DNA of 64,000 nt from Carcharhinus amblyrhynchos (Eukaryota), in assembly GCA_965287045.1 (NCBI GenBank), contig OZ336876.1:54188001-54252000 (forward strand), written 5' to 3'. Each line of letters opens with the position of its first letter. Positions within the stretch are counted from its first letter, which is position 1. The notes under the pieces are model-generated. The model did not search any database and had not been told where the DNA came from. It saw only the letters and a program-made list of their open reading frames with translations. Made by a program: the position numbers and the translations under genes. Below, in pieces: positions 1 to 64,000 of the stretch.

Positions 1-1804
1 TGTATTTGTGTTGTGAAGTACTGTTTTAGGGCTTGGCACATGTACTGCGACCTCAGATCCCAAATTAGCCCTGGACCTCAATACTAGCTATGCCATGACC
101 AGCAACACTCAGGATAGATTTGAAAGCAGCATTCATTACAAAATAAAGTGTTGGCACTGACTTAAAATGCTTTTGACTTTCCACACTCACTGAACATAAA
201 TATTGTCAATATTGTAACAGCCGGTGAGTCCTTGAACACTTGGAATGTAGCCATGTAGGATCTCAGTTTATGTGCCTCCCCTTTGTGCCCCATATTGCCC
301 TATTCTTAAACCCTGGCCATCTTCTTCCTAGTAAGTGCTTTTCATATTGTCCAAGCCCTACTTTGTAATCCACTTCACCATTAATATCTCTCTCTTGACC
401 TATTCTCTACAATTTATCCACTGAGCTCCTATCCTGCTGCTATTTCGAGCCCCTTGGTTCTCCTGGTTTGATCTGTGCTTTTTTTAATGCTCTACTCTAG
501 GCATTATCACCCTGAACATTTACTTTCCCATATTTGCGTGCTTAGTTCACTTGCTGCAACGCTGATGTATCTCCCCTATTCTGCCGTTCAACATCATGCC
601 TCTCCATCTAATTCTCACAAATAATTTTTCCAGGTTGTCTCTGATTTCACCAGATCTACAAAGCCCCCAGGAGTCCCTCCCTGCATATTAGCCTACAGAC
701 TGGCACTAGCTTAGAACTGGTTGGCAATATGTCGTCTATTTGTAAAGTTTTGCTGTTTTAAAAAAAAAGAACATTATTAATTTTAGGTATATGTTCCCCT
801 GAATTTGATTTATTGTTGAGCATTTTTGGATCATTTCAATATTTTCTAATCTCGCCATTTTCCCTCTTCACTTGGGAGCTCTCAAACAACTGTTTGGCTA
901 TACCTAGCCAAATATTGGATGATATCCCGGGTTGAGAGCATCTGGTGCCCAACAAAGCCTTGCGTCTTTAAAAACTACTGTTATTTTCAATCCAGAATCT
1001 CTGGAATTGGATTTCTGATTTCCTAACTGTCTTGGAATCAGATATTTTCATTTACTTATATTTTGTGAATTCATCATAGCTGACCCACCCATTTATTATT
1101 AGCATGCAATTAAGATTTTTAACCTTTTTTTATGTTGTTGGTACAAGTGTCATGCTCTTTAAATCATGAGTGCTAGCAGACAATACACTCTCAGTATGCA
1201 ATGCAGTCCCAATTTGCGCATATATATATATAATGGCAAATAAACAGAAACATTTGGTTTAAATACATTCTTCATGCTATAGTATCTTTATTGTATATAA
1301 ATGTCCCTCACACTTATCCCAGTGATATTTTACTGTGGCTTGTCAAATACTTAATAGCAATGTTGAAGGTGCATGTAAACACTGATGTGCAATTGGCAAT
1401 GGGGCATACAGCACTACCATATGTACATGCACCAATTTAGAAAGTTCATGATGAGCTGAATTAGTGCCAGCCAGAAACAGGTCTTTTGAATGGTTTTCTT
1501 GCAAAGAAAAGATTAATCCTATTTAAAAGTAGACCTGACATATTTTCTGCACTTAATGGAATCTTGCTGGAGCATGTGTCCACAGCTGCTGGCAGCCATT
1601 CAGTATCTTAGTGAAGAACTCATTCCTTGTGTATAGGTCAAGACAGTAATTGTTGGTAGGCAATTCTATAACACAAGATATCACAACCCAGTCTGATTTT
1701 AAAAAAGAAGTTATATATGCATGTATGTGTTATGTGTAAATATATCTATGTATGTATATGCTTTTATATACTATATTTATAATGTTTTATATATTTCCTT
1801 TGAA

Positions 1805-3370
1805 AGTAGCAATGCTGGCAGCAAAGTTGTATTTGCTGTCCATCTTTATTTACCCTCATTATGGGTAAGGCTGTATTAATTGCTTATTCATGGTTACTTT
1901 GCACAGGTGGTGGCAAGCCTCTCCCTTGAACTTCTACAGTACTTGTGGTGATAGTGCTCTTACAATGGAGTTAGGTATGGCATTGATTCAAGGGCGAGGC
2001 AGGAATGCAATATACAGACATGCGCCTTGTCCATTTTTTGAATGATTAAATGGGCTCCTTCTGTACTGTAGGGATTCTGTAGATTCCATTGACGTAACCT
2101 TGGTGAATTGCTGCAGTAAATTGTACATATTTTAGTCACAGTACACCAGTGATATGGGGTGAGTATTGATACTGGTGACAGAGATCAAACAAGTAAACTG
2201 CTGTTCTGATAGTATTAAGCTTCTTGATTGCACTCACTCAGGTGAATGGGTATTATTCCTTTACACTCTTGAGACAATAGAGAAGAATTAAGGATACAAA
2301 CATGAACTTTTTGTCACAGAGTGCTGAACCTCAGTTAATGTGACCGATCCAGTTAAATGTCTGGTCAATTTTAATTGCCATAATGTTGTTGGGGAAGGAG
2401 TGGGAAATTGAAGGTCAAGGGAAGCTGGCAAAGTTTTTTGTCCTGTTGGAGATAGTTATTTCTTAGCATCTAAATTTTGCCTGTCATTTATCAACTCAAG
2501 CTTGGATGCTATCCAGATCCTGCTGTGAACTGGCAAGTGCTCCTTCGTGATTACAATAGTTATGAATGGATTTGAACAATATAGAATTGCCATTGACTTT
2601 ATGGTGGAGGGAAGGTCATTAATAAAGAAACTGGATATATTTTGGTAAGGACACTGCTCTGAGGTTCCCCATAAGCAATGTCTTAGGGCCATGATCATTG
2701 ATTTCTGACAACAACAACCACCTTATTTTGTGCTAGGTACATCTCCAGTTACTGGATTGTTTCTCCATTAACCACAATTGAGTTCTGTTCTTACAGGACT
2801 ACTTGATGCCATACTCAGTTAAATGCTGACTTAATGTAGAGGGCAGCCACTCTCACCTTTCCACTAATAATCAGCTCATATCCATAGCCGAATGAAGGAA
2901 TCGAACCTGAGCATTGGTGAGCAGATGATTATTGAGTAAATGTCAATTTTTGCTAGCATTAATTAATCCTATTATCACATTGACAATTGAGAGAAGTCTG
3001 TGAAGGTGGCATTTATATTTATCTCTTAGAATTGAACTGTTTCTTCTGGACCAGAATGTGATTGGGTAGTCATTCACATCAGGAGCGGATAGCTCTGGTG
3101 TACAAGTCTTCAGCAGTACAGCAGGGACGTTATCGGTGTGTATAACATTTTATTGTGTCCAGTTTACTAAATTATTTCTTACCATCTTGTGGAATGGACC
3201 AAATTGGATACTGTGGTGATAGGACATTAAGTGGAGGCTGAATAGGTACATTTGGCTGAAGGTGTTTTCAGAGATTTTGGTTTTGTCTTTTACACTTGTG
3301 CTGGACTCCAGCATGGTGAGAATGGACATATTCGTGGAACCTCTTCCTCCTATCTGTTACTTGATTACGC
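1805..3370 (-). mobile_element. Old, heavily decayed CR1-type LINE fragment
   Basis: Collinear with the better-preserved copy at 18975-20265. Minus ORF 2456-2698 contains SSFFINDLPSTIKS, an RT relic. Confidence 0.7.
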
Positions 3371-6331
3371 AAAATACATGATTGGCTCCTCAGAGATTTA
3401 CTTTGAGCTGTTAGTAATTCTAACATCACCTGGGATCCAGCCATGACTTTTCCAATAATGGTTGCTGGTTATATATCTGAAGCAAACACCCTGGTTGATT
3501 TTGTTTTTTTTGTGTTTTCTAGCCTGGAGTACGGTCCCAATTCTTGTGATTTCCCCATAACCACATCCCACCCAGTGCACACATCGAACTGTCTTAATAT
3601 AGGCGAGATCATTGAACGCAGACTACGGAATGAGCTGGAATCTCCTGTTCTGCATAGCTCAGTATCACCTGGCTGTGCACTGACCCACTAAATCATGCAT
3701 TCCATTTGTAATGTGCCAGTTTGCAAGGATAAAACAAAATTTTAATCTATTGTTAAATATTTCTGCATCAAAAATGTATTTTATTGACAACTAACTACGT
3801 TGGTATTGAAATGGTTAAAACTTCACTTAAGGTTAATAATAAATGCAATTTATTAAAAAAAAATGCACAAATCCATTTATTTAGGATGCAAATGTTATCT
3901 GTTTGTCATAGAATTGTCAGATACCTGACAAGCCAAGGGCAGCAATATCAATTAGCTAAGATTTTCTAGTTGATTATTTGTGCACGAGACTAAAGGTACT
4001 TGGGTAATGTTATGAGAATACGCATGAAGCCCAGGTGTGCTTCAAACAAAGTAAAAATAGTGCACGGCATGCAGTACAGCAGCAACCGCGGGGTAGTTTA
4101 TTAATAGGTTTAAATAATTGACTATTGGCCACAGGAAGATTGAATAGTCAATTTCAATAAACCCCATGACTACATGCAGCCGTAAAGGCTTCAGCATAAA
4201 TGTTGAAAATAAAGTGTATGATACGTATGTAAATATGTTTTTTGTGACCTGCGTATCTGATTGGAATAAATCCAGAATTAATCCAATCAAACTCACACTA
4301 AAACCCGATTTTAAAATCACAATTTAAGTTGTGATACTATTGCATTTGTACACTAAAGGATCAAGTGCTCTATTCTCTCTCACATTTTTCTTCTGAAGAA
4401 ACTGTGTAATGCTATTTCCACTGCACTGCGCTCATTTTTAGCATTGCAATAAGAAGGGATCCTTACTCATTGGATGACATGGTGGTCAGTACACTGTACA
4501 GCACTACGAAGATGGTGAGTCCTGGAATACATGTTGTATTCTAAATGTCAATCATGATGCTGTGGAGAGGCACCAAACTCAAAGGCAGATGCTTTGCCAC
4601 CAAATAAAAGTAGCTGGTATTTAAAGAAAGGTGCTGACAGTGGGCTGAAGGCAAGTCTCATTGTCCCAGCAATGAATAGTTCATGGCGCAAAGGAACTGT
4701 GATAAGGGTAGGGGAGAAAAATACCAATTTTAAATCAGGATTTCTTTAGAGGAAAATATGGTCATCAGCACTAGAGATAAATCCAAGAGGCTTTTCCTCC
4801 ATTTAGAGTATTTTGTTTTCCCACTGTTCTTAAATTAATGGAAACTTTATTTTTTATTTGCATTGATGAGTTTGCCATTGCAATACTTTTTCAAGACGAG
4901 CATTGACTGTTTCATAAGCTTGAAAAAAGATGCATTTAATTATTGTTTACAGAACCCTATTTACAGAATGCCGTCAGCTGTTTATTTCACCCTATTTCAT
5001 TATTTCAAGGTGTTAAAAATAATGTGATCCAAGAGGCAATGATGCTTGTTGTCCTGCAGAAGCAACTTGAAATTGAAAACATTTGAGGTATCCATAACAA
5101 TTATGAGGGAAGACCAGGGCACTTAATGGAGGTGTAATCAATTGGCACCTGGATTTTAGAAATTTAAATTAGGGTTTGGTTGGATCAGTAAAAATGGTTA
5201 CGTGTTTACCATGGAGGCAACATATAGATATTTTCTGATGCAGCTCAATTTTTGAGTCCAGCTCATTCTTGCAGATAAAAATTAACAGATGTTTCCAAAC
5301 TGAGCTGAAGCTTTCCACGTGGAAGGTGCTGAATTCGGATTGGAATTGCTTATCATTCACGTGCTTCAAGCCGCCTGCAGGCAGGGAATTTAGGATAAAT
5401 GCAGTAAACAAAATACTAAAGCCTTGTTTTTTTTTAAACAGTCCCGGAGAGGCAGTAAATTCTGCCCGTGATGTATACCCTGCATTGACTGAAGCTGGGA
5501 TAGATGAAACAACTTTGAAGCCAAATGCCATACATTTTACAGTGTACTCTTTTATAACAAGTGTATTAACAATTGAGTTCTAAATAACCTTATCTAAAAC
5601 CTTTTTCTAAATAATCTTCTGAATAGTAAGTTCTTAAATGATGTTGTGTCTTTAATATATTTTATTATTGCTGAACTGTGTTGCCTATGCTGAGTGTCAA
5701 GTTCCATAACATTAAACTTTGCCAAAATGTGTTTACATATTAGCTCACTATTGTCCAACAGTTGAAATTATGCAGTTTTTGTAATGGGTTTTATGCAGAT
5801 TTTCTCCTGCTCCTGATTACTTTCAGGTAAAGAACACAGTTGTTCCTGCAACCTTGTTTATGAAGTTAAATTCTCTTACAGCCTCAAATGAAATCATAAG
5901 AACACTTTTAAACCGCTAGTTTATTGTCATAAAGCATGGTTAGAGTCCTTGGGTTCTGAATGGCTGGAACAACAGAGTAGGTGGGCTGTAAAGAAATAAA
6001 AGCTATTCTTTCAAATTTAGTTGTATTGCCATTTTCTTTATTTCTCATTCTCTACTTTTCTTCTCTTTCATGAAAGTTCTTTTTGGGAATCCACAGTTGC
6101 TGAAAGGCATCTCATGTCTAACCCAAGTTGTCATTAAATGTGTGATTCTATATAATCACCATTGGTAGTTTGTTCAACTTTGGCTGGACCCACAGTTCAA
6201 GAGTTAATTCATAGCATCCTAAAAGCTGTCCCTGCTGAGAGTTTTGCTACCTGGGGGCAAATCTTAAAAAGAAATTGAAGCTTCATCAGCCCCAGTCCTT
6301 AAGTGGCTGATTTTCACTTTGGACAAAGACC

Positions 6332-6653
6332 GGGCGACACAGTGGCACAGTGATTAGGACTGCTGCCTCACAGCGCCAGGGACTCGGATTCAATTCCAGC
6401 CTTGAGTCACTGTCTATGTGGAGTTTGCACATTCTCCCCATGTCTGCGTGGATTTCCTCAGGGTGCTCCGGTTTTCTTCCATAGTCCAAAAATGTGTGGG
6501 GAGGTTGATTGGCCACGATAAATGAATCCTAGTGTCAGAGGGATTGGCAGGGTAAATATGAAGGGTTATGGGAATATGACCTGGGTGGGATTGTGGTTGG
6601 TGCAGACTCAATGGACCGAATGGCCTCCTTCTACACTTGTAGGGATTCTATGA
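6332..6653 (+). mobile_element. tRNA-derived V-SINE (HE1-like), full length with CR1-like tail
   Basis: A/B-box-like head (gtggcacagtgattag...ggattcaattcc), V-domain tgtggagtttgcacattctcccc..., tail gaatggcctccttct...gattctatga. Confidence 0.9.
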
Positions 6654-6739
6654 ATGGCGAATGTGGTTCTGCACTCTGCCTTGCCCTTGGCAAAACAACA
6701 GTGATGTTTTGATGACCATACTTCTACATTTGACCAGTG

Positions 6740-7030
6740 TGTGTCTCAGATGACATGAAAGATCTCATGGCACTCCTTCAAAAAAAAGCAGGGGAGTTAT
6801 CTCAGTGTCCTGACTAATATTCATGCTTCAATCAAGATCACTAAAACTGATTATCTGACTATTATCATATTGCTCTTTGAGGGAACTTGCTGTCTGCAGG
6901 TTGACTGCTCCACCTCCTACACTGTTATAGCGACTACACTTAAAACAGTACTTCATTGACTGGAAAGTGCTTTGGGAAGTCCGGCGGTTGTGAAAGTTAC
7001 TGTGTTAATACAAGCCTTTCTTCTTTCTTT
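6740..7030 (+). mobile_element. Deu-domain SINE (SacSINE1-like), 3' part
   Basis: aaagatctcatggcact...gcaggggagttatc...gattatctgactattatcatattgct...gtacttcattgactggaaagtgctttggga and a tctt-repeat tail, recalled as the Deu-SINE consensus. Confidence 0.8.
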
Positions 7031-9630
7031 CACTTGGACTGCCCAGCCAAAGGAGTGTATTGGTTCAGGTCCATGATTTCTGCAGCACTGCCGCTCCCAA
7101 TCCCATCTGGCAAAGGTTGTGAAATCAGCCCCTATCACCCCGTTTGACATTAGGTGGTGCATTTATTCACCAAGCCATCAGGAGAACTCTGTTGCTACTT
7201 AAGTAAACATACTTTACAAAAATGAAATTGGGAATAAATAATGCAGTGATTTGCTGCTACGTTTCCTGTCAAGATGCTTTGCAATTTTAATTAGATGGAA
7301 GCCTGGGAACTATTGCACAATGTAACCTTTAAAGAACAGTCTGTAACTGCATCACTCAACATCACCAGATAAGCTATCACTCTGAAATCAAATGTTCAGG
7401 CACTAGGGAAAAATGGAAGAATGTGCTTTTTTTTGCTTCTACTTTTGTGGTATAAATAAATTATGCAGTACACTGGACTATCGAAGAGAAACTCGTGCTG
7501 ACCTTAAAACAGTCTGCTAGCTAATGCAGTTGTATTGCTGGTTGATTATTTTATGGGATCCCATACTATGTTCTGCTTTAAGGCCAAAAGGTGCAAACTA
7601 GATGCAGAGATGAGCAGAAAGAGCACTAGCCCCTGCTTTTGAGCTCAATTCTCAGTTATCTTTGTGACTGTTAATAAAGATTTCTAAAGTCAATACTGAG
7701 GAGCCAGGGTGCTTCTGTTTTTGTGTTTGCTACAACTGAGTCCTGGCTGTGATCACAAGCTATCCATCATACAATCTTTTTTTATCCTGTGGACTGTGGC
7801 ATGGTTGATTGCTTTACCACCTGAGTGCTTTACGACAAATGATCATCTGAAAGAATACAAATCATTCAAGACAACAGCATATAGACAATGCGTGAACACA
7901 ACAGCTGCCTTTTTTCTGACAGACATAGTAAGGCCATAACCAGGCTTTTGATTGCTTTGCATTGTCTGCATTGTTACTTCGTTTGATGGAATTATTTAAA
8001 ATCAAATTAAATTGATGACTGGTCATTTGCTGAAGCTGGGATCACTAAAGAAATGGTGGCTATTATTCCATGTACAGAGCTAAAATTAACATTATTTTGC
8101 ATTCTTTTGAATATAAATTTGATACTTTTAAATTTAACCAGAAACTGAAGAGTCTAGTTTGACTTAATTGTCCTATTTAACACTGGATAACGTGGTGTCG
8201 AAGCACAGATCAGTTTAAGTGGTTTATTGCAAAACAGTTTTACAATAAATCTGACATTTTATGGAAGATTGTGAATTCCTTTATAACAACCTGATATCAC
8301 AAATCCAATATTTGTTATAAAGTTATAATCCCAAAGTCTGTAAGGTCCAATGTTATTTCTAATCATTCTAATTGGCAGGAACTTCAGTGTCATACTTGTC
8401 AATCTCAAAACTAATGTATTGTGTATTTTGTCTGACTTGCTGTACTTTCTAAGCAGTGCATGGTGGGATTGCAGGATCCATGTTTTCTCATTAGTTGATT
8501 GCGACAGAAACAAAGAACAGTTGCAATGTTAATCACCTCTTATGTCTGCTTGTATACTGATTAATCTTGAGAGGTACCAGGACCAAAATGTAACATTAGT
8601 AAAAGGCGGCAGAGAGCTTCAATAAAAAAGCTGACAGTGCCAAAAGAGCATGAAGCTGAAAAAACAAGCCTTAAGTATGGGCTTTCTGATGCTGCAAAAC
8701 AAGGAGATAGGCTGAAAGTCCAGTGGGACACAACTTGGTTTTAAATTGAACTGCAGTTTTCTGCACCCATTGTTCCATTACTTGTAGTACTGGGGAAGCA
8801 GCAATGATGAGTTTAAATCTTATTGATAGGGCATGAAAGTTCAAAGGATCAAAGTCAAGACCTCAAAAGTTTGGTTTTTGAACGTTCATTGTAAATTTTC
8901 CAACATGTGAGTGTCTACTATACTTCTGTCTTTCCAGCCAAATTAATTCTGCCAGAGGGGTTAGTCATGAAAAGATAAGGACTTCAACTATGTCACCTGC
9001 CATGCTTTAAGATTTAAATCCAGTTGCAATATACTCACTTGTGAACTAAAAGCTCCTTAAAACATGCACCTGCATTAATCCTAACCAGAAGAATATCCCA
9101 CCCAAAAAATGTGTGCGAAGATTTATACATTTGTTTGGCTTTCCCAAAGGACATGTGATGCACATTGACTTGTCAAACATTGTTACTTTAGGGTATTTAT
9201 TCAAGTTCGTTAGCAACAAGCAGGCAACACCTGGATAGAGGAGAACACGTGGACTAAAGTTCCTGTGATCATGCTTTCTTTGTTTATGGAGAATGAATTG
9301 CTATTTATTGCTGTTTGAAAAAAAATTAAATTAAAAAATCTCTTTTTGACATTCTTGAAACGTATGGAATTATTGTATATGTATGAAGACATAGAAAATG
9401 TACAAATAATAAACTCTGGAGCATTTTAAGAGGCAACTTTTGTTTGCTTATGAAAATTTATATTTATTTAAAAACTGTTTAGGTAGACAAACTCACGAGT
9501 AGCGCAGTACGTTTCCTGCTTCTGTACTCCTGGCACACTGCAGATGCACAATGCAGTAAACTGTATTCACAGGCTCTGATTTCAATCTTCACCTTTAAGA
9601 AGCAGAAAATTTGCACTTAAATACTTTAAC

Positions 9631-9668
9631 GTGTGTGTGTGTGTGTATGTATGTATAGACGTGTGTGT
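9631..9668. repeat. Imperfect (GT)n/(GTAT)n microsatellite
   Basis: Seen directly. Confidence 0.9.
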
Positions 9669-10821
9669 TTACCTCGGAGTTCTTACAAAAACTGCTGCAG
9701 GATTACAGGTACTGAATACTTCAATGCTCTATATTGACTGTGGGTTAGTGAGTACGGTTAGAAGTACAACACTGACCAGTTTGTGTGGTTAGTGAACAGT
9801 CAGATCAAGTTGAGCTGCTTTGCTAATTAGTGATACAGGGATGTTGTTAGAGGTGAAGATAAGTATAATAATCTGGTGCTTGACTGAATTTTTTTTACAC
9901 AGAGTGCAAAACTTCTGGTTTCAGTGTGATTACATTCAGACTGACAGACCAAAGGTTAGACTCTAATCTCTGCTGAGTTGTTTCATGAGATGTTTGCTTA
10001 ATTGATGTTTATTGTAGTGAATAAGGAAAAGCTCCCTGCCTTGCAGGATGTTAGGAAGACTAAAATATCTCCACTATTGTATGTTGGTGTATAGGGCTTC
10101 TAGTTACTGTCACTCTTTGACTCAATGACTACTCCTTGGATTTTCTTAATTTTTTGTTGAATTGATGTTTAAGCTTCTGCTGAGAACATTTAGAGAGGGA
10201 ACATTGGTCACGTGAGAATCCTTAGCCACCTCTCTAAAGGCTAAATATGGGGCAACACAGATAGTATGGATGATAAGGTTTGTAGACTGTCTATTTCTGA
10301 TCAAGGTAGACACCGTAAGAAGGATTGCTTCTCAGCAAAAAAGAAACAGTATTTCCCTAACAATTAATTTCTACGGAGCGGTGCTGGGGAATTCTGCTTT
10401 CCTTAAACATATGCCCTGTTAAAGGTAAACGATTGTGAAACACCATGGAATACAACGTTAAACTGAAATAATTTTATCACAGCATAATAGCCACGAAGGT
10501 ACACCTCCCTGCATTTTCTTAATTCACAGCCTGCTGTTGTTGTAGAGTTGCAAGCTGCAGCCCACGTCCAGTCTTCACAGCTGCAGTAAAGATTCAATCT
10601 GGTGTCTTCCCAGGACCTGGAACTGTGGTGGGAATACTGCCAAATGGCACCTTTACTGAGAACTGAGTGAATGTGAATAGAAAGTTCCACTTGCACTGAA
10701 GCTCCGACTTTAAATTTGTTGAAAATGAATCATGTAAAAGGTGTAAAGCACTTATTGGATCATTAGCTGTTGGTAAAATCTCCCGCCTCCTGATAAGCAG
10801 TTTGAAGTTGGCCTGCATTTA

Positions 10822-10917
10822 GGTGATATTGATTCAGGATGTTGGAAACTATTAGAAAATTCCATTCGTAATTTTAGAATTCTGTAACCGTTTCCAACAT
10901 CCTGAATCAATATCACC
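10822..10917. repeat. Perfect 28-bp inverted repeat with 40-nt spacer
   Basis: GGTGATATTGATTCAGGATGTTGGAAAC (10822-10849) is the exact reverse complement of 10890-10917. Confidence 0.97.
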
Positions 10918-11187
10918 GACTTTGCAGCTGCCTCCTTACCTACTTTGCATTGTAGCATAGGTATTGGTTTTAAGACTGTGATATTTGTAAAGAAACTGTC
11001 CTGTATTGAAGGTCCGAGGTCCAGATGAGGGAATAGAATTAAATGGTCAATGCATGGAGCCTGGAACAGTTTTGTATATGGTAACTACCGTGGGCATGAT
11101 TTATTTTGGGGAGATGCATTTCAATCTTGATCTGTACGCCCAGTCATTCCTTGTGTAAATTAATGTACCATTTGGAGTATTTTGGAA

Positions 11188-11456
11188 TTAAAGTAAAGTT
11201 AAAGTTTATTTATGAGTCACAAGTAAAACTTACATTAACACTGCAATGAAGTTACTGTGAAATTCCCCTAGTTGCCACAGTCTAGTGTCAATGCACCTAA
11301 TCAGAACATCTTTCTGAATGTGGGAGAAAACTGGAACATCTGGAGAAAACCCACATAGTCATGGGGAGAATGTGCAAACTCTATATGCTCAGTGACCGAA
11401 GCTGAGAATTGAACCTGAGTCCCTGGCATGTGAAGCAGCAGTGCTAACCACTGTGT
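11188..11456 (-). mobile_element. V-SINE, second subfamily (aataaacttt-type tail)
   Basis: Reverse complement of the V-SINE head and V-domain. The tail is shared with copies at 15590, 34028 and 56988. Confidence 0.85.
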
Positions 11457-12156
11457 TAACATGAACTGGGTCTTAATGGGGATTCTAAAAAATTAAAAAT
11501 ACAAATTTAGATTTAATTTTCGAAATAAGGAAAAAAAACTATTTATTCCTCTAAGACCCTGATATCTAAACTGCCACTGAAATGCCAATATTCTAATCTC
11601 TTTATTTGGTTCTGTTCTCATCCGTTGTTTTTTTTTGAAAGCTAACTAGCTCCCTCTTTTAGCCTAATTATGTTAATCTACTGAGAAAGGGAGTGGTTTC
11701 TATGAGAAATAGATACTGAGTAAACAATGGATTATCTTGTTGGCAACCCTCCCGTATACAGGTACCAGCACAAAGAACGAGCAGGTTGTGTTGAATGCTG
11801 AAAATGATTGGGGAGACATTTTGGTTGAGTGCTAAATTCTCAACACTTTTCCACCTAATTGTAAACACTATTTACATTTCTTTACAACCGCTTTGAGTGA
11901 ACTGCCTGTGGGAACAATTCACAATATGTTTACCCTGGGTCCATAAAATGATGAATTCCATGAACTTATTTGAAACATTACAAACTGTTTGGTTTAAACA
12001 AAATCACAAATCGTTATTTCACAACACTGTTATGGTGCGCAAACTATCACTCATCTGCTGTGCTGTTGTCATTTGAGTTTGCAGTAAAAATAACAAAGCA
12101 GTAGCTCTCGGCTTATCAGCAGCCTCCTGAATTAGTATTGTGTTGTCTTTCTGTAG

Positions 12157-12261
12157 GAATGAGTGGCCACGCAGAAGTAGTGAGAGTTGTGTACCATCCA
12201 GACAAAATCTGCTTTGAAAAACTGCTCAAGGTCTTCTGGGAGAGCCATGACCCAACACAAG
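12157..12261 (+). CDS. MSRA: MSRA internal coding exon (equivalent to human exon 4), 105 nt
   Basis: Acceptor ttgtctttctgtAG and donor G|GTACAG. Translates (x)[34 protein letters not shown](G), with the MsrA GHAEVV and FWxxHDPT motifs. Length and phase 1/1 match the vertebrate exon. Confidence 0.97.
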
Positions 12262-13774
12262 GTACAGTAATGAATAGACCAGTTCCTCATTATATTCCTA
12301 ATTACTGCTGTGGTAATTAGTGTTTCAGTAACATGTTTCAAATGAACCTTGAAACCACATGTGGTCCAAACACCGTGGAAAAAGAAATGGACAGGCGGAG
12401 TCTTCTTTTAAAAAACATTTGAGACAATTGAAGCAGAAAAAATACTGTGACTGCTCAACTCGGGGCTGTTAGTGTTGCACTGAAGAGATTTGGTTTCCTT
12501 GGCTGAACGGGAAATATTGATGTTGTTCATGTACAAGTCTGCAGCACAGTTTATTTCACCTTCTCAACTTGTGTGGAGTGATGAGCATTGTGGACTTTTT
12601 TTGGTTAATAATAGTCAGTACTTTTGACTGTCTACAAAGGCCATAAGTACGTTTTGTAGTTTTGGTCCCTGATATACATTTTTGCTGACCCCAGTGGATT
12701 AATACCATATAAATTATGAGAATGTAAATGTTGGTGAGGGGTTAATCTGCACAGTTTAATCAGTCGATTATTGGGTTTCCTTTACAGTTTTTGTATAATG
12801 CTCAGATTTTACATCATATTAAAGAAATGATTTGCAAAACTGAAATATTAAAAGGTAGAATTATGAAAATAAATGAATGAAATCTGAAATCATTTTGTTA
12901 TTCATAGAGCTTTTTAAAAACACCTCTCCTTAGCATGCTCATGCTCTAGAACTTGGCTCACCATGTGTTAAACATACAACTTGTGGTGCTAAGAGACAGG
13001 AAGATTTCTTCACCTGCACTATTCAAAAGATTTAGCCACAGTGTATGGACATTGCTGGTTCATTCTTTTAAACTGCTGGTTCACCTCTGGACCTTACTTG
13101 GGCTTATCTTATTTCTACAATTTAATTCTGAACTCTAATGACAACTGTACGTTTCCTTTGGCTGCTTGTGCCTGTAGGCATGGGTAGCTTGGTAAGTGTG
13201 CCTATTGGTCTGGAAGAGCATGGGGAGCAACCAAGAAGACAGGAGAGAGCAGAAACTGAAGAGGGTACTTTGTGTTGTGGGATGTGTTATTCAGTAGGTT
13301 TCATGAAGAGGTTCTGCGTCTTGTATGATTTAACAGTAAATGTTTATTAATCACTGGTGACTATATGGATATATATAGAATCTAAGATAGGAGCTGTCTC
13401 CATACTTGCCTCTGCACACGTCTCTGTCCAGTACAAGACTGTCCTCCTATACTTGAGTCAGTATACTGTGGGTAGTGCAGTGCTCAGTCCTATGTTAGTC
13501 CTTTTGATACCAGACCCTTGTTGTACAACCTTCAGGGAACTCTTTGTCTGTCTGAATTCAGCAAAAGAGCAATATGTGAGGTGCTTTGCCTCACAAAAGA
13601 AGCTGTCACTGAGCTATGTTACTTCCTGTAGTCGCAGATCTAGCTTTGAGTCAAGATATGAGCAACACTGCTGTGGCTATCACGTTCTTTATGATGGTCA
13701 CCGCTTGTGTAACTGACTCTGTGCAAACTGCAGCATGAATTTCTGTTGAGATGACACGAGTGACAACACCAGGT

Positions 13775-13950
13775 TGTGTATATATATAGCACCTTTCAAT
13801 ACATAATATTCCAAGGCATGTCAGAGGAGTGTTTTCAATCAAAATGTAACACTAGGTGTGAGATAGATGTGAGATATTTGGTCAAAAGCTTGGTTTTAAA
13901 GCAAACTTGCTGATGGATGTAGTTCCATGCGAATGAAGATTTAGGAGGTG
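13775..13950 (-). mobile_element. L2-type LINE 3' end relic
   Basis: tatatagcacctttcaat...ccaaggcatg...caaaatgtaacac...caaaagcttggttttaa resembles the shark L2 3' end shared with Deu-SINE tails. Confidence 0.55.
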
Positions 13951-14159
13951 TGTAGAATTGGTTGTGGGCAGAAAATCACTTTGACAATATTGGATCATGA
14001 TGAGACCCAGAAGTAGTGGAAAAGTATACTCCAATCTAGGAACATGAATCTCTGGCCAGGACCAAACTGAAGTTGAGAAACCACACCAGTCTCCAGGCTT
14101 TGACAATAATTTGTCAAGACTCCACACCAACTCCACAAGACCGACGTCAACTTTGATCT

Positions 14160-14170
14160 CCCCCCCACCC

Positions 14171-14246
<76 letters not shown>
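14160..14246. repeat. Poly-C run followed by (CA)30
   Basis: Seen directly: C-run 14160-14187 with one A interruption, CA repeat 14187-14246. Confidence 0.98.
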
Positions 14247-14249
<3 letters not shown>

Positions 14250-14276
14250 TCTGACTTTAACTCTGGACTCCATTCT

Positions 14277-14530
14277 CTAAGAGACAGAACTCTTCCTGTC
14301 TCTTAGCACCACAAGTTGTATGTTTAACACATGGTGAGCCAAGCTCTAGAAAATAAGCATGCTAAGGAGAGGTGTTTTTAAAAGGCTGTATGAATAACAA
14401 AATGATTTATGATTTGATTCATTTCAATAATTCTACCTTTTTAATATTTCAGTTTTGCAAATCATTCCTTTAACATAGGGAGCAACCATGAAAACAGGAG
14501 AGAGCAGGAATAGCAGAGCGAAGAGGGTAC
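14277..14530. repeat. Local templated duplication mosaic: inverted copy of 12819-13004 plus direct copy of 13219-13268
   Basis: 14291-14473 is the reverse complement of 12819-13004. 14474-14530 matches 13219-13268. Confidence 0.92.
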
Positions 14531-14656
14531 CCATTCATATCTCTTTACTACCAGAAAATGTGTATCCTAATAATTGGAGTTTGACATAAATGGCTTTATT
14601 TTTATATGGAGATTTCACATTGACTTGTAAAGTGTGATATAGCTCCAAACATTATG

Positions 14657-14860
14657 GGGAGGATATTTTGACCTCTCTGCAGTGTGTTTCTCGTGGTGGG
14701 AGGTGGCACGCCATTTGCCAGCCATGGGATTTTCTGGTCCTGCCAGTGGGATTTCCCATTGATTACAAACCCCTCCCCTCAGGAAAACTGCAGCAGGGGT
14801 GTGCCACCAGTGAGACCAGAAGATTCCGCCAGTGTGAACATCTGGATAATTCTGGCCTTT
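14657..14860. mobile_element. Small MITE-like element
   Basis: GC-richer insert with degenerate terminal inverted ends and internal palindromy. Confidence 0.5.
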
Positions 14861-15589
14861 ATGGCATTATTTTGGGAATAGAAATTGACTATCTACAGGT
14901 GGTGCAGGTTAAAATCTGCACATCATCCAATCTTGGAGTTTCGGGTCAAAAAATTTCCATATAACCTCATAAGCATTTTTTTTGATAAAGGAGTATTTTG
15001 CTCTCTTAATTTGTGACGGGCTGAGTTTGAAGATAGAGGTCTGTCCAATTGCTTATTGTTACTTTTTCATATCTATGCCAATAGGAAAAAATGCTGAGAT
15101 TCACTTGCCCTCCTTGGGTATTCTCCGTATTGCAATGGGTCCAGGTCAGTTGACTCAAGAAGTGTTTTTTATAATTCGATTGGAGTTAGTTGAAACCAAG
15201 CAGAACAACACGGGTAGTCAGGAATAATTGGCAATTCAGAGCCCAGAATATCGACATGATTTTTATATATACTCAGATATTATGTCATTATTTGTACCGT
15301 GTGTAATTTTTCATTTACGTACTTTTGAATTAGTTTTTTGCACTTTGTGCTGAATCGAGCATTTTTCTAGAGCTTTTGGCAATCTGTGTTGCCTTTGAGG
15401 TCTTCGTTACAGAGCATGAAAGAGATAGCACCAAATTCCTTCTAATATGATGCAATAATTTACCCCTGCTTAATTAGTGTGAGTCTTCCACTTGTCAGTC
15501 TGCCCTCTCTGTGATCTAAAGTTTAAAGTTTTTTTTTATTGGAGTGGGATTTTCCGGCTGCGCTAGCTCCAAGACAGGAAAATTCTATC

Positions 15590-15850
15590 CTTAGTGTCAC
15601 AAATAGGCATGCATTCACACTGCAATGAAATTACTCCAGTGCCTGTTTGGGTACACTGAGAGAGAATTTAGCATGACCAGTGCACCTAATCAGCATGTCT
15701 TTTTGACTGTGGGCAGAAACTGGAGCACCCAGGGGAAACCCACACAAACACAGGAAGAACATGCAGACTCTGCACAGACACTCACCCAAGCTGGGAATCA
15801 AAACCAGGTCCTTGGTGCTTTGAGGCAGCAGTGCTAACCACTGTGCCACT
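15590..15850 (-). mobile_element. V-SINE, second subfamily
   Basis: Homologous to the 11188 and 56988 copies. Confidence 0.85.
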
Positions 15851-16559
15851 GTACCCCCACTGTGTAACATTTGCTAGTTTATTGCCATTTGTAAACCATT
15901 TTGCACTGCCATCAGGAAGCAAGGCTCGTCTTAGGAAATGCCCAAATAATTCCAAGTGGTAGAAAGAAGAGATTCTCATTTCATTACTCTGAGTTGGATT
16001 CGATATCAGAGGTGAAATAAAATTGTGTCAGTCCGTGCAGAATCCAGCCCTTCTCCCATGTGGATCTCACTACCACAGGAGTGCTTGAGGCAAATGACAG
16101 CTGGGTAAATAAATGAGGGAGAAAGGAATAGGAGGATACTGTCAGGCCTTTATTCTTGATTTCTCCACTTGCTCATACCCAATTGAGGCTGTTTCCACTT
16201 GCACTGCACCCCCAACTACCATTTATGTTGCAAGTATTCATAGTTTTATTGGGCAATATTGGTATATTTAAAGTATTTTTAAAATCCTTCAATGCTAGCT
16301 GAAATGAACAGGAAGGTGCTGTTGCACAAAGAATGTGTAACAACAACAGCTTTCCTGTTTTTAGCATCAATGGATTATTGCTAAAGTATAGATTGCTAAG
16401 TGTGATTCTATGTGTATGCAAATTGTAGAAAGGCAGAGGTGAGGTACTGTTGTTATTGTTCTCCAGATCACTAATAAGTGTTGTCAGGAAAGACTGCTTT
16501 CAGGTGTGACAATGCAGAGGTGTTATGTTCTATCATAATTTTTTTCCTGACATATTTGT

Positions 16560-18600
16560 GGTGAAGATTTTTCACCATTTTACAAACCATGCAAGAAACC
16601 CTCAAGGATTGCTGCAGTACAGTGTAATCATTTTCCCACAAATACATGCAGAAAAAGACAGGGGAGCACCAATGCAGTTGGTTCAGATTATTCATTACAA
16701 ACGGTGCCTCCAAAGATACAAACCATAAAAGGATGATTCAGAGATTGGGGGATAACAGGATAAAGCTATGAGTCCGTGGCTCTCACGCACAGGATACTAG
16801 AAATAAATAAGTCAAACAACGTGGAGCCCAGCTTCTTGCAGGATCCAAAGCCAAATACTTGCTTAGGTTCTGCAGGCAAGAGGATTTTTATTTCCTCACT
16901 GGGGAAGCCTTAGCACCAAAAAGAACTGTCTAAGTAAGGATGAAGTTAAACGGAATATCTTGGAGTATCACAAAGCGATCGGGAAGCAAATCAAACATTG
17001 CCCTGTTTAGTTCGAGACGCCCCCACCCTCCAGAAGAGTTGCTTGTGAACTCTCTTCCGTTTCAGAAAAGACACACTCCTCCCTCCTTAGATAGGGTAAG
17101 TGCCTACACAGCGCACCCACCAACAAAATGCAGACCCACCGCCAATCATAAGCAAAGAATATTTTCCTGTACTGGCAATATCAGGACAACCTCTCAAGCT
17201 CTTCAAGGATACTAAACCATCAGTGTTTAATTTTGACATGGGGCTAAAGGCAAAGTGGATATATTCCCACACCCACCCTGCCTCCTTCGCGCAAAAAAGA
17301 TATAGAAAGATCAGCCACTGTCTTAGTTTGCAGTAATGCAGAGAGGATTATACCTAGACTACGTCTCGCCCACTCCATCAAATGAGCACACTAAGGAATG
17401 TGTTCCATTTAAACAAATGTATTCCCCACACACTCCAGGATTTTCAAAGCAGCTACTGCCATTGCATATTCAGCCAAGGAGAATATAGGACATTGACACA
17501 AAGTGCCATGCTTAGTCGTGCACCATACTTCTCCATCTCCAGATAAATATTGCACAGCCTGAGTGCTATACAACCTACCAGCAGAATCCCCAACACACTC
17601 AAGCTGTTTAAGGATATTAAACCATTCGGATTCAATTTTAACACAGGATCTGAACCAATGCAGGAAGTTCCCCATGTCAGTTTGCACCCCTGGCATAATG
17701 AGGATATATTAGGATCAAATCTATGTCATAGGCTTAGAATAATTAAAGGAACACGTTGAGGGCTGTCTTTCATTATAAACATGGGGTGACCCTGGTTTCC
17801 AGATGATAACAGGTGAAATTCACCTCATTGTTCACATACTAGATCATCCCTGCCAAGGTGATAAATCTAGTCTCATCGAAATCTCTGCACCCAAAACTAT
17901 GAAAACACATGAATCTCAATCGGGGATCAGGCCTCAAACAAGATATGGTGTACCCTTTCAAGATTAGTATATCCAGCTTTCATGCCAAAATTAAGAAGGT
18001 GTGATGGCTAGTTCTCAAAAAATTGAGAAGAAGCTTGCCCTTGGCTCCTTCTGGAAAGCTGGTCACGTGGACACTCCTCCAATGACCCCGGCTCTCCAGA
18101 TATCTAACATACCATTCACTGAATTCCAAGGATTGAAAGCAGCCTTCAACTGAGGAAGCTGCATTCTCATCAATAAGGATCCTCATCTCCCCCTTGCATC
18201 AAGCTTCTTATCGATATTCTGCAGTTTAGCAGCATGAGCACTGAAATTCTGTGCCAAAAAACCGAGTTTGTCGTCTATAACCTTAATCAATTTGGCAGTC
18301 ATCATCCGAAACACCTTCAACTTCGCCAGGTCAAGATTCTGCTCACTGACAAAATCGCCATATTGGGGACTTAGTTCCATCCCAGTCAGCTCGGACTGCT
18401 TCCTTCCATTGAGGATTACCATGACTTTACTCTTCTTCTTGTCCCAAAACTTAACCAGAAATCTTCCACAGACACAGTACAGAGTTTTCACTCCAAGATT
18501 AGGTATTTATGGAGTATGCGTCAGGGTAAATTATAGGATTAAAAGATGAGTCGTGCCAGAGCTCATGGAAACCAACCATTCCTGTGCTTGGATCATGTGA
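16560..18600 (-). mobile_element. Internally deleted L1-clade LINE relic (ORF1 plus ORF2 scraps)
   Basis: Minus ORFs 18183-18491 (coiled-coil-like) and 17980-18186 (YLESRGHWRSVHVTSFPEGAKG, resembling the L1 ORF1p LENRxRRxNIRIxGLPEG motif). 17409-17696 weakly resembles RT GTRQGCPLSP. Confidence 0.6.
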
Positions 18601-18974
18601 CCATCATGTTTTCATAAATTTTGTTCCTACAATCTTAGAAATAAAAATGATAAAGTATCACCACCTTTAGTTGTGTGTAGTTGCCTTTTCAACTGTGAAA
18701 GAACAGCTGACATACCAGCAGTGTTTGTTTGCTGTCACCATTTTACCAGTGAGACCAAAACTGGCAATGGTGCTGTCACTGAGTTTTAAATATACGTCAG
18801 TAAACCTTCAATTCATCCTTTGTCTTTTGTGTCTGTTTGTATACCCGTGTGCCTCTGAATGCCAACTCTTGTAAGCTCTCATATATACTTCACCTCCATC
18901 ATTCACTTGCTTTTATTAAATGTTCCCTCCTGAAGCTAGGTCAAGTGAAAACTGCTTGTTCTGTTCAAAATACT

Positions 18975-20265
18975 TTTATTTATTTACTGGATGTGGCAGT
19001 CGCTGGCTGGATCAGAATTTATTGCTTATCCATAATTACTCTTGAGAAGGTGATAATGAGCTGCCTTCTTGAAGCACTGCAGTCAGTCCACGTGCTGTTG
19101 GGGAGGGAGCTCCAGCGGCATTGAAGGGGCAGTGATGTATTTCCAAGTCAGGTTGGTGAACGACTTGGAGGGGAGTTTCCTGGTGGTAATCCCAGATATC
19201 TGCTGCTCTTATCCTTTAGATTGGTAGCAGTCATGGGTTTAGAAGGTGATTCCTGAGGAGTCCTGGTGAGTTCCTTCAGTGCATTTTGTAGATTTAACAC
19301 ACTACTGGTACTGTTCACCAGTGATGGAGAGAGTGAATGTTTGTGGAAGGGATAACAATCAAGCGGGCTGCTTTCTCCTGGATAGTGTCAAGCTTCTTGG
19401 GTGTTGTTGGACCTGCACTTATCCAGGCAAATGGAGAGCATTCCAGTGCGCTCCTGACTTGTGTCTTGTAGATGGTGGACAGACTTTAGGGAAATTGGGA
19501 TGTGAGTTACTTATCACAGGATTCCTGGCCATTGATCTGCTTTTGTAGCCACAGTGTTACTATGGCTGATCCAGTTCAGTTTCAGGTCAATATTATCGCC
19601 CAGGATGTTGGTAGTGGGGGATTCTGCAGTAGTAATGCCACTGAATGGTAATTGTTAGATTCTCTCTTGGTGGAGATGGACATTGCCTGACACTAGTGTG
19701 GCATGAAATTTACTTGTCATGTATCAGCTCAAGACTGGTTGTTGTCCAGGTTTTGCTGCAGGTGGGCATGGACTGCTTCAGTATCTGAGGAGTCACAAAT
19801 GGTGCTGAACATTGTGCGGTCATCAGCAAACATCCCCACTTCTGATCTTATGATGGAAGGGAGGTCATTGATGAAGCAGCTGAAGATGGTAGGGCCTAGG
19901 ACACTACCCTGAGGAACTTCTGCAGTGATGTCCTGGAGCTGAAATGATTGACCTCCAACCACCACAACCATCTTCCTTTGTGCCCATATGACTCCAACCA
20001 TCAGAAGGTTTTCCCTTGATTCCCATTGACTTCTGTTTTGCTAGGCTCCCTGATGTCACCCTCGATCAAATGCTGTCTTAATGTTAAAGGCAATCACTCT
20101 CATCTCATCTCTGGAGTTCAGCTCCTTTGCCCATGTTTGAACCAAGGCTATAATGAAATCGGGAGCTGAATGATACTGACAGAACCCAAACTGAGCATTT
20201 TTGAGTGGGTTATTGCTGAGTAAGCGCTTCTTGGTAGGGCTGTTGATGACCCCTTCCATCACTTT
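18975..20265 (-). mobile_element. CR1-type LINE, 3' 1.3 kb including RT relic
   Basis: Minus ORFs give VPQGSVLGPTIFSCFINDLPSIIRSEVGMFADD and NAQFGF...IAFNIKTAFDR (RT motifs), with frameshifts. Confidence 0.92.
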
Positions 20266-20430
20266 GCATCTGTTTTATAAGCCTCAATGTGGAGCTTCCA
20301 GAATTGAAAGGTGTTGATTTTATTTATTTTTATTGTTTGCAAGATTGACGTGAATAACTGATTTCTTTCAAAAAAAGTACATTCAAAACAATGCACTAGT
20401 ATACTTCACATTCCCCTAGATGTTCCTCAT

Positions 20431-20810
20431 AGTAAGACGTCTACAACACCAGGTTAAAGTCCAACAGGTTTATTTGGTAGCAAATGCCACTAATTTTCAG
20501 AGCTCTGCCCCTTTGTCACGTGAGTGTCCTGTCTAGAGACAATACACATCTCTTTAACCTATGCTTAATGTTATCTCCACTCACATTGTCTGCACCTTTA
20601 AGACTTGATTAGCTGTAAAGACTCGCATTCTAATCAGTATTCTTAAACTGAATGTGTGCCTTTATATGCCCTGTTTGTGATCTGAACTCCCCACTCACTA
20701 GCCCTGAAAGCTAGTGGCGTTTGCTACCAAATAAACCTGTTGGACTTTAACCTGGTGTTGTGAGACTTCTTATTGTGTTTACCCCAGTCCAACGCCGGCA
20801 TCTCCACATC
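20431..20810 (+). mobile_element. Penelope-like element (PLE) end with inverted partial terminal copy
   Basis: Terminal inversion acaacaccaggttaaagtccaacaggtttatttgg / ccaaataaacctgttggactttaacctggtgttgt. Flanked by direct repeat atgttcctcatagt (20420-20433 and 20811-20824). Same family as 50838-51250. Confidence 0.85.
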
Positions 20811-21749
20811 ATGTTCCTCATAGTCCAGTATTTATTTTTCCTCCTCCAATTTTTTATTTAGTTCCCTTTTGAAAGCTACCATCTGTATCCACCAGTCTTT
20901 CAAGGAATGAATTCCCGATCACAAGGGTTCAATGCATTATTAAAGAAGTCTTCTCTTCTCCCTTTTGATTCTTTTGCTAATTATGTTCAATCTCTCCCAA
21001 ATGGTTACCTGACTCTTATCTTGGACAGATTGGGTGGACCAGTGGATCTTTTCTTGTCCATCATTGTTTGCATGTTCATGTACCCTTGTGATTTTGAACA
21101 TCTCTATTAGATCTGACCTCTAAGATGAACAATCTCAGTTTCTCCAGTCCCTTCACATAACTGAAATTCATCACTCATGGTATTATTCCCTTATATGTTA
21201 AGTTTCAATTCATTGCAGATTTGTTTATCTTGAAGGCCGAGGTGAGACTTTGATGCATGAACGCTCATGTATTCCTTTCAGTTAGCCTTCATGTGCAACT
21301 TCTGCAGTCAGCTTGCTGCACAATATTTTGCAGAATGGAGTTTGTGTAGCATATGCTGTGTTTTATTGCAGTCAGATACACAGAACATCAAGACATTGTT
21401 TAGGACAGTATACAATTCCTTCATTTTTATTGGCAAAATTACGGATAATCTAAATTTTAAATTTAGTGAAAAATGTTTGACAGTGTAAATAAAGAATAAT
21501 TAAAATAAAGTTAATCCTTTCTTAAACTTTCAACTGTTTAGCCATTTACATTTGACAGCATGTAAGTTAGTCTGATTGCTGCTGCACTCCCATCCTGTTT
21601 GATTGTACATTGAGTGAGATAACCAGAGAGAAGATCAAGGTTCAGACTTGTGTCACCCATGCTGGAAAAGTGAATATTTTGGATCCAATGGAACAATTAC
21701 GTTTACACAAAAGCAAAATACTGCAGATGTTGGATACCTGTTACATTAC

Positions 21750-22270
21750 CCTGCCAGATATTTTTCCAGGAACAGGCGGTTCTGCCCACCAGCTGAGATG
21801 CCAAGGCCACGCCTGCCTGTGCAGGCCCGGGAGGCCACAGCCATTATTTACAGCCATCAGCAGTTAATTGTCTGCAGTCATGATCTTTGCCCCAATGAAG
21901 GAGGGTGCCCTGCCTCCCAAGAATGGCCAACCAATCAGATGGTCGGTAACTTTGGCCCCGGCAGTGCCACTGCTGGGACTGCAGGCAGACCCTGACTAAA
22001 AGTATGAGGGAAGTCAGAACCCAAGGTATGTCAGGCCAGTCAGGCAGATCCAGGAGAGGAAGGAGAACTGGGGTTGGGGAGAAGGGCGTGGAAAGAAGAT
22101 GAGGCAACCCTCCCACCTCCCCACCCCCAAACCAGGTTCTAGGATTTACCAGGTAAAATACCAGCAGTGACAGATGGAAGTCCCCAGAGCCATCTGTTGA
22201 CCACTGAAAGACCTCTATTAGCCCAAGGCAGGGCTTCTGACACCTATCCTACTGTTGGTAGAATTTTAGG
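21750..22270. mobile_element. Decayed GC-rich MITE-like element
   Basis: GC-rich island with motifs shared by other MITE-like inserts; termini are degenerate. Confidence 0.45.
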
Positions 22271-23388
22271 GGTAATGATAGGCATGGTGGTCCCTGACAT
22301 TCCATCTTGATTTAACATCTCCTTCTCTGCCAGCCCATTCCCAGAGAGGAGGAGTGTACAATTCCAGCTACCATTTTGTCCCTGTAAAATAGATTTGTGT
22401 GGACGAACTCTAGGCAAAATTAGTGAAATTGAATCCTGACAAGGCAAGAGTGCATGTTGGGTTGCATTGCGTTTCTACAGCTACAGTGTGACTACAAAGC
22501 TGGACTGTCTAGGAAATTATTAAACTGTTTAATGTTGGCAAAGAATCAAATGCCCTGTTAGCACTTAGCTAATATTAGGATTAACTGAGATTTTGACACC
22601 AGTGAATATGGATTCAAGTACACATGTGCCAAGCACACTTTGCCTGGCCAGGGCATGACTCGAGGTTGGCAGTATAACTGATTCAAATGGCACAAAGCAG
22701 ATACCAGGTTCAAACTGGCACCTGTTGTGCCACCAGTATTGTAAAACTGTGTCCTCAAATGATAGATTTGACTAAGCTATCATGTATTTGCATTCCACTT
22801 GACAATTTAAACCTTGAATTGTCTTGGGGAAATGAGGGAATGATTCAAATTTGAAACCATTAAAAATACACTGGCTTGAATATAATTCTCTGGATAACCT
22901 TGAAAGGACATTGTAAAATTCAAAATTTGTCTTTTAGTGAACAATAGGAAAGGTGAATTTTATTTTTTGTTCCTAGTTTTTTTTTGCAGATTGTGAATTA
23001 TTTTGTTGTATGTCTTTGACGTGATTACAGGGGATACAGTTTTTTTTTACAGATTATTAGTTATGGTAGAATAACGAGCAGCCCCCGTCCCAGTTCTTAT
23101 TAAAAGAGGAATTTCCTTTATACTGCAATAGATTTCTCTAACTAGATATCACAAATTTGCATTCTGTGTTGGTAAGCACTAAGAGGCATGTTTTCCATTA
23201 ATATTTCATAATTAGCCGAACTGCTTTAATCAAATACTGTTGACAACAGGCACGCCTCTTCATTGCTGATCCTTTCCGTCCACTGGGCATCTATTATGAA
23301 CTGGAAAAGACTTATCATAAGACTTATTATACACACTCTACATATTGAGGACAGTAAATGTATCAACCTTCTTCTTTTTGATGTGCAG

Positions 23389-23495
23389 GTATGCGGCAAG
23401 GCAATGATATTGGCACACAGTACCGCTCGGTCATTTACCCATACACACAGGAGCAGATGGCTGCAGCTCTGAAATCCAAAGAGGCCTATCAGGAG
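23389..23495 (+). CDS. MSRA: MSRA internal coding exon (equivalent to human exon 5), 107 nt
   Basis: Acceptor cttctttttgatgtgcAG and donor GAG|GTATTG. Splices in frame to the previous exon giving (G)[35 protein letters not shown], with the MsrA RQGNDxGTQYRS motif. Confidence 0.97.
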
Positions 23496-24844
23496 GTATT
23501 GTGCATACACGTTTAGAGGGAGATTATTTTCTTTAACTGTTTCGTGGCCAGACCTGTGCCACAATTGTGTTTTTAAGCAGCAAAAGGGTTTTGATGCTTT
23601 TGCAGTCATCTGGCTGCATGGTTATAGTTATTAATCCAGAGATAAAATTTACAGCCACCCTTCTGATTTGTTTAATTGATATTGTTTAGGTTTATAATCA
23701 GACACGTTAATGTCCATTGCTATAGTTTTACTCATTAGTTCTCGCCATTTTGTTTTAGAAAGTATTTTTTCAATTATGAACGGCAGGTGTTTGAGAAACA
23801 TGAAAAGTGGCCTACATTTTCCAAAATGGGTTTAGAAATCTTAATTCCTTATTGTTTCCTGCCTCCATGTTGTTGTTTTTTGAACAGAAAAATGAGACTG
23901 CAAGCAGCTATTGTACTTTCTACATCAATGTGGTATCATGAGGAGAAACTTGTATTAAAAATTTACGTAGTAGTTGAGATTATTTTGTACAACATCCAAA
24001 ATATTCTCTCAGCTGTAGCGCCAGAAAACAATGTTTAACTATTTGGATTGCAAATGCCACTGGCTGGATCATGGTGCTCTAATAGGTCAAATTGTTTGAC
24101 CTGAATTGCATGAAATTATGTTTTAAAATATACTTTATTTAAAAATGAACAAAATTCTGCAACCTGACTTTCCTCCCTACACCACTCTCCCATCGCACTC
24201 TTTTTGTTTTAGAAAACAGTCATACACACGTTTGTGCAGAGCTGTTACTGAAAACAGTAAAACCAGAGTAGAAATGATGGCTTAGTGATTATGTTGTTGG
24301 AAGAGTAATCCAGAGGTCAAAATAATAGAATTACAGAAATGGTTACAGCACAGAAAGAGGCCATTTTGGCCCCTTGTGTCTGTGTCAACTCTCTGCAAGA
24401 GCAGCTCTGCTCCTCTCCTCTGCTCTTTTCCCATGGCCTTGAACATTTTTTTGTCTTCAGCTAATTATCAGTTTTCCTTTGAAAGCCACGGTTGAATTTG
24501 CTACTGTAATACTCTAGGACAGTGCTCTCTAAACCCTAACCACTCGCTGTGTAACAAAGCTTTTCTTCCTGTCTTCCTGTTGTTCTTGTGTCAATCAATT
24601 TAAATCTATGTGCTCTGGGTCTTGGCCCTTCCACCAATCAGCAGAGTTTCTCTCCATCCATTCTGTCCAGATCAACACTTCACCAAATCTTCTTCAACCT
24701 TCTCCAAAGAGAACAGCTCCAACTTTGTCAATCTGTTCCCGTAACTTAGTCTCTCATTCCTGGAATAATTTCTGTAAATTTTTCTGCACCCATTGCAGTG
24801 CCATTTACTCTATGCTTTTTTTTATAAAGTCCAGGATGCTGTAT

Positions 24845-25290
24845 GTATGAAGAGAGATTGATTAGGTTAAGATCATTCTCGCTGAAGTTCAGACAAATGA
24901 GGGGGGACCTTACAGAGATTTATAAAATTCTAACAGGATTAGAGTAGATGCAGGGAGGATGTTCCTGATGGTGGGGGAGTCCAGAACCAGGGGTCACAGT
25001 CTGAAGATTCAGGGTAGACCATTTAGGATGGGGGTGAGGAGACATTTCCTCTCCCAAGGAGTTGTGAACCTGTGGAATTCATTACTACAGGAAGTAGTTG
25101 ATGCCAAAACATTGAATGTATTCAAGGGGCGGCTAGATATAGCATTTAGGGCGAATCTTGGGATCAAACATCATGGGGAGAAAGCAGAATTAGGCTACTG
25201 AGTTGGACGATAAGCCATGATAGTGATGAATGGTGGAGCAGGCTTGAAGGGCCAAATGGCCTCTTCCTGCTCCTATCTTCTATGTTTCTT
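24845..25290 (+). mobile_element. 5'-truncated CR1 (HER1-like) LINE 3' end
   Basis: ORF 24959-25201 ESRTRGHSLKI...FLSQGVVNLWNSL...FKGRLD is the classic CR1 ORF2 C-terminus. Tail ggccaaatggcctcttcctgctcctat. Confidence 0.92.
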
Positions 25291-25600
25291 TGCCAAATTA
25301 ATTCATATCTCAACCCTCCATGTTACCTTCAATGATTTGTGCACATGTACCACTCCCCTGTCTGTGCTCCTGCACCCCCTTTGGATTGTACATTTCATTG
25401 TATAGTGCCTTTTACCTCATTGTATCACTTCATATTTCTCTGCATTAAATTTAATCTGCAATGTGTCTGCTCATTCCATCAGTTCTCTTGAAGTCCCTAT
25501 CCTCCTCATCGTTCACAATATTTCCAAGTTGTGTGTCATCTGCAAATTTTTAAATGGTGTCCGACACTCCAAAGTGTAGGTCATTTAAATAGATCAGGAA

Positions 25601-25930
25601 AAGCAGGGGGCTAATACCAACCCCAGGGGAAGCAGGGGGCTAATACCAACCCCAGGGGAAGCAGTGGTCTCAATACCAACCCCAGGGGAAGCAGTGATCT
25701 CAATACCCACCCCAGGGGAAGCGGTGATCTCAATACCCACCCCAGGGGAAGCGGTGATCTCAATACTGACCCCAGGGCAAGCAGTGATCTCAATACCCAC
25801 ACCAGGGCAAGCAGTGATCTCAATACTGACCCCAGGGCAAGCAGTGATCTCAATACCCACACCAGGGGAAGCAGTGATCTCAATACTGATCCTTGGGGAA
25901 GCTGTGGTTCCAGTACTGTCCCCTGGGGAA
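25601..25930. repeat. Minisatellite, about 11 units of 29-30 bp (aagcagtgatctcaatacccaccccagggg)
   Basis: Seen directly; explains the repetitive ORFs at 25594-26023. Confidence 0.97.
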
Positions 25931-25959
25931 CCCCATTATATATTGTCCTCCAGTCTAAA

Positions 25960-26045
25960 AGACAATCATAGAAAATGCTGGAAAAACTCAGCAGGTCTGG
26001 CAGCATCTATGGAGAGAGAATAGAGCCAACGTTTTGAGTTCACCA
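25960..26045 (-). mobile_element. Penelope-derived terminal fragment, second family
   Basis: aaaatgctggaaaaactcagcaggtctggcagcatctatggagagag...aacgtttt. Related relics at about 21705-21750 and 60200-60340. Confidence 0.6.
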
Positions 26046-26334
26046 TTTTGCTTATGTTGTTTCTCAAGAATGATGGACACAATTCTTTGCAGATGTATTC
26101 TTTCTGCATATAAACCCTATAATAGTCATATGTAGAAGTTTTGTTATATAACTGGACATATTACAAACAGGTTTTCTACCATATAACCCAGAGGAGGTGA
26201 GTTCAGATCCCGCCATGGTAGCTTAAAGATTTGAATTCAGTTGAAACTGATCTCAGTAAATCTGGCCATATCATTAAAACTCTCCCAGTTTCGCGCGCAC
26301 CCAGCACTTAGAATCAAAATGGTAAAATAAGGCC

Positions 26335-26561
26335 CTTTACTCCAGTTGAAGATTAAGCAGTGTTTTATACAGCTACATCATACCTTCCTTGCTTAAGTAT
26401 ACTCTATGCTTTTATTTATAAAGTCCAGGATGCTGCATGTATGAGGAGAGATTGATTAGGTTAAGATTATTCTTGCTGAAGTTCAGACAAATGAGGGGGG
26501 ACCTTATAGAGATTTATAAAATTCTAACAGGATTAGAGTAGATGCAGGGAGGATGTTCCTG
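26335..26561 (+). repeat. Local direct duplication of the 24805-24967 region, spanning a junction between two LINEs
   Basis: 26401-26561 matches 24808-24967 closely, including the chimeric junction. Confidence 0.92.
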
Positions 26562-28716
26562 GTTCACTGAATTCCCTTTGGGGAATGGTAACTCTGAGCC
26601 CACCCCAACTGATCTCTGAAGTGGCCTGATAAGCAACTCTATTTTATTGAAAACACGATCGGCGATAACTGAATGGTATTTTTTTTAACTGAATGGCCTT
26701 TAAAAAAAATACCTACAGCTGATTTAAAAAATAATATTTGAAAATGTTAACTGGCAGCTTTTACTGTTTACCAATGGCACAGCATGTGATACTGTAGGTG
26801 ACCTACATCAGATACCGTACCAACATTTCAATCTCTAGGTTTCACTTATTTTGTTAGACTTCTCTGAAGTTATATATTACCTATACAAAAATATTGGAAA
26901 GCTCTTTGGTGGTAATCAATGAGTGGTTAAAATTAGTGACCGACGTGAATCAGTATATACTGATTTCAGTTGTTACTGATTTAAAGCCGGCATGTCAGCG
27001 GGTGAGATAGTTTAAAAATAATATCTCCAGATTTAGAGTTGTATTATGCTGTTACCATTATTGTTATAAGTCTCATAAGAGTATTGGCACATCCCCCGCT
27101 GCCACTCTGTTATATGTAGCTGACACTGCATGAAATGTACTGCAGTGAAGAGCGTGTTATGGTACATAACCCTTTGAGTGCTGCTGTAAGAATCTTCGCA
27201 GTAGAGCCACCTGAATAAAAAAAATTGCTGTGCTTTTGTAATTTAGGCCAAGAGGTTTATGTCAGAAGTCGCGCTTACAGGTTCTGAAATTTCAGTTGTG
27301 AAATACTATGCGTGCAAAGCAGATTTGTGATATTTCAGACTAACTCTGGAAGCTGAGATGGATGGAAGAACCTTCCACAAAGGTGCTCAAACTTCAGTAC
27401 CTGCCAGTGTTGATCAGGGATTCTGTCGTACTCTTTGAACAAAGGTAGTGAAATCTGTGGCTTTCCACCACATGTGGAATATGAAGAAAAGCTAGAATGG
27501 TAATTATGGCTCTCTGAGACACGCCATTGCCTGTACACATTCCTGGTGGCACCACAACTATTTACATTACTTTATCTGAAGCCGTTCAATGGATTATTAA
27601 CCATAACTTTTTAACAGCTTTTTTATGTAGAATTATAAAAAATATAAAAAAGTGAAAAAGGTAAAAAAAAAAGTTAAGGTGCAATGTCTTGGACAACAAC
27701 TGTAATTAAATAAAAACAAGTCCACCTTCTTATATCTGGGCATTGGGAAGAGAAACCCTATTGAAGGCCTCAAATGCATATTAATCTGTCTTTACATGGT
27801 TTCACCACACAAGGTCTTTCTGTAGTGCAGATGGTCATTTGTCATTACTTTTTTTAACATTATACTTTGCCATAATTCTTTTTGACTCTCTCAGAGGTTT
27901 GTGTAAAATCCCGTGCCAAGAAGTTCATGTTTTGAAAGCTAGAAGTCATTAATTAGAAGCAAAACTTCTTTTCTGGGATTATTAGGCCAATGCAAAAGGT
28001 TTAGATAACAACCAAAGAATGTTCAGGACTTGTGGAAGTAAAATTTGCAGAATTTTATTTGTGTTGGCCTTTGGGCTTGTGTGATTACTCCTCGCAATTC
28101 ACTTAGAAGCACTGGTGATATGAGTGAACAGTAAGAAACTCAGAACTTGGATATTATAAAACATTGCATCTTGACCACAGCAGAGAAATGGACTTGTGGA
28201 GCACTTAGGGATGTTGTGATACTGAACTGACAGTTCTACAGCGTTTCCCAAATGTTTAAGATGCTGAGGCATATGTCATTTTCATGTGCAATCTTTAATG
28301 CAGTTTGCAATATTATAGTACTGTGTGAGTATTGAACAAATATGTTAGGATTGTATTGTAAACCAGGATACTGGAGACAAGAGAACAGCAGGTCATGCAT
28401 CAATAACCAATGCACGTGTTATTGCATAAGAATCACATGTTTTGTAATATTGTTATGGGATGATGTAGCTGTTTTATTGTAATCTATAGTTAAATAGGTT
28501 CAAATTTCATGTTAGGATTATTGATAAACAATTGTACGCAACTGTAATTAATTGTTTTAAAGTCATTATGAATTTTTATATTGGAGGAATTAGTTGTTTG
28601 CACATTAAGTGAAAATTTATGAAGAATTATTTGAATTAAAATGTACATTTTTCAGTGCACAAACCCAAATACTTACAGCCTACCAGACAGAACGGTGAAT
28701 GGAAAACTGGACTAAA

Positions 28717-28731
28717 GCTCCCTCTGGTGGC
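28717..28731 (-). promoter_or_regulatory. CTCF-motif match within a candidate enhancer or insulator
   Basis: Reverse complement GCCACCAGAGGGAGC closely fits the CTCF core. Neighbouring RFX, DR1, TCF and E-box matches lie in repeat-free DNA. Confidence 0.55.
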
Positions 28732-31331
28732 TTGATTTCTGCCATTTTTCTGGCCTCCTCCGGCGCTTGTGTGACATCTGTGAGGTGCACTACAGATCTA
28801 TTACCACGGCAACAGACTCTGTTTTGCCCTTTGATTTTCTGAGGAAAGCAAGTGAGGTCAGGGGTCAGGTGCATATTGTCACGCAGCTGTTTGGAAATCA
28901 GCTGTTGGCCTTGGCTATAGCAAGGAGATGTTGGAGGCGATGAGGTTAAGCAGCTCTGAATAACTGCCAGCTGTGTGCATCACGGCTGTATAACCAAGGG
29001 ACCCTAAGGCCAATGTCATTAGCTTTGTCCTCAGATTTGAGGGGGGAACGGGATGGACGAAGACAATGCTTTTTTCCAATAATGTTTCGTTCAGTTTCTG
29101 TAGTCAGTTCCATCTGCTGCATCATATGCATTGTGTTTCTGCTGTAAGCAATAATTCTGGTGTGTACACAAAACTGAACTGCATGAATGCTATCTTGAAA
29201 GAAAATGCATCTTTGAAACCGTAGGTTAAAATTCCTTCTGACAGTTTTCCTTTTCTTCCGGGCTGTGCTAATAAAGCTGTTCCCCCTTTTTGTACATTAG
29301 ACCTTATTGTAAAAAAAAACTATTTAAACAAGGGGGAAAATCAATTAATTGAGATATATAATGGGCAGATAAAATGAAAACAAAGCTAAAAGATCCATGA
29401 AGATGTGCACGTTGGACTGGTTGTGCCTAGTCTGCTAGCTGATCTTTTGGTCAGGTTACTAAATCATATTTCTGCGTTTGTTTAACCATACTACGGTTAT
29501 ATAGTTAATGAAATGTTGATGGAATTCAACTATTGGAGTGTTTTGCAATTAAGGTACAGACAATGTCACAATGCAGCTACCATTTTGAATGTAATATGCA
29601 GTAGGTTTCTCAGACGGACACCAATCCATGCAACATGCTCATTGCCTCCTTGCTTTTGTGTACCTGTGTATAATATATTATGTTCCTATTGGCTTCAATT
29701 GATATTAAAGAAGGATTCTTAGACTTGTTTAGCAAGTTTTAAAGCCGCTAAGTGAATCAAGAGCTGAACGTTTTTTGTGTAGCAGATTATAAAGTTGGAA
29801 GTCGCATTTTATTGTACTTCTGGACTTCAGCTGGGAAGAAAGCTTTCATTAAAGTCTTTGTGAATGGGTTAATTTTTAAAATGTTAATTTTTAAAACCCA
29901 TACCTGATTTGGTAGTTTATAGTCCATTTGATTGAAATGGCTTGAATTATCAAGCTAGCAACAGCAAATTGCAGGGTTCCTGGACTGTGCTGTTTTCTAA
30001 ACTGTTTAATCATAGCTTACAATTTTACTTTGTGATTTTCTTTCCAGACTTTGTTGGGAATGGCTGAGTAACTAATCTGCATCTGAGAACAGGAATCCTG
30101 AATAATATTTAAATGCAACATTTGAAATCTTATTTTTTGACTTTCCAGGCACCCAATGTATAGCTCCAATTGTTTTTTTTTCCCCCACACACTTTTCTGT
30201 TCAATCTGTTTTATAGCAGATTTCTTTTAAATGAGCTGGAAATTTCTTCCAAACTACTGCTGCTTTGGCAAAAGAGGAGGAAGCCACTCTGAGGAAATTC
30301 TAAACTTATCTGCTTATATCTTAGAAATCATCACTCTAATACATTTCTGTCTGCATAATTTCTGTTTTGATTTCTTACATTTTGTTTCCACCTATTCCTA
30401 TTATAAATTCCTGTGTACAGACTTCTTATGGGTTTCCCGATGAGAGCCCAAAATTGCATTGTAAAAGAAAATAATTTGCCATTTTTTTCTCAATAACTGA
30501 AATTGACCAAAATAAGGGCTTAAAAACTGACAACATGCATATTTTGCATGAATAAACTTATCAGTTAAAATATATTTTTGTCCTTTAGTTCTAAACTTGG
30601 TTTAGAGTTCCCAAATTTGTGATTACTTGAGTTGAATTTGGATAATATAGTCTCAGCATGTTCATTTTACCTAGTTCCCCAGTGTTCAGTTACATTGAGT
30701 TCCTGTTTAACATTGCCTTGTTTAACGTTGCTTTGCTTTAATGAGAACAAGTTAATGGGGCCCATAATCTCAATGAGTGCAGTAAAAGTCACTTTAATGT
30801 CACATCCCATGTGACTTGATTGGAGCTATTTTGGAGTGGCTTCTCTCACTATCAAATTCTCCACCTTGTGATCATTTTCCATACCCGACCCTCTAATCTC
30901 TTCCTTCTCCCCCACCCGCTAACCTGTGGCCTCTCCCTGTGCCTGACCCACTCTGTTGGTGAATTGCCCTCCCTGACTCATGCTATTACCACTTCCTTCT
31001 CCTGAACCTGTGTTCCTGATCATGATCCAAGTCCGACTGACCTGATGCCGGAGCTCCACGGTTATGAAATTGCAAGTCCTGATGATGCAGAAGTGTGGAG
31101 CTGGGGCTATTACAATCCAACCTTTTTTTTGTAAAAGCTCTCAAAGTCGAAGCTTCGGCTGCTTCCATGCCCTTGCTGCACAGTGAGGGTTCAGGAGAGC
31201 AAAGTGGTGAGTGGGAGCATTGAAAAAAAAATTATTGTAACAGCTCCAGCTCCTATATCATCGAGGCCCGTACATTCACAACTGTGGAGCTTCAGTCTCG
31301 AATTGGAACTGGATGGTGAATGGGAAGGCAA

Positions 31332-32181
31332 TGTTATAATTCAGGTCAGAAACTCCACGGTGTTTTATGAAGTCTTCCTGGATCAGAAGTTTTGCAATTT
31401 GAATTTGGCTAGGGTAAGCATGAGCTGTTTTACTTGAGGTATGATTCAAATGACCCACTAGGGAGCTTTTATCAAAGTTTATTTAAGAATACAGTTAACA
31501 TATATGGAAAGAAAATTAGCAAAACGTTTTACCAATTACAAACAAGAAAAAAACACAACCATGATATTGTATAACCTTAATAGCTAAATACTGTTCCAAC
31601 CAAACAAATCCCATAAACAAAATCCTTGCTGCAGGTTTAGCACAGAAAATATGAATGCTCGCGTGATGCTGGAATTTAGTCCTTTGGTTGGATGTTGCAG
31701 ATCTCTTGACACACACACAGACAATCTTGAAGTCAGAACAGCTTTTCAAAACATCAGAGAGAGGGAGAGAGACTCTAGATACTAGTTAGCAAATGATCAA
31801 CAGCTAAATTTTCACTCCAGGAAGGCCTCATTCCAGCTAGCCAGCAGAATTTGCAATACCAGGGAGAGAGAGAGACACACTGCTTTCTAGTCTGATGTCC
31901 GACCACCTAAAACAAAACAGCAGCCAAACTGAAAATAAAAGAACTCCTGTTAGATGACCTGTCAATCATTCTTTCCCCTCACAATTCAGGATCATTAAAA
32001 AGTCCCAGAAAGTACCTGAGGTCCAGAATAAAAGTAAACAAAACCCCATTTAAGCCATTAAAGCAGCAATAAAAGAACTTCTACCCAGACAACATGGCAA
32101 CAATAAAAAACCAAAGCTGCTTATCACTGCAGAGAGCATGACTAAAAGAAACACATTTCTTAAAGGCATATTAGCATCACA
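31332..32181 (-). mobile_element. Solo LTR (Gypsy-like), 850 bp
   Basis: TG...CA termini (tgttataa...gcatcaca), 4-bp flanks gcaa/gcag (3 of 4 match), minus-strand AATAAA near 31480. Confidence 0.65.
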
Positions 32182-32250
32182 GCAGCTTCACAAAAGGAAA
32201 ATGGTAAGATGATGTGTTGGGGAATGGGTGGTTCAACTGGTCATGCACAA

Positions 32251-32535
32251 GGAAAGGCTGCCAGTCAGAGGGTCTGGAGATAGGGAGAGATCACGAGTCA
32301 GAGGTTTGGAGATGGGAAAAGGTTGCCAGTCAGAGGGTTTGGAGATGAGGAGAGACTGCTAGTCCAAGGGTTTGGAGATGGGGAGCGACTGCTAGTCAGC
32401 AGGCTAGGAGATGGGGAAAGCTGCCAGTCAGAGGGTTTGGCAATGGGGGAGATCACTAGTCAGCATGTTTGGCCTCTTTTAGGTAGTCAGAGGGTTTGGA
32501 GATAGGGCGACATCACTAATCAGAGGGTTTGAAGG
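32251..32535. repeat. Degenerate minisatellite of about 33 bp, about 8 units (agtcagagggtttggagatggggagagat...)
   Basis: Seen directly. Confidence 0.9.
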
Positions 32536-33279
32536 GGGAGGGGATGGATTTTCAGCTCTCAGGAGGATAAGAAATGGAAAGTTCAAGAAGCAGTGATGAG
32601 CAGGAGGTACTATGTTTCTCTTCTGTGTTTTTAAATTTATTTTATTTTGAAAGCTATTTCATTTATCAATATAGGAATTTAGCAATGCAAAGTATCTTAA
32701 CCTAGTGTACAATGTTTAGGATTCTTTTCCTTTGAGGAAGAGTTCTATAAATCTAATGCTATTTTCAACATTGAATCCTATGGGAGCTATTGTTTCATTT
32801 AAAGTCCTAATTTTCAGGAGCATAACCACAGCTGATGTTTTATCTTTCTTCAACTTCCAGCATTTTCTGCTAGTAGATTTCTTTCTCGAAGAAATTGTGA
32901 AAAACAGGACAAATTTCTAACGTTTAATTGAGATTTCTTTAAAGTGACTCTGTCAATGTGAAAGAGTAGAGCCACAACACTAATTATTATCCTGTTGTAA
33001 CTTTTGTGTTCTATGTAAATGTATTAAGAAAATGAGAGACAGCGGGTAAAAGTGAGAGTCTGTTCTTGCTCATGCTAATGTTGAATTTAAAAAAAGGTCG
33101 AGTCTTGAAGACAACTAATTTCCTGACTGTAAGCTAGAAAAGGTTACTGCTAATCATATACATCTGTGCAATAGAGACTTTAGCTTCTAAAGTATATCTA
33201 ACAAGGGAGCAGGGGAGGCGGAGAGGAAGATGCAAATAAAGAGCAAGGTGGATAGGCTGTTTATTTCCTCATTTAAGAT

Positions 33280-33665
33280 GTCCCAGTGAAATAGCAATTG
33301 CTTCTGAGTCAGTGCGTCAATGATCAAATCCGCTCTGGAAATTGAGTACATAATCTGGGCTGAAACTCTAGTGCAGTACTGAGAGTATACTGCACCATTG
33401 GAGATCTTTGATTGAAATGAGATATTAAACCCTCTCAAGTGCAACAAAAATAAAAGGAGGAAATAAGTTCTTCAGGTGCCCTGGCCAATACTTAATGCTT
33501 CTTCAGCCTCACTAAAACAAATTGCATGTCATTTATCTTATTGCTTTTGCAAATTGCAGCATATCTTTATGTTACGATTGAGACTACACTGCAGAAGAAT
33601 TTCCTTAGGTGTGAAGCAACTGGGACATCCTAAGAATGTAAAAGGTGTTTTATGTACGCAAGTGT
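33280..33665 (+). mobile_element. Deu-domain SINE (SacSINE1-like), old near-full-length copy
   Basis: Head tctgagtcag...agtgcagtactgagagtatactgcac. Body and tail are collinear with 6740-7030. Confidence 0.7.
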
Positions 33666-34027
33666 TTCGAACTTTCTCTTTCTCCAACTTTAATTCTAAT
33701 CTGATTCTTTTTGAAAAAAGTCTTTGAAAATTTGAAAACTTGAGGAAGGAGGTTTGGATAATAGAATGGGGGCTGAGAAAAAACCAGGAGACTGAGATGG
33801 CTTTGGGAGTGAAGGGTTGGAGAATGTAGTTTGATTGGGAAGGGTTTTGAGAATGGGCAGATTGAGAGAAACAGAGTGAATGTGTTGGTGAGGGAGAGGA
33901 TTAAAAGAGGAAAAAGAGGTAGCTGAGAGAGAAAGATGGAACATTGGGAAGGAAGGGTTTTGAGGAAAAGCTAGGATTTGAGATAATTATCAGAGAAAAG
34001 ATGGGCATTGAGAAAGGTTTTGTGAGA

Positions 34028-34304
34028 AAGTTTATTTATTTGACTCAAGTAAGGATTACATTAACATGACAATGAAGTTGCTGTGGAATTCCCCCAGTCG
34101 CCACAGTCTGGCGCCTGTTCGGGTCAATGCACCTAACCAGCACGTCTTTCAGAACGTGGGAGGAAACTGGAACACTGGAGGAAACCTACGCAGACATGGG
34201 GAAAACGTTCAGATTCCACACAGACAGTGGCCCAAGCCGGGAATCAAACCCAGGTCCCTGGTGCTGTGAAGCAACAGTGCTAACCGCTGTGCTATCTTGC
34301 CGCC
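34028..34304 (-). mobile_element. V-SINE, second subfamily, inside GA-rich low-complexity DNA
   Basis: Homologous to the 11188 and 56988 copies. Confidence 0.88.
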
Positions 34305-36344
34305 CAAGGTTGGGAAGGAGAGAGAGACTAAGCAAGACACAACTAAAGAAAAACGGGTAACTTTTTTCCTCATTCTAATTTGATTTATTTTAGAAAAATA
34401 AACTTGACAGCACCTTTTTGAGCAAAGAAATTATGCAGTGAGAGGGAGAAAAGAAGATAAACAAGATAGAAATTTGTGGTCTTGGCAAGAAAGATGGAAT
34501 TTGAGGGAGTAGGTAGAGGTTAAAGATAAAGTAGGTGACAGCAGAGCAAAGGTGATTGGAGAACACAGTCGGGCAAACAAGAAGTTGATGGAAGGGATAG
34601 TGGAAAGTGTGATAGGAGAAAGAGGGTGAGGGAGGAAGTGCGATTGTGGGATCGGTGTTACCGAAGCTGATATTTTTTCCAAGAAACCTTCCACCACCAC
34701 AAATCTAGCTGGTAGCTATTGGTAGCTGCTTCCCCTTTTACATCAGAAGTTACAGACACTACTTATTAAATGTAATTCAAAATAAAATTTAATAAGTGTG
34801 AAAAAGGTGGTTAGAACAGATGCAAGCATAAATAACCGATGAGAGAAGCAGAAAAGATATGAAGTAGAAGGAGAGAGACAAGAGTGAGAACAACACAACA
34901 ACACAAAAACATCAGAGCAGGTAAAAGAATCACTATATTCACTGGTTTTCTGTGTGATACCACATGAGGATGACTACTGTACAATATAAATATTGGTGAT
35001 GTAGTAAGATTACAGGTACTTTTCTCACACAGATATCAACAAGAGCTGGAAATCATTTTCAGCTTCGTGTATGTTTATTACCTGCGAAAGGATTGTGTTC
35101 AAATCACTGATGCATTGCTTGCTACAGCTTGTATAAAGTGTGGTAGCGATTGTTTTTTTTTGTCTAGAATCGATGAGTTACTCTGTGTCATTTATTATCC
35201 GTTAAATATCATATGATTGGTAACATTTAACTTGCCTAATCTTTTTTTCAAAACTGCTTAAAAGATGTGTCATCAACTATTTTCTGCAGCTATATTTGTT
35301 CAAATAACCTACCCCATAATCTTAAACATATTATACCAAAGTTTATATTCTACCTAAAAACATCAGCAAACAGCTTTGAGACATCATCCTTTTGTTTCAA
35401 ATTACTTTCACATTTTACCTTGTGATCTTTTTATTTATGATTTATGTCAGGAATAACAATACATTATAGTCCACATTTTTGTGCGTAAATCCTGAGTATT
35501 CTTTTAAATGTAGCGTCGAAATTATGTTCTGAGTTCAAAAATGTGTTTGAAAGTTAAACACTTGCAGCCCATTGCATTACAACAACCTCCGCAGGACCAT
35601 CTGTGCAGTGCTACTGTTATAATTCAGTATAACTTTCTAGCAGTACTCCACTGGGCTTGCACATTGAATGTCAATAGGTACCAGAGCAATCCCCTCCACA
35701 TCCTGGGCTCAGGAAGCATTCTGCTTCGTTTACATAATTTTACTTTCTCAGACTTTAACTGACTCGATCCCTCTTAGAGCTGAGTGATTGTGCAATAGTT
35801 GTTGGACTTGGAAACGTGTCTCCTCTTCACCTTTGACACCTATTAACAGGTTTTATGTCCAAAAGATCAGTATTAACATTGGCAAGCACAGATAGTGTCT
35901 TGATTCCTAGCCCTCCATCATTTCAGCAGCGTTTATTTAAACATTAATCCAGACAATTGCCCAGAAAGTACATTGTTTTTTGGCTGTCTGACCTTTGAAT
36001 TTCAACTTTGGGTATCTTAGGAAGCACCTATCTGGACATCATTACACATACACCTTCTGAACCAATATGTCCCTATTCAAATAAAAAGGAACCAAGATTT
36101 TACATCAGGGTATCTATTAAACAGAGGTTGAATTCTGCTTTAGAATATTAGAAGATCTCGCTTCCCTGGTGAGGTGCCCTCTGCAGAAACCAGTGATGGT
36201 GATGTGATTAAATAATTGCTTGCTAATTTTCAGAGGGCTCTGATTTGCGGTTCCCAATGATGTGGAAACAAATAACCCCATGTTCCACATTTATCATCCA
36301 TTCCACAAGCCATTTTGCAACAGGGGTTTATGTACACTGGAGTT

Positions 36345-37040
36345 CTTAGGATATATGGCACAGAAGCAAACCATTCAGTCCAACTAGTTCATGCCAATGT
36401 TCGTGCTCCATTTGAGTCTCCTTCCATCTTTTCTCGTTTAAACTTGCGTGTTTGTCTAGCTTCCTCTTGAATGTATCTATACTACTGACTTCAACTTCTC
36501 CTTTTGGAAGGGAGTTTCACTAATCTGTGGATAAAGAAGTTACTTCTAAATTTGCCTTTGAATTTCTTGGTGACCAGCTTGTGTTGATGGCCCCAAGCTG
36601 TCTGCTTTTTCACAAGAGGAAACATTCTCCCTTTAACTTCTCTATCAAAACCTTTCATAATCTTAAAGACCTCTATTAGATCACCCTCAGTCTTTTTGCA
36701 AGAGGAAAGAGACGTAGCCCGTCGATTTTTTTTCCGATAGGTTTACTCGTACATGTCTGGTATCCTTGTTAATCTTCTGTGCTCTCTTTACAGTGCCTTT
36801 CTATCCTTTTTATAATATGCTGATCAGAATTGCACGCAGTTCTCTAACTGTCGTCCAACCAAGGTTTGATACAGGTTTAGCATAACCTCCCTACTTTGCA
36901 ATCCTATCGGATTAGAATTAAAACACAGTGCTTTGTTTGTTTTTTATGGCCTTGCTAACTTGTGATGGGACTTTTGGTGATTGATAAATTCCTCTATGCC
37001 ACCCGATCTTGACCTTGAACCTTCCAAGTAAGTGACCTTT
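36345..37040 (-). mobile_element. Old CR1 LINE 3' fragment
   Basis: Collinear with the reverse complement of the CR1 ORF2 C-terminus (ttcataatcttaaagacctctattagatcacc). Confidence 0.7.
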
Positions 37041-37410
37041 CTATTATTATAAACAATTTTAAATTGAATATGTATAGTGTGTTAAGACAGATAAAAATGG
37101 TTTCTGTTTCACTTAAGTTTTGTTTATTCTAATTAGTCTTCAGAGGCAGAAATCCCTTTATTTACAAACTCTAACATCAGTAGACAGAGTGCTGGTTGGC
37201 AGTCTATCTTCAGAGGTGGCAGAGGAACTGACACTCCTGGTTAAGTGCAGACAAAGGCTCCCTGATTGACCCATCAATTGGATCCTTAATCAGGGACATC
37301 TTTTCGTGGGATCCTTAATCAGGGAATTTGTACTCAAAATAGGCCAACCTCAACGACCTGATTGAAGTCATTACATTTATGAACCTTGCTTCCTGAGTGT
37401 CTGGATGCAC

Positions 37411-38196
37411 TGTGACTAAAAGGTTTTAGGTCTTTTGGGTTTGTTTGTGTATATATATATTTTAATGAACTCTTACAATCCCTGAATTAGAGATGGGTTA
37501 AAGGGGTTGAAAGTTCAGTGATTCTGGAAACAAAGTAGAAAACTGTTACTGTTGTCTCACAATGGTGATCCAGTGGCACAGACAGAAAAGACAGGAGTTG
37601 AGAGTGTGTGTCGGAGAGAGAAGACATGAATTTTAAGTTCTTGAAGAACTATAAGACTAGTGGGACAGTAGTTTACTGAGTAATCAGTTATGGGACTCGG
37701 TAACATGATTGGCTCAACAGAAATGCTACCGGAAGACAGTTTAGGAAACTCATTTGTTTCCTCTGCAGTTGAAGAAGCAGTGAGTTTAGGGTGTGGTTTT
37801 TTGGATGTTTTGGAGAGAGGTACAAGGCAGGTGGGAAGCATCAAGTGAATGCTCAGGAATTCGTTGGAAGAAAATAGTTTGCAACTGTGCCAATTCCAAA
37901 TGAGAAGCCTTTTTGTCAAGCTATTGGTAGCTGTTCACTGGTTACTGAGCCTGTAAAGACATTACTGCAGTAAAATAATAGTGTGAACAGAGTTTTTATT
38001 GAGATTTTTTCACAACCTTTTTAGTCTAATGTAATATAGTTCACTTTTCTTGTTTTAATAAATATTTTATTCTTTGTATGAAAAATGCATCAATAGACTC
38101 CTGTAAATTTGTTCAGTATCTTTCTTCCATGTTTTCTAAAAAGAGTTAGGATCTATCAGGCCAGGTTTCTGGGATCTGACTTGTCCAGCATTAGCA
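37411..38196 (+). mobile_element. Probable solo LTR
   Basis: Starts tgtgac, AATAAA at about 38057, ends ...cattagca. Composition resembles the 31332 LTR, but there is no convincing TSD. Confidence 0.45.
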
Positions 38197-38199
38197 TCA

Positions 38200-38511
38200 A
38201 AAGTGGCTAGCATTGCTGCCTCACAGTGCCAGGGACCCATGTTCAATTCTGATCTCGGGTCAGTATCTGCGTGGAGTTTATGCGGTCTCCCCGTGTCTGC
38301 ATGGTTTCCTCCGGATGCTCCGGTTTCCTTCCACACTCCAACGACATGCAGGTTAGGTTGATTGGGCATGCTAAATTGCCGATAGTATCAGGGAGACTAG
38401 CAGGGCAAATAAATGGGGTTACAGGGATAGGGTCTGGATAGGATTGTTGTTGATGCAGGCTTGATGGGCTGAATGGCCTCCTTCTGCACTGGAGAGATTC
38501 AATGATTCAAT
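38200..38511 (+). mobile_element. V-SINE (HE1-like), slightly 5' truncated
   Basis: Homologous to 6332-6653. Confidence 0.88.
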
Positions 38512-39779
38512 GAAATGTATTACCTCATTCTTGTCAATTATTTGCTCATTATGTAAGCTTATGCATGTTCTCTTCCCGGTCCCTGCTTCTTGCCTTGAAG
38601 TCAACTAACAATCCATTCTGCCACTTGCCCCCAATTCCAAATTCCCTGAACTTTTTAATTCTATTAGGAGCCTGGACTTTAAAAAGAGCTTTAATAAGTT
38701 ACATGGACTGCATTGCCACATCATTGTCTCATGTCTCTGTCCCTTCAGAAAAAGATAACCCCTTGAACTGTTTTTGACTGCACATCTCCTTAGACCTGTC
38801 TCACATCATAAGTTCTAAATCTCTGTATTCTTTCAGGGACAGCTATGCAAATTATTCTATTATTTTTATGATTTTACTCAAAACTCATCCCCTGTCTCTA
38901 CCTTTCCTCTCTGCCAACTCAGCAATCAAACCAAAGACGTGCACATCTCGTCTGCAATCAAACTAGGAGTGTGGACGTCTAGTCCATTGAGCTGACTTCA
39001 TCCGGACGCGGCCTTGTACGGCCTTGCACACTAGCAGCTGTATCTCCTTGGGAAATCTCCTGTGGTCAATTTAGGAAAACAGTAGGGAAAAAAATTCTCC
39101 TGATGTCTGGAAACAGTTAAGCATGTTCCAATTGATTCAAAATGCAAGAAAAAGGTGCCAAGGCATTTGATCAGCTTGAGTAGTCAATAGTTATTAGAGA
39201 ACTCCAGCATGACCTTTGGGACAGATATTTGTTCCACTGACTCTCAAAAAAGGCTTTTGGCTAAGATTTGATTGTGTGCGATTGATGGTCAGATATTACG
39301 CTGGTTAGGGAGCCGGTTGTAAGCTCATATGCTACCTATGGGTGGTTCTCTGTGGGAGTTGATTTATGAGGAAACAGGGTATAACTGGAGTCTCCACAGG
39401 ATTCTGTTTGGATGGTGGCTCTGCCCCACATTTGTAAATGAATTGTGTGAGGACATTAGCAAGGATCAGTTAGATGACACAAAAGTGTGCATGCATATTG
39501 GAAATTTAGGTAAGATCGATAAGTAGGGTGTAAGCTTCTTTGGAGAGCATACAGATCCAGGCTTAGGTGTGGCAAGTATCACTAAATGGCGTATTATGTA
39601 TTTAGGTCTAGAAAGGTGTAGACGTTTGCGAGGATAAAGAGTAAAAGATTAGGTACTATTCGAGAATAGATGGGAGTCACCGTTGTATCTAGCTATCTGC
39701 TGTTTTGGGCATATCTCAGAGACTTGCCTAACAATAACAGTCAGAATCTCCAACCTCTGCCTGGCCATGGTTAGGATCC

Positions 39780-40190
39780 ATGATGTGGAGATACCGGCGT
39801 TGGACTAGGGTAAACACAGTAAGAAGTCTCACAACACCAGGTTAAAGTCTAACAGGTTTATTTGGTAGCAAAAGCTACTAGCTTTTGGAACGCTGCTCCT
39901 TCATACTACTTTACTATGGCTGGGATGGGCACAATAAGAAGTCTCACAACACCAGGTCAAAATCCAACAGGTTGATTTGGAATCACGAGCTTCCAGAGTG
40001 CTGCTCTTTCACCAGGTGAGTGGGGAGGTAGGCTAGGGAGTGAAGACGTGAAACCTACCTCTCCACTCAACTAATGAAGGAGCAGCGTTCTGAAAGCTCG
40101 TGATTCGAAATAAACCTGTTGGACTTTGACATGGTGTTATGAGACTTCTTACTGTGCACACCCCAGTCCAATGCCAACATCTCCTCATCA
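39780..40190. mobile_element. Compound Penelope-like ends: a truncated minus copy plus a palindromic pair of about 240 bp
   Basis: 39780-39903 is a minus-strand end. 39927-40031 is the inverted counterpart of about 40054-40163. Confidence 0.88.
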
Positions 40191-40499
40191 TAGGGAGGTG
40201 CTTCTTGTCATGTTCCCTCAGTTCTCCTCTGGCCACAGTTTCCTCCATTTCCTGAGAAAAGAGACTGCTTTATAATTATTTATTTTTAATTCCCTGGTCT
40301 TCTGGGGTCAGGCCCTCATTGCAGTGCCAGGTCATGTCTTCAACTGTTAAAGACACTTTCCAGAAAGAGTCACTAAGTATTTTTTTTGGCCATCAAGTAT
40401 GTCCTACTTCTTTTAGCTCAAAGATAATGAAGCCATTTGTATAACTATATAACAGCGTCCTGACTGAAATTAGTAGCTAACTCAGTAAAGAACAGACCT

Positions 40500-40805
40500 T
40501 GGGTAGCACAGTGATTAGCACTGCTACCTCTCAACACTAGGGATCCAAGTTCAATTCTGGCCTCAGTCACTGTCTGTGTGGAATTTGCACATTCTCCCCA
40601 TGTCTGTATGGATTTCCTTGGGGTGCTCCAGTTTCCTCTCAGTTCAAAGATGTGCGGGTTAGGTTGATTGGCCGTGCTAAATTGGTCCTAGTGTCGGGGG
40701 CTTAACAGGGTAAATGTGTGGGGTTACAGGAATAGGGCCTGGATGGGATTGTGCTAGGTACAGACTCAATGGGCCGAATGGCTTCCTGTACTGTGGGATT
40801 CATGA
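40500..40805 (+). mobile_element. V-SINE (HE1-like)
   Basis: Homologous to 6332-6653. Confidence 0.88.
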
Positions 40806-42341
40806 TCTTATGAAGGAAATTTCTTAATCCTTAATGTGATATTGGATTATGGTGAAAAATTTTCATTGTAATGATCTTCCACTTCAATAACAGTGATTTT
40901 AACAATGAAAAGTAAATCCTATGCCATGATAGAACTAAGTACTAAAGGGCCTTGCAAATCACTATTGCATATTCTTTTGAAATCCTGTAATAGCTGCGAT
41001 ATTTTCTCACACACATGACTGTTTGGGGTAACTTGTCTCTCAGGAGATTGATCTTTACTAGGTAATTCAGATGAAGCAATTAACGCTAATAGGAATGATA
41101 AAACGTGCTCTGATATTTTGGGACTATTTGGAATGATCTTGTGGTAATCAGTAGAATGTGACAAAGTGAGTGGATATGTATCACTATGCAGGACTACAGC
41201 TCACTGCAACAGCAGCAGAGGAGCAGCTGCTTCCAAGGCTCACGGTGGAAGCCTCATTTTGAAATCGGCAGTGGTTCATGGGCAAGACACCCACTTTGCA
41301 GCCCAACAGCTACAAACACAACAAGAGCTTTCATTGATTGCTTTCAGATTTAATGTGAAGCAAAAAAGAAAGATCCCCAGTAAATTTGTTTATTTAGAAG
41401 TTTGTTGAAGATGTGGCTGATGTAATTTCAAGAGATGGCAGCAGAGCAGACTGCAGCTGACATTCTCAAAATGTTGTAACACTTAAAGCTGCCTTGACCA
41501 GGAGAGAAGGTTAAACGCGCTCCCAGTGACTTGAATGTTGCCACTGATGATGATGACCATGATAGCTTGCATTTCTGTACATGCATTTTAGATTTCAGTG
41601 GATGCCAGGAACCAAATTGTTGGTGAAGGCCACAGAGAAGTTGGTTAGTTGAGATTTTTCTTTGTGTATGAGCCACCCTGCAGTGTTTGCTGTGTCTGAT
41701 ACAATACACTGCATTGACTACATGGCTTTACATTGCAAAATGCATTTTAAAAAAATCAGTTTCCAAGAGTCTTGATGCAGTTTCATTACATATTCCACGG
41801 GCAAGCTAACATGGAGAAATGTTTTCCCACAATTCAGGCTAACAACAAAGGGCTGGTCGCACAGATAAGATCTGTTTATGGCAGCTATATAATTGCATTC
41901 CAGGAAGAAGAAAATAGAGAACTGAATTCAGGATGTAAACGCCCCCCCGGTTCGTGCCAACACATTTCACCGTGCTCAAACTTTCTAACAAATGCTTGCA
42001 CCCGTGGGAGGAAAAGGATGAGGCATATTAAAATATATTGCAAATCATGTGGAGGATTTACTTTGTGTGGGCAAGAGGAAAATTAAGCTCTCAATTTTTA
42101 CAGGATTTAAATGAGCTTTGCAACCTCCTCAGGAAGTTTTCACCTCAGAGAATTAGGTGCAGCCTGTTCCCAAAACCCCTCCCTCATATGGGTACAGCAG
42201 ATTTATGCAACATACAGCACACAGCAATGTGACAACGTGTGTTTCTTTTAATTTGAACTTAACTTTTTGTAAAAGTTAGGATAAAAATTACAAAAAATAT
42301 TGCAGCATGTACCAATCAGTGTGCCCTGTCCCTTTGTAAAT

Positions 42342-42502
42342 ATGATGTGGAGATGCCAGTGATAGACCAAGGTGGGCACAGTAAGAAGTCTCACAATACC
42401 AGGTTAAAGTCCAACAATTATTTGGAATCATGAGCATTCGGAGCGCTGCTCCTTCAGCAGGTGAGTCACCTGATGAAAGAGCAGCGCTCCAACAGCTCGT
42501 GT
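42342..42502 (-). mobile_element. Penelope-like end with short inverted duplication centred at about 42465
   Basis: Same family termini; ...ccttcagcaggtgagtcacctgatgaaagagcagcgctcc... Confidence 0.88.
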
Positions 42503-42797
42503 ATGTAAGGCAAACAGTCTTTTCAGCACCTTTAGTTTCTAAGTTGCTGTGACTGATAAAATAATACTAATAAACACACTCGCAAATCATTTTGTTTTTA
42601 TATTTAACATTTTTTGGCATGACACTGAAGAAGAAAATGTGTTTCACCAAAATTTCCAGGTTCTTTTCAAAGGGCACAATGGTGTCAGGACATGAAATCT
42701 TTATTGTTTAAAGCTTTCATCTTGAATTTATTAAACTCCATAGCTCTCAATTTTCCAATCTGTGCATCACAGGTAGTGAATACACAAAACAGCATTG

Positions 42798-43240
42798 TGG
42801 GCAGAATTGGGGGATGAACTGGGAGGTGAGAAGATGACACGGGGTCATGTCTGACGTCTCACCTGCCCACCGTGAGATTATGCTAGTGGTGGGAATGAGT
42901 GGCCACCAGCCCGGAGCTCAAACTAGCCATTATAGTGGACAATTAAAGGTATTTTTCCACCTCTGTTGGTGTTTTGCCCGTTCCAGCACCGCAAAGGGAG
43001 ACCACAAGCCAAGCCCCGGTAGCACCCACTGGAGTAGGGGGCCTTCCTTTTCAGGCACTCTTTGGGCCATGGAGAGGTTGCCACGTATCCTTGGCTATGG
43101 TCACCGCAAGCTGAGGCAGCTGGCCTTTGAGTTGGAAGCACTTATTGACTGCTACTGAAAAAAGGCAGCCCTAGGTCCTACTGAAAGGAGGTCACTCTGC
43201 TCCTGGCCCTGTTAGAGGGACATCTCACCCCTCTGCAAAA
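42798..43240. mobile_element. Decayed MITE-like element
   Basis: GC-rich island starting tgggcagaatt and ending near gcaaaat. Confidence 0.45.
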
Positions 43241-43692
43241 TAGTCTAGAAAAAAAGGTGCATGATCAAATTTAAAAAATGATTTGATTTGATTTGAAAAT
43301 GAGGAGTAGGAGAACAAGAATGGTTGGGCATTTTTCAAAAACCTTTTGATGACCATGGTTTGTGTTATAGATCTTGAAATGATCTATGCCATCTATTTCA
43401 AAAAATTATGTTTAAAAAACAACACCGAGTTGACTAGGTTTGTGTTATTTGTGTTCTGCTGCTTGATAATTGGATGATTTATTTTTAGTGATAGTTTATT
43501 GTATGGTAACATTTCTGTGAAATTTTCATAATATAAGAAAACATAGTGTGACTTGTGCAGATATCACACAAGTGCCAGTGCTACAAACCACTTCTCTGGT
43601 ATCCATTCTATTCTTCAAAGGATTCCAATTGAAGTGAGAAAATATGACAATGAACTTGATTACATTATGACTAATGGATATTGGAAATCTTA

Positions 43693-45290
43693 AACAATGA
43701 CCTATCATTTAGCAGAATTGTGGAGAAGGGGCACAACAAATCTGGTACTGGGCAACCAAGCCATTGTGCATCAGGTATACTTCAATTTGTGGCCTCAAAC
43801 TTGAGGATGCAAAGATAAAGGTATGAGATTATGAATGGTTTAGTGTGGATGAGGTAGAATTAAAGGAGCTGCTGACAAGATTGACAATAACATCAATCAT
43901 TTCAATAGAACATGTATTGAAAATATCATTTGATAAAATATACTATCACAAATGACAGCTAATTGAGAGAAAGCATATTTGAAATTCAGAAATGAAATGT
44001 GCTATTTGAATCTAACTTCAGTTAAAGTCACCTAAATAAGAGTTAAATTCTTTCCACTTTAATATTAAACAAAGTTCCTTAATCCAGGCTGGAAGTCTTG
44101 ATATCTGACAAAGAGCAAAATCCTTCCATAGAAGCCTTTTTAAGAAAATTTGAGAATGCATCAACATCATATCCTTCCAGCTTTCACAAGCCTACTCTCT
44201 GATTCCCAACACTCTCTCTGGCCAATTATCAAACATGAACACTGATATTATTGTCAATCTTGCCAGCAGCCCCTTTAATTCTATCTCAGCCACACTTGGT
44301 CCCACTAAACCATTCATAATCTCGTACCTTTATCTTTGCATCCTCAAGTTCAAGACCACAAATTGAAGTATACCTGATGCACAACGGCTTGATTGTCCAG
44401 TACCAGATTTGTCCTGTCCCTTCTCCACAATTCTGCCAAATGATACAGGGTCGTGTTGGAAGCCTTAGATTGAAATCCTCAATGACAGGAGACATTTCTG
44501 ACTCCATTTTTTGTCCTTTCTTATTTTCACTATCAATTGAAAGCAAAATGTAAGTGTTACTTCCATCTCAATTTTTAAGACTGCCATCATGACAACGGCA
44601 ATTGCTACTTTGGCCTTGTTCTTCCACTCCCACACTCTCTGATGTATCTCCAACCCTGAACTCTAAACACTTTCTAGCTTTTTCCCTTTTTTTTGTTAGC
44701 CCTGAACATGTTCAAGCCTTCTAGGAGATCCATGTCTTGATCCCTTGCACACTCTCCCATTCAACTACATTTCTTTTTTTGCTACTACAGTCCCTTAATC
44801 TCAGGATGCTCCAGCCAGGTTAGGAGTTGCTCTGTCAAACATTCATTTACACCTTGATTGTCGGAGTTCACTGAGATAAATGAAAATGATTCTGATGTAT
44901 AGACTTGCTTCAGGCCTTTTCATAGCAGCAATACGTGAAGGATGCAAATAGTTGATATTGATGATCATAGTTTGTTTAGCATGTTGACTCTCTTATTTAG
45001 TTTGGTACTGCTGCAGTTTACCATGTACCCTTCCCCACTCCCCCTTTCATTGTGTAGCTCAGGATGAGACAAGCCTGGGTTCCTTGGAATCTTGTGGTGC
45101 ATTCTCACATTTTCTTAAAGCCTTCTGTGGAAGGGTCTTGCTCTGTCAGAAATCAGCACTTTTTTTGCCTGGATCAAAAAACTTAATATAAAAGCAGGCA
45201 GAATTCAATTCTTACTTAGGTGACTTTAGCTGAGCATACAGTTAAATAGAGCATTTTATTTCTGGATTCAGAATGTGCTTTGTTTCAGTG
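43693..45290. repeat. Two interleaved local inverted duplications (A 43693-43895 / A' 44243-44458; B 43965-44165 / B' 45095-45290)
   Basis: Reverse-complement alignment by eye: A and A' are roughly 90% identical, B and B' are clearly more diverged. Confidence 0.9.
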
Positions 45291-46434
45291 GTAAACTGAA
45301 TGGGATTATTGAATTAATCCAAAGTGCTGGAGTGGTCAGTGGTACCCTTTACTATGAAACTGAGCCTTTGAAAGGCATTTGGATTGATTCCAATTCGACT
45401 AAAGTTAAACTTCATTAGTGTTTGACGAAAATGACAATCTGTACTTGCTAAATCCTAGCCTTTTTCTTGTTACTTTGTGAAAATATCATTATGTCATATT
45501 CTTTTTGATGAAGAAATGCTAAAATGCCATTTCCCTCACTTCTACATCTGTGCTATGCTGAGTTTTGTTAAAAAAATCTTGTCATAATTTGTTGTTGCCC
45601 AGTTCGATACTGTTAAGAGTGGATACAGTGCCAGCAATAGCTCCAGAAAACACTTCATTTGAGGAACAGGTGAGAACAGATTGGTTTAAGACTGTCATCA
45701 GCCAAAGCTATTATTTAGATACTGCAAAGTTTACTTTCACCATTGTTGCCATGGCAGGAAAATGAAGTCAGAAATTTTGTAAATATGTTACAAGCTATTG
45801 TACTAATCTACAATTTAGTTTTGGTGAGTCAGTGTAATGTAGTTTGTGTGCTGTAGTAATTTTTGATAACTAAATATTAATGCACATTTTTTTTCTCCAA
45901 ATGCTTGATTGTTTATCAATCTTTTTGCATTTGTCTTCGGAAATGCAGACTCCTAGAAGCCGCAACTTTGCAAAGGAAAAAAAACAATAGTGTAAATGAC
46001 CCTCTTCTCGACAGCGACTTTAAAAAAAGTGCTTCTAATGGTCTGACAAAATTTGGTTAACATGGCAACTGTGTGTTTAATGCATATATTTGCGTGGATT
46101 AAAATAATCACTTTTTTTAACAACTAATTTGATTTATTATTGATAGCACCAGTGTTAATACATATGGCGTAAATAGACTTGGGTGTGTCGCATGTGGAAA
46201 TTTCCATTCAATGGTGCTTTAATGTATATATGTAAATAACTCAGCCATTTCACTTATACAGTGCTGCAATCTTATCATTGACGTTGACTGCATAGTTACA
46301 GTAGACATCACATTCTGTTTTCACTCTTGACCTTTCCATCCTCTCCTTTTTTACTCTCGACTCTTGTTAGATTATAGTCACTCATGAGAAAAGGGATATC
46401 TTCCCTATTTAAAGAGCCCCAGACAAATTTTTAA

Positions 46435-46720
46435 AAATTCATTCATGGGATGTGGGTTGGGCCAGTATTTATTGTCCATTAAATACCCTTGAACTGGGTG
46501 GCTTGCTAGGCCAATCACATGTAGGCCAGATCAGGTAAGGGTGGCAGATTTACTCCCCAAAAGGGCATTAATAGGTCAGATACAACATTGGACAATGGCT
46601 TATTGGTCTTATTAGACTTTTGATTCCAGATTTTTATTGAATTTAATTCAAATTTCACCATCTGCTATGATGGGTTTTGAACCTAGGTCCCCTTGGTCTC
46701 ATGACTACACTATTGCCTAC
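46435..46720 (-). mobile_element. Short CR1-tail-related retroelement relic
   Basis: ttcattcatgggatgtggg...tttattgtccat...cccttgaactg shares its end with the 18975 CR1. Confidence 0.6.
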
Positions 46721-46804
46721 CACGTTAAAAAGCAGCTCTTGGAAGAACAAATTAGAAAGCTGAGGAATGCCATTATTGAAATATTAAAAGAAACTTACTC
46801 ATAT

Positions 46805-47030
46805 ATAGAACATAGAACATAGAACATTACAGCGCGGAACAGGCCCTTCGGCCCACAATGTTGCGCCGACCAGTCTTATTTTTAAAAAAAAACATTGACC
46901 CACTAATCTAAACCAATCCCTTTTCGTCCATAAACCTATCCACCAATCTCTTAAACGCCCCCAAACTAGGCGCATTTACAACTGCAGCAGGCAGGGCATT
47001 CCAGTCCCTCACCACCCTCTGGGTAAAGAA
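46805..47030 (-). mobile_element. CR1 3' end with (atagaac)n tail
   Basis: atagaacatagaacatagaac...acaggcccttcggccca...gcattccagtccctcaccaccctctgggtaaagaa. Confidence 0.8.
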
Positions 47031-48003
47031 TATGGCACCTTTCACAACCACAGGGCATCCCGAAGTATCTCTGGACAATGATTTACCTTTAAATTGTAGT
47101 CACTAACATCATTTAGGAGGGCTGGTGAATGAGCCATCATGTGCAGCAGCATAGACCATGTGGAAGGAGGCAACTATGGCCTCCATACCCTGACCTTAGT
47201 ATTCCTTGCAGTTTTGGAAGAAATTTAATGACCTCCTTAGGTCAGCAAATTGGTGAAAACTGAATCACCAAAAAACATAACGTACTCCCTAGAATAATGG
47301 TTGACATTGCCTTTTAGAATATCACATGGTACCGTTTCTCTAGTTTCAAAATCAATGTAATTTGGCAACATTTATGTTTCATATCCTGCAATGAATGCTA
47401 GCAACTGTGAAGTCTCACACTCCAGGTCTTTGCTTTGGACATCTCTCCTTGTTGGCGTCTAGTCCTCAAATCCTGACTGTTTGTGACTGCAGGGCTTGGA
47501 TACAGTTGCATATAATTAACACCATGAATTCCTCATGTCCTGCGGGAGAAGACAGCAAGTAATGTCAGGCAACTGAAAATAGGATAATGCCAACATCTGG
47601 AATTTGCCACCACATGCACCCTGGCCCAGAAGTTGGTGAATAAGGTATGGGAGCCACAGTACCTTCAGATGGTTTTTGAGGACATAAATTGCATTTGCTG
47701 GACTGTTAAATACTTTTTTCCAGAATAAAGTTACCTAAAATTGCTGTGAATTTCATGGTCTGTTGCACAGGTAACTTTTCAAAATCCAGATGGACCTAAT
47801 GGCTCAGTTCTTCTCATATGCTGCCAAGTAGAGTACATTTTTTGTACTCGGTATTTCTATGTATTTTCAAGCTCCCCACAAGCTACTATATTCTTTATAA
47901 GAAATCCACAAAGTGGTTGATTTTGAGCAAGTGCTGGTCAAACACACCAAAGAGACTTCCCTCTTTCTGGCAACATTGGGAATTATTCATCATTCCGTCA
48001 TTT

Positions 48004-48555
48004 TTTGATTTTAATTTGATTTATTATTGTCACATATACCAACATACAGTGAAAAGTATTGTTTCTTGCACTATACAGACAATACATACCGTTCATAGAG
48101 AAGGAAATGAGAGAGGCAGAATGTGGTGTTACAGTCATAGCTAGGTTGTGGAGAAAGATCAACTTACTGCAAAATAAGTCCATTCAAAAGTCTGACAGTG
48201 GCAGGGAAGAAACTGTTCTTGAGTGGATTGGTACGTGACCTCAGACTTTTGTATCTTTTTCCCAACGGAAGAAGGTGGAAGAGAGAATGTCATGGGCGCA
48301 AGGGATCCTTAATTATGCTGGCTGCTTTGCTGAGGCAGCAGAAAGTGTAGACAGAGTCAACGGATGGGAGATTGGTTTGTGTGATGGATTGAGCTACACT
48401 CATGACCTTTTCTAATTCCTTGCAGTCTTGGGCACTGCAGGAGCCATACCAAACTGTTATACAACCAGAAAGAATGCTTTCTATGGTGCATCTGTAAAAG
48501 TTGGTGAGAGTTGTAGCTGACATGCCAAATTTCCTTAGTCTTCTGAGTGTTGGCA
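48004..48555 (-). mobile_element. Rex1/Babar-like LINE 3' end (DUF1891-type C-terminus)
   Basis: Minus ORF 48290-48556 LRRLRKFGMSATTLTNFYRCTIESILSGCITVWYG; (aaatc)n tail. Other copies at 58557 and 62557. Confidence 0.85.
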
Positions 48556-49282
48556 TGGGGGGACCAGGACACGTTGTTCAGTCTCTCACTTGTACTCAGC
48601 AGCTCAGAGACACTTACCTGAGGGATATAGGTAATGTAGAAGAACAATTAATACATACTGAGACTCATAACACATGAAAACCAGAGAACTGAAATATACA
48701 AATGGAGCTTGATGTAGTTGTGTGATGCCAAAGGGTATATCATTATCTAACTGTAGAGCAAACAAATGATGATTTCCTTGTTCCTGTCTGATGCAAACGC
48801 ATTCTAGCAGCACATTAGAGTCAGAAAGATTCTGCATGGCCTCATCTAAGATGTGCAACAAATGACTGAAATATTGGTAGTTTCTACTGACCGGCAATGC
48901 TACAATCCAACGTCCTTAATGCATTCAGTTGGTCACTGGGTAGTCTGGAGAAAATGGCAGCTGCTGGAACACCTACAAACCTTTTCCCGCTTTGTGAGAA
49001 ATGCCAACAGATTAGTCAATTCAATATTGGGGCATTGAATGAAGGATTGTAGACTATCTGACTCAAATTTAGCTGGCCTCAGAAATTTGTCACCATCTTC
49101 TGCCTATTCATACTCCATGATAATGTGCATGACGTGACGTATAGTATAGATTCTACACCATTGGAATGGAAAACTGGGGTCAAACAAGGTGTGTCTTTTC
49201 CATTTTTGTGGCAGTGATGTTACTTCTCAGTTTCTAGCAAATTACCCATTGTCAGCGATAATCTACAGAACAGAAGGGAGAC

Positions 49283-49710
49283 TGAGGACTAGACTCCTTG
49301 TTGGCATCTAGTCCTCAAATCCTGACTGTTTGTGACTGCAGGGCTTGGATACAGTTGTATATAATTAACACCATGAATTCCTCATGTCCTGTGGGAAAAG
49401 ACAGCAAGTAATGTCAGGCAACTGAAAACAGCCTAAGAGAAGAATGTGGTGCTCGTGGGTTTGATTCAGTGGGCGGGATTTTCCGACCTTGTTTGGGCGA
49501 GATCGTAAAATCCAGCCCAGGTCCAACAGAGATTTCCATTCTGCGAGCCTCGCCCACCCCGGAATTGGGACAAGTGAGACGGTAAAATTCTGTCCGGTAT
49601 GTCCAGGCAATAACTGCAGATGTGCACTTTTCCAGTGGCAAAGAGACGTTGTGGGGGGGGGGGGGAGGGTGTGTGATTCTCCCAAAAAATTCTAAGTGCT
49701 GTATTCACAC
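49283..49710 (+). repeat. Local templated-insertion mosaic: copy of 47445-47579 joined to copy of 51587-51859
   Basis: 49294-49428 matches 47445-47579 (4 mismatches counted in 135 bp). 49427-49710 matches 51587-51859 apart from scattered substitutions and a G-run expansion. Confidence 0.95.
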
Positions 49711-50269
49711 CATCTTCAATCCAAATCTGCAACCCACTCTAATTTCAGCCATTGAACCTTGATATACAGATGAAGCTCGTGTGTAAACCCACTCAGAAAC
49801 TGGGCTGCAGGTCATTGTAGACTCCGTCTCTGAAGGATATGAGAATATGGGTCCTCTTTTAACCAGTTCCCACAGCACAACATTCTCCTCGCTCATTTGG
49901 TTAAGACCAACAGAGAGGAATAGAAAATGTAAACAACTTTCCATTTCTTGGGAGCCTCCCCTCAATGACGACACACACTTGATAAAATTCATCATCACTT
50001 CCAATGTGCCCGTCCTGCCTTTAGTGACTGAAGAAATTTGTGGACCAGGATCTGAAATCTAAGAATAAGGTTATGGTTTATTGGGAAGCATTGATTTCCA
50101 CACTCATATAAACCTCAGACACTTGAACAACCTACAGCCAGCACTTCAAAGCACTGGTGAAGTCTCACCAATGCAAGACTATCCAAATTCAGTGTTAAGA
50201 AAGATAAGTGTAGGAAAGCAGTGTCTTATCCCAAATCAACTTTTTTTCCAATCCTTTCAGTTTTTCAGG

Positions 50270-50640
50270 GGCTATAGATGTCACATGGCTTGACCAGTGT
50301 TTATTGCCCATCTCTGATTTTCTTTGAGAAAGTGGCAGTGAGCTGCCTTCTTGAACTGCTGCAGCGCATGTGATGTAGGTGCACCCACAATGCTGTAAAG
50401 GAGGGAGTTCCAGGATTTTGACCCATTGATGGTGAAGAACAGCGATGTAGTTCCAAGTCAGAATGGTGTGTGGTTTGGAGAGGAGCCCCCAGGTGGTGGT
50501 GTCAGCAAGGATTTGCTGCCCTTGTCCATCTCAACTGTAATGGTTGTGGGTTTGGAAGGTGCTATTGAAAGAGCCTTGGCAGGTTGCTGTTGTGGATCTT
50601 GTAGATGGTACACACAGCTGCCACAACAGGCGGTGGTGGA
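50270..50640 (-). mobile_element. CR1-type LINE 3' fragment nested in the RTE relic
   Basis: Collinear with 18975-19330. Confidence 0.85.
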
Positions 50641-50837
50641 GGGCAACGCTTGCCCAGCATTGAGGTACTAATCATTCAAAACCAGTTCCTCTGAGTGGAT
50701 CATGTCGCCACGACACCAGATTCCCATAGCAACTGCTCTAATTGGAACTTTTCGATATACAGACAGCCTTTTACAAGATGACCTGAAAGAGGGTACATAG
50801 ATATGGGTATTCTTTGAATAGCAGTTATTTCAGCTGT

Positions 50838-51250
50838 TGACAATAGCCAAGTTCCGCACACATGAGGATGTCCCTGACCAGGATCTTAGGTTCATGTCAC
50901 ACTATCTGTTACTCCCATGACTTGCCTAGGCTTGCAAAATCTCACTAATTGTCCTGGCTGGAGACATCTCTTTTACCTGTGCTTAACCCTCACTCCACTC
51001 CACATTGTCTGTACCTTTAAGACTTGATTACCTGTAAAGACTCGCATTCCAACCATTATCTTGAAAATGGAGTTTGTGTCTATATATGCCCTCTTTGTGA
51101 ACATGACACCCACTCACCTGATGAAGGAGCAGGCTCTGAAAGCTTATGGTTTGTGCTACCAAATAAACCCGTTGGACTTTAACCTTACATTGTGAAATTT
51201 CTTACTGTGCTTACCCAAGTCCAATGCTGGCATTTCCACATCATGACAAT
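50838..51250 (+). mobile_element. 5'-truncated Penelope-like element: ORF C-terminus plus 3' terminal repeat
   Basis: From 50843 it reads IAKFRTHEDVPDQDLRFMSHY, matching the end of the PLE GIY-YIG domain (..GLNRD.GF.SHY). Possible TSD tgacaat at 50838-50844 and 51244-51250. Confidence 0.85.
51112..51150 (+). ncRNA. Minimal (PLE-type) hammerhead ribozyme motif, catalytic core intact
   Basis: actcac-CTGATGA-a-ggagc ag gctct-GAAA-gc-TT-atgg: conserved CUGANGA, GAAA and UH, helix II, and a palindromic AGCU helix III. Helix I has a mismatch. Confidence 0.7.
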
Positions 51251-51627
51251 TAGGCTGCCAGATTGCAGTCCCTGGAGGACAGCAGGAACACTTCAGGGTT
51301 GCCTGCAGAACATCCCCGAAGAGGTCAAACATTTCTGCCAACTCATGGAAGACCAAAATTGAAAAGGCTTAGCTGGGAAAGCACCAAACTCATTGAGAAA
51401 TTTCTTCGAGATTGTGCAGAACTGAAGGTGAAGCATTAAAGAGAGCACGCAGACCTCCAAGCAACTCATCTACCCAACTCTTCAAACACCATCTGCTCCT
51501 TGTGTGACAGAATCTGCACTTTCTGCATTGGACTCATCAGCCATCTTGACTTTTATAGTGAAAGCAAGTCATCCTTAATGCCGAGGAACAGCCTAAGAGA
51601 AGAATGTGGTGCTCGTGGGTTTGATTC

Positions 51628-51755
51628 AGTGGGTGGGATTTTCTGACCTTGTTCGGGCGAGATCGTAAAATCCAGCCCAGGACCAACTGAGATTTCCATT
51701 CTGTGAGCCTTGCCCACCCCGGAATTGGGACAAGCGAGACGGTAAAATTCTGTCC
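51628..51755. mobile_element. MITE of about 125 bp (copied at 49469-49595)
   Basis: Imperfect TIRs gggYgggatttt / aaaattctgtcc. Confidence 0.65.
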
Positions 51756-51817
51756 AGTATGTCCAGGCAATAACTGCAGATGTGCACTTTTCCAGTGGCA
51801 AAGAGACATTGGCGGGG

Positions 51818-53018
51818 CGGGGCGATTCTCCCAAAAAATTCTAAGTGCTGTATTCACACAAAATTGGAGTAAATCACACTGGGTTTTGTTCAGCGGGAAT
51901 TTCAAAATGAACCCCCCACACTTTGTGCACTAGTTCACTAGTGTGATTCATGCTGAAAATCAGTGCCGGGGCCTATTCCTGCTGTAGAGTCTGGCAGCAA
52001 AGCACTGAGTGGGTCACTGTGCATTCACCATTCTTTTAGGCAGGATTCTGACTTAGAAGCATTCAGTCATAATCCTACAGATGATAGTTTTTTTTTGCAC
52101 CATTGATTCCTCAGCCAAGCACATTCATCAAATGTCTGATCCTGTGGCTCCTCTTGTATGATTACTATTGGAACAACACTTTTCTCATCAGTAGGGTAAA
52201 ACTAAACTGTCTCATGATGGTCTAAACCCAGCTCATGTTCCTTATTAGTGGGCGAACAATCCAAAGCTTGGTGAATTCTGCCAGGAGGCACATTCACCAT
52301 TTCTGTCAGCACTGAGATCTGCTCATGCACAGTGATCCCTATCTGCCGGCCTCCCGATCACTGACCAGTTTGACCAGTGGCCAATCCCACAACCCCTGCA
52401 TCATCAGACTTGCAAACCGACCCCCCCGCACAATCCCGATTGCTGCTTTCCTCCTCCCTCCACTGACCTGCAGAGTGGCAATGGGGAACCCCCCCCCCCA
52501 CCTCACCAACCGATAGTCCTGCCTCCTAGGTGCCACCCCTAAAGGCCCAGTCCCCTTGGCACTGTCTGATGCATGGTGGGCATTGCCAAGGTGCCCCCTG
52601 GGCATTGGTACTTTGTCCCTTGGTGAATTCTGCTGGGAGGCACAGGCTGGCATGGCCAAGTTCCAATGTCTGGTTGTATCACCCTTACCCCCAGACCTCC
52701 TGGGGAGACCTCCATGACCCCCCCTTCAAGAGTACAACTCTAAACCCACTAGAGTGAACCACACCTAGCGGGGGGGGCGGATAGGGAGAGGCTAGCAGGT
52801 CCAGAGACTGCAGTCCCGGCCTAGCTAATCATATTTAAATTATATTAAAATCTCCCCCTGCATATCTAATGCAGCTCTGCACCTATTTCCAGAAATCTGG
52901 TGCTGGGAGAGGTGCTCGGAGCTGGATACCCAGTGCGGATTGCACTGATCTGGCCCTGCTGAAACCTCCTGGCCTGTTGTGCTAATAAATTAGTGCAGTA
53001 GGATGGGAGAATCTCCCG
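51818..53018 (+). mobile_element. Non-autonomous DNA transposon/MITE, about 0.95 kb plus a nested insert
   Basis: TIRs gggcgattctccca / tgggagaatctccc. A second family member lies inverted at 54946-56010. Confidence 0.8.
52037..52281 (-). pseudogene. 28S rRNA-derived fragment (3' region, domain V/VI including a decayed sarcin-ricin loop)
   Basis: ggattctgacttagaagcattcagtcataatcc...tcatcagtagggtaaaactaaactgtctcatgatggtctaaacccagctcatgttccttattagtgggcgaacaatccaaagcttggtgaattctgc is a diverged reverse complement of conserved eukaryotic LSU rRNA. Flanked by direct repeat cattcaccatt (52022-52032 and 52291-52301). Confidence 0.92.
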
Positions 53019-54945
53019 TGTTGTTTATTAGGAAAATGTGAAGAGTTGTTCAGAGGGAGTCATTAATAGGGGTTTAAGGAAATTTAAAACAATCTCAAAC
53101 TTGAGAATTGGTTACATGTTCTCCTTGGGAAGGGATTGGGGGTGGGTAGGTTTTGGGGTTAAACTTCTGCAAACCATGAAGCAGGGGGGAGTTTTGTGTT
53201 AATAGGCTGGCTGATTTCAGAGTACCTGAGGGGAAGTTTTTATTCAGCCAAATAAAGAAAAATAGAATTAATTGGTGACTGCAGAGCCATCAGGTGGTGA
53301 ATGTGCAGATATTCAGATCAATTCACAGAAATTAAATTGCAAAGTTTGACAATGTATATAAGCTAATGCATTTGTGCATTGCACCTCATGACACATTTTT
53401 GAATGGGAAATATCCCAGTAAAAGTGCCACCTACAAGGTTAATCGCTACTGTGAGTAAATGGTGCCATTTTTAAATTGTGTTTTCCCATTGACATATCCT
53501 GCCATACGAGCTGTTGATGGATTCCACTCAGCTGGGGCTCCCCCAGCTTCCTTAACATATAATAGATATAATCTAGCAGATTTCCCATGGTGTTGCTCTT
53601 ACTGTGTCAGAAGGTACTTTGTTTATAACAACAGGAGCTGCATTATGCATTATGTATTAATAGGATCATTGATTTACCATGACTAAATAAGCAACATTCC
53701 TTTATCTTTGTTTTCTAGGATTTTTAGCAGTGTTGGAGGAATTACGCTTAGTGACTGTTATGCTATGAAAATGGTCAATGATGACCATTTTCTTATTCTG
53801 CATAGGCACAGTCAGATCTCCCATGGCATTGCTCGCACTGAGTGAGAAGATATGTTGCTTTATTACACCTAGGTCATTATGAACACCGTTTGTGGGAAAT
53901 GAGTTACTGAAACTTTGACATGAGCTACATTTTAAACACTAGGCTTTTAGTACATTGAGAGAGAGAGAGGTGATAAAGGCAGATACGTACAAAATGCTAT
54001 GGGTGAGAGTGCACAGAATGTAGTTAATTTCTGAATAGAAGCTATTTCAGCGGTTAACAAATGGGTTGGCAATGTTGTCAGATCGCACACATAGGTAACC
54101 ATTGCTTTGGACAAGTATTGGGAGAGAGTCTGATTGCCCTCATGGGGTTAGATGCCCAGAATGAGTTGGTGCCCTTGGGAGAAGACAGTGAGAGAAGCGA
54201 TTCTGAAAGGATGTTATTATGGGGTCGACGTATGGCTTGGTGGTGAAGCTAGTCTTTTTCATTGTTTGGTAGCAACCTCTTCGGTTGTGCCGAATTATGA
54301 TTGCTTATATTCAATCACTTTCTAATGCGCTGGATTGCAGCAGCCCACATGCACATAATCTCTGAAGTATTAATGTAGAATCAGTAAAAGAAGTGAGGCG
54401 TGATGTTGTTGTGACTGGAGGTTTTGCTGGGTCACAGTTAATTTAAAAGATCAGTTTATCAGCTGCAGCACATTTGATTTATGCAGAATTGAATTTGCAT
54501 TCATTGTTGATAACTGCATTGGCCCCCTCCTTTTAAAGAGAACATTTATTCTGTGAAGAGCTTTTATGAAGGGCATTGAATTCTGAATGTGGAAAAAAAA
54601 AATCAGGCTTGTTTCAGAGGGACATCTGCCAAAGGTGTTGTCATTTCTTTTTAAAAATATTTCCACATGACATTTTCCCTTTAGTCAAAGCTTAACAGAT
54701 TTGGCAGGAATCTTTATAGATGTCTCAATATTTTTGCATTAATTTGTCTTGAAAATGTTAACCAAAATGTTATATCTCAAGGCAGCCATCACTATTAATG
54801 TCTCCATAATTTAAATGTGTTTAATCTTTTTGTTTCCATTCTGATATTGCCTTCACTTTAATATGTGAACGGGGCAAGTCAATTTGAAAGCAATCATTTC
54901 TGACTGAAGTCTCCCCTTAATTTCTAAGGAAGATTATTCTGACTT

Positions 54946-56010
54946 TGGGGCGTTTCTCCCAGCCGTTTAGCAGGCCTCCTGTTGGTTGCCACGGGTCTCT
55001 GAGGGTTTCTGGCTGCTGGATTTCCGGCGCTGTCAGCTCCACACCAGAACTTGACACAGAGTTGAATAAATTATGGTAATAAGGATTTTAATATAATTAA
55101 TGGGCCCAGCACTGAAGTCTCTGGGCCCACTAGACCCCCCCCTCCCCCCAGTAGGAGTGGTTCACTTCAGTGGGATTTACAATAGCTCCCCGCTAACAGG
55201 GAGCTGGCAGCTGAACCCTGCAGGAGGCCCCCCAGGAGGTTGGGGGCTAAGGGCTGGTGCCCCCTGGGTATTGCCAGCTTGGCAGTGCCAGCCTGGCCCA
55301 CAGCACTGTCCAAGGGTCAAAATGGCATTGCTCAGGGGGCACACTGGAACTGCCCACAGGGCATTGGGCAGTGCTAAGAGGGTGGGGGGGGGGGCAGAGG
55401 GGAGAGCGGTGCCTAAAGGGGGTGGGTGGGCCTCTGGTTGAGGGGTTCCACTCCACTCTGCTGTCAGTGATGACAAAGGGAGGGAAGCCAGCGATTGGGT
55501 TGGACATCGGGGTGGGGCGTGGTGAGGGGGGGGTGGGGAGGTGGGGGGGTGGGTTTGGCCTGTGGTGAGTTGAGGGGGTGGTCAGGACTGAGGAAAGTGG
55601 GGGGAGGCTTGAGAATTTGGGACTGTGGGGGGAGGGCTCGTCAGGACACATCTGAGAGCCCAGCAATCTGAGATTGGGGTGGGGGGGGTATTGTCGTACG
55701 GGTAACGGTGCAGGGTCACAGGGCTGGCCAGTAATCAAGTGGGTCAGTGACCGGGAAGCCAGCAATGTGGGGCTACTGTGCAAGCACCAATCCCAGCGCT
55801 GGCAGTGGCTCGTACAGCAGTATGCTATTGGCCTCTCCAACGGGAATTGGCCCCGCACCCTGATTTTTAATGAGGTTCATGTTAGTGCACTCTGTAACGC
55901 ACAGAGTGTGGGAGATTCATTTTGAAAACACTGCTGAAAAAAACCAGTGAGGTTTAGTCCAATTTTTATGTGAATTCGGCTCTTCGAATTTTTTGGGGAG
56001 AACCCCACCC
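54946..56010 (-). mobile_element. Second copy of the 51818 MITE family, inverted
   Basis: Ends ggggcgtttctccc / ggggagaacccc. Interior is the reverse-complement homologue of 51818-53018 without the rRNA insert. Confidence 0.8.
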
Positions 56011-56032
56011 TCTATTTGAAAAAAACAGGGTT

Positions 56033-56378
56033 GGGGGCGGCATGGTAGCACAGTGGTTAGCACTGTTGCTTCACAGCTCCAGGGACCTGGGTTCGATTCC
56101 CAGCTCAGGTCACTGTCTGTGTGGAGTTTGCACATTCTCCTCGTGTCTGCATGGGTTTCCTCCAGGTGCTCCGGTTTTCTCCCACAGTCCAAAGATGTGC
56201 GGGTTAGGTTGATTGGCCATGCTAAGAAATTGCCCCTTGTCCTGAGATGCATAGGTTAGATGGATTAATGGGTAAAATATATAGGGATATGGGGGTAGGG
56301 CCTGGATGGGTTTGTGGTCAATGCAGACTCAATGGGCCAAAGGGCAACTTTCTGCACTGTAGGATTCTGTGGTTCTGT
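56033..56378 (+). mobile_element. V-SINE (HE1-like), full length, relatively young
   Basis: Clear A box (tagcacagtggttag) and B box (ggttcgattcc), V-domain and tail. Confidence 0.92.
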
Positions 56379-56987
56379 GGGTAACTGTCATGTTGGCCAA
56401 ACTGTTTGGTTAACGTATTGCATCCAATAAATTAATAAACTTTTATCAAATTGTGGTTTTACTTATCCAAAATGGCATTATATTTTAGTGCTAGTTGTCA
56501 TTGTAAGGACCCTTGGGATAGTGGCTTCTAGATGTGTGTAATCTTTATCAGCGATGTCACATTGATGTGAAGGGAGTTGATATGTATATGTTTGGTTAAC
56601 TTTGCTCTCAGAAATTGCAGCTTGCTATAGGTTTTACTGAAAGATAATTTTTGCATTAAGATAGTATCTATCCCATATGTTATAACCCTTATTCCTTTAC
56701 ATACCAACTTGAGCTGGGAAGACCAATACCTAAAATGGTGCAAATAAGTGATTTTAAAAAGTTGATAAAATAATTTTGGCCGTGGCTTTAACTGTAAGCA
56801 GGCTCTCATCTGCCCAGTTTTGCATCCCATTGTATTAGCCATTCCTTGCTGACTGGAAACATTACTTTCTCTCCAGTTAACGCAATTATAATTTCATAGG
56901 CTCACATTTAGTCGGTGGGATATTTCAGTTAGTCAACATTCTCTGTTATACAAAACCTGTGAAGCCTCTGAGGCTATATACTTCCAA

Positions 56988-57290
56988 AGTTTTTTTAAAG
57001 TTTATATATTAATCACAAGTAGGCTTACATTAATACTGCAATGAAGTTACTCTGAAAATCCCCTAATTGCTACACTCCGGTGCCTGTTCGAGTACACAGA
57101 GGGAGAATTTAGCATGGCCAATCCACTGAACCAGCATGTCTTTCAGACTATGGGCGGAAACTGGAGTGTCCGGAAGGAATCCACACAGACACGTGGAGAA
57201 TGTGCAGACTCCGCAAAGATAGTGGCCCAAGCTGGGAATTGAACCTGGGTCCCTGGCATTGTGAGGCAGTAGTGCTAACCACTGTGCCAC
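56988..57290 (-). mobile_element. V-SINE, second subfamily
   Basis: Homologous to 11188 and 34028. Confidence 0.88.
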
Positions 57291-58556
57291 TATAGTGTGC
57301 TGGTCTGTTACACTTGTCCTTGTGTCTTGGCGATTGGATGTTTCGCAAGCCAGTGAGCCTCAAGCATTTTGTTACGTACTTGAAATATCTCATGTGTTGC
57401 CCTGCCAGAGCACATCTGTATCTCAATGCAATGTATCAGGAACTTGTAGGAGGCAGCCAAGTTATCAGATCCTATGATTGCTTAATCTTATCTGTGCACA
57501 AGAATGGAGATAGCAAGGAGGACAGAAAGAACAGGCTGGTGCAGTGAATGGCACATTGCAACAGGATTTTTAAGACTGTGGCTTTTTAAAGCTTTGCTAA
57601 ATCTTACCTTTTTAAATCTCATCATATATTAATACCCAATGGTTAGAAATAAAACATGGTCACTTCTGTAAGTAATCATGAAAGCAATGTCATTGCAATG
57701 CAGATGCCTGCCACTGATACCATTGCATTCTTCTACAGACAGTCAACTAAAACTGCTCTGTTCATTCAAGTAGCATGAATGCCAATGGTTCTCAAATGCC
57801 ATCAATAATGAAAATGAAATTACACTTCTTACTGCTCCATTCTTAGCTACTCCAAACAGACTAAGTGGCACTTCCATTATTTGCATGATGTCATTCTTAC
57901 AGGCTGAAAATAAGACTCAGACTAAAGAAATCAATATGTGGAGCTTTCCAGAGAGCTTCAATTACATTCAACTAATAGCCTGTTAAAGTATGATATCACT
58001 ACACATCAGAGAGAGGGGGGGGGGTCATCTAGTCTCAACAGAAGAGACGAGACTCTATTCTTATTTGATAAATCAAATATTAATGTGCAAAACATCAATA
58101 ACTGTGATGTTTCAGATATGCACAAAACTAATGGAGGGGCTTTCCTGGTTAGGATTGGAGCTGCCATACAGCTAAACATGTCTTCAAAAATGAAATATCC
58201 CCCTTCCCACTCACCAGCACTTGAACAGGGCTTTTATTTTTTATGTGGAAGAGGTACCTGCATAAGTCAAAGCGGAAGCCCCCATAATATATGCAAATCA
58301 GGAGTCCTGTGATTCTTACTGGTGTCTATCATTGTCACTCTGTTTAGTGAAATCTGGGCCCCTATAATCCAGTCCCCCTTCACCCCAATCCAAGCTAACT
58401 AGCCCCCACAACACTACTCACCACCCTGATTCGATCTTATCACCCAACGCACCCTGGACATTCTAGAATTCTGGACATTCTAGAAACTACTAGAAGTAGT
58501 TGGAAGAGAGAATTTTTGTATTTTTGAATACAAAAATCCAACTACTTTTGTATTCA

Positions 58557-58817
58557 GAGATACAAAAGTCTGAGATCATGTTACCACCAACTCGAGAACT
58601 GCTTCTTCCCTGCTGTCGTCAGACTTTGGATGATGGCAGCATGAATGGACGTATCTTGCATTAAGTTGATCTTTCTCTATACTCTACCTATGCCTGAAAC
58701 ACTACATTCTGCACTCTCTTGGTTCCTTCTCTATGAACAGTATGCTTTGTCCGTATAGCGCGCGAGAAATAATACTTTTCACTGTATGCTAATACATGTG
58801 ACAATAAATCAAATCAA
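58557..58817 (+). mobile_element. Rex1/Babar-like LINE 3' fragment
   Basis: Reverse-complement homologue of 48004-48265; ends acaataaatcaaatcaa. Confidence 0.85.
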
Positions 58818-61214
58818 CTCCCTCAGATGCACCTACTGCCCCCCCACCCTGATGCCATAACTCCCGCAGGCATGACCTGATCTGATCTCAGTACCAGACC
58901 AGACACCATCCTATGATCCCTTGAAACCTGACCCACCCCCCTACCCCCAGCCCCATGACCAGACCTGTCTCAACCTCAATACTTCCCTCATCTGCTACCT
59001 TACCCACTCTACATCTGTGCTGTATCCATCCCCCTTTCCCACCCTGCCTCCTTACCCACCCTACCCCCTTATCCATCATAACCCCTTGCCTTAAACACTA
59101 TGATCCCTTGCCTTACCCACCCTAACCCCTTATCTACCCTAACCCCTTGCCTAACTCTCCCTAATCAAATGACCTCCTTCTGTACTGTAGGGATTCAATG
59201 ATTCCATGAACTTCACTTTTACTGGCCTCCAATAGAAGCATTTTTTATGAAGCACTTTTTAAAGCTTTTTACTTGCATCCTATTGTCACTGTAGGGTTAC
59301 CTGCTTCTGTACAGTGTATTGTGGGTGAATTGGCATTAAGTGCTACTGTATGGTGTGGAGGGTATGAGGGGCTATAGGAGAGGTGGGTGGAGGGCCATGA
59401 CTTGTCATGTTGGATGAGAGCACCATGGGGGTAGGTGGAAGGCCATGGCTGGCCAGAGGGGCATAGGTAATAGCTTTTGATCTTACTTTTCATAAGGTTT
59501 CCTCACCCAGGCAGTGGTTCACAGCACCTTTTGAGATGTATGAACCACAGCTCCTTTAAAAGCTGGTCCGACCCCATAAAAATTCCTGAGGACTAGGACA
59601 TGCCTATCTCTACAATGGGGCCAGCCAGGTCAGGAGTGCGGACTGCATGACCTGAACCAGCCCTTACCCTTAAAAAGACCCTAGTGAAAATTGGGGTCGC
59701 TGGGACTGTGTTCTAGAATGCCAGAACTGGGTCCCAGCCACTATTTTCACATCTCCGTGGAGTCTCCCTGACAACGTGAAATTCCAGCCCAAAGACTACA
59801 TGCCCTTGGCTGCCCATTGTGCAATGTCAAAGGAGACCAACTGGTCTCCGTTACTTAAATGAGGATCAGGCACACGGCGTCTATCCAAGTTATAGACTCT
59901 TGTAGACATAAATGTATGACAAAATAGGAAGTAAAATTTGGTAAATGGGAAGCGTGTACAGATGATCAAGGTGCAGATGTAAAGAATGAATAATGTTTTA
60001 TTTTTTCAAATCACTTTTCCATGAATTGCCGAAGAGGTGGGACAATAATTGATCAGTTTCATAAAATGCAATTCTCCCCGATTTCAGGAAAAGAGACGTT
60101 GATAAGGATTATTTTAAGGGTTCCCTGAGATAAAACAACAGTGCTGCAGTGGCACGTGAGATGGATCAATATCTGAAAGAAAAAGAAAGGTGAAACTTTT
60201 CAACACTATAATTGTTCTGATGAGAGGTCACCCCAAAATATTATCCTGTATCTGTACCTCACATGCTGATTGACCTGCTTTGCGAGCTCAGCATTTTTAG
60301 TTCATGTATCACGTTTCCTGCACTTCCATTTTTATTGTTATCCTTGCTTTTTCAAATGCATTTTTAATAACTTGCGGATTAAACCAAAATAGATGCAGTG
60401 GAAATGAATATGACCGCAAAGTAGTGGAAAAATTTATGAAATATACAAAACAAAAATCTGAGTAAAGTTAAGCTGAGAGATAGTGGATGAAATCCATTTT
60501 CAACTGCCTTTTGCAGCCTCTGTATTGTATGGCTGCAATGAAGGCTTATTAACGAAATAAAATGCAACAAACGGAACTGGTAATAGTGTTGTTTTTCCAC
60601 CAAATCCTTCAAAGGATTAAATTGATTCTGTTTATTGTGAATGTGTTAAATTCATGCAGCATTTTCATAGGTTTTTGTTAGCTTATGTTAGGGAAACCTG
60701 ACAAGATGCATCTGCGCTTTGAAATGCTGCAAAGAATCACACCTTGGAGCCCAACAGGTTTGGTAATATCCTAACCAGCTTGTCCCTCTCCCGTTTGTCT
60801 TATGCATCTGTGGTCATTCTAAATAGGGATGCACTACCTGCAGCTAGAAGACTCCGAGTTGTAAGCTACCAGTTGGCAAAAAAAAAGAGAGATCTGCCAG
60901 CCATCTGCCAGGTAAATCTGTGTGCAGATTTTTATTTATATTTCCAACATAGCCTTTTGCATATCAAGTGATTTGTTCAAAGCAAGGAAGTACAGAGCTA
61001 TTTTTCTTAGTAGTCTCAGGTTTGAGGAACTAATTCGCCCACTTGCATGCACAAAAATAAAAGTAGACATACGGCTTCGGCCTGACATCCAGAAATTTTA
61101 AAAAGTGCAAATTTCAAGACAGGCAGAATGCATGAAGCAGGGATTCATTAATATTTAAGTAAACGAATGTGCATTTGATTCACCTGTCTTTGGCAAGAAA
61201 GTCAGAGAGCGGAA

Positions 61215-61355
61215 GAAGAAAGTAGCATTTATGTATTGTCTTTCATGTTCTCAAGACAACCCAAAGTGCTTTATAGTCAATAAATTACATTTGATGTTTA
61301 CTCTTTATTAAGTAGACAAATATAGCAGCAAAATTATGCACAGCAAGATTCCAAA
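61215..61355 (-). mobile_element. Deu-SINE 3' fragment
   Basis: Reverse complement resembles the tail at 6890-7030. Confidence 0.55.
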
Positions 61356-62556
61356 ATGATGAATGAGACTCAATTTAATGGCAGGTCGTAAAGCCAGCAA
61401 CAGTAGTACTGTACTGCTTGATTGACAACTTTCAAAAACGAGAATGCTCTGAAGGAGCTCTTGCTGATACGAAGTGGTAAATAATCAGTCACTTCTGTAA
61501 TTTTAAGTAGAATCGGTGGTACAGAAACCAGGATCTGAACTGATCCCAGCAGTATTTCATATAAAAAATTTTTGGGATGTATAAATGGCCGTCTTGCATG
61601 TCATTTCCATTCTGAACTTATTGTGGATGACAGTTCGGTAAGACCTCTGTGATATTGCAGAGCAACGATCTGCCTCATTCTTTTGCCTGTGAGGCACCTA
61701 TGTGAAATTCATTTGGCATGTCTTGATCTCACTCAGTGAGTGTAGATCCACAGAACAAAATTGCAAATAATTTGGTAATGTACCACATTGAAAGACTCTG
61801 AAATGGCTTTTGTTAAAACTGAAACGTAACAATGGTATAACATGGCTACCTACCATTACATTGTGATTAAAGCACTTGCTGGGGTTAGAATAATGGAAGC
61901 TTTACTTTTCTTGCCCGGGGAGTGCTTAATTTAGCTAACAGTGACACAAAAGGAAAATTACTAGTTCTTAGCACTAGCATCACTTATTGTGAATATAAAA
62001 GAAACACAATCAGCTAACAAAAAGCACTAATGAGTGAACGAAGATATGAGCAACAGAAAGAATATAAGGAATGAAAATAGAAACATTGGAAGACAAAGAA
62101 AATGTTACCAAAGAAACAATTGAAGATGCATAATTAGGAAAGATGTGAAATGTTAATAACCTCTGAGGAGCTTTACATAGCATTGACTTTTCCGACTTAG
62201 TTAAATTTACACCCACACAATCTACATTCTGTGCACATTGTATATGATAAAAGGAAGTTACTGGTTTTGGTGGATGCTTTGATGAAAAAGGCCTTAAAAC
62301 AACCTTGTACATTTTTAGTGACAGTCTAGCTGAGTTTTCTGACACTGTGTTTATATCGGATAGATAAATAGATCAACATTTCAATGTTTTTATGCCATTT
62401 TAGGTATATTTTAATGGGACTGGATTGCACAGCATAATTTTTTTCAGAACCAAACACGTTGCTTATATTTTTGTGAAGATGTGTAACATTTGTTTAAAGA
62501 ATTTAACAGAATTATTGTACTTGGATACATAATGTTATCATGGTGCATGAAGCACT

Positions 62557-63280
62557 GATTTGATTTGATTTATTATTGTCACATGTATTGGGATACAGTG
62601 AAAAGTATTGTTTCTTATGCACTATACCAGACAAAACTTACTGTTCATAGAGAACATAGGGGAAAGAAAAGGAGAGGGTGCTGACTATAGCGTAACAGTC
62701 ATAGTTAGGGTGTAGAGAAGGATCAGCTTAAAATATGGTAGGTCCATTCAAAACCTTGATGACAGCAGGGAAGAAGCTGTTACGTGATCTTGGACTTTTG
62801 TATCTTTCTCCTGATGGAAGAAAGTATGCCCAGGATATGTGGGGTCCAAGAATATGCTAGCAACAGGAAGTGCAAACACAGTCAATAGGTGGGAGGCTGT
62901 TTTGCATGGTGGACTGGGCTACATTCACAACCTTTTTTGGTTTCTTGCAGCCCTGGTAAGAAGCCTCAAAGCACCAGGTTAAAGTCCAACAGGTTTATTT
63001 GGAATCACAAGCTTTCGGAGCGCTGCTCCTTCATCGGATGAGGAACACTCACCTAACGAAGGAGCGGCCCTCTGAAAGCTCATGATATCAAGTAAACCTG
63101 TTAGACTTTAACTTGGTGTTTCGAGACTTCTTAATGTGCCTATACCGGTCCAACACTGGCATATCCATATCATTGCAATCTTGGTCAGAGCTAGAGCCAT
63201 TTCAATCTGTGATACATCCAGAATGGATGCTTTCTATGTTGCATCTGTAAAACTTGATGAGATTAGTGGACATGCCAAAA
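62557..63280 (-). mobile_element. Rex1/Babar-like LINE 3' end interrupted by a PLE palindrome
   Basis: Collinear with 48004-48530 on both sides of 62956-63172. Confidence 0.85.
62956..63172. mobile_element. Palindromic Penelope-like end pair nested in the Rex1-like LINE
   Basis: Same family termini. Degenerate TSD ttgcagccctggt / ttgcaatcttggt (10 of 13). Confidence 0.88.
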
Positions 63281-64000
63281 AAACAACTTTGTTCTTTCAC
63301 GGAACTTCAGTGATTCTGTTTTTCTTCATTCAACCACATGGTGTTTCTGAACAAGACCATCAAATCGCACTCAATTGTAAACAATTTAGTTCTGTAGTTC
63401 TACAGCACTGCAGTTGGAGTTGAGATGAAGCTACAATTTTCTAGCTGGTATCACTACCTATTTCTGGAAACTTTGAAATTAAATGATATTCACAAATTAC
63501 TTGCATGGGACGTTTTTACATCTGACATAATCCAACCCTCTGGTCGGATTGTTAATGCATTTGCCTTAAGGTAAATGACATTTAAAGTGAATCTGAGTTA
63601 TTTTTCATCAAATTATCTCCTATGAAAATGTTGTAAATGTAACGTAGTGATTATTTACTGGGAGGTTCCACAAAATAATACAATAAAATTGTGTTATATT
63701 TAGTTGGTTATTTCCTAAAATATGAAAAGTAAGAATTTTAAGAAATTCTTGCGTAATCAGAACTTGTGAAAAAGACGTGTCTTGTAAATGTTGATTTGAT
63801 ATCTAATGTTATGGGTATGTGAACCATCTAACTAGGAAATCTGTGATTTTTTTTTCAACCATTCGTTTGGCTTCTCATGTCAGGAGCAATAAGTCATTTT
63901 CTAGGTTAACATCTTTAACTGTTGGTATCATTTTATAGCTTGCTGTTTTTCAGCAAGAAGCATTTCTCCCTCAACAGTTTTACTTCCCGTTTCATCTTGA

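Follow-up and report, generated by a model that had tools for sequence, protein, structure and literature searches.

Locally copied tracts in the introns of a shark msra-like gene compared with repair-mediated duplications

Known systems and the setting of the locus

Repair-mediated duplications were described in 2009 in a survey that covered primates including human, other mammals, chicken and zebrafish, and no cartilaginous fish (PMC2671141). The novelty suggested in a preliminary description of the present locus is thus not retained: the mechanism class is already known and the value of the shark sequence is comparative. A search for a shark description of this class, in which few subscription journals were covered, found none. 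Like the tracts reported here, repair-mediated duplications are at least 50 bp long, have a donor within 5 kb, show microhomology, deletion or filler at their junctions, and lack a poly-A tail. Two-template chimeras occur among them too (20 cases); only 5 of these 20 use two local templates, whereas both chimeras here do. An origin by double-strand break and strand-annealing synthesis was inferred from the junctions, in that study as in ours. The filter applied there might drop our event 2 and the second part of event 5 (5B), which the authors present as a limit of their method, and their main text does not describe the fillers as fold-back copies. The 'doublets' of mammals (Thomas et al. 2004, as cited in PMC2671141), near-identical short pairs, are likewise short, local and non-tandem duplications for which imperfect break repair was proposed. 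The other relevant systems are the SD-MMEJ snap-back and polymerase-theta insertions, for which the parts of the reports considered here (PMC5728401, 10.1101/2019.12.20.882852, PMC7407515) describe hairpin-copied reverse-complement fillers, repeated rounds and new microhomology. This pattern matches the 11–12-nt fillers and one scar (58465–58557) of our sequence. In those systems the tracts are short with templates within about 30 nt, whereas the main tracts here are 10–30 times longer and kilobase-distant.

The window, i.e. the whole stretch of 64,000 nucleotides of Carcharhinus amblyrhynchos DNA analysed here (contig OZ336876.1), carries two plus-strand exons of a PMSR-domain, msra-like host gene: 12157–12261, with AG and GT borders (Pfam PF01625, E 1.2e-10), and 23389–23495 (PF01625, E 7.1e-8). 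Five locally templated pairs had been proposed and all five were recovered by self-BLAST and alignments. As had also been proposed, they are intronic, and the gene is the genome's one msra-like gene; the intron 3' of exon 23389–23495 holds events 2 to 5. Their tracts measure 138–284 bp and the gaps 348–1877 bp, in agreement with a copy of at least 50 bp and a donor at 50 bp to 5 kb. A literature link between MSRA and fragile sites was looked for and none was found.

Structure and specificity of the copied tracts

Event 5 is an insertion built from two templates. Its 425-bp acceptor (49283–49707, plus strand) consists of a snap-back filler, a copy of template A, a 5-nt overlap and a copy of template B. 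Segment 49294–49431 is a direct copy of A (47445–47582, plus strand, a region covered by contigs of both outgroups) with 5 substitutions in 138 positions. Segment 49427–49710 directly copies B (51587–51859, plus strand, a dispersed repeat between unique flanks), with 9 substitutions in 221 positions before a G-run and 0 in 34 after it, and ends in a 3-nt microhomology with the right flank (49708–49710). The filler 49283–49293 is the exact 11-nt reverse complement of 49307–49317; it matches the donor state over 12 nt and the acceptor state over 11 nt, so it dates from the insertion. Single contigs span the empty site in two outgroup runs, leaving the window at 49282 (X10) or 49284 (X7) and rejoining it at 49708, with 11 and 9 letters in between. 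The insert therefore replaces 9–11 ancestral bases, and the junction overlaps and filler coincide exactly with the outgroup breakpoint. Since it is absent from two outgroup species, it is a true insertion and no artefact; its left junction is also read through by run X18 (41 bases) and the same-sequence run X4 (54 bases). Donor and acceptor differ by 3.6–4.1%, which lies between the window's distance to X18 (e.g. 16/806 letters) and those to X7/X10 (112/2100 and 206/3103), so that this clock is consistent with the pattern of presence and absence.

The event 1 acceptor (14277–14530), deduced from its chimeric build, has the same organization. After the filler 14277–14287, an exact 11-nt reverse complement of 14296–14306, segment 14286–14476 is an inverted copy of the probable donor A (12816–13009, minus strand; the best and only other match listed genome-wide) with 12 substitutions in 189 positions, and segment 14474–14530 aligns as a direct copy of the probable donor B (13219–13269, plus strand). 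Junctions show 2- and 3-nt overlaps plus the filler, the 3-nt overlap joining A to B. The earlier observation that two chimeras each open with an exact 11-nt reverse complement is thus accurate for events 1 and 5. In event 2, 26400–26561 (plus strand) directly copies 24806–24967 (plus strand) with 6 substitutions in 162 positions. The donor comprises about 37 bp of flank and part of a high-copy repeat, which continues to about 25290; in the acceptor the repeat sequence ends at 26561. The acceptor is 96% identical to the local donor, while dispersed copies span the repeat part only and reach no more than 90%. A start at 26335 had been proposed. The best local templates for 26336–26399 score 28 and 30, within the shuffled range (maximum 32), so this extension is unsupported and the copy begins at 26400.

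Events 3 and 4 are inverted pairs. In event 3, 43703–43895 (plus strand) pairs with 44243–44445 (minus strand), with 16 substitutions in 193 positions. In event 4, 43964–44163 (plus strand, an old copy at 75% identity) pairs with 45095–45287 (minus strand), with 37 substitutions in 190. The first copy of event 4 lies in the spacer of event 3. A single chimeric insert 43693–44165 merging both events was considered and rejected, because their divergences differ (8% versus 20%) and the linking 68 bases have only a 13-nt local match. Polarity was established by outgroups for event 5 and by structure alone for events 1 and 2; events 3 and 4 are unpolarised.

Could these pairs be dispersed repeats that lie close together by chance, or errors of the assembly? 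Event 2 is mostly high-copy repeat, the donor of sampled pair L074 has 14 weaker dispersed matches, and the genome search of sampled pairs was confined to those of at least 84% identity. Even so, the local partner is the best non-self match for all five window events, which answers the concern that many dispersed copies might be equally similar, and for all six sampled pairs searched (each at least 84% identical). For events 1, 3, 4 and 5A it stands alone among the matches listed; in events 2 and 5B, which include repeat pieces, it is still longer and closer than the dispersed copies. The copies diverge by 4–20%, and in the outgroup contig comparison, which covered events 3 to 5, one contig of another species (run X10) runs across the two copies of event 3 and the two of event 4. 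Unique-sequence pairs number about 18 per 1e9 of pair-space at 50–500 bp versus 0.07–0.49 beyond 5 kb, so local pairs exceed chance. The repeat or assembly explanation is largely refuted for events 3–5, and we give it very little weight overall.

The claim that the copies are neither transpositions nor adjacent tandem duplications is upheld. No poly-A tail is seen at the junctions inspected, and the empty site of event 5 reveals base loss in place of the target-site duplication that, with an A-tail, would mark retrotransposition or 3' transduction. Sampled pair L185 alone has a 9-nt repeat at both ends, also a minor class in the table of Pace et al. (PMC2671141). Insertion is directly visible in event 5 and in four sampled acceptors (L074, L185, L020 and L043), each of which interrupts a repeat that is continuous in other copies. 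The data support the window pairs as real germline templated insertions.

Junction fillers, fold-back scars and mechanism

Snap-back fillers of at least 11 nt were found at 3 of 154 junctions for 0.10 expected, two of the three being those picked from the window in the preliminary description. Outside the window the count is 1 of 134 (expectation about 0.09; hand-calculated P about 0.08), a point against the explanation favoured below, and 5 further alignments contained none. Among young events (at least 90% identity), 3 of 11 have a fold-back filler. In both modelled new strands the priming hairpin differs from the minimum-energy fold; by eye, only 3–4 hairpin pairs are possible. It is equally possible that the filler arose as an initial short copy of the opposite donor strand.

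Two fold-back scars had also been noted. The one at 10822–10917 has two perfect inverted arms of 28 bp that flank an imperfect centre of 40 bp, and it matches only itself in the genome. The fold-back at 58494 is real, yet it is a portion of a larger multi-step templated scar in a repeat copy (58465–58557), where alignment of family copies indicates that 93 nt replace 27 nt. In this family, 15 of 28 copies align to 58462–58464 and then carry 23–29 nt (27 nt in 13 of them). Read as reverse complement, positions 58501–58513 correspond to the left junction plus 8 of the deleted bases.

We consider it probable that the intronic copies from 0.3–2 kb away are scars of germline double-strand-break repair, i.e. 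repair-mediated duplications. A broken end would anneal to nearby DNA through 2–5 matching bases and copy 50–400 bases off either strand, and at a further short match synthesis would sometimes switch to another template close by. Once released, a new strand without a match at the far end may fold back, copy about 10 bases and thereby gain one, and joining would follow with loss of a few bases of the site. Judging from the sequence, strand-invasion synthesis could account for the long tract and polymerase-theta-type joining for the filler. That polymerase theta alone builds the whole insert seems improbable: the fillers and the scar 58465–58557 do resemble serial templated insertions and are the only elements here with the size and template distance of theta insertions (TINS), so the short fillers fit the theta reading proposed earlier. 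The 138–284-bp tracts from 0.3–1.9 kb do not, as the tracts reported in the relevant part of 10.1101/2019.12.20.882852 rarely exceed 10 bp and come from within about 30 bp.

Replication-fork template switching (FoSTeS/MMBIR type), in which a stalled nascent strand switches to single-stranded DNA close by, copies it and returns without a two-ended break, would leave a nearly identical scar, and we regard it as a less likely alternative. Both orientations are present in the sampled pairs (24 inverted and 15 direct, n=39), templates lie on both sides within 1–2 kb, and switch points fall at 3–5-nt overlaps. The 9–11-base loss and the self-templated filler are usual signs of end joining in the portion of PMC5728401 considered, though compatible with fork switching too. 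Somewhat less likely again is an origin of some of the inverted pairs, event 3 possibly among them, as small inversions with a duplicated breakpoint. Sampled pair L037 resembles such an inversion, so the class is mixed: its older paralogue (81%) is ordered X-Y-Z, and L037 reads inverted Y, inverted X, Y-Z. The position of the event 4 copy inside the event 3 spacer would also fit. Against this, a repeat-continuity test detected none among 24 inverted pairs, although in only a few of these did repeats lie at the flanks required, and L037 was missed; L074 and L185 are inverted, yet the halves of their split repeats share one orientation; and direct pairs cannot arise by this route.

Density, age and meaning in the shark genome

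The claim of a genome-wide occurrence is borne out by a blind genome sample of 1.74 Mb, which yielded 27 pairs, or 15/Mb; by extrapolation the genome would hold about 40,000. The window gave an inflated density (about 55/Mb in its flanks versus 15/Mb elsewhere). The msra span contains 9 of 11 flank pairs (P 0.04) or, without two doubtful pairs, 7 of 9 (P 0.10); the test being post hoc, we do not claim a hotspot. Pair density did not correlate with GC or repeat content in 32 blocks. Sampled pairs (n=39) have a mean length of 172 bp and a mean gap of 1076 bp, compared with 162 bp and a mean donor distance of 1.2 kb in human repair-mediated duplications (PMC2671141). Their identities range from 66 to 99%, in accordance with the wide spread of ages suggested before. 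A pedigree mutation rate of 7e-10 per generation is given in the part of PMC10587355 considered; to date events with it, the generation time and the long-term rate would also be needed.

A rough count in the manner of Pace et al. gave 2–3 events in 0.71 Mb of repeat DNA, or 2.8–4.2/Mb (95% limits 0.3–12). Published densities per Mb of transposon DNA are 0.62 (human) and 0.19 (zebrafish), in a surveyed range of 0.08–0.65 (PMC2671141), a comparison to be read with the different counting method and wide intervals in mind. Rates in primates span 3–18 events per Myr in about 1,330 Mb of repeat DNA. A long-running, frequent mode above other vertebrates is thus suggested and not established. Compared with mammals, this genome may hold local duplications at several times the density. 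Such an excess could result from slow erasure; copies likely accumulate in this way, not necessarily by faster formation. We put forward only tentatively, and with more doubt than trust, the joint reading that the density is about 5–7 times that of human and 15–20 times that of zebrafish, with hotspots in some long genes and a sizeable share of young events closed by a fold-back filler. If true, break-repair scars would build up with time while point substitutions run slowly, leaving a large, dated natural record of long strand-invasion synthesis finished by a theta-type snap-back step. If the excess holds, thousands of datable junctions would be available for testing how long-tract repair synthesis ends in the vertebrate germline. 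Should the excess over mammals survive a single pipeline, slow substitution would not equal slow structural change, which would bear on claims about genome stability in sharks.

Local copies within the introns of an msra-like gene

All five duplicated pairs claimed in the preliminary description (events 1–5) were recovered where it had placed them, using self-BLAST and pairwise alignment. Only one of its coordinates lacked support, that of 26335 as the start of event 2; this copy begins at 26400. Some inserts combine two templates, A and B. Substitution divergence between copies is 6.3% for event 1A, 3.7% for event 2, 8.3% for event 3, 19.5% for event 4, and 3.6% and 4.1% for events 5A and 5B. 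For events 1A, 3, 4 and 5A, searching the genome listed the local partner as the only other match. For events 2 and 5B, which both include repeat pieces, it was the longest and closest match listed. These searches scored at most 40 candidates and skipped very common words, and match numbers are lower bounds. The segments are thus not members of families with many equally similar dispersed copies, the local partners being the closest among the matches listed for events 1A and 2–5. The repeat in event 2 runs on for 300 bases past 24806–24967, yet in the other copy it is cut off at 26561, so that 26400–26561 is identified as the acceptor, i.e. the site holding the inserted copy. Just before event 2, one spot is matched by 26361–26384 and 28457–28477, in direct orientation over 8 nt and in inverted orientation over 13 nt. 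These could reflect a third template, but their score lies inside the shuffled range.

The window is located at G000:C7:54188001–54252000 of a 2.92-Gb genome. Exons with domain matches to methionine sulfoxide reductase (PF01625) are present at 12157–12261 and 23389–23495, and further exons of this gene lie outside the window, at 68 kb on its left and 33 kb on its right, which places all events in introns. The four PF01625 matches in the genome are all at this locus, and we infer the gene name msra from the domain. The msra-like gene covers 165 kb or more (G000:C7:54119626–54285161) and holds 14 of the 16 local-pair alignments of the 264-kb region. The window also contains minisatellites with 30-bp (25613–25930) and 33-bp units (32251–32448), and a retroelement relic with a reverse transcriptase fragment at 19732–20040 on the minus strand (PF00078, E 5.6e-8). 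The palindromic dispersed repeats at 39920–40166 and 20433–20813, with several copies within the window, are probably non-autonomous DNA transposons. Nested inverted matches (51826–51989 with 55833–56002, 76%; 52552–52713 with 55223–55381, 72%) may represent small dispersed repeats or else the ends of an old element of 4 kb; six long reading frames tested at 51540–55876 gave no Pfam match.

Insert structure and the polarisation of event 5

Contigs from 4 of 23 sequencing runs were aligned to 43500–52200, which covers events 3–5. One contig of X10 (organism D) covers 48498–49282 and 49708–50087 with 11 letters between, and one of X7 (organism C) covers 49080–49284 and 49708–50353 with 9 letters between. 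Thus, in event 5, 425 bases replaced about 10, and the empty site in these two outgroups shows that event 5 is an insertion. Contigs of X18 (organism G) and X4 enter the insert from the left by 41 and 54 bases; none of those listed from the four runs spans it entirely. The window diverges by about 1–2% from X18 and about 5–7% from X7 and X10. The divergence of the event 5 copies, 3.6–4.1%, lies in between, as expected for an origin between those splits. A single X10 contig runs across 43540–46645, showing that events 3 and 4 are real and predate the X10 split. Polarisation by related genomes, as had been proposed, was therefore obtained for event 5 and not for events 3 and 4, both already in X10.

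Events 1 and 5 share the same build: a short filler at the insert end, template A, a 3–5-nt overlap, and template B. In both, this filler reverse-complements bases 11–24 within template A. The event 5 filler matches the donor, i.e. the copied segment, over 12 nt but the acceptor over 11, one acceptor base having changed since the insertion. As it keeps the donor state, the filler dates from the insertion. The left break of event 5 coincides with the start of the filler, and template B shares its final three bases with the right flank. In the simplest reading, synthesis would start from the right end, with the strand invading template B. The new strand would then switch to template A and be released, fold back, copy about 10 bases and be joined. 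A priming hairpin of 3–4 pairs can be drawn by eye, but it differs from the minimum-energy fold; stems longer than four pairs are reported not to be preferred in SD-MMEJ (PMC5728401). A filler made as a short first copy off the donor's other strand fits equally well, and the scars of template switching at a fork would be nearly identical to those of synthesis with fold-back. The fold-back scar reported at 58494 is present, as part of a larger scar in a repeat copy, where 93 nt stand in place of 27 nt, the empty state being defined by 15 of 28 family copies. It contains the reverse complement of bases subsequently lost. The fold-back at 10822 has no other copy in the genome by genome search.

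Occurrence across the genome

Self-alignment was extended to 200 kb flanking the window and to 35 blocks on large contigs, 1.74 Mb in all, set at round coordinates, blind but without random draw. Each copy had to hold 50 or more bases lacking a distant match in the sample and lying outside tandem repeats, with a gap of 50–5000 bp and E < 1e-6. Pair frequency per 1e9 of pair-space is about 18 at 50–500 bp versus 0.07–0.49 beyond 5 kb (bins including four satellite alignments). We found 23 pairs in 1.60 Mb, excluding two satellite alignments and one 1.9-kb pair. The last 0.14 Mb gave five alignments, or four more pairs, as two represent one pair split at a stretch edge. The resulting 27 pairs in 1.74 Mb (15.5 per Mb, 95% limits 10–23) bear out the proposed genome-wide occurrence. 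Thirteen of them have at least 84% identity, and the local partner was the best non-self match in all six of these searched genome-wide; pairs below 84%, outside that search, may include ends of rare transposons. The window flanks hold 11 pairs in 0.2 Mb, or 55 per Mb (P 0.001; 0.009 minus two doubtful pairs), which places the window in a pair-rich part of the genome. Mean length and gap over 39 pairs are 172 bp and 1076 bp.

Exact reverse-complement fillers of at least 11 nt were found at 3 of 154 junctions versus 0.10 expected from 20,000 random positions (P 1.5e-4). Two are those of the preliminary description; the third, in L060 (a 98% identical pair), is independent but alone not significant. 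Among events with at least 90% identity the count is 3/11, and 1/9 outside the window.

Not every pair is an insertion, since that in L037 (L037:4673–5717 and L196:641–1273) resembles an inversion whose 94-bp breakpoint was duplicated, judging by a paralogous segment 54 kb away with 81% identity. One direct duplication of about 428 bp (L100:8555–8982 and L100:9886 to L195:313; 97–99% identity, about 900 bp apart) is young and a candidate presence/absence polymorphism. Collinear 65–71% matches 25–31 kb apart (L017:3205–6257 with L020:3218–7146, and L042 with L044–L045) are probably old segmental duplications. One 50-kb block in the interior of a large contig (L086–L090, G000:C13:60000001–60050000) is all repeat or tandem-repeat, L086 being satellite-like.

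Relation to repair-mediated duplications in other vertebrates

Pace et al. 2009 described 824 human insertions with a mean of 162 bp, copied from donors at most 5 kb away; each of the 39 proximal junctions that they inspected showed microhomology, a deletion or filler (PMC2671141). They reported 20 two-donor chimeras, and additional examples from chicken, zebrafish and four mammals besides human (PMC2671141). The mean length here, 172 bp, compares with their 162 bp. Counting only acceptors that split a transposon, their densities per Mb of transposon DNA are 0.62 in human, 0.19 in zebrafish and 0.08 in chicken (PMC2671141).

A copy splits a repeat in 5 of 40 candidate pairs (L074, L185, L020, L043 and, doubtfully, L023), the split being supported by 30 loci for L074, 41 for L185, 1–3 for L020 and 1 for L043. 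The inverted copy at L185:5772–5988 splits a repeat with a 9-nt direct repeat on both flanks. The blind blocks hold 3 such acceptors in 0.71 Mb of repeat DNA, i.e. 4.2 per Mb (limits 0.9–12), a denominator that includes repeat DNA of the last 0.14 Mb, which the count leaves out. The L074 donor has dispersed relatives and would probably be rejected by the filter of Pace et al.; without it, 2 acceptors give 2.8 per Mb (limits 0.3–10). With or without L074, P is 0.01 or 0.07 versus human and <0.01 versus zebrafish, in a comparison that is rough, as our repeat map comes from pairwise BLAST within 1.9 Mb and not from a consensus library. A density above that in other vertebrates is suggested by this rough count (2.8–4.2 per Mb). 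The shark mutation rate is low (PMC10587355), and a clock several times slower than that of primates would keep copies visible for several times as long. This could absorb the entire excess, and a higher rate of formation per year is therefore not established.

The local duplications are real, genome-wide and, in one case, well polarised. They belong to the class of Pace et al. and extend it to a lineage left out of that survey; no description in sharks was found in the literature searched. Their density and snap-back closure may exceed those in other vertebrates, which is testable.
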